A stretch of DNA of 64,000 nt from Andalucia godoyi And28 (taxonomy: Eukaryota > Protista > Jakobida), in the NCBI GenBank assembly GCA_009859145.1, contig VRVR01000023.1, positions 139,544 through 203,543 on the forward strand, in the 5' to 3' direction. Numbering within the stretch: the first letter of the stretch is position 1; every line of letters starts with the position of its first letter. Of this stretch, positions 1-64,000 are shown in pieces. The notes below the pieces were generated by a model. It saw nothing but the letters and a program-made list of their open reading frames with translations. It ran no database searches and was not told where the DNA came from. Both the position numbers and the translations under genes were made by a program.

Positions 1-1613
1 TCAAACACCATTTCTCGCAGGATCGGGCTCTTCAAAATTGCACTGATCATGCAGCAACTTGCTTGTGGGCGCTGTGATCCTCCGACCAGTGCCTTCTTTG
101 ATCGAGAGAAGAATGTTCCGCCCAGCGAGTTATCCCTGTCCGGGGCCACGGATGAAAGGACGAGTTGAAAGGGCTGCAAGCGACGGTTCTTCAACGCATC
201 AAGGTATATGTCGGTGAGCAGATCCATTACTTGCGCCTCAGACACCTTTCCACCAAGAACAGAATACGGAACGCGCTGTACGTCCTTGAACACATGTGAG
301 TGAATCGACAGGGAGCCTCCATCCTTTGTGCGAACCTGCATGTCTGCGTGCAGAAACGTGGACTGCTGCTGCAATGTTTCTTCCAAGAACACGCGAAGCT
401 GCCTTCGAATATCGCAGGTATTCGGACGGAAGGAGAATCCCATCAGCAGACTGACAGTATGACCTCTGCAAGAAAATCCAACAACACCTGTCATGGAGAA
501 TCTGTGCAGAGGATGGGCTTCAATTGCAAAAACCTTGAATGTCCCGTCTTCGAATAGGAAGCATGTGTGCGACCGACTTGCTTCAACCATCTGGATCATG
601 CCCCACGAGGGATCGAATAGATTTCGCGTGTCAATCTGCGAGAGCGTCATTTGTACAGGGTTTTGGGTGGTTCTACGTTCGCCGTCCTCGGCCACAGGCG
701 GCTCGGTATGAACAATACAGCGCCCATCGGCCGGGCCAGACCACCAAACACTGCTGTCCTCCAGCACAACAACCAAGTGGTCGTAGCCGAGAGAAACCAG
801 TCTCACCGGGGCAGTCTGTGGTGCGCTGAGGATGAGATCGGGGGACTGGAATGTCACTGGCTGAAAAGTCGCAGAGCAATGAGCCAACGTTGGCAATGCT
901 CGTCCCAGTGCACCTTTCTTTCCAAAGCCGCATGTTAACAATTGTCCCGAGTTGCTTATTACGGCAGAAGTGGCAAATCCAGCAAAAATCGAGCGGATTG
1001 GCATATCGTAAAGTACCACAACTTCTGGAATCGCAACGGCATTGACATTTCCGAGTCCAGTTTGTCCAAAATCGGATCGACCGCAAGTCATCACGATACC
1101 CCTTTTCGTAAGAAATACCGTGTGATGGCCCCCGGCAGCAATGTCCACAATATTTTGAAAGCCTTCTTTGAACTGGATTTCTCTTGGCATTGCAATATGA
1201 TCCATTTTGGGTCCCTGTCCCAGCTGGCCAAACGCATTGCTTCCGCATGCGTATGCTTTGCCAGTATCATCCAGGAAGACGGAATGTTCGAATCCGGCGG
1301 AAATCTTGACAATGCGAATTGATCTCGAGGAAAAGAACGAGATCTCGCGCGGAAGCGCCTCATCGTTCTGCGACCCGTGGCCCAGTCGTCCGTCGCACCC
1401 GTAGCCAAACGAGAATACACGCCCGCACGCAGTCAGAATCAGTGTGTGCATTGTATGACATGAGATACTCTGAATCCTGTACTTGGAAACGGAACTCTGG
1501 GATTGTGCAGACATTCGTAGCCCATGATCCTGGATTAGGCTCGTTGGCGACGGGCTTCCGATTTGCACAAAGTCAAACACTAACGATCTCGGCTGATTAT
1601 CAGTCACACTCAT
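1..1613 (-). CDS. RCC1-repeat protein with C-terminal BTB-like region; runs off the left edge of the window
   Basis: Manual translation from ATG 1613 (absent from the ORF track because it is open to the edge): HTLILTACGRVFSFGYGCDGRLGHG...KISAGFEHSVFLDDTGKAYACGSNAFGQLGQG are RCC1 repeats; HADMQVRTKDGGSLSIHSHVF further on is BTB-like. Confidence 0.8.
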   Translation of the reverse strand, partial: MSVTDNQPRSLVFDFVQIGSPSPTSLIQDHGLRMSAQSQSSVSKYRIQSISCHTMHTLILTACGRVFSFGYGCDGRLGHGSQNDEALPREISFFSSRSIRIVKISAGFEHSVFLDDTGKAYACGSNAFGQLGQGPKMDHIAMPREIQFKEGFQNIVDIAAGGHHTVFLTKRGIVMTCGRSDFGQTGLGNVNAVAIPEVVVLYDMPIRSIFAGFATSAVISNSGQLLTCGFGKKGALGRALPTLAHCSATFQPVTFQSPDLILSAPQTAPVRLVSLGYDHLVVVLEDSSVWWSGPADGRCIVHTEPPVAEDGERRTTQNPVQMTLSQIDTRNLFDPSWGMIQMVEASRSHTCFLFEDGTFKVFAIEAHPLHRFSMTGVVGFSCRGHTVSLLMGFSFRPNTCDIRRQLRVFLEETLQQQSTFLHADMQVRTKDGGSLSIHSHVFKDVQRVPYSVLGGKVSEAQVMDLLTDIYLDALKNRRLQPFQLVLSSVAPDRDNSLGGTFFSRSKKALVGGSQRPQASCCMISAILKSPILREMVF

Positions 1614-1991
1614 TCGCACACGTCAGCGCGCAGACTTCAATGTTCCTTGTGTAAATGTATTAAAATAAAATGAAAAAAGCAGGAAGATTTGAATTTAAAG
1701 ATAAAATAAAATTGGAAACGCAAGAAAAGAAGAAACAAAAACAGAGCCAAATTGATCCAGTGTTGTGCACGGTGTGCGGTTTATTTATTTTTGTGTAGGC
1801 CTACGCGTGTCCACGTGTCCGCGCGCGTGTGTGTGTGTGTGTGTGCGTGTGCAAACAGAAATTCGGACGTTTTCCACGTGGCGCTTGGCTGCAAAAGGGA
1901 GCGATTCGGGTTTTGTTGCACGGATCGACATCGGAGAGTTCGGGGGTAAAATTCGAAAAAGGAAAAATACCCGACAACCTACTCAATATGT

Positions 1992-3800
1992 TCACTTTTT
2001 ACAGATAATCACGTGATTTTGAGAAAGGCCAAGTTCCGCACAGACAAATTCCTTGAGCCGATCTGGCCTTCCTTGCAAGTTGACTTCGTTTCCATCCACA
2101 GACGCTGATGCTGCAAATTTCTTCTGGCAAGCACTCCCAAACTCGTCGAGCGAGATTCCGAATTGTTCAAGATGCAAGATTCGGGATACCCACTTAGAGC
2201 CCTGTCTTCGTTCCACGATGATCTCTACAGGTTTTAAAGAACCCTTGATGATGCGCGGTTCTTGACCGGCTGGGGTTCCGGGCAGTCGAATAAGAGTGAA
2301 TGGCTTAAGAACAGAGGGCAAGTACTTCCCGAACAACTCCCGTTTCGACACTAGAGATCCGATTTGCGGATGAGCCTTTGTCTGTCGAAAGAACGCATCC
2401 AAAATGTTCTCATCCACTTTCACACTGGACTTGTCTTCGGCTGACTCCAGCGGTTGTGTGTACGACTTCAAGGCAGTTTGGATTTCCCTCATTGAGAAGT
2501 ATTCATCTTTTAGCCGTCGCGAATTAGGAAACAGGAATGCAGCCGCCGCGGGGACTTGATAGACTTCCATGATCGCCATATCTTCTTCTTCTTCTTCTTC
2601 ATCGTCATTATCGCCATCGCGTTTCTGCTTCTTGCGAGAATTCGTTTTGAGTGGAATGAAGTCTCGAAGCGAAGCATGCCGATTGTCAATCGCTGTAATA
2701 TACAGCTGATCTTGTTTTTCCTTAGTCGACAGAACACCAAGCTTCTTGAGATGCTGAGCAAGTTTGGAGAGCTTCTTCCAAGACGATGCTTTGAGATCGA
2801 GATCCATCCCTTCTTGCTCAAATGGTAGGACTCGAGCAGAGAAGAACTCGGACAGTTCAACAGGAAGATCCGTCGAAGAGACTGTTGCCATGAGTGCCGA
2901 ATAGAAGCACGCAAGGATATCTGCATCCATTTTTTCCCTGGAAATCCCCTCGGGTTCTTTCCTTGCCGGCTCCATTGCTTCCTTCTCTGCCGGGGGCTCC
3001 GTCGACACGGAATCGGAGAGGATCTCGTCTGCTGCATGGCCGTTGATTTTTCGACCGTCATCATGTCCCGCAGAAGCAACTGCTAGATCCGCCACGGCAC
3101 TACTCAAATACTCCGTTTCGCTGTTTGCGTGAGGCAGTTCGTGTACATCCTCAATTGGGTAGACACGCGAACTTGTGAAGCCTTTCGGAAATATCCGAGC
3201 AGGACCGCCTCCAGCACCCAGCATATTCCACAAGGCGTCTCCAAAAGAGTGCATGACTTCTACTCCTCTTCCTCTCCAGTTACTCTTGACTGCCTCCTCT
3301 CCGCTCACCAACATCTTTCCAACAGCAAACGGAACAGGATTGCCAGCCACGTAAATCGCAGCGACCTCGTCCTTCGAGAACGTTGCTGCCGTCAGCGAGG
3401 TGTCCACGCCAGGAAGCATAAGATCTGCTCCGTTCAAGACGAACTGGGAGACTTGCGACGGGACGTAAACATTGCAATCCATAAGATTCGGAAAAGACAT
3501 CAGAGCATATATCGTTGGAAGCACCGCGTCCTTTTGACCGGGAACAGCGGCTTCGAGTGAAAAGAAGAGCGGAACAGCATGTGTTCCAAACACCGTAAGC
3601 CGCAGATCCGAGCATCGATACTGCACAACGACGCTTTCGGCAGCAGAATCCGCTGATCCGCTGGCACTTGTAGAAAACATCCTATCGAACGATGATTGGT
3701 CCAATCGCGGAAACGCATCCAAAAGGCGTTTACGGACAAGTTTCCTGTCTTTTCCACCAAGCACAGTCTGTGTGGACACTCGAAATCCCTTCTTGAACAT
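1992..3800 (-). CDS. EIF2D: Translation initiation factor eIF2D (ligatin): PUA, SWIB-like and SUI1 domains
   Basis: VLNGADLMLPGV PUA motif; C-terminal SUI1 domain (VERRQGSKWVSRILHLEQFGI...SASVDGNEVNLQG); first ATG at 3800. Confidence 0.9.
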   Translation of the reverse strand: MFKKGFRVSTQTVLGGKDRKLVRKRLLDAFPRLDQSSFDRMFSTSASGSADSAAESVVVQYRCSDLRLTVFGTHAVPLFFSLEAAVPGQKDAVLPTIYALMSFPNLMDCNVYVPSQVSQFVLNGADLMLPGVDTSLTAATFSKDEVAAIYVAGNPVPFAVGKMLVSGEEAVKSNWRGRGVEVMHSFGDALWNMLGAGGGPARIFPKGFTSSRVYPIEDVHELPHANSETEYLSSAVADLAVASAGHDDGRKINGHAADEILSDSVSTEPPAEKEAMEPARKEPEGISREKMDADILACFYSALMATVSSTDLPVELSEFFSARVLPFEQEGMDLDLKASSWKKLSKLAQHLKKLGVLSTKEKQDQLYITAIDNRHASLRDFIPLKTNSRKKQKRDGDNDDEEEEEEDMAIMEVYQVPAAAAFLFPNSRRLKDEYFSMREIQTALKSYTQPLESAEDKSSVKVDENILDAFFRQTKAHPQIGSLVSKRELFGKYLPSVLKPFTLIRLPGTPAGQEPRIIKGSLKPVEIIVERRQGSKWVSRILHLEQFGISLDEFGSACQKKFAASASVDGNEVNLQGRPDRLKEFVCAELGLSQNHVIICKK

Positions 3801-4363
3801 TTTTTTTTTTGCTCGTTCTTCACCGTCTCGTGTCGAAACCAAACCACCTCTCCTCTTCTTCTTCCTCCCGTATCTGCTTTTGAAGAAGATAGTTAAAAAA
3901 ACCCCTTATTTCTCTCTTCTCGTTTTTTTTCTCTTCTACTCTTTTTAAAATTAAAAATAATAATTCCCCTTCTTCAGAGGTTCGATGCCAAACGAAAAAC
4001 CAGCAACAAAAAAAAAGAAAAGATGAGCAAAAACGGGTTTCCAACAAGCCTTTTTTCACAAAGGCTCGCACTGATGTCGAGCTGAGAAAGATCCGGCAGC
4101 GGACAGAAAATGGCCCGCGTACGGTAACGCATTCTTTTTGATGCTTTGATGCTGAGAGGCTTTCTTTTGGGATGGGCGAAAGTCTCCCCCTTTCTTTTCC
4201 TGCGTTTCTTTACTGGTGGTGTTTTGATTATTACTATTATTTGTTATTATTATTATTATTATTATTTCTCTTTTTGCTTGTCTTTAGGTAGGCAATTGCA
4301 GAAACACAATATTTTCTTCTTTCTATTCTTTCTTTCTTTTCCTTTTTTGTTTTTGTTTTGAGG

Positions 4364-5464
4364 ATGCAGTCGAATGATCCGAATAACACTCGCTGGGCCA
4401 AGAACAGCAGCTCGATTGGACACATGCTGCTTGCAAAGATGGGCTGGCAAGCAGGGAATGGACTTGGGGCTGCGCAGCAGGGGACGACGACGCATATTCG
4501 AGTTGCAGCGCGAAGCAGCACGGAAAACACAGTTGGAATTGGTGCAGACAAGATCAAGATGGACCATGTATCAGAACATATTGATGAATTCAACTCTGTC
4601 CTGATGAAGCTGCAGTCTGCTCACAAAGTGCATTCCACTCGCGGTATAGACAGGATGGATAGCATGGACAATGTGGACGGTGTGGACGGTGCGAGCATTG
4701 GTGATGGTATTACAAAGAAGGAGGGAGTTGTATATGGATCGAAGAGAGTGACGTACAATCGTATCAAGACAGCAAAGATGGTCCAGTCGTATTCGGATCA
4801 GGACTTGGCAAATATCCTCGGAAAGTACACTGTCGATCGGAAAGGCGGAGCAAAGTCCAGTGGGCCGTCTGATCCGCAACTAATTTCAGGCGCGGAAAGT
4901 GGTGATCGTGAGCGTGACTGTGATCGAGATGGCTGTGGCGCTGTTCTTCGAAGTGTCTCCTCTGGGTCGCTAGAGGCTTTCGAACATGAAATTCAGATGC
5001 TCAAAGAAACAGACTCGCAAAGAGTGATCAAGGATATGGAAAAGAGTCGGAAGAAGGAAATGAAGAAGAGCAGAAAGACAGACAAAAAGGAAGAAAAGTC
5101 GGACAAAAAGAAAGATAAGAAAGACAAGAAGAATGAAAAGAAAGAGAGAAAAGAAAAGACTGTGCAGTCTGAACAATCGGACAACTCGGAGGCATCCAAA
5201 GAGTCCAGCAACATGGAAACGAATGAAAAGAAGGCCCGCAAAGATAAGGGGGATAAGAAGAGTCGGAAAGTGATAAAGGAAGCTGAAAGCAGCAGCACTG
5301 CGAGCACTGATAGCTGTGATGGAGAAGATAGGGAAAAAAAGAAGAGGAAGCGGGGCCGCATGGAGGAAACTGTCTCATCTTCTGAATCCGAAGAACACAG
5401 TTCGAAAAAGAAGAAGAGAAGGACTTCCTCGAACTCTTCTTCTGTAGATGCTTCGATGCCGTAG
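4364..5464 (+). CDS. PINX1: G-patch protein PinX1/Pxr1 with Lys-rich C-terminus
   Basis: DPNNTRWAKNSSSIGHMLLAKMGWQAGNGLGAAQQG G-patch; K/E/D-rich tail. Confidence 0.85.
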   Translation: MQSNDPNNTRWAKNSSSIGHMLLAKMGWQAGNGLGAAQQGTTTHIRVAARSSTENTVGIGADKIKMDHVSEHIDEFNSVLMKLQSAHKVHSTRGIDRMDSMDNVDGVDGASIGDGITKKEGVVYGSKRVTYNRIKTAKMVQSYSDQDLANILGKYTVDRKGGAKSSGPSDPQLISGAESGDRERDCDRDGCGAVLRSVSSGSLEAFEHEIQMLKETDSQRVIKDMEKSRKKEMKKSRKTDKKEEKSDKKKDKKDKKNEKKERKEKTVQSEQSDNSEASKESSNMETNEKKARKDKGDKKSRKVIKEAESSSTASTDSCDGEDREKKKRKRGRMEETVSSSESEEHSSKKKKRRTSSNSSSVDASMP

Positions 5465-5814
5465 CAACGCTGATTCTCGACCGTGGATTTTCCGCCTGTT
5501 CACTGTTGGGCACTGTTCTCTCTTCTCGCTGTCATACTTTCTGCTTGCAACAAACTCTGATCTCCGTAGAATTGGTTTTCGCGTCAAGCCGACTTCACTC
5601 GGCGTCGTTGCGGCCTCACCCATCGTTCTTTGCCGGTTTCCTTTTCCTCCCGCTAGAGTTTGCGAGATTCAATCGTCGAATGCATTGGGAGTGATTCTGC
5701 AGCGTCCTTTGTCCATTGGAGACATGGCGCATCGACAAGCCAGTTCTTTACACATACATGTTTATCATTCATATTTTCTTTCTTTCTTCTTCTTCTTAAT
5801 TACACAGCATTCAT

Positions 5815-6189
5815 TTACTCATTCACCATCATTTGTTGATCTTGCTCGTTCGAGTACTGTCTCGTCTGGGAAATCAGTGACGTCGCAAGTGCATCGAGAG
5901 CATCCTTTGCGACGATGGATTCCGTCCATTCTCTCTGATACACTCGAACAGCATTCACAAGAAACCGATCTGGATTCTCCTCTGCATCCACCATCTGCAG
6001 AACTTGCAAAGGAATCTGCGTGACAGGGACGTCTCCAAGTGCCTTCAGACTGTTCAGATGCGCAACAAAATCACCGAGTCTGGCGTCCAGCGTTAATCGA
6101 GTATCAGGACCAAGGTCTTCAAGCGCAGCAAGCACAGACTTGCAATCGTGCAACAGAGTATTAATGCTCTTCTCAAGCGCTGTTGTCAT
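5815..6189 (-). CDS. MED10: Mediator subunit Med10-like
   Basis: IPLQVLQMVDAEENPDRF resembles the Med10 IPxEVxxYIDxGRNP motif; 124 aa from ATG 6189. Confidence 0.65.
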   Translation of the reverse strand: MTTALEKSINTLLHDCKSVLAALEDLGPDTRLTLDARLGDFVAHLNSLKALGDVPVTQIPLQVLQMVDAEENPDRFLVNAVRVYQREWTESIVAKDALDALATSLISQTRQYSNEQDQQMMVNE

Positions 6190-6649
6190 TCTCTTCTTCT
6201 TGTTCTTGCTCCTCCTTCTCCTATGGCGACAAACAATGACAAAACAATAACGACGACGATGAACCCCGTACAGCTGCAGCAAAAAAACAAAAACGACACC
6301 AACAATGAAAAGATGCTTTTGAGTGCATCCGTCGACAGCGGTCAACCTTCACTTTCACACCTGTCAGTGGGCGTCCCCGTGTACGTTTGTACGTACACGG
6401 TTATCATTGGAGAATGGCTTGTTTGATTGATTTGAGAGTCTTTGGATATAAGGAAAGTTCTTGCGCAGATTCCGAAAGACCTCGGCACGCCAGAGGAGCG
6501 TACGTCTCACTTCATTTTTTCTGTTTTTCTTCTTCATGTTTTCAGAAGAGTTGTGTTGTTTTATGTTTTTTTGTGTTTTGATCTAACCTTTTCAGTCTAT
6601 TTTCGTTTGTTGTTGTTGAATGATCGTGTTGACGATTGCTTCTTGATCC

Positions 6650-7354
6650 ATGATGAGCAGCCAAGTTGTGCGGACCATGTATAAAGTCCTTGTTTGCCCG
6701 TGTGCGATCCCGTGGTATTGCTGCGAGCTCTTCGCGATTGCATTCTTGGAGGAGTGCGGAAAACATGGAAAAGCAACAGCACTGTTCGACACCTGGTCAG
6801 CAATGTGGAATCCCTTTGCTTGTGGTGCAAATGCGGATGGGTGCAGCGTTACGGGGACGTCGGTCGAGAGGCAGGCAGCTGTGGATGCGCTCGGATGGAT
6901 GTTTGCTCCACCACCGTCACAAGATAGCATGGCGGCACCAGGAGCCGCGGGAGAGACAGCAAGCAGCGCGGTACAGCATTCTTCTCCGTCAGTCCACCCG
7001 AGGTCTTCCAGCGTGGCGACGGATATTGAAACTCCGCATGAAAGAGAGTGTCCATCGACAGTTGTACAAAAAAATGACGGGGAGTGTTGCGAAAAGAAGC
7101 TGGATGAGGATAGAAATGAGGATGAGGAGGAGGTGGAGGAGCACGCTGATTGCAATGAGGATCTGGACGACTCTTGCAGAATATGCTTTGAGAACAAGAT
7201 CAACACAGTGATTGACGATTGCGGACACACTGTGATTTGTCTAAAGTGCGCAACCAGCGGGCTGCGGCTCTGTCCAATTTGCAGATCAAAAATCAAGTCC
7301 ATCGTATGCTTGCGAGATGAAACATTCAAAATCGAAGGGCCAGAAACAGAATGA
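6650..7354 (+). CDS. C-terminal RING finger (C3HC4, IAP/MGRN-type) E3 ligase-like protein
   Basis: CRICFENKINTVIDDCGHTVICLKCATSGLRLCPICRSKI. Confidence 0.8.
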   Translation: MMSSQVVRTMYKVLVCPCAIPWYCCELFAIAFLEECGKHGKATALFDTWSAMWNPFACGANADGCSVTGTSVERQAAVDALGWMFAPPPSQDSMAAPGAAGETASSAVQHSSPSVHPRSSSVATDIETPHERECPSTVVQKNDGECCEKKLDEDRNEDEEEVEEHADCNEDLDDSCRICFENKINTVIDDCGHTVICLKCATSGLRLCPICRSKIKSIVCLRDETFKIEGPETE

Positions 7355-7468
7355 AGATGATCATATTTTAAATAAAAATGAACCAAGAGGATATGCATCA
7401 TTTTTGCCATCTTTTACATTTCCTCCTCCAGAGCGCGAGAGCAAATAGCAACTGTCGATTACTTCTGG

Positions 7469-7738
7469 TCAGTGACTGTGCGTTGCATTATGATCTTCAT
7501 CACGAAGTCGAGCTCGACGAACCTCTGCGGATGCCTTTCCGCCTCTCGAGGCAAGCCTTTTTCGCTCCTCGGGATCCAGTCGTGCAAATCCACGCGGATG
7601 CTTTGACAACAAATCAGTGGTTGCGGCTTGCGATTCAAGACCTGCTTTCAGCTCATTAAGAGCAAAGGACCGGGAAGCAGATCGAGAGGTTGTATCGATG
7701 AATCCTCTTGCAAACAGCCTCTTCAAAACAGCTGTCAT
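7469..7738 (-). CDS. Small KGG-motif stress protein (Con-10/YciG-like), single repeat
   Basis: RGFARLDPEERKRLASRGGKAS matches the GFASMDxExQREIASKGGKAS repeat. Confidence 0.7.
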   Translation of the reverse strand: MTAVLKRLFARGFIDTTSRSASRSFALNELKAGLESQAATTDLLSKHPRGFARLDPEERKRLASRGGKASAEVRRARLRDEDHNATHSH

Positions 7739-8043
7739 TTCCTTTCTTCTACAAGCACACTCGTACGCAAATGTCGAAAAGGAAAGGATCAGTACAAAAA
7801 GAGAAGCAAAGCAAACTCAATTCGAAGCGGTTGCACACACTGACGGTACAAAAAAACACATCGACCTGAACGGCGGAGTACTTCGAGTTTTGATAACATA
7901 ACAAACAATTTGAATCTCTGCGAGAAATAAAAAACACCGCTGCCACTTATTGCGATATGATGAAGCAATCTGAAGCGCACGCAAACAAAAACACGCCGCG
8001 GCGCTGCATTCTCGCACAGTGACGCTCATTTCTTATATTGTCC

Positions 8044-8132
8044 ATGCAACGCACCATGTACGCCACGCCCGCAACGCTGCGCAAGACCCATGACATCTCC
8101 ACCGACGCTGGGCCGCCGTCAGGAAAGATCGC
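8044..8132 (+). pseudogene. tnpA: IS607 TnpA (serine recombinase) N-terminal HTH remnant
   Basis: MQRTMYATPATLRKTHDIST / frameshift / RRWAA-SGKI; typical MerR-like HTH pattern Y-x-T-P...-ST-x-TLRRWA-x-x-GKI. Confidence 0.7.
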
Positions 8133-8370
8133 CAAGACGACAACTGCGCGGCAGCGGCTGCTCTGCAAATCGCGCGAATTCGCGGGGCGGCAGGTGTCGA
8201 TTGTGACTTGTGACGGAGGAGTGCACGTCTAAAGCGTGCGGCCGTTGCGGGGGAAATCCATCGCAAGTTGTGTGGAAGCAAGGTGCGTTTTGCTGCCCAT
8301 CGTGCAAAATGCACGATCGACCGCGATTGGAACAGTGCGCCCGACATCTACATCTGTGTTAAGAACGTCT
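8125..8370 (+). pseudogene. Fanzor2/TnpB C-terminal remnant (RuvC-II, Zn finger, RuvC-III), frameshifted
   Basis: KIAKTTTARQRLLCKSREFAGRQVSIVT..EECTSKACGRCG..CPSCKCTIDRDWNSAPDI when frames are joined. Confidence 0.85.
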
Positions 8371-8510
8371 CGCATGCCGTGGGCCGTGGTGGGGCCCACC
8401 TCCTTCCCAATCATGATATGCATGTTGTTGGGTTGCAGCATTGATTATGGGTGATCAGCGATGAATATCCGTGGCTAGTGTACAATGTAGGCGTCAACTC
8501 TCGGTCACAT
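8370..8510 (+). ncRNA. Candidate omegaRNA scaffold (family A) plus flanking guide
   Basis: Conserved right-end region shared with copy A2; GTGGGCC/GGCCCAC stem; lies downstream of RuvC-III as expected. Boundaries approximate, expression not shown. Confidence 0.5.
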
Positions 8511-8751
8511 ATTCTGAGCCCAACGGCGAGTGCATTCGCTGCACAGAAAGGCCGTGCAATAAGTCGGGTGGGTGAGAAAAAGAACCGCCTCGGCCCCCCG
8601 GAAGTCGACTCCTTCCTTTGTCATTATAGTCATCTTATGAAGAAGAAGGACGGGGGGAAAAAAAAAAAGAAAAAAAAAGGAGAAAAGAAAGAGCGTTGGC
8701 TGGACGTCCACGGAAGATGCTGCATGCATATTCGATTCCATGTCACCACGC

Positions 8752-10299
8752 TTACAGAGAATTTTCTGCATCGCTTTGGTTGCCCATGTTCAAATACCGC
8801 GAAGAAACTGTACCCATGGCCCGTTTCTGTTTAACGTACGCATACGCACCTAAAACAATAACCAGGATCAGAAAGATTCCGAGTAAAATGATGGAATACT
8901 CTTCGGCGGAGATCCCATGGTTCGCTGGATGCGCTGCTCTACTGTCATCGTGGCCATTCGCATGATGGATGCTACGGATGACGAACTCATCCATGGGTTT
9001 TCCGGAATCAGCGTCCAGCGCCGTGACGATCAGTTCGTCCCGATCGACATCAACCGTGATCTCGACGTACCCATGAAAGGCTGCATTTCGCACCGCAGAC
9101 CATTCTGGATGAGGAATTTGGAACGTCGAGACCAGTTCTCTTCCGCCAATTCCCGCAACGACATGAACGGGCGCCCGGGGCTCTTCGTAAGCGTACAGTT
9201 CCGTCTTTTGCACCAGGATTGATTTTCCATCTTCACTCATCATCACTGGAAACGATCGTTCATAGGCGTGCACATGCCCTGCGAGAATCAAATCTACTCC
9301 GTACGTACTAAGCATCCAGTCGATGTACCCCCGGATATCGAGGGCGGAGCCGTGCTTTTCGTTGGAACAAAAAAGAGGTCTATGCAACACAAGGATGATC
9401 CATGGAACACGCATTCGGTTCACTTCTTCACTCGCAGCTTCAAGGTCCGACAGCAAAAATGCGTACTGCGCAGAAGAAGGGTCGATCTGGTGCTCCGATG
9501 AAACGAAAACGAAATGCACTGGACCGACATCCAACGAGTACCAAAACTGTCCCTGTCTGAGATTTCCAGGTGTTTCGAATCGTGCAATATACGAAGAAAA
9601 CTTTGACTGATCGTCGTGAATGTCCGGCTCACGTTCATGGTTGCCAACTGCGGTCAGCAACACCCGATTGGACGCATACTGTTGGATGATTTCCGAAGCA
9701 GCATCCCAGACAGACTGTCCAGCATAATAGGAATTTGCATAGGAGATGTCTCCACCGTGCACAACCAACGAATAGCGATCGATATTGGATGCTAGACGGT
9801 CGCTTGTCCTTTGCGCAACCGCATCGGCACCCGTATCTGCGACAAATGCAAACCGGAAAATACTACCAGTCTGTTTCAGGTACTCCTGAGCGCTGGGCGA
9901 CGGAGCCGATACAAACCGGGAAGAAAACATCAGAGAGGCCTGGCCATCCAGCACAGAGTACTGAAACGTAGCTTCAGAGGTCAGATTGGTCGAGAAAACA
10001 CATTTCGAAATGGAGCGGTTCGAAAAGAGGGCCACAGTCTGTATCGCTGCTTTTGGAATCACCACAACTGGCCCATTAGGAACTTTCTGATACGCAACAT
10101 GCACATCCGAGTCATCCAAATCGAAAACTGTGTACGTGAGCACTGTGTTCCGCTCCAAATTGACGGATAAATGGACTTGGGATACGGATGGAACGAGTGC
10201 GAAGCACAATGCTGTGGGAGCGAAACTCAAAGCCACAGCTACAGCCACAGCCGCAATGTTCAAAGGAAGCCGCAGTTCCAAACAGCTACAGTGTCTCAT
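8752..10299 (-). CDS. Purple acid phosphatase family metallophosphoesterase, signal peptide and C-terminal TM helix
   Basis: ADTG, GDISYA, GNHE, VLHRP and LAGHVHAYERS metal-binding motifs. Confidence 0.9.
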   Translation of the reverse strand: MRHCSCLELRLPLNIAAVAVAVALSFAPTALCFALVPSVSQVHLSVNLERNTVLTYTVFDLDDSDVHVAYQKVPNGPVVVIPKAAIQTVALFSNRSISKCVFSTNLTSEATFQYSVLDGQASLMFSSRFVSAPSPSAQEYLKQTGSIFRFAFVADTGADAVAQRTSDRLASNIDRYSLVVHGGDISYANSYYAGQSVWDAASEIIQQYASNRVLLTAVGNHEREPDIHDDQSKFSSYIARFETPGNLRQGQFWYSLDVGPVHFVFVSSEHQIDPSSAQYAFLLSDLEAASEEVNRMRVPWIILVLHRPLFCSNEKHGSALDIRGYIDWMLSTYGVDLILAGHVHAYERSFPVMMSEDGKSILVQKTELYAYEEPRAPVHVVAGIGGRELVSTFQIPHPEWSAVRNAAFHGYVEITVDVDRDELIVTALDADSGKPMDEFVIRSIHHANGHDDSRAAHPANHGISAEEYSIILLGIFLILVIVLGAYAYVKQKRAMGTVSSRYLNMGNQSDAENSL

Positions 10300-10384
10300 G
10301 CTGAGAAGCCTCCCCACCCCAGATCACTCTGAAGAACCCTTCTCTTTGTTCGTGTTTGGCAGACGGGGAGTGCCAAGCGAGCCG

Positions 10385-11112
10385 CTGAATAATAACACGC
10401 CATTGTGTCATGCATACGGAAGGAAGTGCCCATAAACAGACACGGTCGATACTGGCCGACACTAGCACGTTTGCTTCACAGGAATTCGTGCTTACGCACG
10501 CTCGGCCAAAATTCAGCCGGTGACACAGGCTCCGCATTTTCGACACTATTTAACGCAGCATCCGTAGCCATCTATTCTATCATTCGTTGGTTTCGTTTTT
10601 TGGCTTCACTTTTTTAATTCAAACATGGGCGTGAGTGCGCTGGGATGACGCATTCGCCTACGCCTACGCCGCTCGATACAGGGTCTCCTAGGTCCCGCAG
10701 ACCTCCTAAGAGACCACGTGTCACTGCGCCTACCGCCTCTTCCTCTCGTATCTCCTGTTGCATCAATCGCTGCAACTGAGGACACGAAAGCGCCTGCTGC
10801 TAGGGCCGTCGGATTCAAAATGCACCCTTCTCAGGAACAACGTGTCACGCTGAGAAAGCGGCGGAGGAGTGCACGTCCAAATCGTGCGGGCGCTGCGGTG
10901 AGATCCATGCACGTCGAGGCGGCAGCTAAAAAGTGTTTGCATGTCCCGCGTGTAGCTCGCAGATTCATCGAGATTGGGAACGGAGAGCGGAACATTTATC
11001 TGAAGAACGCCATGAGGCGTGTTGGGGGCCTATCCCCTTTCCGGCGACGGGATGCAAGATTGAATATGCATGTCTATTCGTAGATATGCATATTCAGTGT
11101 ATAATGTAGGCG
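10385..11112 (+). mobile_element. Non-autonomous Fanzor2 element, family B copy 1 (728 bp)
   Basis: CCG at 10382-10384 then CTGAATAATAACAC; right end GTGTATAATGTAGGCG; homologous to 29074-29482 and 57047-57473. Confidence 0.9.
10625..11083 (+). pseudogene. Internally deleted Fanzor2 gene: N-terminal WED/HTH start fused to Zn finger/RuvC-III
   Basis: RAVGFKMHPSQEQRVTLRK (TnpB-type N-terminal motif), junction near 10862, then EECTSKSCGRCGEIH..GGS*KVFACPACSSQIHRDW/NGERNIYLKN. Confidence 0.85.
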
Positions 11113-11130
11113 AACATCCTCAGCGAAGCG
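10990..11130 (+). ncRNA. Candidate omegaRNA scaffold (family B) plus flanking guide
   Basis: 16-bp hairpin with TTCG loop at 11061-11096, conserved in B2; lies at the element right end. Boundaries approximate. Confidence 0.55.
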
Positions 11131-11809
11131 CAACTGTAGTCATACAAGATTTTTTTTGTCGGGTGTCGTGTCTTGCTCAGCCGCTCCTTCGCCCTCGTCC
11201 CTGCTTCGACGTTCTTCAACGGCTGTCTGTCAATTCTCGACAGAAATGGATGGGTCGATTCAGCTTGCATCTGCAATTTGCGGTTTGGTGCAGCCTGTTG
11301 CAATCTGCGGTGATCTTCCTGAGGGATGCGTACGAGCAATTGGCCAAATCCCTGACCCATTTCGCGACGATCCATGGATCTCATGCCGTTCGAACCTGCT
11401 TGCTTCCACAGAATGCTCGCTTCCAGATCGGGTGAGCACTTTCCAGTGCGTGTGCTTTGACGATCATGCAGAATGAGTCGTGCCTTTTTTTTTTCGTTTT
11501 GCCACTTTCCCCTGTTTTCTCCAGTCCACCCCCCTCCTCCTCCCCCTTGCTCGCTCAAAAGGACGACGACATTAATCACCGACTTTCATTCGACTTTCTC
11601 TTTTTTTCCCCCTTTTCTCTTCCTTTTCTTTTGCTCCTCAATTTGCACATAACAACTGGCAGTTGCGAAGTATCTTTCCGTTCCCCTCCCACAGCGAATC
11701 CTCTTATTTCTTTTTATTTAAAAGTTTTAAAGGGGTTTTTATAAAAAGCAGCGATTCTCCTCTCTCCTCCTCTCTCCTCCTCCGCTCCATTTCTTGGACG
11801 TTTTGCGAA

Positions 11810-12664
11810 ATGGGCAATTCTTTTGGAAAATCAGAGCCGAAAAGCTCCCCTGTGCGCATTGTCTCTGTTCCGTCCAGGAGGTCTGCCCCCAGTTCATCAT
11901 CGTCGAGAACAACTGCCAGCGCAGATAGGGCGAATGCATTCGTGAGCACTTCTGTTGCAGATGCACATGCCGTGAAAAGACCGCATCGTCGGCAACAAGT
12001 GATCGAAGAAGACCCAGATGCACAACCGTCGCCATTGGAGGGTATGCGTTTGCTGGGGCAGCACGAAGAATGCTCCGAGGACACGCTCCGAGAACAATCA
12101 GCGAGTACAGACGTGGATCGATGCGTCGTGGCGTTCCAGAACAATTCAAAATTCCCTGTTCGTGTGTGCATCGCCGGAGTCCGATCCGTGTCGAAAGGAT
12201 CTGCAAAGCCGGTTATGGCCGAGTTCTTGCTGATGCCACATGTCAGCAGGCCTGTGATTGTGCAGAACATCTATCGGGTTATTGCAATTGAGACGAACCA
12301 AGGATGGCAGCGGGCATCAATGAACTTGGATGGTTCATTTTTTGATAACTGTGGAGACCCTAGCGAACTGACTGCAGAAGAAAAGGAAGAGGATGCGAGA
12401 GGCAGCCCACTCAAAAGAAGAGGAGACAGTGCAAAGTTTCGCGCAATCCGCGTGACGCTCACTTCCGGGGTCTTTCTAGATGGTGTCATCGACCGGTCTG
12501 CCCACTTGGTGCATGTCCATGGATTTGGCAAGATTTCTTCAATTCGGCACGAAGGAACGACAGATTCTGAACTCCGCAGACGTCTCGTGAGTTTACGCTG
12601 TTCCAGGCGCGATACCACGTCATCTGTCCTTCAAAAAGTACCAGAACAGCCATCGGTATTTTGA
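11810..12664 (+). CDS. Hypothetical protein, FPVR...QGWQ family member 1; possible N-myristoylation
   Basis: MGNSFGKS start; FQNNSKFPVRV...NQGWQR motif shared with three paralogs. Confidence 0.7.
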   Translation: MGNSFGKSEPKSSPVRIVSVPSRRSAPSSSSSRTTASADRANAFVSTSVADAHAVKRPHRRQQVIEEDPDAQPSPLEGMRLLGQHEECSEDTLREQSASTDVDRCVVAFQNNSKFPVRVCIAGVRSVSKGSAKPVMAEFLLMPHVSRPVIVQNIYRVIAIETNQGWQRASMNLDGSFFDNCGDPSELTAEEKEEDARGSPLKRRGDSAKFRAIRVTLTSGVFLDGVIDRSAHLVHVHGFGKISSIRHEGTTDSELRRRLVSLRCSRRDTTSSVLQKVPEQPSVF

Positions 12665-13464
12665 TCCCCCACCTCCCTGTCGAAAATGTGCCAAAGAATG
12701 TATATACGGAGCGTCTCTGTGTGTGAACGTCTGCGTAAAAGACGTACCTATTATATGCTGAAGCGAGGGGGCTTTTCATGAATTTTTTTCTTCCTCTGTC
12801 GTTTTTTCCGGGAGGTTTCCCTCCTTTTATTTTCTTAATCGTGGACGATTTGTAGGCGGTAAAGCAGGATGCAGCGTCTGAAAATCGTGGCTTGACGTGC
12901 GGAGCGAGAAACGTCCAGTAATCGGAATGCAGCATTCCAAGAACGAAAAAAGGGATCCCAAGCAGCAGTATGTCCGTTGCGAGCAGGCACGCTGCGGCCG
13001 GTATCCAAGCAGACTATAAGTGGACATACAGGCAGGACTGCGAACAAAAACCAAGTACAGCGGCAATTTCTGAACGTCAATTGAAGTGGTCAAGGGTGTT
13101 CGAATGCATGCGCCACCCGACTTCCATGCCCGCAAGAAGACGGAGAGTTGCCTCCACTTCATGACGAGTAGGGGGGGACTGACCCATCGTGTTTTTTGGT
13201 TATTGAAATCTTGACACGCCCAGCCTCAGTAAGGCGTATTTGTTTAAAAAGTGCTCTCTTTTGTATGCAAAAACATACACTGGAAAGAAAACAACAACAA
13301 CAACAGCAACAAAACAAAAAAGCAAACAAATAGAAAAGAAAAAACCCGGGCCTCGGCATGCTTCATCGATCTCTCCGACTCTAAAGCAGCACAGGTACTC
13401 GTTTTATTTTATTTTAGAAAGAATAGAAGCAACCAAATTGTTACAGACGGGCGGCAACTATAAT

Positions 13465-15414
13465 ATGGGAAATCGTTGTGCCACCGGTCCGACCGCTAGA
13501 CGAGCGCATGACCAGGAATTGCACGGGCCACAACATGTCCTTCCTCCGTCCAGAGGCAGGAATCGAGAAGGAAAGAAGAAGGCGGCAGTCGAACTACCCA
13601 CCAGTAGACCTCATAATGGTAGCGCGCACCCCCTCAAACAACTGACACTGCGAGAACTGCACCGACCAAATGCACTCGATTTAGAAGGATTAGATTGCGA
13701 AGGACCGCGTCTCTACGACGAAGAAGCGTGGCACACTCCGGGCGATGGCTTCGACGATGTTCATGGATACGGCAAATGCCCGTCTCCGGCAGCGGCTTTT
13801 CACAACAACGGCAGTGCAACGACGAAGGTTAAACCGAACTTCGGCGAGAATCTGCTTCCTCCCGAATCGCTGCAGTCCACTCCAGTACCCAAACGTTCTC
13901 CGCACGAAATGGAGTTGGCAGCCATCGACAACCATCGAACCGTTTCTTCTCTCAGCAGCAGCGTGGAGTTGACGTGCACTGCAGGCACCGATGCTGCATC
14001 CATCGATCATGACTCCTCCGATAATATTACCCCTGCGTTGAAATGCCCCAGAGCCACATTCCACCACATTCGCGCTGCTGGTTCTACAAAATACGTCGTC
14101 AAAGATAAGTTCGGACGGGCTCCCATACCAAGGCAGTCGACGACGCTCGCCACGGACTGGACGAACGACCCGTTTTTGAAGAACGATTTACAACGTGGTT
14201 CGATGGGCAGCTCTTCACGAACCGAGTCCTCTTGTGCGACTGGCACTGGCACATCCAATGCTGCCGGAACCTTTAACAGCCAACAGAAACTTTCCTCCGA
14301 CACCGTGACTTCCCAGTCTACTGCGACTACTGCTAGTACCACTACCACTACCGTTCATGCTCCGAGTCAGCAGCTTGGAATGCATCGTCACCCAACCGCA
14401 CGATTGTTCAAGCAGTCGTCGTCGGGAGGTGGGGGCTATGGGTACCATCTGCGTTCTTCCAGTGTTGGACTTCCTACAATGTCCGTGAGATCATCGCTTG
14501 TGGTGCTCCCCAGCTCCTTCCGCTCCGTGGAGCAAAGCAAGAACCCGCAGCTGAGCGCAACGGTTGGGAATTTCTCGGATCCTTTGCCGATGTCCTCTTC
14601 GTCTTCCAATTACTTTCGAGAATTGCAGGAGTCCAAAACCAGAACGCTCAGTATGGATTGGGATGCAAAAGCGCTGATCTCTGAGCCGACTGCCGCCGCA
14701 ACACGGCAACAGCAAAAGCCTGCAAGTCGACGATCCTCCAGAATGTCTGTTGGATCCACAACAACAATTTCCGACAGCAGCACAACTCGACAGGCGGAGG
14801 ATCATGCAGAAGCAGTGCATCCCGTTCCATCCGCTGTCTTCTCGGACCGCACATCGATGGAGCGATCGAAATCTTCGAGGTTTCCAGAAAGCGAACATGA
14901 ATTCGGTTTCACTATCGCCAACAAGACGATGTTCCCTGTTCGGGTCAACATTCTTGTGCAGCGGGCAGCGGGGCCACATCTCGAGAACTTTGAATTCATT
15001 GTTCTTCCATTCATGACGCCCGGATTCGAGCTGGTGGCGTGCACGGTGCCCGGTTCGAAAATTCTTGCGCTCTTGGTTTCGCAGGGCTGGCAACGGGTTT
15101 CATGCACAAAGGCTGACACGTGGGATCGAGCAAGAAAAGCTTCGTGCTACGAGTTCGCCGTCAGTGTGCGATCGTGTCCCGCGGTCACATCCTCCACCTC
15201 CGCAGCAGTGGGAGTCAGTCAGGCAACTGAGCCACCTAAAATACGCATTCGTCTGTACTCCGCCTGCAAGTCGTTTCGGAAAAAACTGTTTGAGGGGGTC
15301 TCGGACCGGCATGCCGAGTCTGATTATTCGATTCCTTACAACGCATTCGACAACGACAGCGTCTCGGCGCTTCTCAACCATAACACCTTTCAAGTTTTGA
15401 ATCAGCCGCAATAA
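13465..15414 (+). CDS. Hypothetical protein, FPVR...QGWQ family member 2
   Basis: MGNRCATG start; S/T-rich disordered middle; IANKTMFPVRV...SQGWQR. Confidence 0.75.
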   Translation: MGNRCATGPTARRAHDQELHGPQHVLPPSRGRNREGKKKAAVELPTSRPHNGSAHPLKQLTLRELHRPNALDLEGLDCEGPRLYDEEAWHTPGDGFDDVHGYGKCPSPAAAFHNNGSATTKVKPNFGENLLPPESLQSTPVPKRSPHEMELAAIDNHRTVSSLSSSVELTCTAGTDAASIDHDSSDNITPALKCPRATFHHIRAAGSTKYVVKDKFGRAPIPRQSTTLATDWTNDPFLKNDLQRGSMGSSSRTESSCATGTGTSNAAGTFNSQQKLSSDTVTSQSTATTASTTTTTVHAPSQQLGMHRHPTARLFKQSSSGGGGYGYHLRSSSVGLPTMSVRSSLVVLPSSFRSVEQSKNPQLSATVGNFSDPLPMSSSSSNYFRELQESKTRTLSMDWDAKALISEPTAAATRQQQKPASRRSSRMSVGSTTTISDSSTTRQAEDHAEAVHPVPSAVFSDRTSMERSKSSRFPESEHEFGFTIANKTMFPVRVNILVQRAAGPHLENFEFIVLPFMTPGFELVACTVPGSKILALLVSQGWQRVSCTKADTWDRARKASCYEFAVSVRSCPAVTSSTSAAVGVSQATEPPKIRIRLYSACKSFRKKLFEGVSDRHAESDYSIPYNAFDNDSVSALLNHNTFQVLNQPQ

Positions 15415-15712
15415 AAAAAAGGTATATTTCAAACGGAAAAAGTGCACCCCCAGTTATTTTTACTATGGGCTTTCAGCTTGTGTCCGGTGGTGTGCGGTGG
15501 GTGCGGCTCATCGAACGAACGAACGAACGAACGAAACCCCAGCACCAACAGCAGCACAGCAGCACCTTCCTTGTCTTGGGCATGCTTGCCCGGATGCACG
15601 TTGCTCAACTTGCAGTTGCATATTACATACTATTTACACCACATTTCTTCTTTTTTCCCCCTTTTTTGCATGGAGACTGTTTGGTTGGATGGATTGTGGA
15701 AACAGACAACTA

Positions 15713-16990
15713 CTACTGATTGATCAGAAGCTGGCGAGTGGCACGAGACTGTCCGCATGCTACAATCACCGGGGGTTTTGAAGAGGAGATGCCGATCTTC
15801 ACTTCAAACTGCCCGTGCAAGCGGTGATCAAGAACATAGGTGGGCTGATGCGGAGCCTCATTTGCAGAAGCAGGTGTCGGTGCGGCGACTTTCGGACATT
15901 GGCGAATAGACATGACCAAATCGGCATTGAAAGAGACAAGATCGTGAGCAGAACCAGAAAGGACAACCTTTTGCCAGCCCTGAACAACATTGACAGAAAT
16001 AATGCGATTTCCTGGCAGGATCTCAATCTTCTGGTACTGGGGATCCGTGTGGCGCTTAGGGAACACAACGTACTCTTCATAGCGAAGCTCCTGTCTCTTG
16101 CATGCTTCTAGAACCATCACGATTCTGACAGGAAAACACGTCTTGTTGATGCAAATCAAGTGAAACGGTGTTTTGACCACCGTGGAACCCGAAATGGGAT
16201 CTTCCGCTGGATTGGAGAGCACAGACTTCTTGGATACCACTCCACCAAACTTGTCGAACATCTGGTAGACGTGCGACAAACTCATAAAGTTATGCGGCAT
16301 CTTCACCTTGTCTAGCAGGCTGGAGACTGGTTCTGGTGCAGCAGCACTGCTGGGCAGCTCATGCACATCTCGACCAGCAGAATGAGCTGCAACAGGCGTC
16401 GGCTTTCCATTCGGAGAGCAGTGGTCCGTCACAACAGACGAGTAGGACACGGAGTTTGAAATCTGCGCTGGCTCTGTCGAGCTTGCAATGGATGATTGGC
16501 TGCCTCTGCGTCCACTCGGCCGTCTGGACAATCGCATGTTCATCGATGTCGATGCATGTGCCGAACACAGCGTCTGACGTCTCTCAATTCGGCCACACAT
16601 GCCTCTCCGTTTCCCATACACATCCTTATCAGACGACGGCCACTGCGGAGGAGACACACAGACAGCAGGGGAGGGATCGACGGAATCCTTCAATGTAGGA
16701 TCCTCAAAGTCGTACTGTTCGGCCCCGGGATCGGCGTAGAGGAACAATGGGATTTCTTCAATATTCGAATGCGTGATTCGATGCTTCTCAAATCGGCGTC
16801 CCCATGCTTGTTTCTTGATCGAACTGGATACTTGGCGAATGGACGTACTCTTCGCAACCGGTATCTTTAGAAGGACAGACGCCGGGGTGCGTCCTGAGGC
16901 GTGTGCCGCTGCCGCTGTTTCTGCTCTGTGAACAAAATCAACGGCCGACGTGACAATCGGATGCGGTGCGCTTGTTTCTGGATTGCTCAT
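15713..16990 (-). CDS. Hypothetical protein, FPVR...QGWQ family member 3
   Basis: CINKTCFPVRI...VQGWQK; likely ATG 16990 (upstream ORF extension is low-complexity UTR-like). Confidence 0.7.
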   Translation of the reverse strand: MSNPETSAPHPIVTSAVDFVHRAETAAAAHASGRTPASVLLKIPVAKSTSIRQVSSSIKKQAWGRRFEKHRITHSNIEEIPLFLYADPGAEQYDFEDPTLKDSVDPSPAVCVSPPQWPSSDKDVYGKRRGMCGRIERRQTLCSAHASTSMNMRLSRRPSGRRGSQSSIASSTEPAQISNSVSYSSVVTDHCSPNGKPTPVAAHSAGRDVHELPSSAAAPEPVSSLLDKVKMPHNFMSLSHVYQMFDKFGGVVSKKSVLSNPAEDPISGSTVVKTPFHLICINKTCFPVRIVMVLEACKRQELRYEEYVVFPKRHTDPQYQKIEILPGNRIISVNVVQGWQKVVLSGSAHDLVSFNADLVMSIRQCPKVAAPTPASANEAPHQPTYVLDHRLHGQFEVKIGISSSKPPVIVACGQSRATRQLLINQ

Positions 16991-17508
16991 GGGCGTAAAG
17001 AGAGAAAGTTCAGAAAATATTGCAAATAAACGAGCCTGTTTGTGGGGATGAGAGAAACAGCAAAAAGATACAATACCACAAAGGACAGGAAGGAACAGAA
17101 CAGAACAGAACAGAACAGAACAGGATTGGATGAGATGGGATGCGGTAAGGGGGGTGGGATGGGATGGGATGAGATGAGATCTTGTTTCCGTCAGGCATGG
17201 GTTATGAAGACGAATCCTGTCATCGTCCTTGACGAGAGTGAACTGGGAATCGACGTTCCATTTGCCCTTCAACACGCCGCAAAACAACAGGGTCGTTGAT
17301 TCCGAGCAGATGTCAAGTAGAAGCCAGCTTTCAATACAGGTGCTCGTACCTCCGGGATATCTGGTTGTACGGCACGACCTTTCAGCAGACATCAAGCCTG
17401 AAGCCACAAGCAAAAGGAGAGGAAAAGAGCTGTGGAGCTGTGCAAAGAAGGGGGGGGGAAGCAGCAGCAGGCGTCCCTCTGCAGCACGAGCGAGATACCG
17501 TGCAAGGA

Positions 17509-18590
17509 TCAGCGAGGGGTCACAGCGATTTCCAAACTGTGCACAAAGTCGAAGAGTGCGTCAACAACCTGTCTCGAATGTTCACTCCACAACAGCGAAT
17601 AGTGAGTTGAGCCTGCGATTCGACGGTGCATTCGCACATCTGGAAACAGAGAGTTGCAGAGTTGGTCATAGACAACTGGATGGACAATGGGAGCGCCACC
17701 CCTTTTAAACCCAAACTCAGCAACCACCACTGCAACGGGAACTGTGATCTTTCGAAACTCTGCAGCTTTCAGCAAGTTTGCTCGCTGCCAAGCAATGTCC
17801 ATTCCAACAATCGCCAGATCATGTTTCACTTTGAATCCCGAGCCTTCTGTATGTTCAGCCGCTTCCACGGGCAGCAGCTCATGGCGAAATGACTCCAACT
17901 GGTCAACGTCGAGTGACGACTCGTCAGGAACTGGGCTTCCAAACCAGTATTCCAGATACGCCGCAAGATTCTTAAACGTCATTTTCAAGCGGTCCAGTGC
18001 CTTGACGACTCCTGGGATCAAATCCGGTGAAATGTACTCCTGCGGGGTGTCGACTGGGTATCCGGCGTCAAGCAGAACCAGCCCTTCCATGCGATCCGCA
18101 TATCGACCTGCTGCAATTTCACACACAAAAGCACCCATTGAGTGCCCGACAAACACTGCCTTGGGAATACCGAATTCGTCAAGGACCGCAATAAGATCGT
18201 CTGCGTGGATCTCGTGGCCCTTGTAATTTGCAAAGTATGCAGGGCTCGCTTCCGGAGACGACGGTCGAAACACGGAGTCCCGCGACCTCTCAAGTCGACC
18301 GAAAGGATCCGTCCTATGCAGGACGCATAGCGCGGATCCGATTGAATCGCACGGCAAAGCCCACTAAAGTTCAGCGAATACCCAGTAATCCCGGGCACAA
18401 AGACAATCGTTTTTGGTGTGCAAATATCGGACTGCCCGACAGTCGTAGTAGTACCGACATTACAGTTGTTGTCATTATTGCTGCTGCTGTTGTCGTCGCG
18501 GTTCGTCGGAGGAGCAACGTACTTCACATGAACGAGTCCGCCATCTGGACGAGAAATCGTTCTCGATTGCCAAGACACGGTCTTCTGCAT
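17509..18590 (-). CDS. Alpha/beta hydrolase split by one frameshift (or tiny intron) near 18280
   Basis: Frame 1: IVFVPGITG...SVDLRGRG; frame 2: HADDLIAVLD...VGHSMGA...GSTHYSL. Confidence 0.75.
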
Positions 18591-18872
18591 GACATCCAGT
18601 GCTTGCAGTTTGTGTGTGTGTGTGTGCAACAGTCCCTTTTTTTACTTTGGCAACATCCAAGCAGAATAAAAGAGTTTTCCTTTCAGACATTTTTAACAAT
18701 TGACGTCGGAGGAAAAAAGCACCCGACTTGAGGCTAGCTTGCTCTGCAGACTACGGTCGCAGCCTGGCAGCCCAACCTGCCGTTGAAATGGGGGGGATTT
18801 TCCCCGCAATTGGTGCTGCCTGTACGACCTCCTTGTGAACGAATTGTTTCGCTTTCCACCATCAGCAGTCGA

Positions 18873-18912
<40 letters not shown>

Positions 18913-19342
18913 CGGCATGCATACACACACGCACGCATACACCAACTTACTTTTTATCTTGCAACAGATGAATGAATATTGAAATCAAAGAAGAATATTA
19001 AGAACAACCACAGTAACCTTTTTTTCCCCTTTAAAAGAAGAAGAAGAAGAAGATTGGTGTTGTGTTTACGATTAAGGAAGGCACAGGAGTAAGGGCAAGA
19101 AAGACACAAAGGTCTCCTCCAACGCTCAGAAAACAAGCACAGGAAACGGTGTTATTATTTTTTTAAATCACCAAGACAGTATTTTAGTCCCTTCCGTTTG
19201 ACTCGACGCCCACTCGTTCTTTCGGTTTCTTTCCCGCCGCCCCAACTTGTTGACCTAAGAAACATTTCTTTGTGGCCATTTGTTTTTGCATTTTTTTCCT
19301 TTTCTTGTTGTGGGATCGTGTTTTGAGAATCTCGAGGTGAAT

Positions 19343-20500
19343 ATGTCTTCGCAGTTTTTATCGAGTATACGGAAGCAATCTGCGGCGTCGAAAGACGAGA
19401 GAATAGCACAGCTCGAGTCTGAGAATGCAAGACTGCAAAAGGAGGTATTGAGATGGGAAGAGATGTATGGCCGACTTCGAGCATCCAAGGAAAAGATCTC
19501 CTCATCGTCATCGTCATCGTCGATAATTCCGAAAAACTCAAGTTCAACGAATCTCGCAACAGAGTCTGCTGAGCAGTATCAAAGCAAGGCGGATGCTGAA
19601 ATCCAGAGTCTTCGAGCAATGATGGGTGCCGTTTTCGAGGCGTTTCCACAAGCTTCCCATTTCTTGGCAGCGCGATTTGGATCCGTTCCGTCGTGCATTC
19701 CTCCCTCCATCGCAAGTCCTCTATCCAGCAGCAGCAACGTGAAATACGAGGAGCCTTCGCATGGCCCTGTCGGAGCACACGCTGCCGGGAACACGGACCT
19801 CCTTAGTAACCACAGCAATATGAGTGCGAACGGAAACAGAAGCGGAAACGGTAGCGGAAGCGGAAGTGGAAATGGGAATGGGGGTTATGCCTTTCACAAC
19901 AGTAACAACAGTAGCAACAGCAACAACAGCTATGGCAACAGTGTTCCGTTTTCACCGGAGAGCTTCCAGCCAATGCAAGTGTCGAAACAGGCTCACCAGC
20001 ACTACCAGCCTCAGGCTTTTGTGCAGTCGCATGTTTCGGCTCCGGCTCCGTCTCCGTCTCCATCTCCGTCTCCATCTCCCCAACAGCAGCAGCAGCAACC
20101 GGTGATGAAACAGAATAGCCCAGGGACGATACATCCACTGCCTTTTGTTTCACATGACGGCTTTAGCGAGCATGCTTCCAGCGGTCCAGTGATGTCGAGT
20201 ACGGCTCGAAGGGTCTCGGTGACGACTGGTGGATCACCGTCTCCGTTGGTGCAGCAAGCTGCGCAGCCGAGAAGCATCGCGAGGCAAGTGAGCACTTCGC
20301 AGCCAGAAGATAATCTTAGTAGGATGATCCAGGAGACTGTGAACGGAATTCGAAACCTCGATGTCCAGGTCAATGAGCACATGGCGGAGTCGGAAGCAAA
20401 AATGCAAGCCGATAAGGCACATCGGCAAAAGTTTGTCCAGCTTCAAACTTGTCTCCAGGCGATGCACGATATTGTCGCTAGAGCAGTCACCTCTGAGTAA
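19343..20500 (+). CDS. Hypothetical protein with N- and C-terminal coiled coils and low-complexity centre
   Basis: Long ORF; heptad-like RIAQLESENARLQKEV; N/S/G, SP and Q repeats. Confidence 0.7.
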   Translation: MSSQFLSSIRKQSAASKDERIAQLESENARLQKEVLRWEEMYGRLRASKEKISSSSSSSSIIPKNSSSTNLATESAEQYQSKADAEIQSLRAMMGAVFEAFPQASHFLAARFGSVPSCIPPSIASPLSSSSNVKYEEPSHGPVGAHAAGNTDLLSNHSNMSANGNRSGNGSGSGSGNGNGGYAFHNSNNSSNSNNSYGNSVPFSPESFQPMQVSKQAHQHYQPQAFVQSHVSAPAPSPSPSPSPSPQQQQQQPVMKQNSPGTIHPLPFVSHDGFSEHASSGPVMSSTARRVSVTTGGSPSPLVQQAAQPRSIARQVSTSQPEDNLSRMIQETVNGIRNLDVQVNEHMAESEAKMQADKAHRQKFVQLQTCLQAMHDIVARAVTSE

Positions 20501-20585
20501 TCACTGGCTTTCTTCTTTCACTATCTTTTCTTTTTTGTGCGTGTGCGTGTGTGTGTTTGTGTTTCTGCTTGTGTACATAACGGAA

Positions 20586-20628
<43 letters not shown>

Positions 20629-20839
20629 TAAAATACCGCCGCGACCCTTCTCTGTCTAGCTGCTGTAACCCTTGGCATAACCGCTGAATGTGATGTGATG
20701 GTTCTCAGTCTTTTTGTTCTTCTTCGTTTCGATTTTTCAAATTATCAATTTCTCCCCGTTTGTTCCAAGTCTGTGCAATCCTCTTCCCGCAGCATCAACA
20801 ATCGGATCCAGCAAACACAAGACAGGGCAGGACAGGATA

Positions 20840-22888
20840 ATGAGTGCTTCGGCGACTGCGAAGAAAAACGAAGCGCCACTTAATCGATTTATCGACTCGC
20901 AGCTGATGTATATTGTGGAGCATCACAAATACGACTTTGCGAATGCGTCGCGATCGATGCGTCATTTGATTCGTTATGCACAGTCTCTTTTTCCTGCTAC
21001 GGTTATTGCATCGAATTCAACTTTCCCACCATTGCTGTCTACTCGAGACTCGCAGATCGACGAGACCAATGCGTTTTCACCGGAGGTCATTCGAGCAAGG
21101 TACGCGTATCTGGTGTGGAAGACGCAAAGCCAAATGGGAAATGCAGAAAAGCCAAAGGCTGTTTGCTCCGCTGTGCAGACGGAGCCGCCAACTCGTAGGA
21201 ATGCTCTGGTACAGGCCACACAGCCCAACCGGACTGCAGATAAGGGTCTGCAGTTTGACGAGTTTCCGGAAACGACGGATGCTACAGTGCAGACAGAAGT
21301 GCGCAAAATGGAAATAACAAACGTGGATATTGTGTTTGACACTCCCACAGATCTTATGCAACAAGCGTCCGATTCAGAAGAGTCCGACAAGGATGAGCCG
21401 GCGCAGAAACCGAGCGTTTTGGTCTCCGAGAATCGGGTGGAGGGGAAAACCGAAACGCAACAGGCGGTCTCTGAAAACAAGACAGAGCCAGAGTCAGTGG
21501 TGGTGATGCACTCCGTTTCTGGATTCTCAGTGCTGCAAGACTCGCTGAAGGATAAGTTTACTGCGATATATTCTGAGATTTCTTCAAAACTTCCATCCAT
21601 TCCACACGCATCGGATTCAGCAGACCACGAGGAAGAGGATGACGAGGAAATCGAGGTGTTTTCGTCGGGAATTCAATTCGACAAGCGTATGGAGCGCTTG
21701 TTTCTGAGAGGTGCCGATGACCACAATTCCAACTTCGAGCTTGCCGTAGCCGAGAATGACGCCGAACATGGGGATGCCGACGACGACAGCGGTGTCGATC
21801 ACATTTTTCATAATCCAAGGCATGTGAGATTTTCTGCTTCTGCGGTGGAGCCCACATCAAGAGCAGCATCATCAACCTTTTCTGCTCCGAAGACCCCGGG
21901 TGTGAAAAGCCGACCGACCGTATTTGACGAAGTCGCAGATCAGGAAGCAGCGGATGAAGGTAGAGAACAGACGGGGGCGGGGAAGAAGGGCACTGAGACC
22001 CTTGTGCTGGCCTCGAAGCAGTTCGCTGTGAATGAGAATAGCGGTGCCGACGACGACGACAACGATGATGATATGAAGGAATTGGAGGCATCGTTCTTTA
22101 GACAGATTGGTTCGACAGGAGTGCAATCCAATACGTCCAGTGGTATTCGTGCCGCGGAGCGTACTGAAGCACCCACGTTCTCTGCTCCGAATGCAACAGA
22201 AGAAGATGCTGGCGACGACGACGACGAAATCAAGAATTTGGAATCGCAGTTTTTTGCTCAAGTTCTCGGTTCTGGATCCTCAGCACATGTGGAGGATGAC
22301 AGCGTTTCTGGCGCATCTCATTATAACAGTACCAGTAGATTTGGGAATGCAGTCCAACGCCAGGATAGAACAACAGAGAGGGATACGATTCAGGGTGTTT
22401 TTGAAAACTTGATTTCCGGAATTCAGCAGTTTCAAGAGATCGTGCGGGCGCGGGACACTGCAGCAGCAGTTCGATCCTCGCAGGATGCGGCGGAGCGACG
22501 GCAACAGTCCAACTCGATGAGGCGGCATCGTGCCGAAATGGAGCGGGACGAAGAAGTTGTATACGACGGAAGCCTGAACAATGAAAATGGGGAAGAGGCA
22601 GATGAAGACGAAGAGGACGACACCATTGTTTGGAGAACCGGATCACGCAGGCCAGCAAGAGAGCAGCAACAGCGACGGGCAGCCGAGGTCGTCCGACAAT
22701 CCTATGCAGTACCCCAAGAGATGCAGCGACTTCTCCCTGGAAACATGCAAGAAACGGTTGTCCTTGATCTTCGTGGGCCATCGGCAGACTCGCCGTCACC
22801 CAACAATAATAGTACACCCTTGTCTGCTAACTCGAGTCACGGGTCGTTGCGGAAGTTCCCTCCTGCGGACCTGCGACCTGCTCGGTAG
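20840..22888 (+). CDS. Hypothetical acidic protein
   Basis: 682-codon ORF from ATG 20840; D/E-rich; no recognised family. Confidence 0.7.
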   Translation: MSASATAKKNEAPLNRFIDSQLMYIVEHHKYDFANASRSMRHLIRYAQSLFPATVIASNSTFPPLLSTRDSQIDETNAFSPEVIRARYAYLVWKTQSQMGNAEKPKAVCSAVQTEPPTRRNALVQATQPNRTADKGLQFDEFPETTDATVQTEVRKMEITNVDIVFDTPTDLMQQASDSEESDKDEPAQKPSVLVSENRVEGKTETQQAVSENKTEPESVVVMHSVSGFSVLQDSLKDKFTAIYSEISSKLPSIPHASDSADHEEEDDEEIEVFSSGIQFDKRMERLFLRGADDHNSNFELAVAENDAEHGDADDDSGVDHIFHNPRHVRFSASAVEPTSRAASSTFSAPKTPGVKSRPTVFDEVADQEAADEGREQTGAGKKGTETLVLASKQFAVNENSGADDDDNDDDMKELEASFFRQIGSTGVQSNTSSGIRAAERTEAPTFSAPNATEEDAGDDDDEIKNLESQFFAQVLGSGSSAHVEDDSVSGASHYNSTSRFGNAVQRQDRTTERDTIQGVFENLISGIQQFQEIVRARDTAAAVRSSQDAAERRQQSNSMRRHRAEMERDEEVVYDGSLNNENGEEADEDEEDDTIVWRTGSRRPAREQQQRRAAEVVRQSYAVPQEMQRLLPGNMQETVVLDLRGPSADSPSPNNNSTPLSANSSHGSLRKFPPADLRPAR

Positions 22889-23163
22889 GACAGAAGATTT
22901 CCCCTTTTGTTCGAGATGAAATGGATCGTGTGCTGCACACGCCAATGCAAAGGATAGAGTAGCCTGGCCTGAGCATAATTATACCTCATTTACAAGAAAC
23001 ATCGAGAAAACAAAAACCAATTTCACGAACACCAAATCTTTTTTTTCTTCTTCCTTTTTTCTTTTCTTTTCTTTCTCCTTCTTCTTCCCCCGTCTCAATT
23101 TGATTCTGCAGACGCGGCACTGAGCTCCGAAGCCGCGATCAAGTAGGGTGCACAGAACAGACC

Positions 23164-24126
23164 TCATTCTCTGGATTCAGCGGCGCTGGCTTCCTTCTCT
23201 TCCTCTGCCTGCTGGTGGTGTTCGTGTTCTGCCTCATGTACCTCTTCGTGTTTCTGTTCTTCTGGAAAGAGCAGATCTGACGGAAGAGTCTCCTCCGAGA
23301 AGTACTGAAGCAGCTGCTCTTTCATGTGTTTCGAATCAATAAACACAATCTTTGACGCTGTTCGTTTGTCCAACCACGGCTTGACGACCTTCCAGCAGAG
23401 CCAGAAGAACCATCCCGAATGCAGAATCAAGCACGCGCCCAGTCGCTCGGGGTAGTAATTTTGCAGAACATCAACCATGAACTTCTCCAACGCCGGGTCA
23501 AAGTTCTTTCGTCCAAGGCTGCCCATGTCAAAGATCTGGTTGAATGAGCAAATGTTCTGTGCCAGTGCCCTGCGGAAGCATTCATGCATGATCCAGAGGA
23601 ACGCACGGCCCGTCTTCAACGAAGAGTGCTTGCTCTTGTCGTGGAATCGAATACGAACGACAATCACAGGACGGCCGCACTTGTCTTCTTTTCCAGAAGG
23701 AAGGATTACTGCAGTCTGATGTCCAAACACCTCCTGTGCTTCCTCCTCGGTAATCAGGTCCGGACGGAACTCCCAGAACCAAATCGCCGCCTTCTCGAAC
23801 ATTGCATACGCATGGTCCACGTCAAACTTGCGAGCCACCATGAATCTGCAGTAATCAAGATCCGTGAACTCGTCTTCATGGTATGCAAATTCAGGAGCCA
23901 CCAAGCCACCTTGTTTGTTCTCTTCATCCTCCTTCTTCTTTCCGTGCTTTTCAACATCCGCACGCTTCTTTTCCCACACACCACGGGCCTTTTCTTCTCG
24001 CTGTGCACGCCGTTCCATGCACATCTTTTTAAAATCCGCAAGTTTCGCCTTGTCTGCATCCTCCAAACTGCCCAAAATATCTTCCTTTTCCGTCCGCGGA
24101 AGCGCCACATGACTATCGCTCGTCAT
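23164..24126 (-). CDS. CRAL-TRIO/SEC14 lipid-binding protein
   Basis: DLDYCRFMVARKFDVDHA, DKCGRPV, LQNYYPERLG, W..VKPWLDKRTASKIVF. Confidence 0.9.
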   Translation of the reverse strand: MTSDSHVALPRTEKEDILGSLEDADKAKLADFKKMCMERRAQREEKARGVWEKKRADVEKHGKKKEDEENKQGGLVAPEFAYHEDEFTDLDYCRFMVARKFDVDHAYAMFEKAAIWFWEFRPDLITEEEAQEVFGHQTAVILPSGKEDKCGRPVIVVRIRFHDKSKHSSLKTGRAFLWIMHECFRRALAQNICSFNQIFDMGSLGRKNFDPALEKFMVDVLQNYYPERLGACLILHSGWFFWLCWKVVKPWLDKRTASKIVFIDSKHMKEQLLQYFSEETLPSDLLFPEEQKHEEVHEAEHEHHQQAEEEKEASAAESRE

Positions 24127-24487
24127 TCTTCTTCTTCTTCTTGTTGTTGCTGTTGTTGTTTTTCTTTCTTTCTTTCACACAACTCACAACTCACAACTCG
24201 CACGCTTCGTCGGTAAGAGAAAGCGTCAACACTCAACAACACCAACCAGAATCGAGTGCGCATCGGAGAGCCATGCACGAGCAACCCTCCGCAAGTCCGC
24301 CGATCTCTCTTCAGAAGCTAGACTCAATTGATCCATCGTCGGCTTTCCCCCCTTTCCCACGGGTTTTCCTTTTACTGGACACACAAAACCGTCCCATCAG
24401 CCTCGGAGCGAGGAACTACAGTCTATGACGATTGCTTGTGCCTCTCTCCCTTCCTTCTTCTCCCACTCCAGCGTGGGCCTGTCTTGC

Positions 24488-24781
24488 ATGTGGCGAACCG
24501 CATATAAAAGATGTCTCCGCGCATTGCATCCCATTCGTAACTTTTCAGAGCCTATTTACAGGGCTGCAAAGCAAAATGTCGTGCTGATGTTTACTCTTCC
24601 AACAGGAAGAAAGCTGTCCAAAACAGAGCTTGATGCAGCTGTGTCGTCTGTGGAAATCGTCTCGCGCCACCTTCTCAAGACCCAGTGTCGGTTTATCTAT
24701 CCAGTATCCGAACAACCCGTCTCGCGACCAGGAAAACCAGTCCTGACGCTTGCCGTAGCCTCATCCTCTTTTAAAAAATAA
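24488..24781 (+). CDS. Small hypothetical protein, possibly LYR-motif-like
   Basis: MWRTAYKRCLRAL resembles the LYR N-terminal motif; weak. Confidence 0.3.
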   Translation: MWRTAYKRCLRALHPIRNFSEPIYRAAKQNVVLMFTLPTGRKLSKTELDAAVSSVEIVSRHLLKTQCRFIYPVSEQPVSRPGKPVLTLAVASSSFKK

Positions 24782-24997
24782 TAGTATCGTCACAACTCCC
24801 TCTGTTTCTGTCTCAAGTCGCAAGTCACGCGTTCTTTTTTCCTGCTGTAAAAAAGACCAACAACAAAAGAACCCCGAAAAGTGCTTCTACTTCCTCTGCT
24901 GCAACGTAATCCTTTCTCTTCTTCTTTTCCTGTTCTTTTCTTTCTCCAAGTCGCAAGTGCAGACTACAGAGGAAGCCGGGGTGCGTGGGTGTGGAAG

Positions 24998-25789
24998 ATG
25001 AGCGGCAGCATTCTTGGAACGCTGAACATTATGTATGAGGAATTTGTGAAAGCGCCGTTCCGCCGGGTTGTGCTCGGCGAGACGACGGAGCAGCGTGTGA
25101 TCCAGCATGTGTTTACGACAGGCACGGAAAACGATCCAGAGTCTGTGCTGGCGGCACTCGACAAGTTTGGCTGGACAGACACGTTCTTGATGAATGTTGC
25201 GGACGTGAAGGGATTGATTCTGGACGACGTTATCAAGCAGAACGTGCTTACGCAGCCGCCTTTTGACGCGAAGAATGGATATGTTGCGGTCGAGTTTGGA
25301 GGGTATCTGGGCTACTCGGCAGTCCGGATCGGCAGGCTGTTCCGCGACAAGGGAAAGGTGTACTCGATTGAAAAGAACCCGTACTATGCGGCAATTGCGA
25401 CAAAGATCATCGAGTTTGCGGGACTCAATGGAACGGTCCGCGTCGTCGTGGGAACTGCACAGGACCGGCTGGGCGATCTCAAGACCAAGTTTGGTGTCAA
25501 GAAGGTGGACTTTGTCTTCCAGGACGAGTGGAAAGACGTGTACGTTGCAGACCTCAAGGCCCTTGAGAAATCAGGGCTGCTGAGAAACGGTACCATCATT
25601 GTGGGAGATAACATCCTGTTCCCCGGGGTGCCTGATTACTTGGCATATGTCAAGGAGCACCCCCAGTTCACCTCCATTCTGAAAACAGCACAGCTGGAAT
25701 ACTCAAAGACCGTCAAGGACGCCATGCTCATCTCGACGTGGTACGAGTCAAAGCTGCCGCACACCGTCCCCAAACATGTCGACGCATAA
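24998..25789 (+). CDS. Catechol O-methyltransferase-like SAM-dependent methyltransferase
   Basis: LMNVADVKG, VEFGGYLGYSAVRI, YSIEKNP, LLRNGTIIVGDNILFPGVPDYL. Confidence 0.9.
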   Translation: MSGSILGTLNIMYEEFVKAPFRRVVLGETTEQRVIQHVFTTGTENDPESVLAALDKFGWTDTFLMNVADVKGLILDDVIKQNVLTQPPFDAKNGYVAVEFGGYLGYSAVRIGRLFRDKGKVYSIEKNPYYAAIATKIIEFAGLNGTVRVVVGTAQDRLGDLKTKFGVKKVDFVFQDEWKDVYVADLKALEKSGLLRNGTIIVGDNILFPGVPDYLAYVKEHPQFTSILKTAQLEYSKTVKDAMLISTWYESKLPHTVPKHVDA

Positions 25790-25925
25790 GTCCCTTCTTC
25801 TTCTTCTTCTTCTTCTTCTCCTCCTCCTTAACTTATCCGCACGTATCTTATTCGTGAATAAAACTGCCTACGTGCATTTGGAACCACTTTGCGCGAAAAT
25901 AAAAATGAAACACACAGACACACAT

Positions 25926-25962
<37 letters not shown>

Positions 25963-26057
25963 AATGCATACATGTAAAAGGAGAACACATGAAAACGATG
26001 CACGGGCAAACTAGCGACTGGCGATGATGCACGCATGACCCAGGTGCTGAGAGGCTT

Positions 26058-26351
26058 TCAAGGTTGGGGCGAATTCGAACCGGTGTTTGGATCTTCAACG
26101 GTGGATACTGCATTTGCGACAATGTCCACGACTTCTTGCAGTGCATCGTCCATTCGGTTTTGCTGGATCCGAACAAGTTCTTCAAAACGAGTTGCGACGG
26201 TCTGCAAAGCAGATTGCAATTGTCGCCGAGAAGAGGTTTCCGAAGCCAAATGACGTTCAAGCGACTCGATCCGTTGATCTTGGTCTTTCATTCGAGACGC
26301 CAAGAGCGACAGCGCCTTTTCCAATCTAGCAACTCGCTCACTCTCGGACAT
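26058..26351 (-). CDS. Small coiled-coil hypothetical protein
   Basis: MSESERVARLEKAL...; helical composition; sits between AT-rich spacers. Confidence 0.55.
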   Translation of the reverse strand: MSESERVARLEKALSLLASRMKDQDQRIESLERHLASETSSRRQLQSALQTVATRFEELVRIQQNRMDDALQEVVDIVANAVSTVEDPNTGSNSPQP

Positions 26352-26848
26352 CTTTTTCTGCTTCTTCAAACTGCTGCGTTCGTTTAGTTATCTTATTGAA
26401 ACGAAATGAAATTATCAAGAATATTAATTAATTAGTTATGATAAAAACAAAACAAAACAAGACAAAACAAAACAATTGGAATGCAGCGAATTTTACGCGG
26501 GAGAAAAGCTGTCTCCACACTCTTAGTGCGCCATGAGCGTACAGGCGGGATAACAGAGAGTCGAAAGCGCTGGGATTTTCGTGCACGAACGTCTGGCTTT
26601 TTTGCACGTACTGGTGGATGGTCCTGCTCCTGTACGAATGCTACCACATCTTACGCCCCGCTATGCACACATACACACACACACAGATACACAATCAGGC
26701 ATCTTTAAATACTCGTTACAAAGGAGAAAAGAGAAAACTGCTGCACACCTGCGGGGTGCCAGCAGACCTTGCTGTCGTGCATTCAAGAAACTGGTTTCGT
26801 CGGATCCCGAGCGCATATCAAACGGCATCTCAGCATTCCGCGAGCCAG

Positions 26849-28969
26849 CTATGCCATCAACGGAGAATTATATCGGTCGCCACCGGCATTAAATTCTCGC
26901 AAAGTCGATCCTCGCTTTCGAGAGAAACCAACAATCGCAGCAGCGACAGCAACAAACAGTGCAACAACCAGTGAAGTTACCAGAGCCACGAACCCACCCT
27001 TGCTAATACGGTATCCGTCATAGTCGTCGCTGTTCTTTGACGGGCACAACTGTCCAGAAGGGACAATTTGCGCACCATCGTAGGCATCCAGTGTGTTGAA
27101 CGACGACTGTGTGATGCCATCCAGCGGAGTGAACATCGGGGGCAGTAAGTCCGAAACGCAAGACTTGTCAGAGAGGACTCCGCCGTTTCGTACGAACTGG
27201 GAAATCAACTGGATACCACAAGTGGCCTTGCCGGGGGACATAACTTGCGAAAAGAAAATCAGGCCGTGCACGCACCCTGGAAACTGCACAAAAGTCTTGT
27301 TCGAAGACTGCAACGTGCGCTCGTACTGGTAAGCAGACCACAGGGGTGTCTGCGGATCTAACTCCCCGTTCATCAGCAACACAGGCTTGCTTCCAACAGA
27401 AGCAGACTTGTTGAAAAAGGGACTGCGTGGAGACATGGGCCACGATTGATATGCATCGTAAAAGTCGTAGAACACGCCCTGGGATATATACGTCTGCTGC
27501 CGGCGAGAAAACATGTCTTGCAGCGTAGGAACCGGGCCGCCCTCGGGATATTCCCACATTTCAGAACTTCCAACGCTGAAGCCAAGTACATCCGAATGCA
27601 GCGCCACCGACTGTCCCAGGGCGTTCGAAGATGTGTTGTACGAGTTCATGAGGAACATCAATGCCGGGACATCGAGCACGGGGTCACAGCGATGGACACG
27701 ATACAAGGTTGGCATGATGATCGCTCGATTGAAGGCACCTGGAATGTTGTCTCCAAACAAAGAACGAACGAAATTTGCAGACAACTGGATGCCACCGCAC
27801 GATCCGTCCGTCAGTTTTGCAAACGCCTGCTGCATGTACAGGTTTGCAGAGACAGGATCGTGAATTCCCGTTTTCGAGGAGCACACGGTGTCCTTTGCAC
27901 AAGCAGCAACGTAACGCATGCCAGCTTCGTTGACAGATGGGTCCCACCAAGTGAAGTCAAGTCGCGCGCCGTCTCCAATGTTCGCGGGCCTTGGTCCTGC
28001 AGGCGCGACGAGACCATCAACAATCGAAGTTGTAAACAGATTCTGGAACTTCACAGGATCGACAAGCATCACGCGATTGGTGAGCAGCGTGCCATAACTG
28101 ATCCCGTACAGATGCATTTCCGTGTACCCTAGTGCTTGAGCAAGAGCGTACACATCACGAGCAGAGTTATCGGTCGAGAACAGATTATGCAACCCCCCAG
28201 GATATTGCAGAAGCAGCGATTCGCGACATCCCGCAATCTCTTCCGGGACAATCTTAGTTCCGCCAAGCGAAGTCTCCGACTCTGCCTGCGAATTCAAACA
28301 CGTAAGCCGTTGCGAGCGACCAGAACCTCGCTGATCAAAGTACAAGATGTCCCAGTCTGCAGAATCCAGTTCCTGTCCCAGAGTCAGCATCACCGGCTCA
28401 AAATACTCTCCACTGTCCCCAGGACCACCGGAAAGCATGAGCAGCGCCTTTTTTGCTTGGACACGCTGGGACGACGAGTCGCCAGATGCCCACTTCTTGT
28501 AATTGAATCTCTTCACGAAAAGCGTAAGAGATCCCAGAGATGCATTTGTATAAGAGAACGGAACTGAGAAGAGACCGCAAACGGCTGTCGGATCTCCAGG
28601 AAGGGCATCCGAGGCCGATGCTGGTGCTGGTGCTGGTACCCGTACCCGTGCCCCTGATCCATATGCAGAAACTTCAGCTTCAAGATGGTCTCGCTGCAAA
28701 CCAAACGGCGAGGTTATTCTTCGTCTGCCATTTCGAGCCTGCATGTCCGCACTTCCCGAAAACGGCGATGACCATGACGACGACGACGACGATGATGAGG
28801 GATTTCTCAGGACTGGGGTGATTGCCTTCACCCAGTCTGACGAGTACAGCGGACAGTCAGTGAACGAAATCACGTCGTTCTGCGCACGAACCCCCATTCC
28901 GGTGCACGACGACACACTCAGCAGCAGCATCATCGCCGCCGCCACAAAAGACGTGGCCAACCAGTGCAT
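26849..28969 (-). CDS. Secreted/membrane alpha/beta hydrolase, tripeptidyl aminopeptidase (TAP)-like
   Basis: Signal peptide; LSGGPG, FDQRGSGRS, YGISYG nucleophile, NGELDPQTP, HG; C-terminal TM helix. Confidence 0.85.
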   Translation of the reverse strand: MHWLATSFVAAAMMLLLSVSSCTGMGVRAQNDVISFTDCPLYSSDWVKAITPVLRNPSSSSSSSSWSSPFSGSADMQARNGRRRITSPFGLQRDHLEAEVSAYGSGARVRVPAPAPASASDALPGDPTAVCGLFSVPFSYTNASLGSLTLFVKRFNYKKWASGDSSSQRVQAKKALLMLSGGPGDSGEYFEPVMLTLGQELDSADWDILYFDQRGSGRSQRLTCLNSQAESETSLGGTKIVPEEIAGCRESLLLQYPGGLHNLFSTDNSARDVYALAQALGYTEMHLYGISYGTLLTNRVMLVDPVKFQNLFTTSIVDGLVAPAGPRPANIGDGARLDFTWWDPSVNEAGMRYVAACAKDTVCSSKTGIHDPVSANLYMQQAFAKLTDGSCGGIQLSANFVRSLFGDNIPGAFNRAIIMPTLYRVHRCDPVLDVPALMFLMNSYNTSSNALGQSVALHSDVLGFSVGSSEMWEYPEGGPVPTLQDMFSRRQQTYISQGVFYDFYDAYQSWPMSPRSPFFNKSASVGSKPVLLMNGELDPQTPLWSAYQYERTLQSSNKTFVQFPGCVHGLIFFSQVMSPGKATCGIQLISQFVRNGGVLSDKSCVSDLLPPMFTPLDGITQSSFNTLDAYDGAQIVPSGQLCPSKNSDDYDGYRISKGGFVALVTSLVVALFVAVAAAIVGFSRKRGSTLREFNAGGDRYNSPLMA

Positions 28970-29073
28970 CTCCGTTTTCAGACTCCACCAAAATAAAGCA
29001 ATAAAGATTATAAGAAAGATAATGGTATAATTATTTATATAAAAAACAAACCAATATTAGTAAAGTGCTGCCG

Positions 29074-29482
29074 TTGCATAATAACACTTCATTGTTATGC
29101 ATACGGAAGTATGCATAAGCAGACATGGTCGATATTGGTCGACACTAGCACCTTTTGTTTCACAGGAATTCGTGCTTACGCACGCTCGGCCAAAATTCAG
29201 CCGGTGACACAGGCTCCGCATTTCCGACACTCTTTAACGGAGCATCCGTAGCCATCTATTCTGTCATTCGTTGGTTTGGTTTCACTTTTTGCAGGAAGTA
29301 AAGTGTTTTGCATGTCCCGCGTGTAGCTCACAGATTGATCGAGATTGGGAACGGAGCGCGGAACATCTATCTGAAGAACGCCGTGAGGCGTGTTGGGGCC
29401 TATCCCCTTTCCGGCGACGGGATGCAAGATTGAATATGCATGTCTGTTCGTAGATATGCATGTTCAGTGTATAACGTAGGCG
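29074..29482 (+). mobile_element. Non-autonomous Fanzor2 element, family B copy 2 (409 bp)
   Basis: CCG at 29071-29073 then TTGCATAATAACAC; right end GTGTATAACGTAGGCG; keeps CPACSSQIDRDW/NGARNIYLKN and the hairpin at 29431-29466. Confidence 0.9.
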
Positions 29483-30196
29483 TTCCACTCACCACCAGTT
29501 AACCCACTCCCGCAGTCTGCACATATCGGGTTTTTGCACGCACTGCCTGCAACGAGCATTAAGCCGCAAGGTCAGCCATGTGAATCATGATATTTCGACG
29601 TTTCCAAGGCGTCTTTGGTCGGAAATCAAACAAAGGTTGCAAGAAACAAACGCATGCCGTCTTTCTGAAGCGCACTGGTAGGGCACTCCACGTTTTCCGT
29701 TCACGGCCGACGATGACACAGCGGCGTCGTGAAACTGCATGAACGTTTCCAGTTCATAGACGAAGGGTCGTGAACTCCGCGGCCACATGTGTATCGACAC
29801 GAAATGAACTTTATTCATGATGGAATCAAGCAGGATCGATGACATGCAAGAACCGCCTGAGAGAATTGCAGATGGAAACGGCAACAATGTTGCAAAGGAG
29901 GAGGGGGGGAAAGCCGGAACAGAATGCATTTCTGTGCGTGCGTCCGTGCGCCTTGAGAAACGTCCATCATTTTTTTTGAACATTTTTGACATTTCGTGCG
30001 ATACTGGTTACTGATACTGGTACTGGTACTGGCACGGTGTACGCGCAAAGCTTGGTTTGGTTTCGTGTTTATTTTCTCACTTCCCTCTGTTTGATTGCGA
30101 TGATGGTATCAGTATGGTGATGGAGTTTTTTGAGACAACGCGAGCGAAAAGGAAGCGAGGAAGAGTTTTTCTTCTTTTTCTTCTTTTCTTTCCTTT

Positions 30197-30595
30197 TTAG
30201 CGATCTCCAATGATGCGTTCGTTTCGAGGATGGTATTCCTGCTTTTCGGCCTCCTCGCGCCGAGCTTCTCCCATTTGTTCAAAGTCTCCGAGCCTGAGGA
30301 TCTTCTGAAGGGCGTCCTGCTTAGACAGTGAATCGTCATCCATGGATTCGCGGACGTCATTGAGCGACGCCTTGTTTGAATTGGTGAATGGATGGAGAAA
30401 GATCTCGTCGGTCGCGAGCACTTCGTCTGCGTCAATGAGTCCCTTGCGGAAATCAGTTACTCGATTGCGCTTGCACAGCACCTCAAGCTGCTTACCCTTG
30501 CGAGACCGCCAGCGCACAACCTGCACTTCGTCGTTCAGACTCCACTTTCCACTGCGAAGCGTCGCTTCATCGGTGTTTCGCGCATTGCTGTACAT
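30197..30595 (-). CDS. SBDS N-terminal domain-only protein (Rtc3-like)
   Basis: VVRWRSRKGKQLEVLCKRNRVTDFRKG...DEVLATDEIF...ILRLGDF resembles the SBDS N-domain. Confidence 0.75.
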   Translation of the reverse strand: MYSNARNTDEATLRSGKWSLNDEVQVVRWRSRKGKQLEVLCKRNRVTDFRKGLIDADEVLATDEIFLHPFTNSNKASLNDVRESMDDDSLSKQDALQKILRLGDFEQMGEARREEAEKQEYHPRNERIIGDR

Positions 30596-31705
30596 TTCCC
30601 CTCCCACAACGTCGTCCAGTTCTACCGTATCTAGTCCTTCTTTTCAAATCGTAAATCGAAAACAATGCAGGAAAACAAAGCAACAGCAACAGCAAAAAGT
30701 AGCGAATGGAGAAGCAGATGAATGCAAGCGAGACAGCGTGTGGAGCATGAACCATGTGTATATATGTGTGTATGTATTCTGTGAGGGTGAACGACGTCGT
30801 GGAATTGTGACGCCAGCCATCGCACTTGAAAAAGACTAGACGTACGTCAGCACCAGCAGTTGTACTTCGAGTGAAACGGGAAGACCTGGCATCGGAAAAA
30901 CAGCAACCCTCTAGCATCAACTGAGCGGCGTGATGCCGACCTGCTTTCTTCCCCGCCCCAACGTCTTTGTCCGCTCGCCAAGACATGAATCATTATTGAT
31001 CACCATCGGCTAAGCTGTTACCGAAGACAGATCCAAGCCAGATACTGTTTTTGTTTTTATTAATTGGGGCGAGCACCAACTCTTCAATGCAATCAAAGAG
31101 TCATCGCAACCAACATATTCCCCCCAAATCGATTCAACATTCAAAAAAAATGAACGTTGGAGGAAACAGAATGTAGTCGGCGAACGCCGCCTCGCCGGAC
31201 GACGCTTTTGCCTTTGCTCCTTCTTGTTCTCTGACCTGAAAGCGCATTCCGAAAACGCAATCGATCACACATCTTCGTGATTTGATGATCATCCGCAGCT
31301 TGCTCAGCAAGTTGCCGTCTGACGATCTTCTTCTTCTTCTTGCTCTCCGCCTCCGACGAGAGGGAATCAACGGGTTCCTTGGTTCTCGGTATCTTCGGCC
31401 ATGGTCGGTTTGAGGTTATTGGGAAGATTCCTCTTTGGTGCCATGAGACGTTTTGTCTTGCTGCTTGAGGTTTCGATAGGAAAACCAACAGAAAATAATG
31501 GAAACATAAAAACTTGAAGACTGAAGAAATTGTAGACTTGACTACGGTAAGAAAATCGTACTCCACAAAGCTGTCAACCGTACCCCAAGCCAAACGTCAC
31601 TGACTGCTTAAAGAGCACTACCGTTCGTCGCAACTTGTAGGAGACATATTCGCAGAGGCTACATTCAGAAGAGAGAAGAGGTGAGAAGTGCGGGGTGAGA
31701 GGAAT

Positions 31706-32391
31706 ATGGCGAGTGCTGTTGCTTCTGTGAAGCCACTCTTGACTCGGGCGAATTTGCTGGAATCGTCTCATTCGAAATCGGTTCCACGAGTGTGTCATGT
31801 GCTCGTGAGCGAGCTACAGTGTTTGCAGACGATTACGTCGTCGAATGCACTTGTGCGAGTCGTGGTGTACATGTCTCGATCGGAGCGAAAAAAGCTAGTT
31901 TCCGATCTCATTCCGATCGATACAAGAACGCTGATGTATCCACTCAACACGAGCTTCGAGCTGCATTATCGACACCACATCAAGGGCGACTCGGAAGAAG
32001 TGCTGCATATTGCGCTGCAGAAAAAGAGAAAAAAGTCACGGTCGATGAAAACGATCGCATCAGCCTCGTTTTCATTGCAGGAGGTGCTCGACTATCCACT
32101 CGAGAATGTCTATGTGGATCTCGAAGACCGCAAGAAGGAGGTCGTGTCGAAGTGGGCCAAACTCAAAGTCACGATCGCAACGCTGCCAGACTGGTATCCA
32201 ATTGCGCTCTTGATCCCGCCTGCTCACTCACGATCAAACTCGAGCACAAGCTCAGGAACGGCAGCGTTCAAGAACTCGCCGCCCACCACTCCGCAGCCTC
32301 CAATCAAGGCTCCTTTCAGGGACGACAAGGAAAAGGATAATAAGCACGACAAGTACGACAGCGAAAGATCGAAGGACAAGGACAAGGACAA

Positions 32392-32468
<77 letters not shown>

Positions 32469-32500
32469 AGGACAAGGAACGGCGGCTTGGAAAAGGTTAA
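31706..32500 (+). CDS. PACS-like N-terminal (C2-type) domain protein with Asp-Arg repeat tail
   Basis: FELHYRHHIKGDSEEVLHIALQKKRK...KTIASASFSLQEVL resembles PACS FSLQYPHFLKR..LQIMLQRRKR. Confidence 0.55.
32365..32478 (+). repeat. Coding hexamer repeat (GACAGG/GACAAG)n encoding a DR/DK dipeptide tract
   Basis: Tandem repeat read directly. Confidence 0.95.
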
Positions 32501-32715
32501 GAACTTGAACAAAAAACAATCAACAAGACGTGGTTTGCAGTTGTGCTGCACAGGTCAGCAAGGCTACAAAACAAACAAGGCGGTGGTGCCAGGTAGTTGT
32601 TGCTGCCGAGCGATTTCTCATTCATGGAAACCACATTGTCGCAGAGCAATGAGGGAAACAGGAAGGAATATTAAATTTAAACACACGCATGCACACACAC
32701 ACACACACACACACA

Positions 32716-32751
<36 letters not shown>

Positions 32752-32858
32752 CACACACACGCACATAGAAAGTATTGTACAATATACGAGGCCTCGATCG
32801 AGAAACAGTAAGTGAATTGCGGGCCAGTGCACGACGGGCAGCACACCAGTGCTTCCAA

Positions 32859-34667
32859 TCACCGATTGTTTTTCTTTCCTTTGATATGGGCCTGAACTCT
32901 GTTCTGTGCATCAAAATGTCCCCGCATCTCGCGATCGTCGCGCTCTTCTTGGTTCTGCGGCCTCGACACCTCAATGTCGCCCGCCGAGGAAGCAGACGCC
33001 GCCCCGTGCACAGGGACGGATGTAGGGGAGGAGGACGCAGCAGTGGATCCCAGTTCCGCGACATCGACAAGATGGACTCTATGCTGCTTACCTTCTGCAA
33101 TACGCATGCTGGCGTTCTTGCGAACAGATTCCTCAGTCCACCAATCGCTGATATCCTGTGCCACAGGAGGAGCATAGGCATCCGCAAGGGATCCTGCAAC
33201 ATAGTCCTTCAGCAAAAGACGAGAAACCCGCGGCTCATCAGGACTGCCGCGAGCGTTCATGAAGCCCCTCAGAGTTCCAAAGGACTGCATGACCTCCGTC
33301 GCAGAAGCATACACCCATTTCTTTGTTGGTTTTCCTTCTTCATCCAGCTCGTGCGCGCCATTCACAAGAGAAGGCATGACGCAGCCGTACTTTTGTTGGA
33401 AAACCACCGCAGGAAGGCGATTGGCCACAATGGTCATCGGACCGATGTGGTCTCGCATCTGATCGATGGGTAAAATTCCTCCACAAACCAACATTGCTTT
33501 GGTTGCACATGCAGTCGGGAACACAAGACCCGGGCAATCACAGAGCATAACATTGGGTGATAGCTCTAGAGTCTGCAGATGCTTGGTTTTTCCAGGCTGC
33601 GCCGCAACGCCAACACGTTTGGATCTGCAAAGTGCATTGATTGTCGACGACTTTCCAACGTTCGGGAAACCAACCATGCCAACAACCAGCTGCCCAGGCT
33701 TTCTTCCTGTCAAGTTCGAAATGGGCTTTGTAGAATTTGCGGCAGTTTCGTGCTGAACGAGATCCATGTCCAGTTCCAACCAATCAAGCAGTTGGTCGAT
33801 TTCCGTAAGAGATTCAACGTCATTGTCCTGCGCCTTGAAGTCCGCAAGCTTCTGTTTGGAATGCACAATATCCGATTCCGAATGCTGGTCAACCACTGCA
33901 AACTTTGGTTGATGCTTCACTGCGGAGAAATAGCGATACGGCAGCCGGTATGCTTCTTCAATGTATTTCTCCCATGTTTCTCTTTGGGCGTCCGACAGCA
34001 CATCTGCCTTGTTCATCAGCAACTTGACACGCTTTCCATGCTTGAGAGCATAGTCGACCAGGTCCTTTGAAAAGTACAACAGCGGATTTCTCGCATCCAA
34101 AATATGCACAATCACGTGCGACCGTTCGACAGTTCTCCACAGCTGTTTCCACACCTCAATGTTCTTTTCGTATGGCGTAACCTCGACATCTGGTCGATCC
34201 TCTTCGATCTTTGCAACTTCTCTTCTCCAGTCCAAAAATGCTTCCTTTTCAAGTGCGGCAAGCTGTTCTTTTGTCATGGATCTGTCCCACTTCGGCCTCT
34301 TTGGAATCGGAAGGACCAAATCATACACCAAATTCGTCGTTCTTGCAGACTTCTCAATCACCATCGTCGATCCAAACTGCGCAACCAGCTCCGCTTGCCC
34401 AAGTCTCGATGCCTCATAAGACCGCTCTTCAAAATCAAGCATGTCCAAAAAGTCATCCATATGCGTCGCTTCCACAACACTCATCATTTTCTTTGATTTC
34501 GAATCCAACCCAACATTCGCACTTCCCGCATACTCCAGCTCAGGATCAATCTGATGACGCTGTGCATACTGCGAATTCAAAAACTTGCCTTTTCGCTGCT
34601 GCTCACGCGCCTTAATCAGCGACTTTCCAAGCGTCGAGTCGCTCCTTTGCTTTGACTTTGGAGGCAT
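32859..34667 (-). CDS. LSG1: Large subunit GTPase 1
   Basis: TPYEKNIEVWKQLWRTVERS, DARNPL, NKAD, VGFPNVGKSS, GKTKH, DCPGLVFP. Confidence 0.95.
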   Translation of the reverse strand: MPPKSKQRSDSTLGKSLIKAREQQRKGKFLNSQYAQRHQIDPELEYAGSANVGLDSKSKKMMSVVEATHMDDFLDMLDFEERSYEASRLGQAELVAQFGSTMVIEKSARTTNLVYDLVLPIPKRPKWDRSMTKEQLAALEKEAFLDWRREVAKIEEDRPDVEVTPYEKNIEVWKQLWRTVERSHVIVHILDARNPLLYFSKDLVDYALKHGKRVKLLMNKADVLSDAQRETWEKYIEEAYRLPYRYFSAVKHQPKFAVVDQHSESDIVHSKQKLADFKAQDNDVESLTEIDQLLDWLELDMDLVQHETAANSTKPISNLTGRKPGQLVVGMVGFPNVGKSSTINALCRSKRVGVAAQPGKTKHLQTLELSPNVMLCDCPGLVFPTACATKAMLVCGGILPIDQMRDHIGPMTIVANRLPAVVFQQKYGCVMPSLVNGAHELDEEGKPTKKWVYASATEVMQSFGTLRGFMNARGSPDEPRVSRLLLKDYVAGSLADAYAPPVAQDISDWWTEESVRKNASMRIAEGKQHRVHLVDVAELGSTAASSSPTSVPVHGAASASSAGDIEVSRPQNQEERDDREMRGHFDAQNRVQAHIKGKKNNR

Positions 34668-34931
34668 TCTGCTATTGCTCTTCTTCTTCTCCTCCACTCC
34701 CTTTTATCAAGTTCTTTTTTATAAAAAAATGAATAATGATATTGCTTAAAAAGAGAAAAAGAAAAGAAAAAGAAATGCAATGCAATACAACAGCAGACCA
34801 ACAGAATAGACAGAATAGACAGAATAGAGGACGGTTTTTGAATAAGGAATAAGCGCGATAAAAACAAAAGCCTCAAGGCCTCAAGTCGCCAATTCTCTCT
34901 CTCGTCTCTCTCTCTCTCAACCAATAGGTCA

Positions 34932-35334
34932 CTACTGCCAGTGCACAACGAAGCCCGTGTGCCGGATGTTATAGTCCAGCAGCGGCTTGTCATACTCGAC
35001 TTCCTGCCCGCAATACAATCTGCGCACATGCAACTACAGTCAGCGAAAAAGTCTGATTAAAAAACTTTCGAATGGGGAAAAAAAAACAGGACGCCCGCCC
35101 CCCAAACACAAACACAAATGGAGGAGGAAAAGCGGGGGGAGGAACATACAGTTTGGAACCGGATACATTCGTCATGACTGATACACGCTCTCGGATATCT
35201 TCGAATGTGTCCGTCTCTATAAACGGCACAAACACAACATTCTGCTTTGTCCGGACGAACACATACTTTTTCGAATCACTTTCCTTCATTTGAGGAATAA
35301 TCGTTTCAGAATTTGAAAGCGACACATTTTCCAT
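34932..35334 (-). CDS. Ubiquitin-like (Elongin B-like) protein, two exons (35334-35150; 35019-34932)
   Basis: GTATGT...GCTGAC...CAG intron 35149-35020; splicing gives SGSKLLYCGQEVEYDKPLLDYNI, a ubiquitin-fold C-terminus. Confidence 0.7.
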
Positions 35335-35582
35335 TTTATTTCCACCTCTCTTCTTGGCGTCTCCCCTGATTCGCAAAATTCAAAAAAATATATATAATAA
35401 ATGGAATTCTCAAAAGGAAAAAAAAACGTACATAGATATATAGTAAACCAGCAACGGCTCCAAGAAACGAGGAGAAATCCCCGATGTCTTCCTGTTTTAT
35501 TTTCGATCGCGCAGCTTGAGATTTTTTCTTCTGCATGTGTGTTTTGAAGTAAAGAAAAGAATACGAACTGTCTATTAAGAAA

Positions 35583-36533
35583 ATGGCATTGTTTCATAGG
35601 TTGATTTCAGAGGGAATGCAGCATTCTCCGAATTTCAAACGAAATCGAGCAGCTTTGCGGAATGACAAAACGGTAGGTTCTTCTTCTTCTTCTTCTTCTT
35701 CTTCTTCTGCTGCTGCTGCTGCTGCACCGGTATCACCATTACAATCCCCATCGTCGTCGGATCGGTTACCTCTTAGCCGATTTCTTGAGCTGCGAAACCA
35801 TCCAAAGCAGTCAGAACATGAAAATCAGGCAGATTTACCAAAATTTGTGAAAGCTTCCGAGTACAGAGATGCGCTGCAGTCCTCTACAGACTGGAGAACA
35901 GAGCCATCAATTCAGATTTGTACGCATTACACAACATACCTACCCATACTATACGACATGCAAGGAAGGCATCTGAACGTTCATTGCACTGTGAAGCTCA
36001 TGTCATGTGCAAGATGGTATCACTTGGAAAATCAGCAGGGAGCAAACCCGCGGCTGATGCTCCAAGTGGCCTTTGCAGACATGCCCAGTGTGTCATTTTC
36101 TGCAAATTCATACTCGAATTCACAGCTGTTTATCTCCGTATGTCCTTTCTTTTCTTTGCGACGTAACTCACTCGTTTTTTCAAAAGACTCCAGTTCAATT
36201 AGCAGTTTGACACTACAAGGAGAGCGCGTGTTTTCGATGCATCTCTCCCCGGAAAATTGCTGCGAGACTGAAACGATCCACATTTCCGAAGACGGCGAAA
36301 CAAAAGAGCAAAGGTACGGTGTATACAATGACGTGGTTGTGGAGTGGACAAAGGAACCGGCGTTTGACCTTGGGGCGGAACAGAATCCAAAGTGGATCCT
36401 TCAGTCCATTCGGTTTCACATTCCGTGCCGGAGAGTCATTGCATCTCTGTGCGACAGTTTGGCGTTGCAGCAACCGCTGCCAAATGCTTCTCCGATGGCC
36501 GAAGAGCAGAAAGTTGCAAACATTGCCGTGTGA
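35583..36533 (+). CDS. Hypothetical protein
   Basis: 316-codon ATG ORF; no recognised motif. Confidence 0.6.
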   Translation: MALFHRLISEGMQHSPNFKRNRAALRNDKTVGSSSSSSSSSSAAAAAAPVSPLQSPSSSDRLPLSRFLELRNHPKQSEHENQADLPKFVKASEYRDALQSSTDWRTEPSIQICTHYTTYLPILYDMQGRHLNVHCTVKLMSCARWYHLENQQGANPRLMLQVAFADMPSVSFSANSYSNSQLFISVCPFFSLRRNSLVFSKDSSSISSLTLQGERVFSMHLSPENCCETETIHISEDGETKEQRYGVYNDVVVEWTKEPAFDLGAEQNPKWILQSIRFHIPCRRVIASLCDSLALQQPLPNASPMAEEQKVANIAV

Positions 36534-36715
36534 TCTCGCGTGACCATGGCATTCTAGAAAGATAAAAAGAAAAAACAAACATCAGTTCAGCTTTTCTTTT
36601 TCTTCTTTTGCACGAGAAACTGTACAAGTCGTCGAACATCATCATCAGTATATACACACACACACACACACACACAGACACAGAGGGGGGAAGAGAGAGA
36701 AAGCGGTTTCAAGTT

Positions 36716-38596
36716 TCACGGAACAACGATACGGAACTTTCGAACAAGCGATCGTTTCAGATCGAGGTCCAACACATGCGAAACCACTTCTTTTTGAGCA
36801 CTTGAAGGCCGTTTTGCGCTCGCAGGTCGATGCTTCCCACCATCCGGCTTTGAAGACAAAGACTCCTGAGCCTTTGGACTGGACTCCGCTTCAGGGTCAG
36901 TCCCATCAACATGATTGGCTTCTGCATCGGGCTGGGGGGCTGTTTCCAGTTCATTCACAGCGGGCAGAGGAGCTTCACTCGCGGCGGAAGCCGGCGGCTC
37001 GGGTGCCGCAGAGAGTGATGCGTCAGCTTCCTGAACTCTCTGTTCCACAACGATCTCTCCAACATCCAGCTGTTCGACATCCGATCCGTCGCTGTCCTGC
37101 GCAATATGAACGGTTTGGAGCTGTGCAATCGAGCTGGATTTGCTCAACGGCGGTCGGTATTCTACGCGCGGGTGCGATCGCAAATATTCATCATAGTCAG
37201 CAAGTTCCTTTTCAATACGCGCAATAAAGGTCATCTCGGACTTGTTTGGGTATCTCGAAGACGCCGGCCCGGAAGGAAAGCGAAGGAGCGCCATCATCCG
37301 AAGCTTATCGGCAGCTCGCTGCCTCACTTCAGCTTCCGAATGCTCGAATTTCTGGAACTTCTCTTTGAGATTCTCGGACAGTTGCACAGACCTTTCCATT
37401 CGCTGCGCTTGGAATTGCGCAGATCTACGCCTTTCCGCCTCGAAGAAGTGGGACCGCCGCTCTTCTGGTTTGACAGCCACAGCCTTCTTATTCCACTCGA
37501 TTTTGTTGAACGATTCCTCATCAGTGGGCATACCGAGCTGTTCTGCAACGAGTTTCTTCATGGAACTCGTCCGTTCCAAGAACGCAGTCCGTTCTCGCTG
37601 CTTGGCCGCCTTTGCCTCTGCTGCTTTCCTGAGCACCTCTTTTCTATATGGCTCGTCTGCGAGAGCCTTGTTCAGGTTCTCTTGGACTTCCTTCACTATT
37701 TCCTCCCTTTTCTTCGCCCGAGGCCTTGCGCTGTCGGAGTCATCCTCGTCAAACAGGTCAGCGCTCTTTGACCTGCTTCGTTGCGTTGCAGATGACGGTC
37801 GCTGTTTGGCCTGCGATTTTTCCTTTGCAGCCGCCTCTGCAGCCGCAATCGCCGCAGCGGAAACACCCGAAACAACCATCTTGTGCGTTTCCAGCAACCG
37901 ATTAATGTCCAAAAGTGTCTGGTCAAAGCCAAACTGGCTGCTCCCACCTGCATAATCCACAGAAGACGCAGGTTTCCCGTCCTTGGCAGCCAACACACGC
38001 GGTGTCGTTCTCGGACTGAGTTTGCTGCTGTGGCGAGTCGTGACTGCCGCCGCTTCCAAAGCGGCATCCGCAGTGGTCAAAAACATGGACAGTCTCGAAT
38101 TTGCCCTGTGTGTCAACGTTGATACTGCCGGCGATTGCGGAGGCATCGATGCATGAACAGGGGATCGACTTGTAGCAGTAGCTTTAGCGCTTTCGAAGGG
38201 TTGCATCACAGCCTCGATTCTCTGATCGCGAACAGAAGTCGTGTTCGAGTTTGTGTCTCTCGGAGTCATTTCATTGCGAAGCGCCTTCATGTTCAGCGGT
38301 TGGACTTCCAGCTGCCGACGAGGAACTGCAGCAGATGCAACAAGCGCATTCAACGGAGATACAACACTTGCAACACTTGTGTTGAATCGATTGGTTCTAT
38401 TTCCAGGCGACACCGCAGACTTTGCGGATTTCGGAGTCATGGACTTTGGAGAAGATGCTGAAAAGGTGGATGGTCTCCGGCGGACGTCTGCTGTGAGGAC
38501 ATCTTGAAGATGCAGCATTGGAATCGCAGACGTTGTAGATGTAGACGACACCGACAGAGACGATGCAGCCCTGTCCATATCCACTCGAAAACTCAT
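36716..38596 (-). CDS. Hypothetical S/T/A-rich and coiled-coil protein
   Basis: 626-codon ATG ORF. Confidence 0.7.
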   Translation of the reverse strand: MSFRVDMDRAASSLSVSSTSTTSAIPMLHLQDVLTADVRRRPSTFSASSPKSMTPKSAKSAVSPGNRTNRFNTSVASVVSPLNALVASAAVPRRQLEVQPLNMKALRNEMTPRDTNSNTTSVRDQRIEAVMQPFESAKATATSRSPVHASMPPQSPAVSTLTHRANSRLSMFLTTADAALEAAAVTTRHSSKLSPRTTPRVLAAKDGKPASSVDYAGGSSQFGFDQTLLDINRLLETHKMVVSGVSAAAIAAAEAAAKEKSQAKQRPSSATQRSRSKSADLFDEDDSDSARPRAKKREEIVKEVQENLNKALADEPYRKEVLRKAAEAKAAKQRERTAFLERTSSMKKLVAEQLGMPTDEESFNKIEWNKKAVAVKPEERRSHFFEAERRRSAQFQAQRMERSVQLSENLKEKFQKFEHSEAEVRQRAADKLRMMALLRFPSGPASSRYPNKSEMTFIARIEKELADYDEYLRSHPRVEYRPPLSKSSSIAQLQTVHIAQDSDGSDVEQLDVGEIVVEQRVQEADASLSAAPEPPASAASEAPLPAVNELETAPQPDAEANHVDGTDPEAESSPKAQESLSSKPDGGKHRPASAKRPSSAQKEVVSHVLDLDLKRSLVRKFRIVVP

Positions 38597-38941
38597 TTCC
38601 CCTCAGCTCAGTTTCAGTTTCAGCTTTCAATTTCACTTTGGTTTCCTCGCTGCCTCCTCTCAACCCCCTCCGTCCTTCCTTATATCGTCCCCTCGTCCCC
38701 CTTTTCCGTTTGTAATGAGACACTCAGGAACAGAAACCGCGATAACTGAGAATCTCGAAAATCACCGGCAGCAACTTGGACATCCCGCTGTTCTTGGAGT
38801 CCCCGGACGTTGGGCAATGCTGACTTGTTGAGGCAGTCTGCTCATGCAGAAAACGACTGTACTGTACCCCTCCTCTTTTTGTTGTTGCTGATCGATCAGA
38901 TTTATTGTGGACCGACCCCTAACGACCGCTTGTTGTCCTGT

Positions 38942-38972
<31 letters not shown>

Positions 38973-39126
38973 ATGGGTGTTTCTTCTTCTTCTTATTATT
39001 ATTTTAAATAAATTAATATTAATTTTCCAACACACAAAAAAGATTATTCTTCCTTGAATTTTTCGTGTACGAGTAGATTCAGCAGCACGACACGACAAGG
39101 ACAGGAGAAGAAGAGGAAAGCCAAGG

Positions 39127-42100
39127 ATGCCCGCGACTTCACATCGCATTTATAAATTGTACGTGCGAATCGAAACTTCGTCGCACGTGGAAGCATTCGC
39201 ATTAACGGTTGACGATGCTTACTCTGTGTTGGAGCTGGTTCATTTGTGCCAGCGATTCTGGTCCGTGAACCATGCTGCATCAGAACCATGGTATTTTAAA
39301 TTAGTAAGGGTGATTGAGCTGGTTGGAAAAGACAGAATTTTGTTGTTTGCAGAGGATCTGAATCATCCTGCGATCACGCGGGTTACAGATCACCACGTCT
39401 TGGAACGAGTCCCCCTCTCCCGTGAAGTGTCGGCTGCGATTACGGACACGTCGGAAGACCGCTCGTCAAAGTTCAGGCTTTCCACAGAACGAAAAGCAGA
39501 TATTTTTGACTCTGCAGAGCTCAACACGCTTGTCATTCGGCTGTGTTCGCTGGATCTGAGTGCCCCATCGTCATGGAGAGCATGCCCCGTGTTTGCATCT
39601 GCAAGCACACTATATAGAGACAGCTCTAACTCTTTCCGTGTTGTTGATGCGTTCGTCGCGCTGCATACGCTGCTCGCTTCTCCTCCTTCTGCCGCTGCGA
39701 CGGTGCTGTCAAAGATTATGGAACGATTTGAAATGGTTTCCCCTCCCGCAGAAGGTCTTTCTTTTACAGAATCCCTGTTTTTTAATTGTGTTGTGCAGCC
39801 GGAAACAAGAATGAATATTCTGCGGATTTTGAAGAGGTGGATTCTGCAGTCTCCTGATTCTTTCTTATCGCTGGAAAATCAGGTTGCTGGCGACAGACTC
39901 CGAGAATTTCTCGAGTGCATAGCACCGCAAGAAACAGGTGACGAAGCAGGAGAGGAAGATGAACAGGAAGATTCGCAGAGCGCATTCAGAAAACGCGAAG
40001 ATCTGCGGGAGAATAACGACGTTGGTGTTTTTGCTCGATCGCTGCTGCAGTTGCTGAACTCTCTTCAAAAGTTCCACACGCCTTCTATTCAATCCGCAGC
40101 GCAGTCTCGTGTCTCTGGTGCCTCCTCCTCGTGGAAGCCGTTTTCGCTTGATACGGCGAAGGTGCAGACGGACGCGAAGGCCTACGTCGAGAAGGTGATC
40201 GAGCAACTGACGATCATGGATTGGGAGTTCCTGTCACAGGTGAATTCATATGAATGGACATTTTATGATCGGGAGAGGCTCTCGGATCCGTCTGCAAAGA
40301 ACATTTGCCAGTGCCTTCGCTTTTGGAAGAACGTTCAATGCTGGGCGGTGTTGTCTGTTCTTCAAGAGGCAGACTACAAGAGTCGTGCAAGTCGATTGCG
40401 TTTGTTGTTGGCGGTCTTTCGAGGCTTGAAGTTGATCCGCAGTTATAACATGGCATTTGCCATCTGGGCCGCGATTTACCACCCCAGCATTTCCAGATTG
40501 TCCAAAACCTGGGAGTCCTTGCGTAAGGATTCTTCCAAAGAACTCGAAGAAGCCGAGTATTTTCCTGTGTGGTATCAACGTGATGTCGTCGCCGCAAACG
40601 CAATCGAACAACCGTGTGAGCCACGAACAACACCAATGTCTATCGATGACATCACGCCAATTTACCATGCTCCCCTGAGTCTTGAAAGCGCGCATCAAGC
40701 ACTAGAAGCAACACCTGCATTTGTTGGAAAAGGAAATGTGCAGTCACAGGTCAACGTCGCGCGACTGGTTGATGTTCACCGCTGGCTGTATGTTTTCTCG
40801 TCCCCAGAATCTTCTCCGGCAACACCATTTGGAAGGCTAAGGTTCACAAAGCTGGTTTCCACAGCCCCGATTGACCATATCCTATTGTCCAATGTTGAGA
40901 AGGCTGGGAATACAGCCGAGGAAGACTTTCTGCAAACGTCTGCCAAGTTGGAGCCGGACGGGGATGGGTCTCATGCCTTATATGATCGGCTGTATATTCA
41001 TTCGTTGCTGTCTATTTTCAGAAAGGCACGCATTTCTGCAGATTCTTCCAGTAAGTCCATTTTGAAAGATGAAATCAAGGAGATTCTGCGGTTTGAAAGC
41101 CATTCACAGAGTTTATTCCAAGCAGATTTTGGCAATGTAGATGATGAAAACGAACCAGACCCAGAAGATGAAAAGGACCCGTATCTCATGATGCTGAAGT
41201 ATGCAGAGGTGGCATCGTATCTTCCAGTGGAGAAGTATGTTGCAATCGCTCCGTTGTCAGGTGATATGGATCTGCACCGTGACGTCACGGTATACTTATA
41301 CTTTAATCCTGCAAATGTTCGTGACGATCCATATGCAACGTGGAAGGACGTGTTGCAGAACAAACGCGAAGCGAGGAAGTTTCCCAATGTTGACCTTCGG
41401 ACGCCCGTGCGTGCTTTTGTAGAGAGGATTTTGTACGAGATGAAGCTCTCCGAGCCCGCAGCGGAGTTCATGCTGAAATGCATTGGGTGGCATGAATTTC
41501 TGTGTGTCGACACCGTTTCCCTGGCCGATTTTGATTCCGTCCGAACCATGCTCAAGAAGGACAAACCAGTACGCTTCTCGCTGTGGACTGTGCCACTGGT
41601 GATCTTTGCATCCTTGTATCCGTTGCTTCCTCGTTACATCGATCCTGAGAAATCGGCTGTCGATCTGGACAGTGTGCCGCGCAATCGAAAGTTACTTGTT
41701 GAACAGCTGCTATTCTCAAACAAGCGGCTCATTCCTTTTGTATCCCCGGCTTCTGCAAAAAAGGATATGGAAAGAGAGTCGACGAGGTGGAATCGGGCTT
41801 TTGATGCTGCCCGAAGCCTGTCGGCATTTCCAACTGCGCAACAAAAGCTGATTCCGAATAAGGATTTTCGTTTCCCTGCTTCGGCTGTCTGTTTTCCATA
41901 CGGTGCCCCGGGCTATGGAAAACTAGAAAATTTGTGGAAGGGAGCGTTTGAGCGGAGCGGAACGGACAAGAATGCCTCGATTCACACGTTTTCGAACATC
42001 CCCATCAAGTTCACAATTCGTACTGTTTCGTCCATTCCTCTCACTTCTCCGTGCTTTGCCTTTCTTACCGGTAAGAAGGATGGCTTGCAGTCACTGCAGA

Positions 42101-44652
42101 ACGAAGTATCCCCGAACATCTCTCTGATTGCCGTTGCCGGTATTTATCACGGCGACCGGTTGCTGTGTCCTTTGCTTCGCTCTTCGTTTGTTCCAGTCAG
42201 CAGCCCCCGCTGGAATGAGTCTCTGGATGCTGAGCAGCCGTATCGCAACTTTTACGGACAAAGCAAACATTCAAGTGCCGCGGTGAACTCCAAGTCATTG
42301 TATCTGTCGTTTGGCGACCACTTTTACACAAAGACGCTCACGGTCGCCAATCTACCTGCGGGGGCTAGGCTTTGTCTCACGATCTGGGCTGTGCAGAAGA
42401 AGAAGGAAGCAAACTTTCCAGATAAGTATTTGGATCCCAGCACAGGAATGTGGAGCACATCTTCGGATTCATATTCCGCGCCTCTTCCAACTGGCACCAG
42501 TACATTTGCCACAGAAGGGGGCGTTCTTCCCTTTTATCTTCCCGTTCAGGGTCTCGAGAATTCTCCGTCTTGTCCGACGGACTTATCCGCGTCAATGCGC
42601 TACACGGTTGAAGAAATCCCAACAGATTCGTCCTGTGCGCCGCTAGGATGCGTTGCAATTCCTCTTGTGGATGAAAACGGCCATCTAATGCAAGGATCGG
42701 TTACGAAGCACCTGTGGGAGTCCCATATTGCGCATCCTATGCACACCACTGTGGAGTCGCCGGATAAGATGACGATTACAATTGACTTTGAGAAGTACTC
42801 CGACTCTCCTGTTGTCTTCCCGGAGGTCTATGCTCCGCAACCGAATGACCTTCCGTTGGAAACGTCGAACAATGACCCAAACATCGCGCAACCGGAGTTT
42901 CGGTGCTGGACAGACCGGCCGGACAGGGAGGCTCGTTGGCAAAAGCTGCGAAAGCTCATTTTTGCGGAGCTGCCTGGCCAATCTCGGCCATCCGACATTT
43001 CCGCCGCTGACAAGGTCAAACTGGATGCGCTCCTGAAGGCTCCACCTTTGAATACGATGACGATTGGTGAATGCGCGCTTGTTTACAAGTATCGCCATTA
43101 CCTACTGGACAAGCCGCACGCGCTTATCAAGTTTTTGATGTCGGTTCCTTGGAATGACCTTCGCGCAGCACGCGAAGCGTACGCTCTCTTGTGGGTGTGG
43201 TGTCCTCCTTCTCCGCTTGCTGCCTTGGAATTGCTGGACATGAGATTCACGGATCCGCATATTCGTGCGTACGCAATCGACTGTCTGAACAGGCTATCAA
43301 ACAGAGAGCTTGCGTCTGTGCTTCTTCAGCTCGTGCAAGTGTTGAAGTATGAAGCGCACAACGACTCTCCGTTGGCACGCTTCCTCGTAAAGCGCGGTGC
43401 CCAGTCTCCCGACGAAGTTGGGCACATTTTGTTCTGGCATCTCAAGGCAGAGCTGCATGTGCACACCATTGCCCCTCGTTTTGGGTTCTTGCTGGAAGAA
43501 CTTCTGCGAAACGTTGGTAGATCTGCACGCATCGGCTGGAAGCGCCAGTGCGATATGGTGCGTAGTTTATGCGATGCTGCTGAACGCGTCAAAGGCATTC
43601 CCAAGAACGATCGAGCCGCGTTTTTGCAAGCTGATCTTGTTACCATTTGCGCGAAGCTGGGTTTGAAGTGTTCATTTTCAGATGAGTCGAAGAGAGCGCA
43701 GTATCCGGACATTGTGGATCCTTCTCCGGCTCCGACAGAATACTCCCTTCCCCTGGACCCTCGAATGCGTGTCTGTGGCTTGCGTATTGATAAGTGCAAG
43801 TGTATGGACTCCAAGAAGGTCCCGCTGTGGCTGGTGTTTGACAATGCAGATCCTCTGGGAGATCCGATCTACATTATCTTCAAGTCCGGAGATGATTTGC
43901 GCCAGGATCTCCTTACTCTCCAAATGCTTCGTGTCATGGAAGGGTTGTGGATGGGAGAAGGTCTTGATCTCAAGATGAATCCGTATGGATGCGTTGCAAC
44001 CGGAGATATGGAGGGTATGATCGAAGTCGTTCTCAATTCGGACACTTCGGCGAACATTACGCGGACTATCACTGGCGGTGCAAAGGGAGCCTTTCGGAAG
44101 GATACGTTCGACATTTGGCTGCGCCAGCAAAATCCCGATTCGTTTGACACTGCTGTGGAAAACTTCAAAGTGTCGTGTGCTGCGTACTGCGTAGCGACGT
44201 ACGTTTTAGGAATTGGGGATCGGCACAACGACAACATCATGTTGACAAAGACCGGGCAGCTGTTCCACATCGATTTCGGGCACTTCCTCGGTAACATCAA
44301 ACGAAAGTTTGGAGTGAAACGAGAGCGTGCCCCGTTCGTCTTTACTCCCGACTTTGCATACGTGTTTGGCGGAGAAGGCGCCAAGAAGTACAAGGAGTTT
44401 GAGGATATGTGTGTTCGAGTATACCAGGCATTGCGCAAGCATGCCGCAATGTTGTGCAACCTGTTTGTGTTGATGCTCAGCACGGGCATACCTGAGCTCC
44501 AGCAAAAACAGGACATTGAGTACTTGCAGACCGCGTTGCAGCTGTCGATGACAGACGAGGAGGCTGCGAAGTTCTTTAAGAGTCTCATCCGAGAGTCTTT
44601 GAACTCGCGTGCCACGGTCCTCAACAACTGGGCCCATCTTATGGCGCATTAA
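39127..44652 (+). CDS. Class I-like phosphoinositide 3-kinase with N-terminal RasGEF (REM + CDC25-like) module, RBD, C2, helical and kinase domains
   Basis: Kinase: KSGDDLRQDLLTLQM, GIGDRHNDN, HIDFG; GEF-like: IEQLTIMDWEF...YNMAFAIWAAIYHPSISRLSKTW. Confidence 0.9.
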   Translation: MPATSHRIYKLYVRIETSSHVEAFALTVDDAYSVLELVHLCQRFWSVNHAASEPWYFKLVRVIELVGKDRILLFAEDLNHPAITRVTDHHVLERVPLSREVSAAITDTSEDRSSKFRLSTERKADIFDSAELNTLVIRLCSLDLSAPSSWRACPVFASASTLYRDSSNSFRVVDAFVALHTLLASPPSAAATVLSKIMERFEMVSPPAEGLSFTESLFFNCVVQPETRMNILRILKRWILQSPDSFLSLENQVAGDRLREFLECIAPQETGDEAGEEDEQEDSQSAFRKREDLRENNDVGVFARSLLQLLNSLQKFHTPSIQSAAQSRVSGASSSWKPFSLDTAKVQTDAKAYVEKVIEQLTIMDWEFLSQVNSYEWTFYDRERLSDPSAKNICQCLRFWKNVQCWAVLSVLQEADYKSRASRLRLLLAVFRGLKLIRSYNMAFAIWAAIYHPSISRLSKTWESLRKDSSKELEEAEYFPVWYQRDVVAANAIEQPCEPRTTPMSIDDITPIYHAPLSLESAHQALEATPAFVGKGNVQSQVNVARLVDVHRWLYVFSSPESSPATPFGRLRFTKLVSTAPIDHILLSNVEKAGNTAEEDFLQTSAKLEPDGDGSHALYDRLYIHSLLSIFRKARISADSSSKSILKDEIKEILRFESHSQSLFQADFGNVDDENEPDPEDEKDPYLMMLKYAEVASYLPVEKYVAIAPLSGDMDLHRDVTVYLYFNPANVRDDPYATWKDVLQNKREARKFPNVDLRTPVRAFVERILYEMKLSEPAAEFMLKCIGWHEFLCVDTVSLADFDSVRTMLKKDKPVRFSLWTVPLVIFASLYPLLPRYIDPEKSAVDLDSVPRNRKLLVEQLLFSNKRLIPFVSPASAKKDMERESTRWNRAFDAARSLSAFPTAQQKLIPNKDFRFPASAVCFPYGAPGYGKLENLWKGAFERSGTDKNASIHTFSNIPIKFTIRTVSSIPLTSPCFAFLTGKKDGLQSLQNEVSPNISLIAVAGIYHGDRLLCPLLRSSFVPVSSPRWNESLDAEQPYRNFYGQSKHSSAAVNSKSLYLSFGDHFYTKTLTVANLPAGARLCLTIWAVQKKKEANFPDKYLDPSTGMWSTSSDSYSAPLPTGTSTFATEGGVLPFYLPVQGLENSPSCPTDLSASMRYTVEEIPTDSSCAPLGCVAIPLVDENGHLMQGSVTKHLWESHIAHPMHTTVESPDKMTITIDFEKYSDSPVVFPEVYAPQPNDLPLETSNNDPNIAQPEFRCWTDRPDREARWQKLRKLIFAELPGQSRPSDISAADKVKLDALLKAPPLNTMTIGECALVYKYRHYLLDKPHALIKFLMSVPWNDLRAAREAYALLWVWCPPSPLAALELLDMRFTDPHIRAYAIDCLNRLSNRELASVLLQLVQVLKYEAHNDSPLARFLVKRGAQSPDEVGHILFWHLKAELHVHTIAPRFGFLLEELLRNVGRSARIGWKRQCDMVRSLCDAAERVKGIPKNDRAAFLQADLVTICAKLGLKCSFSDESKRAQYPDIVDPSPAPTEYSLPLDPRMRVCGLRIDKCKCMDSKKVPLWLVFDNADPLGDPIYIIFKSGDDLRQDLLTLQMLRVMEGLWMGEGLDLKMNPYGCVATGDMEGMIEVVLNSDTSANITRTITGGAKGAFRKDTFDIWLRQQNPDSFDTAVENFKVSCAAYCVATYVLGIGDRHNDNIMLTKTGQLFHIDFGHFLGNIKRKFGVKRERAPFVFTPDFAYVFGGEGAKKYKEFEDMCVRVYQALRKHAAMLCNLFVLMLSTGIPELQQKQDIEYLQTALQLSMTDEEAAKFFKSLIRESLNSRATVLNNWAHLMAH

Positions 44653-45024
44653 ATAAACATGTACACCTTTCTTGTCCCTCGTCTTTATTTGCATCCTTTT
44701 CGGTACTCTCTTTCTTTCTTTTGCATGCTTTCACCACCAAAGATCTCCGAGAGGAAGAGAGGGGAGATTTCGTTCTGATTTGGTTCTAACCGGATGGGGA
44801 AAACCTCAGTGTTAGGATTTCAAACATTCTGTCAAAGACGATGAAAACGAAATAAAACACAATTAAAATAGTTCAAAAAAAAAAACAGTTGCCAGCGCCT
44901 ACACTGTACACTAACCACGGATATTCATCGCTGATCACCCATAATCAATGCTGCAACCCAACAACAACATGCATATCATGATTGGGAAGGAGGTGGGCCC
45001 CACCACGGCCCACGGCATGCGAGA

Positions 45025-45290
45025 CGTTCTTAACACAGATGTAGATGTCGGGCGCACCGTTCCAATCGCGGTCGATCGTGCATTTGCACGATGGGCAACA
45101 AAAACACACCTTGTTTCCACACACCTTGCGATGGATTTCCTCGCAACAGCCGCACGTTTCAGACATGTACTCCTCCGTCACAAGTCACAATCGACACCTG
45201 CCGCCCCCGCGAATTCGCGCGATTTATAGAGTAGCCGCTGCTGGAATTGATAATGGCACCGCTGCTAGCCATGGATGTTGCTGCATAGTC
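45025..45290 (-). pseudogene. Fanzor2 remnants (HPWLAAVPLSI fragment; RuvC-II, Zn finger, RuvC-III)
   Basis: QRLLYKSREFAG..QVSIVT..EEYMSETCGCCEEIHRKVCGNKV..CPSCKCTIDRDWNGAPDI. Confidence 0.85.
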
Positions 45291-45307
45291 TCAGAAGCAC
45301 TGCTGAG

Positions 45308-45466
45308 AAGCAGTGCGCGTTCGACGTTTGCGAGGCAGTACATGTGATGGGAGCCGGCGTGGATGCTGCGGATCGTCCCGGTGGCGGCCCGTCGCCGGAA
45401 GGTGGCGGTAGAGATGTCATGGGCCTTGCGCAACGTTGCGGACGTGACGTACATGGTGCGTTGCAT
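45308..45466 (-). pseudogene. tnpA: IS607 TnpA HTH remnant
   Basis: MQRTMYVTSATLRKAHDISTATFRRRAATGTIRSIHAGSHHMYCLANVERALL; catalytic serine recombinase domain absent. Confidence 0.75.
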
Positions 45467-46334
45467 GGACAATAACAATAAAATAAGAAATGAGCGTCGC
45501 TGTGCGAGAATGCAGCGCGGCGGCGTGCTTATAGGGATTTCATGATCAAAATGGGGCGAAACGAATCGGGCATCATGTGACGGAGTTGCTAAGATAACAA
45601 ACGCATGTGCATGGCGCGTGGCACTGATTTTGTTTGCGTGCGCTTTACATTCCTTCATCATTCCGCAGAAAGTGGCAGCGGTTTTTCGTTTATAATCCCC
45701 CTTTTCTCTCGTTCTCTCTTCTGTGAGCAACTGCAATCTGCAAACGTGCAGTGTGCAAGCAGACTTTCACGAGGATTCGTAAGGAACGTGTCGTGTGCCA
45801 TCCTCTTCCCGAGCTGCGGTGTCACCCTTTAGTCGGTGCTGTTACCTTTGTGCTCGCGCCGATGATTAGGAAATAGGAGCACTGGCGAATGGAACGACGA
45901 AACAGCCCGATTTGCTTCGACTACCCACCAGCCTGAGCACTGTGGTTTCCTCCTATTGCCTTTGATGTCTTTCACAAGAAACGTAAAAGGCTATTGGAGG
46001 AAAACGAACCGAACATCGCTCTCTCTCTCTCTCTCTCTCTCTCTTCCCTCCTCTCTCTCTCTGACCTCGTCTTTTCTCTTTCTTTCTTGGTAAGTACCCT
46101 CCCCTTCATTAGTCTTGCAAAACACCAGCGTGAAATTCGTCATAGTCGAATCGTTTGTGCGCATCTATCATTGCGTCGACTAACTTTTTTTAGGTCTGTT
46201 TGTGTGCTTCTTTTTTTCCTTTCGTCGTCGTCGTCTTCTGTTTATTCTTCTTCTGTTTTCTGTGTTCGCCCGACATTGCAGCTGCGCAAGTATTGATTAA
46301 TGCTGTTGGCCAATTCCATTGCCGGTTAACAAGA

Positions 46335-46375
<41 letters not shown>

Positions 46376-46476
46376 CAGGTTAGCTCTTCCCGCGTTGTAA
46401 TTTATCTTCTCACCCCCTTCCCAGCATTGTTTCAGGAGAGCTGCTGCTTTGGATACAGTGGCGTTGTCGTCGGAGC

Positions 46477-48354
46477 ATGGGAGTTTGCACTTCAAAATCT
46501 GCAAAGACTGTGGAAGAGCCTGTCAAAGCGGGACAAAAATATGGTTCAAAGGAACAGGCCACCGCGGGCCGACGGTCATCCGTTTCCCGAACACCGCTCC
46601 AAAGTACGCACGTGAGTACGGCCAGCTCGCAACGATCATCTGAATTGCAGAGTCCTGGATTCAGGAAGTTGTCCACAGTTGGTCGACGATCCAAGACTTA
46701 TGATGATTCTGATGTCCACATTACGTCTCGGGGCTCGATTGGAATAGGCAAGAAAGCCTCAGCGGCCGACGGAGAGCGTCTGCAGAGGACGCTTCGACGA
46801 CCAGAACGTGTCCAATATCCAGAAGGAGTCTCTGCGGACTCTGATCACGGATGCCAACGAAATGAGCTCTCACGTTCGTTTGAGAAGCGCTCCTTCAGCC
46901 GTCGACGAACGTCACTACCCTCAAAACCAGAAGATCTTGTTCTGGACGACACTGCAATGCAGTACACATTCAACGAGTTCAAGCAGTACGCAGGCGAGCT
47001 TGGTGTTGTCTCTTCTCCTGATCAGAAAAAGCTCAAGAAGGCTTTCATGGCCTCTCCGTCAGTTACACCGAGCCATCGTCGCTTTGAAACAGTCGGAAGC
47101 CATTCTGGCATTTCCTCCTTCCCTTCATTTCATTCTTCAAGCTCATTTTCCAAGACGGATTCTTTATCGCCAAGCTCGACAGCGTCAACAAGAGTTGAGG
47201 TGACAAAGGCATCTCCCACAAAGTCCGCGGACGTGACATTCGGATCCGGGTCCGCTGCCGTGAGTCCCGTCGAGTCCGTGACGTCTCCTTCGAATGGCAT
47301 GTTGAAGCAAACGTCTTCAAAAATTCACTTGCGACAGCCAGGGACGACTCCGACGAGTTCCACGTGGACGTCGATGGTTGTAAGCGTGTCTGGCAAGAAT
47401 CCTGCGAAAGGCGATGGCTTCGTTGGGAGCCCTGCCAAACCACTGAATAGCGATGTTTCAGATCCCCCTTCCGAGGAATCTGACTACGCTGGAGATAGGG
47501 AGACACTGCAGTCATCGAAGCGGCCATCCGTACCGCATCTCAATGCCGGCACCGGACGAATGCCCATGTACGCCGAACAAATTCACATTCCCCCGCTGGT
47601 GCTCGAGAAGGAGCAAAAGGTGACGCACCTGCGGTCTCTGTCCGTGCAATCTCTTTCCATCCATTGTGCCGCGACGGGCATCGACATGCAAGGATCGAAA
47701 GCCGTTGCGAGTAATGATGTCATCATGGATACTGCCGATGAATACCCCATGATATGTGCATTGTCGAATGAAACAGAAATGCCTGTTCGGATTTTGCTGG
47801 TCGTCGCTGTCAAGAATGATAACCACAGGAGATCGGGTGCTGCGTTCGTGACATCCTCTTCCTCTGGAGGGTCGGAGATCAACATGCGAGTTGACGTCCG
47901 AGAAAATATTGTGTTCCCTTCTTCTCATCGGTTTCTCTCCTTCTTGAACGTGGACCATTTGGAGGCCATCATTGTCATCCAAGGATGGCAGATCTCCATG
48001 ATATCCGCCCATCGAGTTCCTCCGCAGTTCAGAGTCCTCAAAATCCAAGTCCGGGACTTTGCGGTATCGGAGGAGGAAGATTGGATGGAAGAACATTTCA
48101 GACATGAGACACGTGTCCGATACAGCCAAGCCATGGCGCAGCACTATGCCAAACTGCTGAAGAAGCCATCGTTACTCACGTTTATGAAGAAGCGCAGCGT
48201 TACCATGGAGGATGGTAAGCCAGTGTTGGTCGAGGCGGAAAGTGTGACAGTTGCAGTTGCCGTCTCTGTGAAGCATCTTGGGGAGTCGACATTCCGTTTG
48301 ACAGAGCTCGCACCAGACATCCTTCAAAAGAAGACAAGTTACCCGTCCAGTTGA
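46477..48354 (+). CDS. Hypothetical protein, FPVR...QGWQ family member 4; MGxCxS acylation-type N-terminus
   Basis: MGVCTSKS start; LSNETEMPVRI...IQGWQI. Confidence 0.75.
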   Translation: MGVCTSKSAKTVEEPVKAGQKYGSKEQATAGRRSSVSRTPLQSTHVSTASSQRSSELQSPGFRKLSTVGRRSKTYDDSDVHITSRGSIGIGKKASAADGERLQRTLRRPERVQYPEGVSADSDHGCQRNELSRSFEKRSFSRRRTSLPSKPEDLVLDDTAMQYTFNEFKQYAGELGVVSSPDQKKLKKAFMASPSVTPSHRRFETVGSHSGISSFPSFHSSSSFSKTDSLSPSSTASTRVEVTKASPTKSADVTFGSGSAAVSPVESVTSPSNGMLKQTSSKIHLRQPGTTPTSSTWTSMVVSVSGKNPAKGDGFVGSPAKPLNSDVSDPPSEESDYAGDRETLQSSKRPSVPHLNAGTGRMPMYAEQIHIPPLVLEKEQKVTHLRSLSVQSLSIHCAATGIDMQGSKAVASNDVIMDTADEYPMICALSNETEMPVRILLVVAVKNDNHRRSGAAFVTSSSSGGSEINMRVDVRENIVFPSSHRFLSFLNVDHLEAIIVIQGWQISMISAHRVPPQFRVLKIQVRDFAVSEEEDWMEEHFRHETRVRYSQAMAQHYAKLLKKPSLLTFMKKRSVTMEDGKPVLVEAESVTVAVAVSVKHLGESTFRLTELAPDILQKKTSYPSS

Positions 48355-48540
48355 ACAATAGACGATTCCTTACTGAATGTGTGCCATGTATAGAAAGAAA
48401 TGCAATTAAAATATGATGCAGTCTCTTGTTTTTTGTTTTTGTTTTTAGTGATGTATTATTTTATTGTTTTTTTAAAAATCATTTTCTAAATTTCAAATTT
48501 TTGGTTCTTTGGCTATGTTGGCTGTTGTTTGGCATTCTTC

Positions 48541-51500
48541 TTAAACGCCATCGTCTTCAAAGATGTGGGCGATGCTTGCATTTCGTCCCTCCAACAGCTG
48601 GTGATGCGCTCGTGAACTCAAGCGAGGAAACGAAGCAACGTCTCCATGAATGCGCAAAACGACATCGACATCCACCTCTTCATCTTGCAGCACGCTAGTA
48701 CGATCCACAATCATCTGCGACGTTGCAGGGATCCACCGCTGTTTTCCGTGGTCCTTGACGAGCCTCACAACGTCCGGCAAAAAGCTCGCATCGTAGGGGA
48801 GAAGAACCAGATAGCAAGTCAGAAGAAAACAAGGAGCACATGCCTGAACCACTGCCCGGCAGTCTGAAATGATGCTGGACGGCTGCAACACACACACTAT
48901 CCACTCCCAAGCCGATGCCCTTGCAAGCTGAACCAAGTGATTTGTACAGTCTTCTTGTGCAAGCATTGCCAACACGAGACTGGAAGCATGCCGCTCGATG
49001 GGCGAATCTCCGGGGCAAATCATTGGTCTTATGGTTTTTGCATCCAATTTCTTCTCGATACTGCAAACCGTACTGGCCAGAGCTGCACGTTCAGGAGACA
49101 GATCACGGAAACACTCTTCAAGAACACGACACAGCTCTCGGGCATCTTTGATTTCAGCGATCCAATGCGAATCATTTGTCGAGATTGCCGCTATCGCAAA
49201 TACCCTCGAGGAAGACCAACCGCTTGCAATACGGGCACCAACAACACCAGCCTTGTCGATTCGTTTCCGCAGCTCATCTCCAGAAACCCTTGACAGACAT
49301 TTCAAGAGCCCTTCGTCGGTGAGACTCTGCCAGCCAATCGGAGAAAGCAGCTGAAGTCGCTTCCGGTATTGCATGATCGCTTGTTCTGATGCGGGACAGC
49401 TGGAAACAATGTGCTCGAAAAACGCCGGGCCGAAATCAATGTACTCTAGCGAATTCGTAAGACGCAACACATCTGCCTCACTTATTCTATCATTTCGCAC
49501 CAGGTTTCCAACAATCTCCCCAACCGTGTGATCCGAAGAAGATGCTTCTGGAATCGCGATCGTGCCCAAGACGCTGGTAGGACAGTTCAGGAGGGCAAAG
49601 CGGCGATCTGCGACAGCATTCCAATATTCAAGATTGTGCGGAGATTCATCTTTCTCGTCATCCTCTTCTGCACCTTCTGCCCCTGCTTCATTCTCTTCCT
49701 GTCTCTCCGCGGTCATGCCAGTGTGATTGTTGAGCTGATGGAAGTGAAGACTCGGATACAGAGAGGAGAACAACACTGCCGCTTCTGCCGCTTCAAGGGA
49801 CTGCAGCAAGTGTTTCCACGTGCTGTCTTGAAGTAGAGAGCCTTTCACAGGCAGCGGACTCACGGCACAGCCTGCAATGACAGTCTGCCAAAGCTTGACC
49901 AAACACTTCCATTCAGCATCTGCCTGATCTCCTGCTGGAGAGCGACAATGGAGGAGAGTAAGCCGCTGCGCTTCCTGAACAATCACTTCCCAGTCCGACG
50001 CCCAACGAGCACCTGACACTCGCTTCCGCAACTGCGCACGGGCGATCTTCCTCCTTGCGGATGCTGCTAGATCGTCATCACCCACAACTTCGATGATGTT
50101 ATTCGCTTCCAGGAGATACGTCTCGAGTTTGGAGTCACTGAGGGATGCAATAGTGTCCACGATCAGGTGCTGAAGGCCGTCAAACGACAAGAACGTACCA
50201 AACTTTGCAAGGATTGCAGGGAAATGTGTGTGCATGACAAGAGAATTCACCAGAGTGATGTCCGACTTTAGATATTCAAAAAGTGCCACTTCTCCATGCT
50301 GCAAGTGCACGAGCAACTCGGGAACGGCAAGCAGGCCGGAAAGAGTTCTTTCCACGTACATATCGACAAGTTTCCACTCATCCAAAGCATTCAGCTGATC
50401 AAGCTCGAGAGAGGGAAAGCGAATGGCCAAGATTCGCAGAATTTGAAATGGTCGAAAGAACGATGAGGTTGGATCAACAAGAAAGGAAGCAAGAAAAACG
50501 GACGACCAATCACGAGCCCATCGCACTGCAATGCTTTCTCGAGCTGCGCTGTCCAATAGATCCACCCAATCATTCATCTGATCATTGGGAAGAATATGAT
50601 TGACAATCACCGGAATCGCATCTGGAAATTCGGACACAAGTTTTCGAAGCACGGCAAACTCCTGGCGATTCATCAAGACCCGTGCAAAGGCTTCACACCA
50701 GGATTTTCCATGCTGTAGCAGAACAAAAACATCTGCGAAAACACCCATGATTCCCTCGGGATACGAATTCGAAGACGAAACATGGTCTCCGACAGCAGAA
50801 AGCAAGATTCGCAGAGTGTCCCGTAATTGAGACTCGTTCGGATATCGGACACGTCGCTCCCTTGCAAGAGACAAGATTGCATTTTCAGAGTCCAGAGATG
50901 ATCCAACAGATTCCAGCAGAAATCTGGACACTAATTTCTCGTTCCGCAATTTCCGTAAACTGGAAATGTGATCCATTGTCAAAACACGAGTGGCAACACC
51001 TTCAATACGTAAAGACGTCTGTGTGATGATGGCTTGATGAACTGGTTCCTCATCTACATCATATTTTCGGCACAAAGCCAATGATGCCTCATAGGAACCG
51101 GACTTTAGCAAGACATCGAGAAGTGAGATTGGAGTATGACGGTCAATTCTTTCTGCCAAGACATTGCCGCTTTCTAGGGATCCCAGGAGCCACATGAAAT
51201 GCGAAGAGTCCTCTGAACGCACGGAGCTGTGGGAATCCGCAAGCACAAACGGTCTTCCCGTAGTCTCAATTTCCACCAATGAATTCAACTGCGGATCGCG
51301 AACAAGTAACTTCCCTGCTTTGGAGTAAACAATGCTCGTTCCAAAAACAACGCAAAAATCGTCAACGCCGTCCGAATCCATCAGAGTGAAGGATTTGGTG
51401 CTCGTGTCATACATTTTCAACTGCCCGTCCATTGTCAGCACAACGAGATTACCTGAAGTTTCGTCGACAGAAATACGCTTAATGGGAGCTGGAACATGGA

Positions 51501-52575
51501 CGGTATAAGAAAAATTCATGGAAGGAGAGAATGGGTATTGCACCAGCGTCCCGGGAGTCCATACTGAAATGTCTCGTTTCGAAGCAATCGCCAACATACC
51601 GCGTCGGGATGCACACAAAAGCAAAATCTTAGAACTGTGGTACCAGAGAAGATCCACATCAAATGAGACTGGAATGACATGTCCATGAGCGTCCAGCTTA
51701 AAGAGCCTTCTCTTGTCTGTTGCCACCAAAAATCCCTGTTGCTGATCGAAACACTCAGCCGAACACATTGCCACCAGCCTGTATCCATCCAAGAAGGCAT
51801 TCCACCTCCACTGTTCCTTGATAGATTCGTGCCGAGCCTCCCCAACGTGTATGTCGTACGCAATGACGCGATGCGTAAACATGAACACAACCGTTCGCGA
51901 ACTATACAAGTAGCTGCGAAAGGGTGCATAGTGGTGTTCGGGAGGAAATGTGTATGTCCTTTGATGCAAGTTTTCTCTGTGCACAATTGCAACAAACCTG
52001 CTGTCAGACGACGGCTCTCTCCCGTCACCACCACCACTACTCCTACCCACATTCACGCTTGACGGATCTTGCTGCAACAATGGCGCATCCACTTCATCAA
52101 TACCAATATCACTGGTGTTGGCGTACTGCTGCGCAGGGGACGATACTTCCATCGTCGACACGGGAACTAAAATCTGAAATCCATGAGGCAGAACCAGCAT
52201 CGCATTCTGTCCGTTTGTCTGTGCTATGATATCAATCCACTTCGGAGTTGTCGTTTCTGGAGATCTGTCTCGAAACCTCGAAACGAGAGATACCAAAGAT
52301 GCGACTTGGAGGAACGCGCGCTTGAAAAACGACGGACTCTTCAACGACGAATACGCTTCAAAATACTTTTTTCTTTCTGAAATCGGCTCAGTATTTGAGT
52401 TCCGTTGCGAAGACACAGAATCCGTGCCGTCATGGCCACCAGACGCAATGAACTGAGCAAGTGCAGTTGAGAAGAATGACGACTCTTCCGATTGGATCAG
52501 CGACACATCGTCAGCGGACAGCACTGGGACTGGATGGACGGGATGATGCTCATGCACTTGAAACAGTAGCGACAT
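48541..52575 (-). CDS. Large beta-propeller/alpha-solenoid protein, NBAS/ROD(KNTC1)-like
   Basis: YEASLALCRKYDVDEEPVHQ resembles NBAS YEEALxLAxxYxLDxDLVYQ; beta-rich N-half, helical C-half. Confidence 0.5.
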   Translation of the reverse strand: MSLLFQVHEHHPVHPVPVLSADDVSLIQSEESSFFSTALAQFIASGGHDGTDSVSSQRNSNTEPISERKKYFEAYSSLKSPSFFKRAFLQVASLVSLVSRFRDRSPETTTPKWIDIIAQTNGQNAMLVLPHGFQILVPVSTMEVSSPAQQYANTSDIGIDEVDAPLLQQDPSSVNVGRSSGGGDGREPSSDSRFVAIVHRENLHQRTYTFPPEHHYAPFRSYLYSSRTVVFMFTHRVIAYDIHVGEARHESIKEQWRWNAFLDGYRLVAMCSAECFDQQQGFLVATDKRRLFKLDAHGHVIPVSFDVDLLWYHSSKILLLCASRRGMLAIASKRDISVWTPGTLVQYPFSPSMNFSYTVHVPAPIKRISVDETSGNLVVLTMDGQLKMYDTSTKSFTLMDSDGVDDFCVVFGTSIVYSKAGKLLVRDPQLNSLVEIETTGRPFVLADSHSSVRSEDSSHFMWLLGSLESGNVLAERIDRHTPISLLDVLLKSGSYEASLALCRKYDVDEEPVHQAIITQTSLRIEGVATRVLTMDHISSLRKLRNEKLVSRFLLESVGSSLDSENAILSLARERRVRYPNESQLRDTLRILLSAVGDHVSSSNSYPEGIMGVFADVFVLLQHGKSWCEAFARVLMNRQEFAVLRKLVSEFPDAIPVIVNHILPNDQMNDWVDLLDSAARESIAVRWARDWSSVFLASFLVDPTSSFFRPFQILRILAIRFPSLELDQLNALDEWKLVDMYVERTLSGLLAVPELLVHLQHGEVALFEYLKSDITLVNSLVMHTHFPAILAKFGTFLSFDGLQHLIVDTIASLSDSKLETYLLEANNIIEVVGDDDLAASARRKIARAQLRKRVSGARWASDWEVIVQEAQRLTLLHCRSPAGDQADAEWKCLVKLWQTVIAGCAVSPLPVKGSLLQDSTWKHLLQSLEAAEAAVLFSSLYPSLHFHQLNNHTGMTAERQEENEAGAEGAEEDDEKDESPHNLEYWNAVADRRFALLNCPTSVLGTIAIPEASSSDHTVGEIVGNLVRNDRISEADVLRLTNSLEYIDFGPAFFEHIVSSCPASEQAIMQYRKRLQLLSPIGWQSLTDEGLLKCLSRVSGDELRKRIDKAGVVGARIASGWSSSRVFAIAAISTNDSHWIAEIKDARELCRVLEECFRDLSPERAALASTVCSIEKKLDAKTIRPMICPGDSPIERHASSLVLAMLAQEDCTNHLVQLARASAWEWIVCVLQPSSIISDCRAVVQACAPCFLLTCYLVLLPYDASFLPDVVRLVKDHGKQRWIPATSQMIVDRTSVLQDEEVDVDVVLRIHGDVASFPRLSSRAHHQLLEGRNASIAHIFEDDGV

Positions 52576-52918
52576 ATTCTTCCTCCGCTTTCTCAACGCA
52601 AAAAAAACAAACTCAAAACCCCCCTCCGAGAACCCTTTCACGCTACGATCCCCACCCCTCCTCTTGGTCTTCCTGTCTCACGCTGCTCCCAAGTTCAAAA
52701 AAAGCCCCAGCGTTCAACACTCAGAAAGCTCAGACTGCACAGCTCCCCCAAAGCTCAAAGGTGGACGAACTACAGTGCTTTGAAATTCGCCATTTGTCGA
52801 CACTCCACAGCTCAGCTTTTTCGAGGATTGGCTTCTCGTTTTGCTGACGAATCCTTTCGAACGCTGCTTGGCTCGTTTCACTGATCGATTTATCGTTCGA
52901 GATTCTTTATTCTTATTC

Positions 52919-52951
<33 letters not shown>

Positions 52952-52981
52952 GCAGGAAACCGCGTATCAGGAGAGAAAAAA

Positions 52982-53173
52982 ATGGATTTCATCAAGGGAG
53001 AAGTGAAGAAGCGAATTGTGACAAAGGCGTTTACCGAGGTAAAGAAGGACCCGCAAAAGGCCGTCGAGACTGTCCACAAACTCACAGATCCAAAGAGCTT
53101 AGTCGCGGGTGCTCTCGGTGCGGCTACTGGACTCTCGGGCATGGCAAAGGGTCTTACGGGCGCAAAGCCATAA
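52982..53173 (+). CDS. Small hypothetical protein (63 aa)
   Basis: ATG ORF with coding-like composition between two larger genes. Confidence 0.5.
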   Translation: MDFIKGEVKKRIVTKAFTEVKKDPQKAVETVHKLTDPKSLVAGALGAATGLSGMAKGLTGAKP

Positions 53174-53372
53174 AGGCCGTCGAGAGTCGACTCTTCCTGG
53201 GCTCCTAATGGTAACCTTCGTTTTCAGCGGCAAAATATGGGCGTTTTTTAAATTTGTGTGTATCATGTCGATGAAGCCCGTAAACAGTTTTCTTCTCCTT
53301 CTTCTTCTTCTTCCACTTCTACTACTTCTTACGGCTGCCCCCGATTATTTACTATTGGTTTTCACGGTCCCG

Positions 53373-54566
53373 TTAGGAACCAAGAGAATTTTTCATGTCG
53401 GCGACAATGGTGTCGGTGTGGCATGCAAACTTCCAAAATCCGACACGCTCTTCGGCGGAGCCTGATGGATCGATTCCCACGGCCGGAAACGCAATTCCAA
53501 CTCCGTACATACCGGGAACCATCTTGATTTGGCCGCACTGAGAATCATAAGAAACGCTATGCGCAGCAAGGTATGTCGAACCGCAAGAGATTGCTGGAAG
53601 AGGCGACCGTTCATAGCCAACGGCGAAACAAATCAGACTGCACTGCTCAAGTTCTGCAAGTTCTGTCTGCTTGTCCTTCATGCGCACGATTCGCAAGTTG
53701 GGTGACACATCGTGTACGAGAAGATTTTTTGATGGATCCAGAACTACGTCCATGGCGTCTTGCACATGGTCTCGCGCCCACGTTGCGGCAACGCCTTTCA
53801 ACCCCGTGTTGTCATGGACAATCGTGCCATCCGGAAGGTATGTTGCGTATCTCAGCTGCGAGCGCACAAACCACGATATGTGCACATTGAGCTCCGACGC
53901 TAACGTGAGGATATTGCGAAGCACCAGGATCCCCGAATGCGAGGCACCAACGACTGCAATTCGAACAGGACGGGGCTGAGACTTCTGGAGACGTTCTCGA
54001 AGCACCAATTCCAGCTTTGAGGGTGCGAGCGCAATGTCCAGTGGCAGCGCTTGCAATTCCGGGTGTCTTACGATCATCGAATCAAGCACCTTAGGTTGTG
54101 ACCCTGTGGCAAGAATGACGCATTTTGCTGCAATTCGCTCTCCAGAATCACATGCCAAATGCCAAAGCTGCAAATTCTCTTCATGAGTGATGGAACTGAC
54201 TGTGCATTCCAATGAAGCAATGCGTTTTTCAGACGCCCGAATTGCAGCGGACAACTCGCATACAAGATCGGCTGCCAGACCGAGCGTGCACGTCTCGGAT
54301 TGATCCTGAGCCAACATTGTGCGAAACGCAGCACAATTCCTGGAGCTAGCATTCAGGCATTCCGACTGCGTAACATACTTTGTGAAGAGCCCTGCTTTTG
54401 TGTTCGAAGGAACTTCGCGATATGCCTTGCCGACTCGCCCAGACTGAAATCCCGCAGCGTCAATCCACGCAAAGGTTGCATGTGCAGGAAACGAATCCAC
54501 CAGTTTCGAAATCATGGCAAGACCCGCTGGGCCACCACCGATGACTGCAGTGTGCACGCTCAGCAT
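53373..54566 (-). CDS. FAD/NAD(P)-dependent pyridine nucleotide-disulphide oxidoreductase family protein
   Basis: VIGGGPAG, ILATGS, VVGASHSG, FAVGY. Confidence 0.8.
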   Translation of the reverse strand: MLSVHTAVIGGGPAGLAMISKLVDSFPAHATFAWIDAAGFQSGRVGKAYREVPSNTKAGLFTKYVTQSECLNASSRNCAAFRTMLAQDQSETCTLGLAADLVCELSAAIRASEKRIASLECTVSSITHEENLQLWHLACDSGERIAAKCVILATGSQPKVLDSMIVRHPELQALPLDIALAPSKLELVLRERLQKSQPRPVRIAVVGASHSGILVLRNILTLASELNVHISWFVRSQLRYATYLPDGTIVHDNTGLKGVAATWARDHVQDAMDVVLDPSKNLLVHDVSPNLRIVRMKDKQTELAELEQCSLICFAVGYERSPLPAISCGSTYLAAHSVSYDSQCGQIKMVPGMYGVGIAFPAVGIDPSGSAEERVGFWKFACHTDTIVADMKNSLGS

Positions 54567-54601
54567 AGCTCGAATTCAGTTGTGCTACAGAAAGTGTGTG
54601 T

Positions 54602-54604
<3 letters not shown>

Positions 54605-54682
<78 letters not shown>
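54605..54682 (+). repeat. (AG)39 microsatellite in the divergent intergenic region
   Basis: Perfect dinucleotide run read directly. Confidence 0.95.
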
Positions 54683-54687
<5 letters not shown>

Positions 54688-54959
54688 ATGCGACGACGAC
54701 GACGACTTTCACCTTGAAACACTCTTTGTTTGCTGTGAACCATACAGCCCAAACACAGCCCACGAACCATCCGCATCGGATCCGATCTCCCGAATCGAAA
54801 GGAGCGTTGCTTTGTCTGGAGCGGGCATTTTTTCGGGGAATGGATTTCCGGAATCTTCCGAAAAGCCCCGACAAGCGAGCCTCCTCTGTTGGATGACCCG
54901 AGACAGCCAACAGGTCCTTCCATCTTTGCTTGGAGTCTCGTGTACCACATGCGTAACAG

Positions 54960-56063
54960 ATGCGCATAGCAGTTGTCGGCTCAGGATTCGGAGGTTCTTC
55001 GATTGCGTATCACGTCCTCAACAACGCGTTTGCAGGATGCAGGAGCCCCGCGGTCACCCTTCTGCACAAGGGAAACGGTGATAAGCACCGCGCAGCTTGT
55101 GCATCTCTGGTGTCTGGCGGCCTCCTGCATCCCTTCACAGGCCCAAGAGCCAGTCCTTCCTGTGAAACAATGGAGTGCTTTCGTGATGCAGCAGTGTTTC
55201 TAGAAACGATCCAAGCATTGTCTTCTGTTTCGTTTGCAAAGCGAACCGAATTGCTGAAAATCGTTCCGATGTGGAGACTTCGTCCTGCGAAACGTGTCGA
55301 ACAGAACAGTTTGTTTAAAGACGCAGCAAAAAGGCATCCCGCGAGCTTGCTGTATTTGGAGAGCGTCAAGGATTGGATCCCAGATATGCAAATGGACTGT
55401 CCCGGAATACTGGTGCGTGATGCATTCTCTGTGAATGCCCCAAAGTACCTCCGAGCTCTTCACCGCGTACTGCAATCGCAGGGTTGCACATTTAAAGAGG
55501 AGAGTATCTGCAGTATCACTAATCTGTCGAACACACATGACCACGTATTTGTTGCATGCGGCAGTGGATTCACTGGAATTGCGGAACTTGCACGGCTCTC
55601 GGCGGAGCTCAAGCTCATCAAAGGCCAAACAGTGTTCTGGACAGAAAGGCATGTTAAGCAGGGAAGCAGCCCATCGATTCCTGTATTTGCACGATTTTAT
55701 TTGCATGAAGCGCCTTTTGCGGATGATACAGAGGAAGGAATGCGGTTGATGATTGGGGGAAGCACCTACGAAGAAGTAGACTCGCTGGTAGCATCCTACG
55801 AACCGCAGGAAAACAGCAGTACCAGGGAACTGCAGCATTCTTTGAAGATCATGCACCCAGAATACAGCCGGATTCCAGAAACAGCAAAGATCTGGAAAAG
55901 CGGTGTACGAGTGGCACACAGGACATCCCATTTGCCCTTGTGCGGTCGCCTCGAAGGCCCGCTGTCCAACGTCTCCTATCTTGTTGGCTTTGGATCCCGA
56001 GGACTCCTGTACCACAGTTCGTGGGGTCGAAAGGTCGTAGCGGAGGCATTTTCAACAAAATAA
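54960..56063 (+). CDS. FAD-dependent oxidoreductase, DAO/glycine oxidase-like
   Basis: RIAVVGSGFGG, ASLVSGGLLHP, KGQ, GVR, GFGSRGLL. Confidence 0.8.
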   Translation: MRIAVVGSGFGGSSIAYHVLNNAFAGCRSPAVTLLHKGNGDKHRAACASLVSGGLLHPFTGPRASPSCETMECFRDAAVFLETIQALSSVSFAKRTELLKIVPMWRLRPAKRVEQNSLFKDAAKRHPASLLYLESVKDWIPDMQMDCPGILVRDAFSVNAPKYLRALHRVLQSQGCTFKEESICSITNLSNTHDHVFVACGSGFTGIAELARLSAELKLIKGQTVFWTERHVKQGSSPSIPVFARFYLHEAPFADDTEEGMRLMIGGSTYEEVDSLVASYEPQENSSTRELQHSLKIMHPEYSRIPETAKIWKSGVRVAHRTSHLPLCGRLEGPLSNVSYLVGFGSRGLLYHSSWGRKVVAEAFSTK

Positions 56064-56207
56064 TGGCAAAAGGTAGAAAGTGAAAACAGCTGCATCTCTC
56101 GAGTGCGGTAAACCTTTCCAAACACGCGATTTTTTCGACCGGACAGTACCGGACAGCATGAGAGAGAAAGAGAGAAGGGGGAAAGAAAACTAGGGACGAT
56201 CGTCCAT

Positions 56208-56793
56208 CACCTCGGCATTAAACGATGCGCCTTTCCAGCATGGTCATAGTCTCCGCGTGCCTTTGCAAAAGCATCGGAATTCGTCTTTGCAAATTCAACG
56301 ACCTACGTGATTAACAATATCAGAAGGGAAAAAGACACGTTAGAAAAAGTGTTCCAAGCGCGGAAAAGGAAAACAATATAAATCGACATCTTGAAGCAGT
56401 AAACAAATCAGGACGAGGAATTGCGATATCCACATTCTTATCTCTCGGAATATTGGTCTTCATATCTTTAGGTCATCATTTTCTGAACTTGCCAAAAGAG
56501 TCGATCCAGAGGGAGGGGGGAGTGGAAAGGATGGAAGGGACGGCAAGGAAGAGATTACATACAATTTGCTCAGAGAGAAAGGACAACCCGTTCAAATGCG
56601 ATACGGCATGCGCAGCTTCAGCGTGTGCAGAATAGACGACAAAGGCCTGACCTTTCATCTTTTCCGACTTCTTCGTCACGATATCCAGAATTCTCCCAGA
56701 ATGCGAGAACAGCATGTACAGCAACTCTCGAAGTGTTCGCAGAGGAACGCGATCCGACAAGTTTTTGACATACACAGTGGTGCTTGATTCCAT
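56208..56793 (-). CDS. U1A/U2B''-like single-RRM snRNP protein, two exons (56793-56563; 56302-56208)
   Basis: TVYVKNL, KMKGQAFVV; GTATGT...CTAAC...TAG intron 56562-56303 joins to VVEFAKTNSD. Confidence 0.8.
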
Positions 56794-57046
56794 GATTTTT
56801 CTTAGGCCATCTTTTCCAAAAACAAGTTAAACGAGAGAAGACCAAACACGAGAAGGAAATAACAAAAATTAAATATACATTTAAAAAAAGAGGAAAGGAT
56901 AGCAACGTGGAAACAGGAAACTGACCGCGAAAAAATACTGGGGAAAGAAAGCCAGAAGTGTCAGTGTGCTGACTGGGTGTGTCAGCCTGTCACTTGATGG
57001 AGGGCAACGACTACGACTGCAGAAAGGCGCGTCCTTTGGTGATGTT

Positions 57047-57473
57047 CGCCTACATTATACCCTGAACATGCATATCTACGAATAGACATGCATCCCGTTG
57101 CCGAGCAGGGGATAGGCCCCAGCACGCCTCACGGCGCTCTTCAGATAAATGTTCCGCACTCCGTTCCCAATCTCGATCAATCTGCGAGCTGCACGCGGGA
57201 CGTGCAAATACTTTGCTTGCGCCGCTCGCGATACTCGGTCGCCTTATGGAACAAACGTTGCAAAGAGAGAAACCAACGAATGATAGAATAGATGGCTACG
57301 GATGCTGCGTTAAAGAGTGTCGAAAATGCGGAGCGTGTGTCACAGGCTGAATTTTGGCCGAGCGTGCGTAAGCACGAATTCCCTGTGAAACGAACGTGCT
57401 GGTGTCGGCCAGTGTCGACCGTGTCTGCTTATGTGTACTTTCGCATGCATGACAACGACGTGTTATTATTCAA
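57047..57473 (-). mobile_element. Non-autonomous Fanzor2 element, family B copy 3 (427 bp)
   Basis: CCG (minus strand, 57476-57474) then TTGAATAATAACAC; right end GGTATAATGTAGGCG; QRLFHKATEY and Zn finger/RuvC-III remnants. Confidence 0.9.
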
Positions 57474-57577
57474 CGGCAGAAAAAACAGCATCAAAGACGA
57501 AGCACACAGACTGATACGTGCTTGAAACCAGTTTGGGCAAGATAGTATAGAGGCCCTTTTTTTCCTTCTCGCGCTTG

Positions 57578-58321
57578 ATGAAGATTCGTGGGTTGCTGCT
57601 TGATGTAGACGGGCTTTTGGTGGATTCCGAGCCACACTCGTGCAGATCGTGGAATGATGTTTTCGAGTTGTTTTATGACGTGGATGTCGGAGACGATTAT
57701 TCGCAGATATATGGCACCTCAGCGAAAGAGACGCTGCGTTTCTACAGCGAAGCGCATGGATTAGATTTCGGTTCCATGGACATCGCAAAATTGGAAAAGG
57801 CAAAGGATGAGTTCTACATCAAGCGAGCGAGCGGCAAGCTGAAAGCGTTTGACGGCGCCCTTCACATTATTGAAAAGGTCGGGCACGTTTTTGCGAATCC
57901 GACGGAACAACCGGAAGCAGACGGAAATGTAGATAAGATGTGGATTGCGGTTGCCAGTTCTGGCTCGCCCGAAAAGATTGCATTTAATCTTGCACAGTCA
58001 GGCCTGCTGAGTGCGTTGCAGCAGCTGAATGCCCCCTTGGTTTCCGCGAAGTCGATGCGAGGCAAGCCGCATCCAGACGTGTTTGTTGCAGCCGCAAAAG
58101 CGATTGGGCTGTCTCCGTCCGAGTGCTTGGTGCTGGAAGACGCCAAGACTGGAATCGAAGCGGCCCGTAGCGCCGGATGCCGTGTGGTTGCAGTTGCATC
58201 GACGTTTTCCGCGGATAGTCTCAACGACCACGGCAAGGCGGATTGCGTCGTCCCCAGTCTCCGATACCTAGCCGACCATTGGAATGAGGTGGTTGCAGAA
58301 GTTTCTGCGAAAACAGCGTGA
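57578..58321 (+). CDS. HAD-IA family hydrolase (beta-PGM/CbbY-like)
   Basis: LLDVDGLLVDSE, VASS, GKPHPD, LEDAKTGIEAA. Confidence 0.9.
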   Translation: MKIRGLLLDVDGLLVDSEPHSCRSWNDVFELFYDVDVGDDYSQIYGTSAKETLRFYSEAHGLDFGSMDIAKLEKAKDEFYIKRASGKLKAFDGALHIIEKVGHVFANPTEQPEADGNVDKMWIAVASSGSPEKIAFNLAQSGLLSALQQLNAPLVSAKSMRGKPHPDVFVAAAKAIGLSPSECLVLEDAKTGIEAARSAGCRVVAVASTFSADSLNDHGKADCVVPSLRYLADHWNEVVAEVSAKTA

Positions 58322-58410
58322 TGAAGGGGGCCGACTCTGACGCTGACGTCCGCGCCTTTTAACTGCATTCAGCTTTTTTCATGCACTGCAATCGTCGGTA
58401 ACGGGTTTCT

Positions 58411-60924
58411 TCACATGTATCTTGTGGCAGCATCATCGCGAGGTCGGAATCCTCGAACGAGTGGACGTTGCCGAAGTTCGATCGGAAAGGCTCTGCCGCT
58501 TTCCTCGGCGTTTGCTCGGATCATGGACCCTGTTGTGCGGACCTGGTCTGCGATGTGCACAACGACAGTTTTGTGCTCCGTGGACTCTGCTACTTTCCTC
58601 AGCGAAGCATCCGTGGAATAGGGAGGCAGATCCAGCACCAGCGGGAAAATGTACGCCAGTCTCAGATCTGCGTCATCTGGCGCCTTATCGGTGGCTTGAA
58701 GTGTCGGTGCTGGTGGTGCAACTCGCTTGAATACTCGACGATCGTTGAACGCGACTGCAACCACAGTAGAAACGAAAACCAGGACAGCAATTGAGAAGTA
58801 CGCTTGAGGAAACGCGGATATTGAACTGAAGTAGAGAAACATGTAGGCAGACAGCAGAATCGCCGAGGCACTGAACAGCCTGGCGACCAACAGCAGCTTT
58901 TGCCGATATGCATAGATAGAGTACTCAAAAGTTGACGGGTCTCCGGGCTTGTAGACGTGTGTAATGTTGAATCGATCGACAAGATGGCGAATTGTGATGA
59001 AAACAAGCGCAACGGGGAGCATGAGAGGAACGATGATCGCGTACGTAATCCCAATGGAGCACGCTGCGCATGTACTGGGATAACGCACGGAGTACATAAA
59101 TTCTGGGCGCTCTCTCTTGATTTTTGCTTCCTCGGGAGAGAAAACAGCAGACAACCGAATGATAAACCCTCGAAGAAGATCCAGCGGACGCAGCAGTTGC
59201 ATTGCGTTACCGATAAACGCTTGTTGTACCAAGTAGGAAAAGAACAGCACCTGGGACTGCGGTAGAAATGCTCGACGAAAAGTATCGGACACGTTGTTAC
59301 CGCTCAGATATTCTTGGATGGTGTCAATTGCAGTGACCGCAATGGCTGGTAAGACAAGAGTAGAGAGAATTAGATACACGTAAATTCTCACGAGCACATT
59401 ATAGTCGTCTCGCGAGTATGTATAATTTCCTTCCAGAACGGTTAGGAAACGAATAATCAAAGGGAGTAATTGTGCGGCAATGAAAACAATCAGAGATGGT
59501 AGGTAAGTGAGAAGAAGACTGCGGACAATCTCCGGAAGGAATGTCAGCGAATCTGTTGAGATGAATGACTGGATGAACGCAGCAAGGGCAATGGGAGTCG
59601 AAAAGAACAACAGCATCAGGATCAGGGCGGACTGCACTCCTACGAACCGAAGAATTCTCTCTTGTCGAGAAATGCAAATGAACTTCCATTTGATATCGTT
59701 CGGCTCTGGAGCAAAATCAATTCGATGAATGAGCAAACGCAAGTCTAAATTGGAAGCGTTTCGCACCCTCTTGGCGATCTCGTGGTCGCGAAACATCACA
59801 AACCCCCGCGAGCTCGGCTTTGGCTCTGCTTCGAAGCGAAGCCGGTCGCGACGGAATTCTGCGAGGGCAACAGACTTTTGTTTCTTCCAGTATTCAAATG
59901 TGTTCGTGTAGTGGATGAAGGGAAAGACCCCGTCAAATTCAAACGACTTTGGTGGAGAGACAGTGTCCGGAATCTTGCCTTCTCGGACAGCCTTCCACTG
60001 CCTTCTATACATTTCTCCGTTGGCAAGCACCATCTTTCTGTTGGCATTAAGAATGATTCTCTGATTGTCGATCAAATTTCTAACATCGTAGACCAGCCTG
60101 CAGGACGTAATGTCGTCCGAGGAGCAGGCGGTGACGCTCAAAACGAACTTCCGCAGATCTTCGTCATTGGCCACATACGCAGGCAGATTGTGGAACATCA
60201 AGGAATAGCCCGAAACTTTTCTGGTGATCAGCGATCGGGTAACATCGTTTTCCACGTGGGAAAGATCGAGGTTCGCGACCTGGTCCTCTCGCAGTTCCAT
60301 GTCCGGTGGCTCGTACCAGATCAGCGAATTCGCAGATTTGTTTGCTGCATGCGGTGCGTCCTGTTCTGGCTGATTGGACTGCGTTTTGGAGGGCAGACGC
60401 AATACAACGGGATGGAGCTGGAAGAAAACGACCATCGCGATGGTGACTGTGCAAACGACAGTCATGAGGACTGCATGAACCCACAAGAGATCCGTGTTCT
60501 CGGATACTCGCGATATTGACAACGAGGCAAACCAGCTGTCGGACACGCTCTGCGTCCCATTCGATGTCGCATCCTCTCGTGACGCCCGCATGTGCACGGG
60601 AATCAGTACTCCAAGTGTAAAAGACGATACAACTACAAGCACTATCATCCAGCACTTCTGGAACGTTAGGTATACCGCTGCTTCATGACCAGAGTCTCGG
60701 AGAACGGTATGTACCCGTGGTAAAGTGAAAAAGTTCAATATTTCTTTTTGAATATCCGCATAGCTCTTTGGCTGCGGAAGATCCTGCCTTTCCAGCGCCG
60801 CCTTCCATCGCAGACGACGAATAATCACAAAGAACACGATCAGTATTCCCAGAAAAATGACAAGGCTGAAAACCAGCACCACCGTGACTTGATTGTCCAC
60901 ATTCGTGTTTGTATTGGAATCCAT
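58411..60924 (-). CDS. OSCA/TMEM63 (CSC1-like) mechanosensitive cation channel
   Basis: Multiple TM helices; GHEAAVYLTFQK, GFVMF, APEPNDIKW, DRFNI. Confidence 0.9.
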   Translation of the reverse strand: MDSNTNTNVDNQVTVVLVFSLVIFLGILIVFFVIIRRLRWKAALERQDLPQPKSYADIQKEILNFFTLPRVHTVLRDSGHEAAVYLTFQKCWMIVLVVVSSFTLGVLIPVHMRASREDATSNGTQSVSDSWFASLSISRVSENTDLLWVHAVLMTVVCTVTIAMVVFFQLHPVVLRLPSKTQSNQPEQDAPHAANKSANSLIWYEPPDMELREDQVANLDLSHVENDVTRSLITRKVSGYSLMFHNLPAYVANDEDLRKFVLSVTACSSDDITSCRLVYDVRNLIDNQRIILNANRKMVLANGEMYRRQWKAVREGKIPDTVSPPKSFEFDGVFPFIHYTNTFEYWKKQKSVALAEFRRDRLRFEAEPKPSSRGFVMFRDHEIAKRVRNASNLDLRLLIHRIDFAPEPNDIKWKFICISRQERILRFVGVQSALILMLLFFSTPIALAAFIQSFISTDSLTFLPEIVRSLLLTYLPSLIVFIAAQLLPLIIRFLTVLEGNYTYSRDDYNVLVRIYVYLILSTLVLPAIAVTAIDTIQEYLSGNNVSDTFRRAFLPQSQVLFFSYLVQQAFIGNAMQLLRPLDLLRGFIIRLSAVFSPEEAKIKRERPEFMYSVRYPSTCAACSIGITYAIIVPLMLPVALVFITIRHLVDRFNITHVYKPGDPSTFEYSIYAYRQKLLLVARLFSASAILLSAYMFLYFSSISAFPQAYFSIAVLVFVSTVVAVAFNDRRVFKRVAPPAPTLQATDKAPDDADLRLAYIFPLVLDLPPYSTDASLRKVAESTEHKTVVVHIADQVRTTGSMIRANAEESGRAFPIELRQRPLVRGFRPRDDAATRYM

Positions 60925-61313
60925 ACTTCAAAACACACCTTTTTGTTTTAATCAAAAAAATTTAATATTACGGAACCTGGCACTCATAGCAACAATTTTT
61001 TTTAAAATAAAAAGAAGCTCTGCACGAGATTTGTACAAACTGCATGCTGCTTCCTTTATGTTTATGCAACAACACCAAGATGCAACGTCGAGGTATGTAT
61101 TGGGTACTTCAACTTTCCATGTCTATTCCACGTTCCAATATTTGGAACTTGAATGCGGATCCCAATAGAAGACGAACTGTAAAATAACGATAAATTAAAA
61201 ATTAGAAAAAGAAGAAGACCCCTCCTATCAGGGGAGAGTGGAGTGCTCCTCTCACCAGCGCGCACACAGCACCAGCATATCACAAGTACGTACGAACATA
61301 CACACCTGTGATG

Positions 61314-62693
61314 TCATACGATATAAGCATCGGATCCGGAATACAAGATGCCATCCATTTTGAGACACAACATTAGCAAATCAGTTGTCTTTTCGATGAC
61401 GCCGATTTTGATTTGCGCGGGAACAACTGCATTTTCGTCCCGAGCCTTTTGGTCCTCCAACAAGCCGGCCAGGTCCCGTAAAGCCTCGGGAAGAAATGTG
61501 TGACCCAGCGCTTCCAATCTTGCTGCAAGTTGTCTTTCAAATGTTCCTCCTCCCCAGACGCACATGTCATTCTTCATGCACCTCAGTACACCGATTGCAT
61601 CCTGGACAGATCTGCGCAGCTCTTCTCCGCCTCCCGAGGATGTGCAGAGAATGATGTGTCCAAACGAGCAGCTTTCCTTGCGAAACACGATGAGACCCGT
61701 GTTTTCGACCAGATGCACTGAGTCGCACCGGCCGACAAGTTCCGGCCCTACCACTTTCCAATGGGAGCATATAAACGTTGAACAGACAATGGAGATCCGT
61801 TCGATATCTTTGCCAGTGACCCATGGAATTGCACTGATTCCGGCTTTGGCAAACAGTGCTGACAAGTACTCGTCAATTCTCCACTGACACACGACGACAT
61901 TGACGTTGAGTGCTACAAGGGTTTTCAAAATATTCTGATAAAATTCCTCGATCTCTGCCTTGACTTGCCGAACTTGTGCTACCGAAGTCAGAGTCCATTC
62001 TGTACCCGTCTTCGGCAGACTGAACTCCAATGGACACGAAAAGACCAAGACTCGAGCGTCTTGAACACCACTGGCCATATCCTTGCGTGCAAACGACTTG
62101 TTGTGGATGGCCACTCCTTTATAAAACAAAGAATCGAGGTGATCGCCATGCGACACCACTGCCAACCCCACACGAGAGCACTTTGAGGCATCTTTGCAGA
62201 TGTCGCACAGCAGATCCCGAAAAGGCCGAGGATAATTGTGCAAAATGTACTGCGCGATCTTGGACGCATCGGGCTCTGAAAAGCACAGTTCCGGTATGAT
62301 ACCAAGTGCATCTATGCAGGATTTCATTAGGGATTGTATCGCTGTGGTTGGCGTCAGCGAATGAGAGGAAAACAATTCTCGCAGGAAAGCGTGCGCCAAC
62401 GAAGCAGACATCAGTATCAAAGAAGTGGATCCATCTCCACAGGTCCTTTTTTGCGACTCCGTCGCGTCGAGCAAGAGCTTCGAAATCGGATGTTTTGGAA
62501 GAAGAAGACGAAGACACGTAAGCCCATCATTGCTGATGACGTACGGCCCATTGTTCGGTAAGCATATGAAGTCCAGAGACTGCGGCCCAAACACAGGTTC
62601 CAGCAGTTTTCCAAAATGGACGAGTGTCTGAAGCGACTGTCTAAGAGTCTCCTCTGAGCTGAATCGGCACGGACTGCTACTCATCGTGCACAT
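61314..62693 (-). CDS. Divergent group II chaperonin, CCT5-like apical domain
   Basis: SNDGLT, CGDGSTS, CPLEFSLPKT, VVCQWRID, WVTGKDIERI; about 460 aa. Confidence 0.7.
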   Translation of the reverse strand: MCTMSSSPCRFSSEETLRQSLQTLVHFGKLLEPVFGPQSLDFICLPNNGPYVISNDGLTCLRLLLPKHPISKLLLDATESQKRTCGDGSTSLILMSASLAHAFLRELFSSHSLTPTTAIQSLMKSCIDALGIIPELCFSEPDASKIAQYILHNYPRPFRDLLCDICKDASKCSRVGLAVVSHGDHLDSLFYKGVAIHNKSFARKDMASGVQDARVLVFSCPLEFSLPKTGTEWTLTSVAQVRQVKAEIEEFYQNILKTLVALNVNVVVCQWRIDEYLSALFAKAGISAIPWVTGKDIERISIVCSTFICSHWKVVGPELVGRCDSVHLVENTGLIVFRKESCSFGHIILCTSSGGGEELRRSVQDAIGVLRCMKNDMCVWGGGTFERQLAARLEALGHTFLPEALRDLAGLLEDQKARDENAVVPAQIKIGVIEKTTDLLMLCLKMDGILYSGSDAYIV

Positions 62694-63061
62694 ACGGTGT
62701 GCATGTACGCTTGGGGGGAAGGGAGAAGGGGGAAGGGGGGCTTCGCTCAGACTCGTATCATCCAAAGACGGGACTTTGATGTTTGATCTTTTGTATCGGA
62801 AGGAAACGATCTCTTATATATATTTATATATATATATATATTAAGTATATTTGCTCTTCGTTTTCTTTTTCTTTTTTTGAGTTTGTTTGAGTTCTCTCTT
62901 CGTATTCATACATCGGATTCGCTGATGTTGAAAGTCCAACGCAGCGTCGAAGGTGGTTGCAGTTTTATTATTATTTTTTATTTTGCAAGAACGCCCGTTT
63001 CCCCTAGCTTTGTGCGCGCCCAAATTCATTCCGCGCACGTACGCATTTGCGCACAGACCGT

Positions 63062-63910
63062 ATGAACATAGGCGTTCCGGCGGATCATGCGTTGATCCTC
63101 AGTCTCAATGTTTATGAATCTTGCCTGATTCGCGACAGGGACGCAAGAGAGGAATTTTGGAGGCGCATTGGGCCGCAGCAGCCGGATGTTGTCTGCTTCC
63201 AAGAGGACAGCAGCAAGCGAGGACAGGTGCTGCTTGGCGACGCGTACGTACGAGTAACAAAGCACCAGAATAGTATTTTTGTGCATCGGCGCTGTACGAT
63301 TGTAGATTCCAACATGTTTGAAAGTGAGATCGAGCTGCCTTCCACAAAGTTCGAAGATGACAGACGGACTGCCGCGATGGTGGTGGTGCAAACTCGGTCG
63401 CGGTCTTTCAAGCTTTTGACCACGCATTTGCTTGGAGGAAGATACGACGATGTGCATTACAAGGAGCTTCAATTCCAACGAACGCAGCAGCTGAAGCCGA
63501 TCGTGGATTCTCGACCCGACGTGATTGTCGCAGACTTCAATTCGATAAGTCGGGATCGATTTGCGAATCACAGAGCCAGTATTTGTCGCTACTTTCGAGG
63601 CAATTTGAAGGCGGAGGATGAATTGGCTGTGGAAGAGTACATGACGAATGGCCATTCGTATCTTGACTCGTGCGGTTTCGCTGCTGTGGATCCGCCAGCA
63701 GAAACCAGTTCACGGGGTCACATACCCGTGGATTGGCTATACTACCGCGCATGCGATGGCCCACCGGCGTGCAAGTACATTGCAATGTACCCGGATGCGT
63801 CATTGTGTCCAAACGATCCGGGTCTGGTTGCCCTGTCAGACCATCACGGTATTCTGTTTGAGATGCGAGAACCCTCGACAGTACTGCAGCGAAGAGAGAA
63901 AATTGAATGA
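63062..63910 (+). CDS. Endonuclease/exonuclease/phosphatase family protein
   Basis: SLNV, DVVCFQE, TTHL, VADFNS, VDWL, SDHH. Confidence 0.85.
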   Translation: MNIGVPADHALILSLNVYESCLIRDRDAREEFWRRIGPQQPDVVCFQEDSSKRGQVLLGDAYVRVTKHQNSIFVHRRCTIVDSNMFESEIELPSTKFEDDRRTAAMVVVQTRSRSFKLLTTHLLGGRYDDVHYKELQFQRTQQLKPIVDSRPDVIVADFNSISRDRFANHRASICRYFRGNLKAEDELAVEEYMTNGHSYLDSCGFAAVDPPAETSSRGHIPVDWLYYRACDGPPACKYIAMYPDASLCPNDPGLVALSDHHGILFEMREPSTVLQRREKIE

Positions 63911-63959
63911 CAGCAGGGTGAGCACAACACATATTGCGTTTGAAAGTTGGGGTTGGTTG

Positions 63960-63962
<3 letters not shown>

Positions 63963-63999
<37 letters not shown>
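63963..63999 (+). repeat. (GA)n microsatellite at the window end
   Basis: Read directly. Confidence 0.9.

Positions 64000-64000
<1 letters not shown>

Follow-up and report, generated by a model that had tools for sequence, protein, structure and literature searches.

The closest described systems to the elements reported here are the IS607-type Fanzor2 elements of eukaryotes and giant viruses, among them ISvMimi, ACa-1/2 and ISvAR158 (PMC3627910, PMC10711439). Fanzor and pro-Fanzor proteins carry as a fingerprint an alternative RuvC-II glutamate (Ealt) at the position ExxxxxxCxxC, and also DPG (Yoon et al. 2023, PMC10711439). The reRNA of the ISXfa1 TnpB has a scaffold of ~150 nt with three stem-loops and a long-range interaction by the guide, and a fixed flank nucleotide is absorbed into this scaffold (Yoon et al. 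2023, PMC10711439). Protein-less derivatives are known from bacteria as PATEs, which descend from IS200/IS605 elements and often still encode omegaRNA (Meers et al. 2023, PMC10055086), and the Chlamydomonas Fanzor1 families CRe-1/2/3 include 5'-truncated and internally deleted members, with 3' ends in excess (Bao & Jurka 2013, PMC3627910). Here we analyse five segments (A to E) which are most probably non-autonomous, internally deleted copies of IS607-type Fanzor2 elements in the nuclear genome of Andalucia godoyi.

Results

Copies, ends and flanks

Alignment and a repeat finder, applied to the window (the whole 64-kb stretch of DNA analysed), gave five intergenic segments in two subfamilies (A and D; B, C and E), all terminating in AGTGTAYAATGTAGGCG (Table 1). 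This 17-mer occurs five times in the window at up to 3 mismatches, against 0.09 occurrences expected from shuffles, and a covariance model scan of the window with filters off recovered exactly A to E and no sixth copy. Identity is 90-93% inside a subfamily (7-10% diverged) and ~77% across subfamilies. The segments, their strands and their division into two subfamilies, as proposed in the first-pass annotation, were thereby confirmed. Both the right and the left flanks are unrelated among the five copies, so the homology stops sharply at the element ends, and the common right end claimed earlier is borne out.

Each copy retains a left end of ~225-240 bp that starts with CG(C/T)TG, always with a C directly before it (GCCG-YTG in B, C and E; ACCG-CTG in A and D). 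The left ends had been called family-specific; they are not entirely so, as CG(C/T)TG is common to both subfamilies, and they reach 2-4 nt beyond the starts first given. The retained right part is ~110-180 bp long and ends in GTAGGCG in each copy. A comparison of the left end with the reverse-complemented right end scored no better than shuffles (one test), giving no terminal inverted repeat (TIR), and none of the five copies is flanked by repeats that would form a target site duplication (TSD). In every copy CG opens the left end and closes the right end, as it does in two complete metagenomic relatives (L087 and L097, ACGG...GGCGT); this apparent CG crossover, with its boundary placed approximately, is read from just 5+3 junctions. 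The insertion sites are independent, with unrelated flanks for the five copies and a location elsewhere for the annotated ANDGO_01483, the only further copy visible outside the window. The distance from the left end to the Fanzor start is just ~220-240 bp in either subfamily, and the immediate parent may itself have been without TnpA.

The host genome is compact and intron-poor, and the five relics lie between genes. Its traits agree with those published for A. godoyi (Gray et al. 2020, PMC7050145). The proteins of the window are singletons, matched in EukProt only.

Table 1. Positions in the window of the five elements and of their coding remnants, scaffold modules and right flanks
Feature	Position	Strand	Remarks
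Element A, subfamily 1, 556 bp	7938..8493	+	left end CGCTGCCACTT..., right end ...GTGTACAATGTAGGCG; shorter derivative of D type, homology with D possibly from 7932
A, decayed Fanzor C-terminal coding	within 7938..8493	+	QRLLCKSREF..TEECTSKACGRCG..CPSCK..RDWNSAPDIY
A, omegaRNA/reRNA-scaffold module (predicted)	8372..8493	+	SL-a, GGGGCCCACCTCC, SL-c, terminal hairpin, GUAGGCG; one C.A mismatch in closing helix; fold z-score only -1.25
A, right flank	8494..8513	+	TCAACTCTCGGTCACATATT; would-be guide, by position, if RNA reads through right end
Element B, subfamily 2, 730 bp	10383..11112	+	GCCG from 10381
B, left end and 5' region	10383-10624	+	
B, ATG	10625	+	opens NLS-like N-terminal extension
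B, N-terminal codons	10817-10861	+	FKMHPSQEQRVTLRK, fused directly to AAEECTSKSCGRCGEIH...FACPACSSQIHRDW(+G)NGARNIYLKNA
B, original stop	11061-11063	+	followed by right end
B, omegaRNA-scaffold module (predicted)	11005..11112	+	well preserved; MFE -45 kcal/mol, z -4.66
B, right flank	11113..11132	+	AACATCCTCAGCGAAGCGCA; would-be guide
Element C, subfamily 2, 411 bp	29072..29482	+	left ~225 bp fused directly to last ~180 bp (KVFACPACSSQIDRDW(+G)NGARNI to right end)
C, omegaRNA-scaffold module (predicted)	29376..29482	+	well preserved; z -4.71
C, right flank	29483..29502	+	TTCCACTCACCACCAGTTAA; would-be guide
Element D, subfamily 1, 785 bp	44896..45680	-	homology with A to 45686
D, RALLLSSASETMQQHPWLAAVPLSI from decayed N-terminal ~70 codons	45319-45245	-	RALLLSSASETMQQHPWLAAVPLSI, fused to HYQFQQRLLYKSREF (45255-45211)
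D, C-terminal frame, 78 aa, still open	45181-44945	-	TEEYMSETCGCC..CPSCKCTIDRDWNGAPDIY
D, omegaRNA-scaffold module (predicted)	44896..45020	-	A-like closing-helix mismatch; z -2.26
D, right flank	44876..44895	-	CTGGCAACTGTTTTTTTTTT; would-be guide
Element E, subfamily 2, 429 bp	57047..57475	-	left ~225 bp, trace ..ATEY.., then FARPACSSQIDRDW(+G)NGVRNIYLKS and right end
E, omegaRNA-scaffold module (predicted), shortened	57047..57139	-	14-nt deletion between SL-c and terminal hairpin; z -2.12; MFE fold with GCCUAU:GUAGGC closing helix
E, right flank	57027..57046	-	AACATCACCAAAGGACGCGC; would-be guide

Nuclease remnants and shared lesions

No copy has an intact nuclease frame, all five being internally deleted or frameshifted; they count as gene relics and not as Fanzor2 genes in their own right. 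After frameshift correction, the remnants of A, B and D match PF07282 (Cas12f1-like TNB) with 33.1, 48.2 and 35.2 bits respectively, above the cut-off of 26.3, and weak matches to NCBIfam IS607_TnpB and guided_TnpB were also found, in line with the profile matches expected from the earlier assignment. The motifs had been described as shared by all five segments. This stands for CPxC...RDWNGARNI, which is present in every copy after frameshift correction, but not for QRLLxKSREF, confined to A and D, nor for EE[CY]TSxxCGxC, which is found in A, B and D, leaves only the trace TEY in E and is deleted in C. The glutamate at the Ealt position stands 6 residues ahead of the first CxxC (A, EECTSKACGRC; B, EECTSKSCGRC; D, EEYMSETCGCC). 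The part from Ealt through the zinc ribbon to RuvC-III survives in A, B and D; C and E keep just the zinc ribbon and RuvC-III. The RuvC-I region with the DPG site is deleted in all five.

In B and D an internal deletion has fused the N-terminus of the Fanzor to its C-terminus; by tblastn with a near-full-length relative, D corresponds to residues 46-70 and 312-394 and B to residues 4-38 and 330-394. The N-terminal Fanzor codons of B and D are absent from the first-pass annotation. An extra G gives the same RDW-NG frameshift in B, C, E and ANDGO_01483, and the junction of the N-to-C deletion is identical in B and ANDGO_01483. In structure C and E look like B-type copies with additional deletions, and A like a D-type copy shortened in the same manner. 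Internal deletions combined with shared inactivating lesions make the copies non-autonomous, as had been proposed. On this sequence evidence, the common frameshift and junction show that the family multiplied after its nuclease had died.

Intact relatives and family identity

A metagenomic relative (L164) has an intact 437-aa Fanzor2 and a right end nearly the same as that of the relics. L087 and L097, also from metagenomes, are elements of 2,054 bp, 99.6% identical and located in different flanks; they carry TnpA (Resolvase 77.5 bits and MerR 28.3 bits), Fanzor2 and a right end ...GTAGGCG. The same terminus lies 50-110 nt past the stop in L002, L087, L095, L097, L098, L105, L127, L091 and L164. 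In the closest relatives (L001, L087 and L164) DPG appears as ALDPGVR, and Ealt is present in the relatives as well. These proteins are ~396-437 aa long, and 196 relatives are found in giant-virus contigs. The best PDB match for the queries P0001 and P0047 was the mimivirus L79 Fanzor2 (9b0l; 1.9e-13 and 3.6e-26), and no Fanzor1 chain was among their PDB matches at E<=0.01. The closest match, the compact size and the IS607 context point to remnants of Fanzor2 rather than Fanzor1. Together with Ealt and the TnpA-bearing relatives that share the right-end terminus, the L79 match upholds the IS607-type TnpB/Fanzor2 origin suggested at first.

No TnpA gene or remnant was detected by tblastn in the window or in the elements. 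The absence of this serine recombinase from the elements means that the copies cannot be autonomous IS607 members. Searches of protein databases found no intact Fanzor of this host, and both the mobilising enzyme and the nuclease partner are putative for this genome.

A predicted RNA scaffold at the right end

For the last 93-125 nt of the copies a fold with four stem-loops is predicted, in which compensatory changes occur. This module runs from the last codons (NIYLKNA..GAYPL) through the stop and the 50 nt leading up to GTAGGCG, and its layout in L164 is the same. In the consensus fold compensatory changes occur at 7 pairs, 96.2% of cells are paired against 38-53% when the partners are slid, and the covariation score was reached by 0/500 shuffles; this covariation draws on three lineages, and the structure itself comes from those same sequences. 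A covariance model (R1), built from the copies, has coding-strand matches at the 3' ends of Fanzor ORFs of distant relatives (L098, E 7.5e-7; L085/86; L095/97/87; L129; L102; L127; L103; L091). The terminal hairpin of L098 keeps this position and shape with a wholly different sequence. No Rfam family matched at gathering score in the whole window. A conserved, covarying fold at the place of the omegaRNA/reRNA agrees with the earlier proposal that a scaffold was kept at the 3' end and right end, and the right flanks, which had been put forward as different would-be guides, do all differ.

In the predicted fold, SL-a is followed by a helix GCCUAY:GUAGGC enclosing two hairpins and adjoining the would-be guide. 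Nine relatives have, in the GAYP codons, a GCCUAC complementary to the terminal GUAGGC; GCCUAU takes its place in B, C, E and L091. The helix appears in the MFE folds of L164 (with GCCUAC) and E, and is mismatched in A and D. Both of its sides are invariant, hence the pairing is without covariation support; in the model it can be drawn either as a nested closing helix or as a loop pseudoknot. The fold z-scores are about -4.7 for B and C and -5.9 for L164, while the folds of A, D and E surpass those of shuffles only slightly, and their scaffolds look degraded in these models. The terminal hairpin could also serve DNA recognition by the recombinase, instead of or besides a role in RNA.

Discussion

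The first-pass observation is confirmed and its interpretation supported by our data. A plausible course of events starts from an IS607 serine-recombinase TnpA that would have moved the copies in trans, by crossover at the CG dinucleotide present at both ends. The retained left region may supply a promoter for a short transcript that would include the scaffold and extend for ~15-20 nt beyond the right end into the flank. Bound to an intact Fanzor2 made elsewhere, such an RNA would direct cleavage of the copy's own empty site, where the target would adjoin a TAM probably including CCG. Cleavage of the empty site would promote renewed copying of the element, in the way that has been proposed for TnpB and bacterial PATEs. 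That such guide-directed re-copying is still ongoing is doubtful, given copies that have diverged by 7-10% and scaffolds that are weakened in three cases out of five.

Whether the family is still alive can be weighed from the same data. Slightly better than an even chance may be given to the view that the copies are inert fossils of the origin proposed above, from a family now extinct in this genome, with the RNA neither made nor used today and the 3' module kept since transposition required the right end and there has not been time enough to erase the module. The divergence within subfamilies, the closing-helix mismatch of A and D, the 14-nt deletion in E, the weak z-scores of A, D and E, and the failure to find a host Fanzor in protein databases or TnpA in the window all fit extinction. 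Against it, the scaffolds of B and C equal that of the intact L164 in stability, the whole module has been kept in all five copies though the remainder was deleted in differing ways, and autonomous copies could sit in the subtelomeric scaffolds, rich in transposon and viral sequence, that the published A. godoyi assembly omitted (PMC7050145). A living two-part system, with one or a few intact Fanzor2 (and TnpA) genes in such unassembled subtelomeric repeats and many dispersed mini-elements, each expressing a scaffold joined to a different flank-derived guide, that programme the nuclease in trans, is rather unlikely; in a minority version of it, some scaffold RNAs would have been co-opted by the host. 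If true, this would make it the first PATE-like homing network in eukaryotes, with a natural guide library cutting the empty site of every mini-element.

Other origins for the copies fare worse. Full-length insertions that each decayed independently in place, instead of a spreading miniature element, might account for internal deletions that differ among the copies, but this is already contradicted by the 1-nt insertion common to B, C, E and the separate locus ANDGO_01483, by the one N-to-C junction in B and ANDGO_01483, and by the seemingly nested deletions that link C and E to the B type and A to the D type; barring gene conversion between copies as the source of the shared lesions, we regard it as very improbable. 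The strong subterminal hairpin, 14 nt from the right end, and the missing TIR and TSD recall an IS200/IS605-like system with Y1 transposase, in which the copies would be true PATEs and the hairpin would be recognised in DNA by the transposase. Instead of Y1, a serine recombinase that has a MerR HTH is encoded by the complete relatives sharing the terminus, their nuclease has the DPG and Ealt tied to the IS607 lineage by Yoon et al., and the left end has no significant inverted match to the right end (one test), which leaves this origin with hardly any credibility. TIR/TSD transposons with a captured Fanzor2 ('Fanzor2*') exist in an alga and in molluscs (PMC10711439), and the interval from the left end to the Fanzor start holds no TnpA; yet descent from such a cut-and-paste parent, with the copies as ordinary MITEs, is highly unlikely given ends that match in inverted orientation no better than shuffles, the lack of duplications around any copy, and a GTAGGCG terminus the same as in TnpA-bearing relatives. 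The term MITE in its strict sense was rejected for the copies, which have no TIR or TSD; 'miniature element' is apt.

With the copies taken as deleted IS607-type Fanzor2 elements, Jakobida, a deep-branching eukaryotic lineage, would be added to the Fanzor2/IS607 hosts; no jakobid is listed as such in the literature searched, and we found no paper linking both. The ends-plus-scaffold, protein-less lifestyle known from PATEs would also arise from serine-recombinase elements in a eukaryotic nucleus. The natural deletions provide an evolution-derived estimate of a minimal scaffold, with ~225 bp at the left end and ~110-180 bp at the right end not dispensable. The predicted GCCUAC:GUAGGC pairing would account for the otherwise odd conserved GAYPL peptide tail and would give a precise boundary between scaffold and guide. 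The intact relatives are compact Fanzor2 proteins with a defined scaffold, which makes them of practical interest for genome editing.

Comparison with known systems

The relics share with the described IS607-type Fanzor2 elements the nuclease lineage (Ealt, zinc ribbon, RD.NGARNI), with DPG in their intact relatives, the absence of TIRs and TSDs, and a scaffold that overlaps the gene's 3' end together with the right end; a TnpA serine recombinase lies upstream in those elements, as in the complete relatives of the relics. Unlike them, the relics have lost TnpA and nearly all of the nuclease, and ends and coding scraps are left. The ISXfa1 crossover is GG, in contrast to the apparent CG in the relics, and its reRNA has no sequence similarity to the relic scaffold. 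TnpB-only and Fanzor-only elements (IS1341-like elements; the SfAV Fanzor1 element) resemble the relics in having no transposase of their own and depending on one in trans, but still encode the nuclease, which the relics do not. The Chlamydomonas CRe-1/2/3 elements are likewise deleted Fanzor-bearing elements with a surviving 3' region; they are Helitron2-associated, carry Fanzor1, have TSDs and are in many cases 5'-truncated, whereas the relics keep both ends and belong to Fanzor2/IS607. PATEs, like the relics, are minimal and non-autonomous, with both ends and the scaffold kept and transposase and nuclease needed in trans. They are bacterial and move as single strands with a Y1 transposase acting on hairpin ends, whereas the relics are of IS607 serine-recombinase origin and reside in a eukaryotic nucleus. 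Membership of the relics among PATEs was rejected because their relatives carry the serine recombinase, and it is in their working that they would be PATE-like.

Five copies with defined ends

All five segments proposed in the first-pass annotation (A to E) align with each other, and the two subfamilies it claimed are borne out by identities of 90-93% among members of one subfamily and about 77% across the two. Scanning the window on both strands, filters off, with R1, a covariance model of the 3' module, returned exactly these five copies and no other match. Homology stops sharply, as had been noted, the flanks being unrelated among the copies on the left and right sides alike; sequence seemingly shared beyond the right end by B and E (AACATC...CTGYAGTC) was dismissed as not significant against random window pairs. 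All five copies have AGTGTAYAATGTAGGCG as their terminus (5 matches observed versus 0.09 expected), and the elements end at GTAGGCG. The left ends also exist, but start 2-4 nt earlier than previously placed, and they are not family-specific in their first bases, as CG(C/T)TG, preceded by C, begins both subfamilies.

Coordinates of the mini-elements, of related loci and of neighbouring features
Feature	Location	Strand	Remark
A	window 7938-8493	+	subfamily 1
D	window 44896-45680	-	subfamily 1
B	window 10383-11112	+	subfamily 2
C	window 29072-29482	+	subfamily 2
E	window 57047-57475	-	subfamily 2
Open frame of D	window 44945-45181	-	78 aa
IS607-type elements (TnpA+Fanzor2)	L087:138-2191 and L097:1501-3559		2,054 bp; soil-type metagenomes
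GAYPL tail encoded by GGGGCCTACCCC	L164:1609-1758; L001:1230-1286; L002:5840-6051; window 11005-11112
R1 matches	L098, L085/86, L095/97/87, L129, L102, L127, L103, L091
Compact Fanzor2 enzymes	P0047 (L164:406-1719); L001:105-1275		437 aa; ~396 aa
C-terminal Fanzor2 third alone	L002:5522-6051; L003:9971-10276		L002: GCA_027485595.1, JAIXQT010000060.1
Host ORF, 521 aa	window 8752-10317	-	flanked by A and B
Hydrolase gene	window 26849-28969	-
PI3K-RasGEF frame, 1,841 aa	window 39127-44652	+
Microsatellites (examples)	window 18859-18954, 25894-25993, 32681-32766, 35669-35735, 54602-54685

Intact relatives and the nuclease family

The same right end is found in relatives with complete genes. L164, a 13-kb metagenome contig, carries an intact 437-aa Fanzor2 (P0047) whose ORF is open upstream as far as the contig end. 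At the 3' end it has ...GGGGCCTACCCCC...CAGTGTAAAATGTAGGCG, and the last ~110 nt match B, C and E with 73-75% identity. For the organism behind L164, a neighbouring gene pointed to nothing closer than a 27% EukProt match. Two further contigs, L087 and L097, share a segment with 99.6% identity across 2,054 bp and diverge completely beyond it on both sides. This segment begins ACGGTTCTG, encodes a first gene with a Resolvase domain (77.5 bits) and a MerR-type HTH (28.3 bits) and a second for a Fanzor2 of ~395 aa, and ends ...AATTGTAGGCGT. Judged from its sequence, the segment represents a complete IS607-type element that has been mobile recently, and it shares its terminus with the window copies. 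GTAGGCG also lies 50-110 nt past the stop codon in L002, L091, L095, L098, L105 and L127, from source samples that differ greatly in base composition. Because the terminus recurs in all these loci, the shared right end described earlier can be identified as the transposon right end of the family.

The TnpA of L087/L097 lies in two frames 62 nt apart, which could be a short intron or a frameshift, and L095 is an 88% relative whose site resembles that of L097. P0047 and the Fanzor2 of L001 both have DPG, Ealt and NLS-like N-terminal stretches, and are smaller than the roughly 500 aa quoted for Fanzor2 in the literature. At L002 and L003, in other genomes, the C-terminal third of a Fanzor2 of this family stands by itself with no related gene beside it; in L002 the GGGGCCTACCCC segment is preserved and the terminus, ..AAGTAGGCG, comes 112 nt past the stop. 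Truncated Fanzor2 copies that retain the scaffold may be common.

The window remnants have Ealt, a Glu six residues ahead of the first CxxC (EECTSKSCGRC). Ealt together with DPG in RuvC-I is the fingerprint of Fanzors and of cyanobacterial IS607 "pro-Fanzor" relatives (Yoon et al. 2023, PMC10711439); RuvC-I is deleted in the window copies, and its motif reads ALDPGVR in the closest relatives. Comparison with solved structures gave mimivirus L79, a Fanzor2, as the best match of both a 149-aa relative and P0047, with no Fanzor1 chain among the matches of either. A protein search with a long query gave 823 relatives; most of them are full length (370-620 aa), and many lie on ~2 kb contigs, while a short query returned short fragments only, an effect of query length. 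A pattern scan found 196 relatives on giant-virus contigs, which do not share the GTAGGCG terminus although they are full-length Fanzor2 genes. The protein P0014, on "14 contigs", was rejected as a second multi-copy mini-element, being a single locus seen across many samples. The window elements are remains of Fanzor2 genes and do not themselves belong to that gene family.

Coding remnants and shared lesions

The expected match to a TnpB profile was obtained: once obvious frameshifts had been corrected, A, B and D score above the gathering score of Pfam PF07282 (Cas12f1-like TNB, formerly OrfB_Zn_ribbon) and match NCBIfam IS607_TnpB and guided_TnpB weakly. Degenerate coding had been reported correctly, but the three motifs ascribed to it are not all present in every one of the five copies. 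Measured by tblastn against the near-full-length product of L001 (a Logan contig; ~396 aa, one frameshift), D has residues ~46-70 fused directly to ~312-394, B has ~4-38 fused to ~330-394, A retains ~316-395 only, and C and E ~354-393 only. N-terminal codons are therefore also kept in B and D, which had been overlooked. In B an ATG at 10625 is followed by an NLS-like RRPPKRPR, resembling the N-terminal extension of the intact L164 enzyme (KKRPPRVRP). Given these residue blocks and the L164-like start of B, all copies are internal-deletion derivatives keeping 5' and 3' regions.

An alternative origin, in which full insertions decayed independently in place, is excluded, as it is contradicted by three lesions common to copies at separate loci. 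An extra G within RDW|NG is found in B, C and E and also in ANDGO_01483, a separate locus, where the N-to-C junction of B recurs as well (..QEQRxTxRK..|..E[EY][CT]TSK..). C and E look like B-type elements that have lost more sequence, and A looks like a D-type element with an additional deletion. The shared lesions and junction, with these nested deletions, indicate that the nuclease was already destroyed before the family multiplied. The earlier claim of non-autonomy is upheld accordingly: shared lesions and internal deletions point to elements that depended on functions supplied in trans.

ANDGO_01483 itself is annotated in EukProt as an 82-aa "hypothetical protein" (P0013), a chimeric ORF across another B-type mini-element, in which the N-terminus is joined to the zinc ribbon, runs out of frame and is in frame again past the extra G. 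The gene model is an annotation artefact, and its locus provides the only sixth copy that could be seen. The open frame of D, with Ealt, zinc ribbon and RuvC-III, is far too short for a nuclease and could be miscalled as a gene.

A conserved 3' module with a predicted RNA fold

The five copies and L164 share a predicted fold that extends from the last codons to GTAGGCG and consists of a short hairpin SL-a, GGGGCCUAYCCCC, a variable hairpin SL-c, a long terminal hairpin SL-d and the tail CAGUGUAUAAUGUAGGCG. Seven pairs show pair-preserving changes on both sides, standard pairs occupy 96.2% of cells versus 38-53% with the 3' partners slid by 1-3 columns, and 0 of 500 shuffles reached the covariation score; this test covers three lineages only, with the structure derived from the same sequences. 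A stronger and independent check is that R1, built from the window five and L164 only, picks out, on the coding strand, the 3' ends of the Fanzor genes of relatives, among them L098, whose terminal hairpin differs completely in sequence (CUACCGCAUUUCCCGA...UCGGGAAAUGCGGUAG). These results substantiate the proposal that a structured 3' module is retained along with both ends. Rfam gave no family matches.

GCCUAC sits in the codons GGG GCC TAC CCC of a GAYPL peptide tail common to many relatives, and the terminal GUAGGC is its exact complement. Across contigs with a G+C content of 33-59%, GCCUAC is maintained even at synonymous positions. Conservation of the peptide is probably imposed by the RNA. 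A GCCUAY:GUAGGC helix closes the scaffold directly ahead of the flank in the structures of lowest predicted energy for L164 (z = -5.9) and E. This predicted helix fits the guide-adjacent long-range/pseudoknot interaction conserved in IS607 TnpB and Fanzor2 reRNAs (Yoon et al., PMC10711439); its two strands do not vary, so that covariation lends it no support, and a C.A mismatch occurs in A and D. B and C (z ~-4.7) fold as well as L164, and the folds of A (-1.3), D (-2.3) and E (-2.1) are weaker.

Ends and mobilisation

Left ends compared with reverse-complemented right ends revealed no terminal inverted repeats above shuffles, and the five copies have no target duplications; both are absent from IS607-type elements (PMC3627910). 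A left-end start motif within the right end was dropped, with only 6-8 of 12 matches. IS607 recombination takes place at a dinucleotide that both ends and the target have in common, and its crossover fixes the first flank nucleotide, which is absorbed by the RNA scaffold (PMC10711439). CG stands at the left-end start and the right-end finish in all five copies and in L087/L097, and C precedes the left CG in 5/5 copies. From eight junctions, with no empty site among them, we infer a putative CG crossover and a TAM that probably includes CCG.

Neither the elements nor the rest of the window gave anything but noise for a TnpA gene or remnant. As only ~220-240 bp separate the left end and the Fanzor start in both subfamilies, the immediate parent in the A. 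godoyi genome may have been an element with a Fanzor but no TnpA. Protein database searches that did return the relic ANDGO_01483 gave no intact Fanzor of A. godoyi; the published assembly, though, omits subtelomeric scaffolds, mostly transposon/viral-like sequence (PMC7050145).

Genomic setting

The window has ~50% G+C and long uninterrupted ORFs closely packed on both strands, in line with the A. godoyi genome as published, ~20 Mb and compact, with most genes lacking introns (PMC7050145). Its proteins are plainly eukaryotic, with a class-I-like PI3K fused to a RasGEF domain, eIF2D and an RSN1/CSC1-type channel, and nine of ten long ATG-started ORFs have exact singleton entries in EukProt only. 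A phage DNA search with one window gene gave no match, the window has no tRNAs, and two 724-aa ORFs were rejected as paralogues. The PI3K-RasGEF frame (Ras-binding, C2, PIK and kinase domains) unites a Ras activator with a Ras effector, an unusual combination. Many intergenic spacers hold long (CA)n, (GA)n and (TTC)n microsatellites in this otherwise compact genome. A lies ~260 bp beyond the stop of the 521-aa host ORF and B ~65 bp upstream of its start; C lies ~100 bp upstream of the hydrolase gene.

Proposed working and comparison with known systems

Overall, the elements are deleted, non-autonomous IS607/Fanzor2 derivatives with both ends and the structured 3' module of their family. In the literature searched, neither Fanzor elements in a jakobid nor protein-less IS607/Fanzor2 derivatives in a eukaryotic nucleus were found. 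We propose that a serine recombinase supplied in trans moved the elements, that the retained left region would drive a short transcript via the scaffold into the flank, and that this flank-bearing RNA would direct a Fanzor2 produced elsewhere to the site that the copy itself has vacated. The copies have diverged and the scaffolds are damaged in three of them, and we therefore consider it unlikely that the system is still active in A. godoyi.

Such targeting of the vacated site is the homing model proposed for TnpB and noted for PATEs, the protein-less bacterial IS200/IS605 derivatives. PATEs "often encode omegaRNAs" and need a nuclease in trans (PMC10055086); our elements would work alike but are not members, as they descend from a serine-recombinase and not a Y1 element. 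They also differ from MITEs in the strict sense, having neither TIR nor TSD. In Chlamydomonas, Fanzor1 elements are known that have undergone deletion but kept their 3' ends (Bao & Jurka 2013, PMC3627910).
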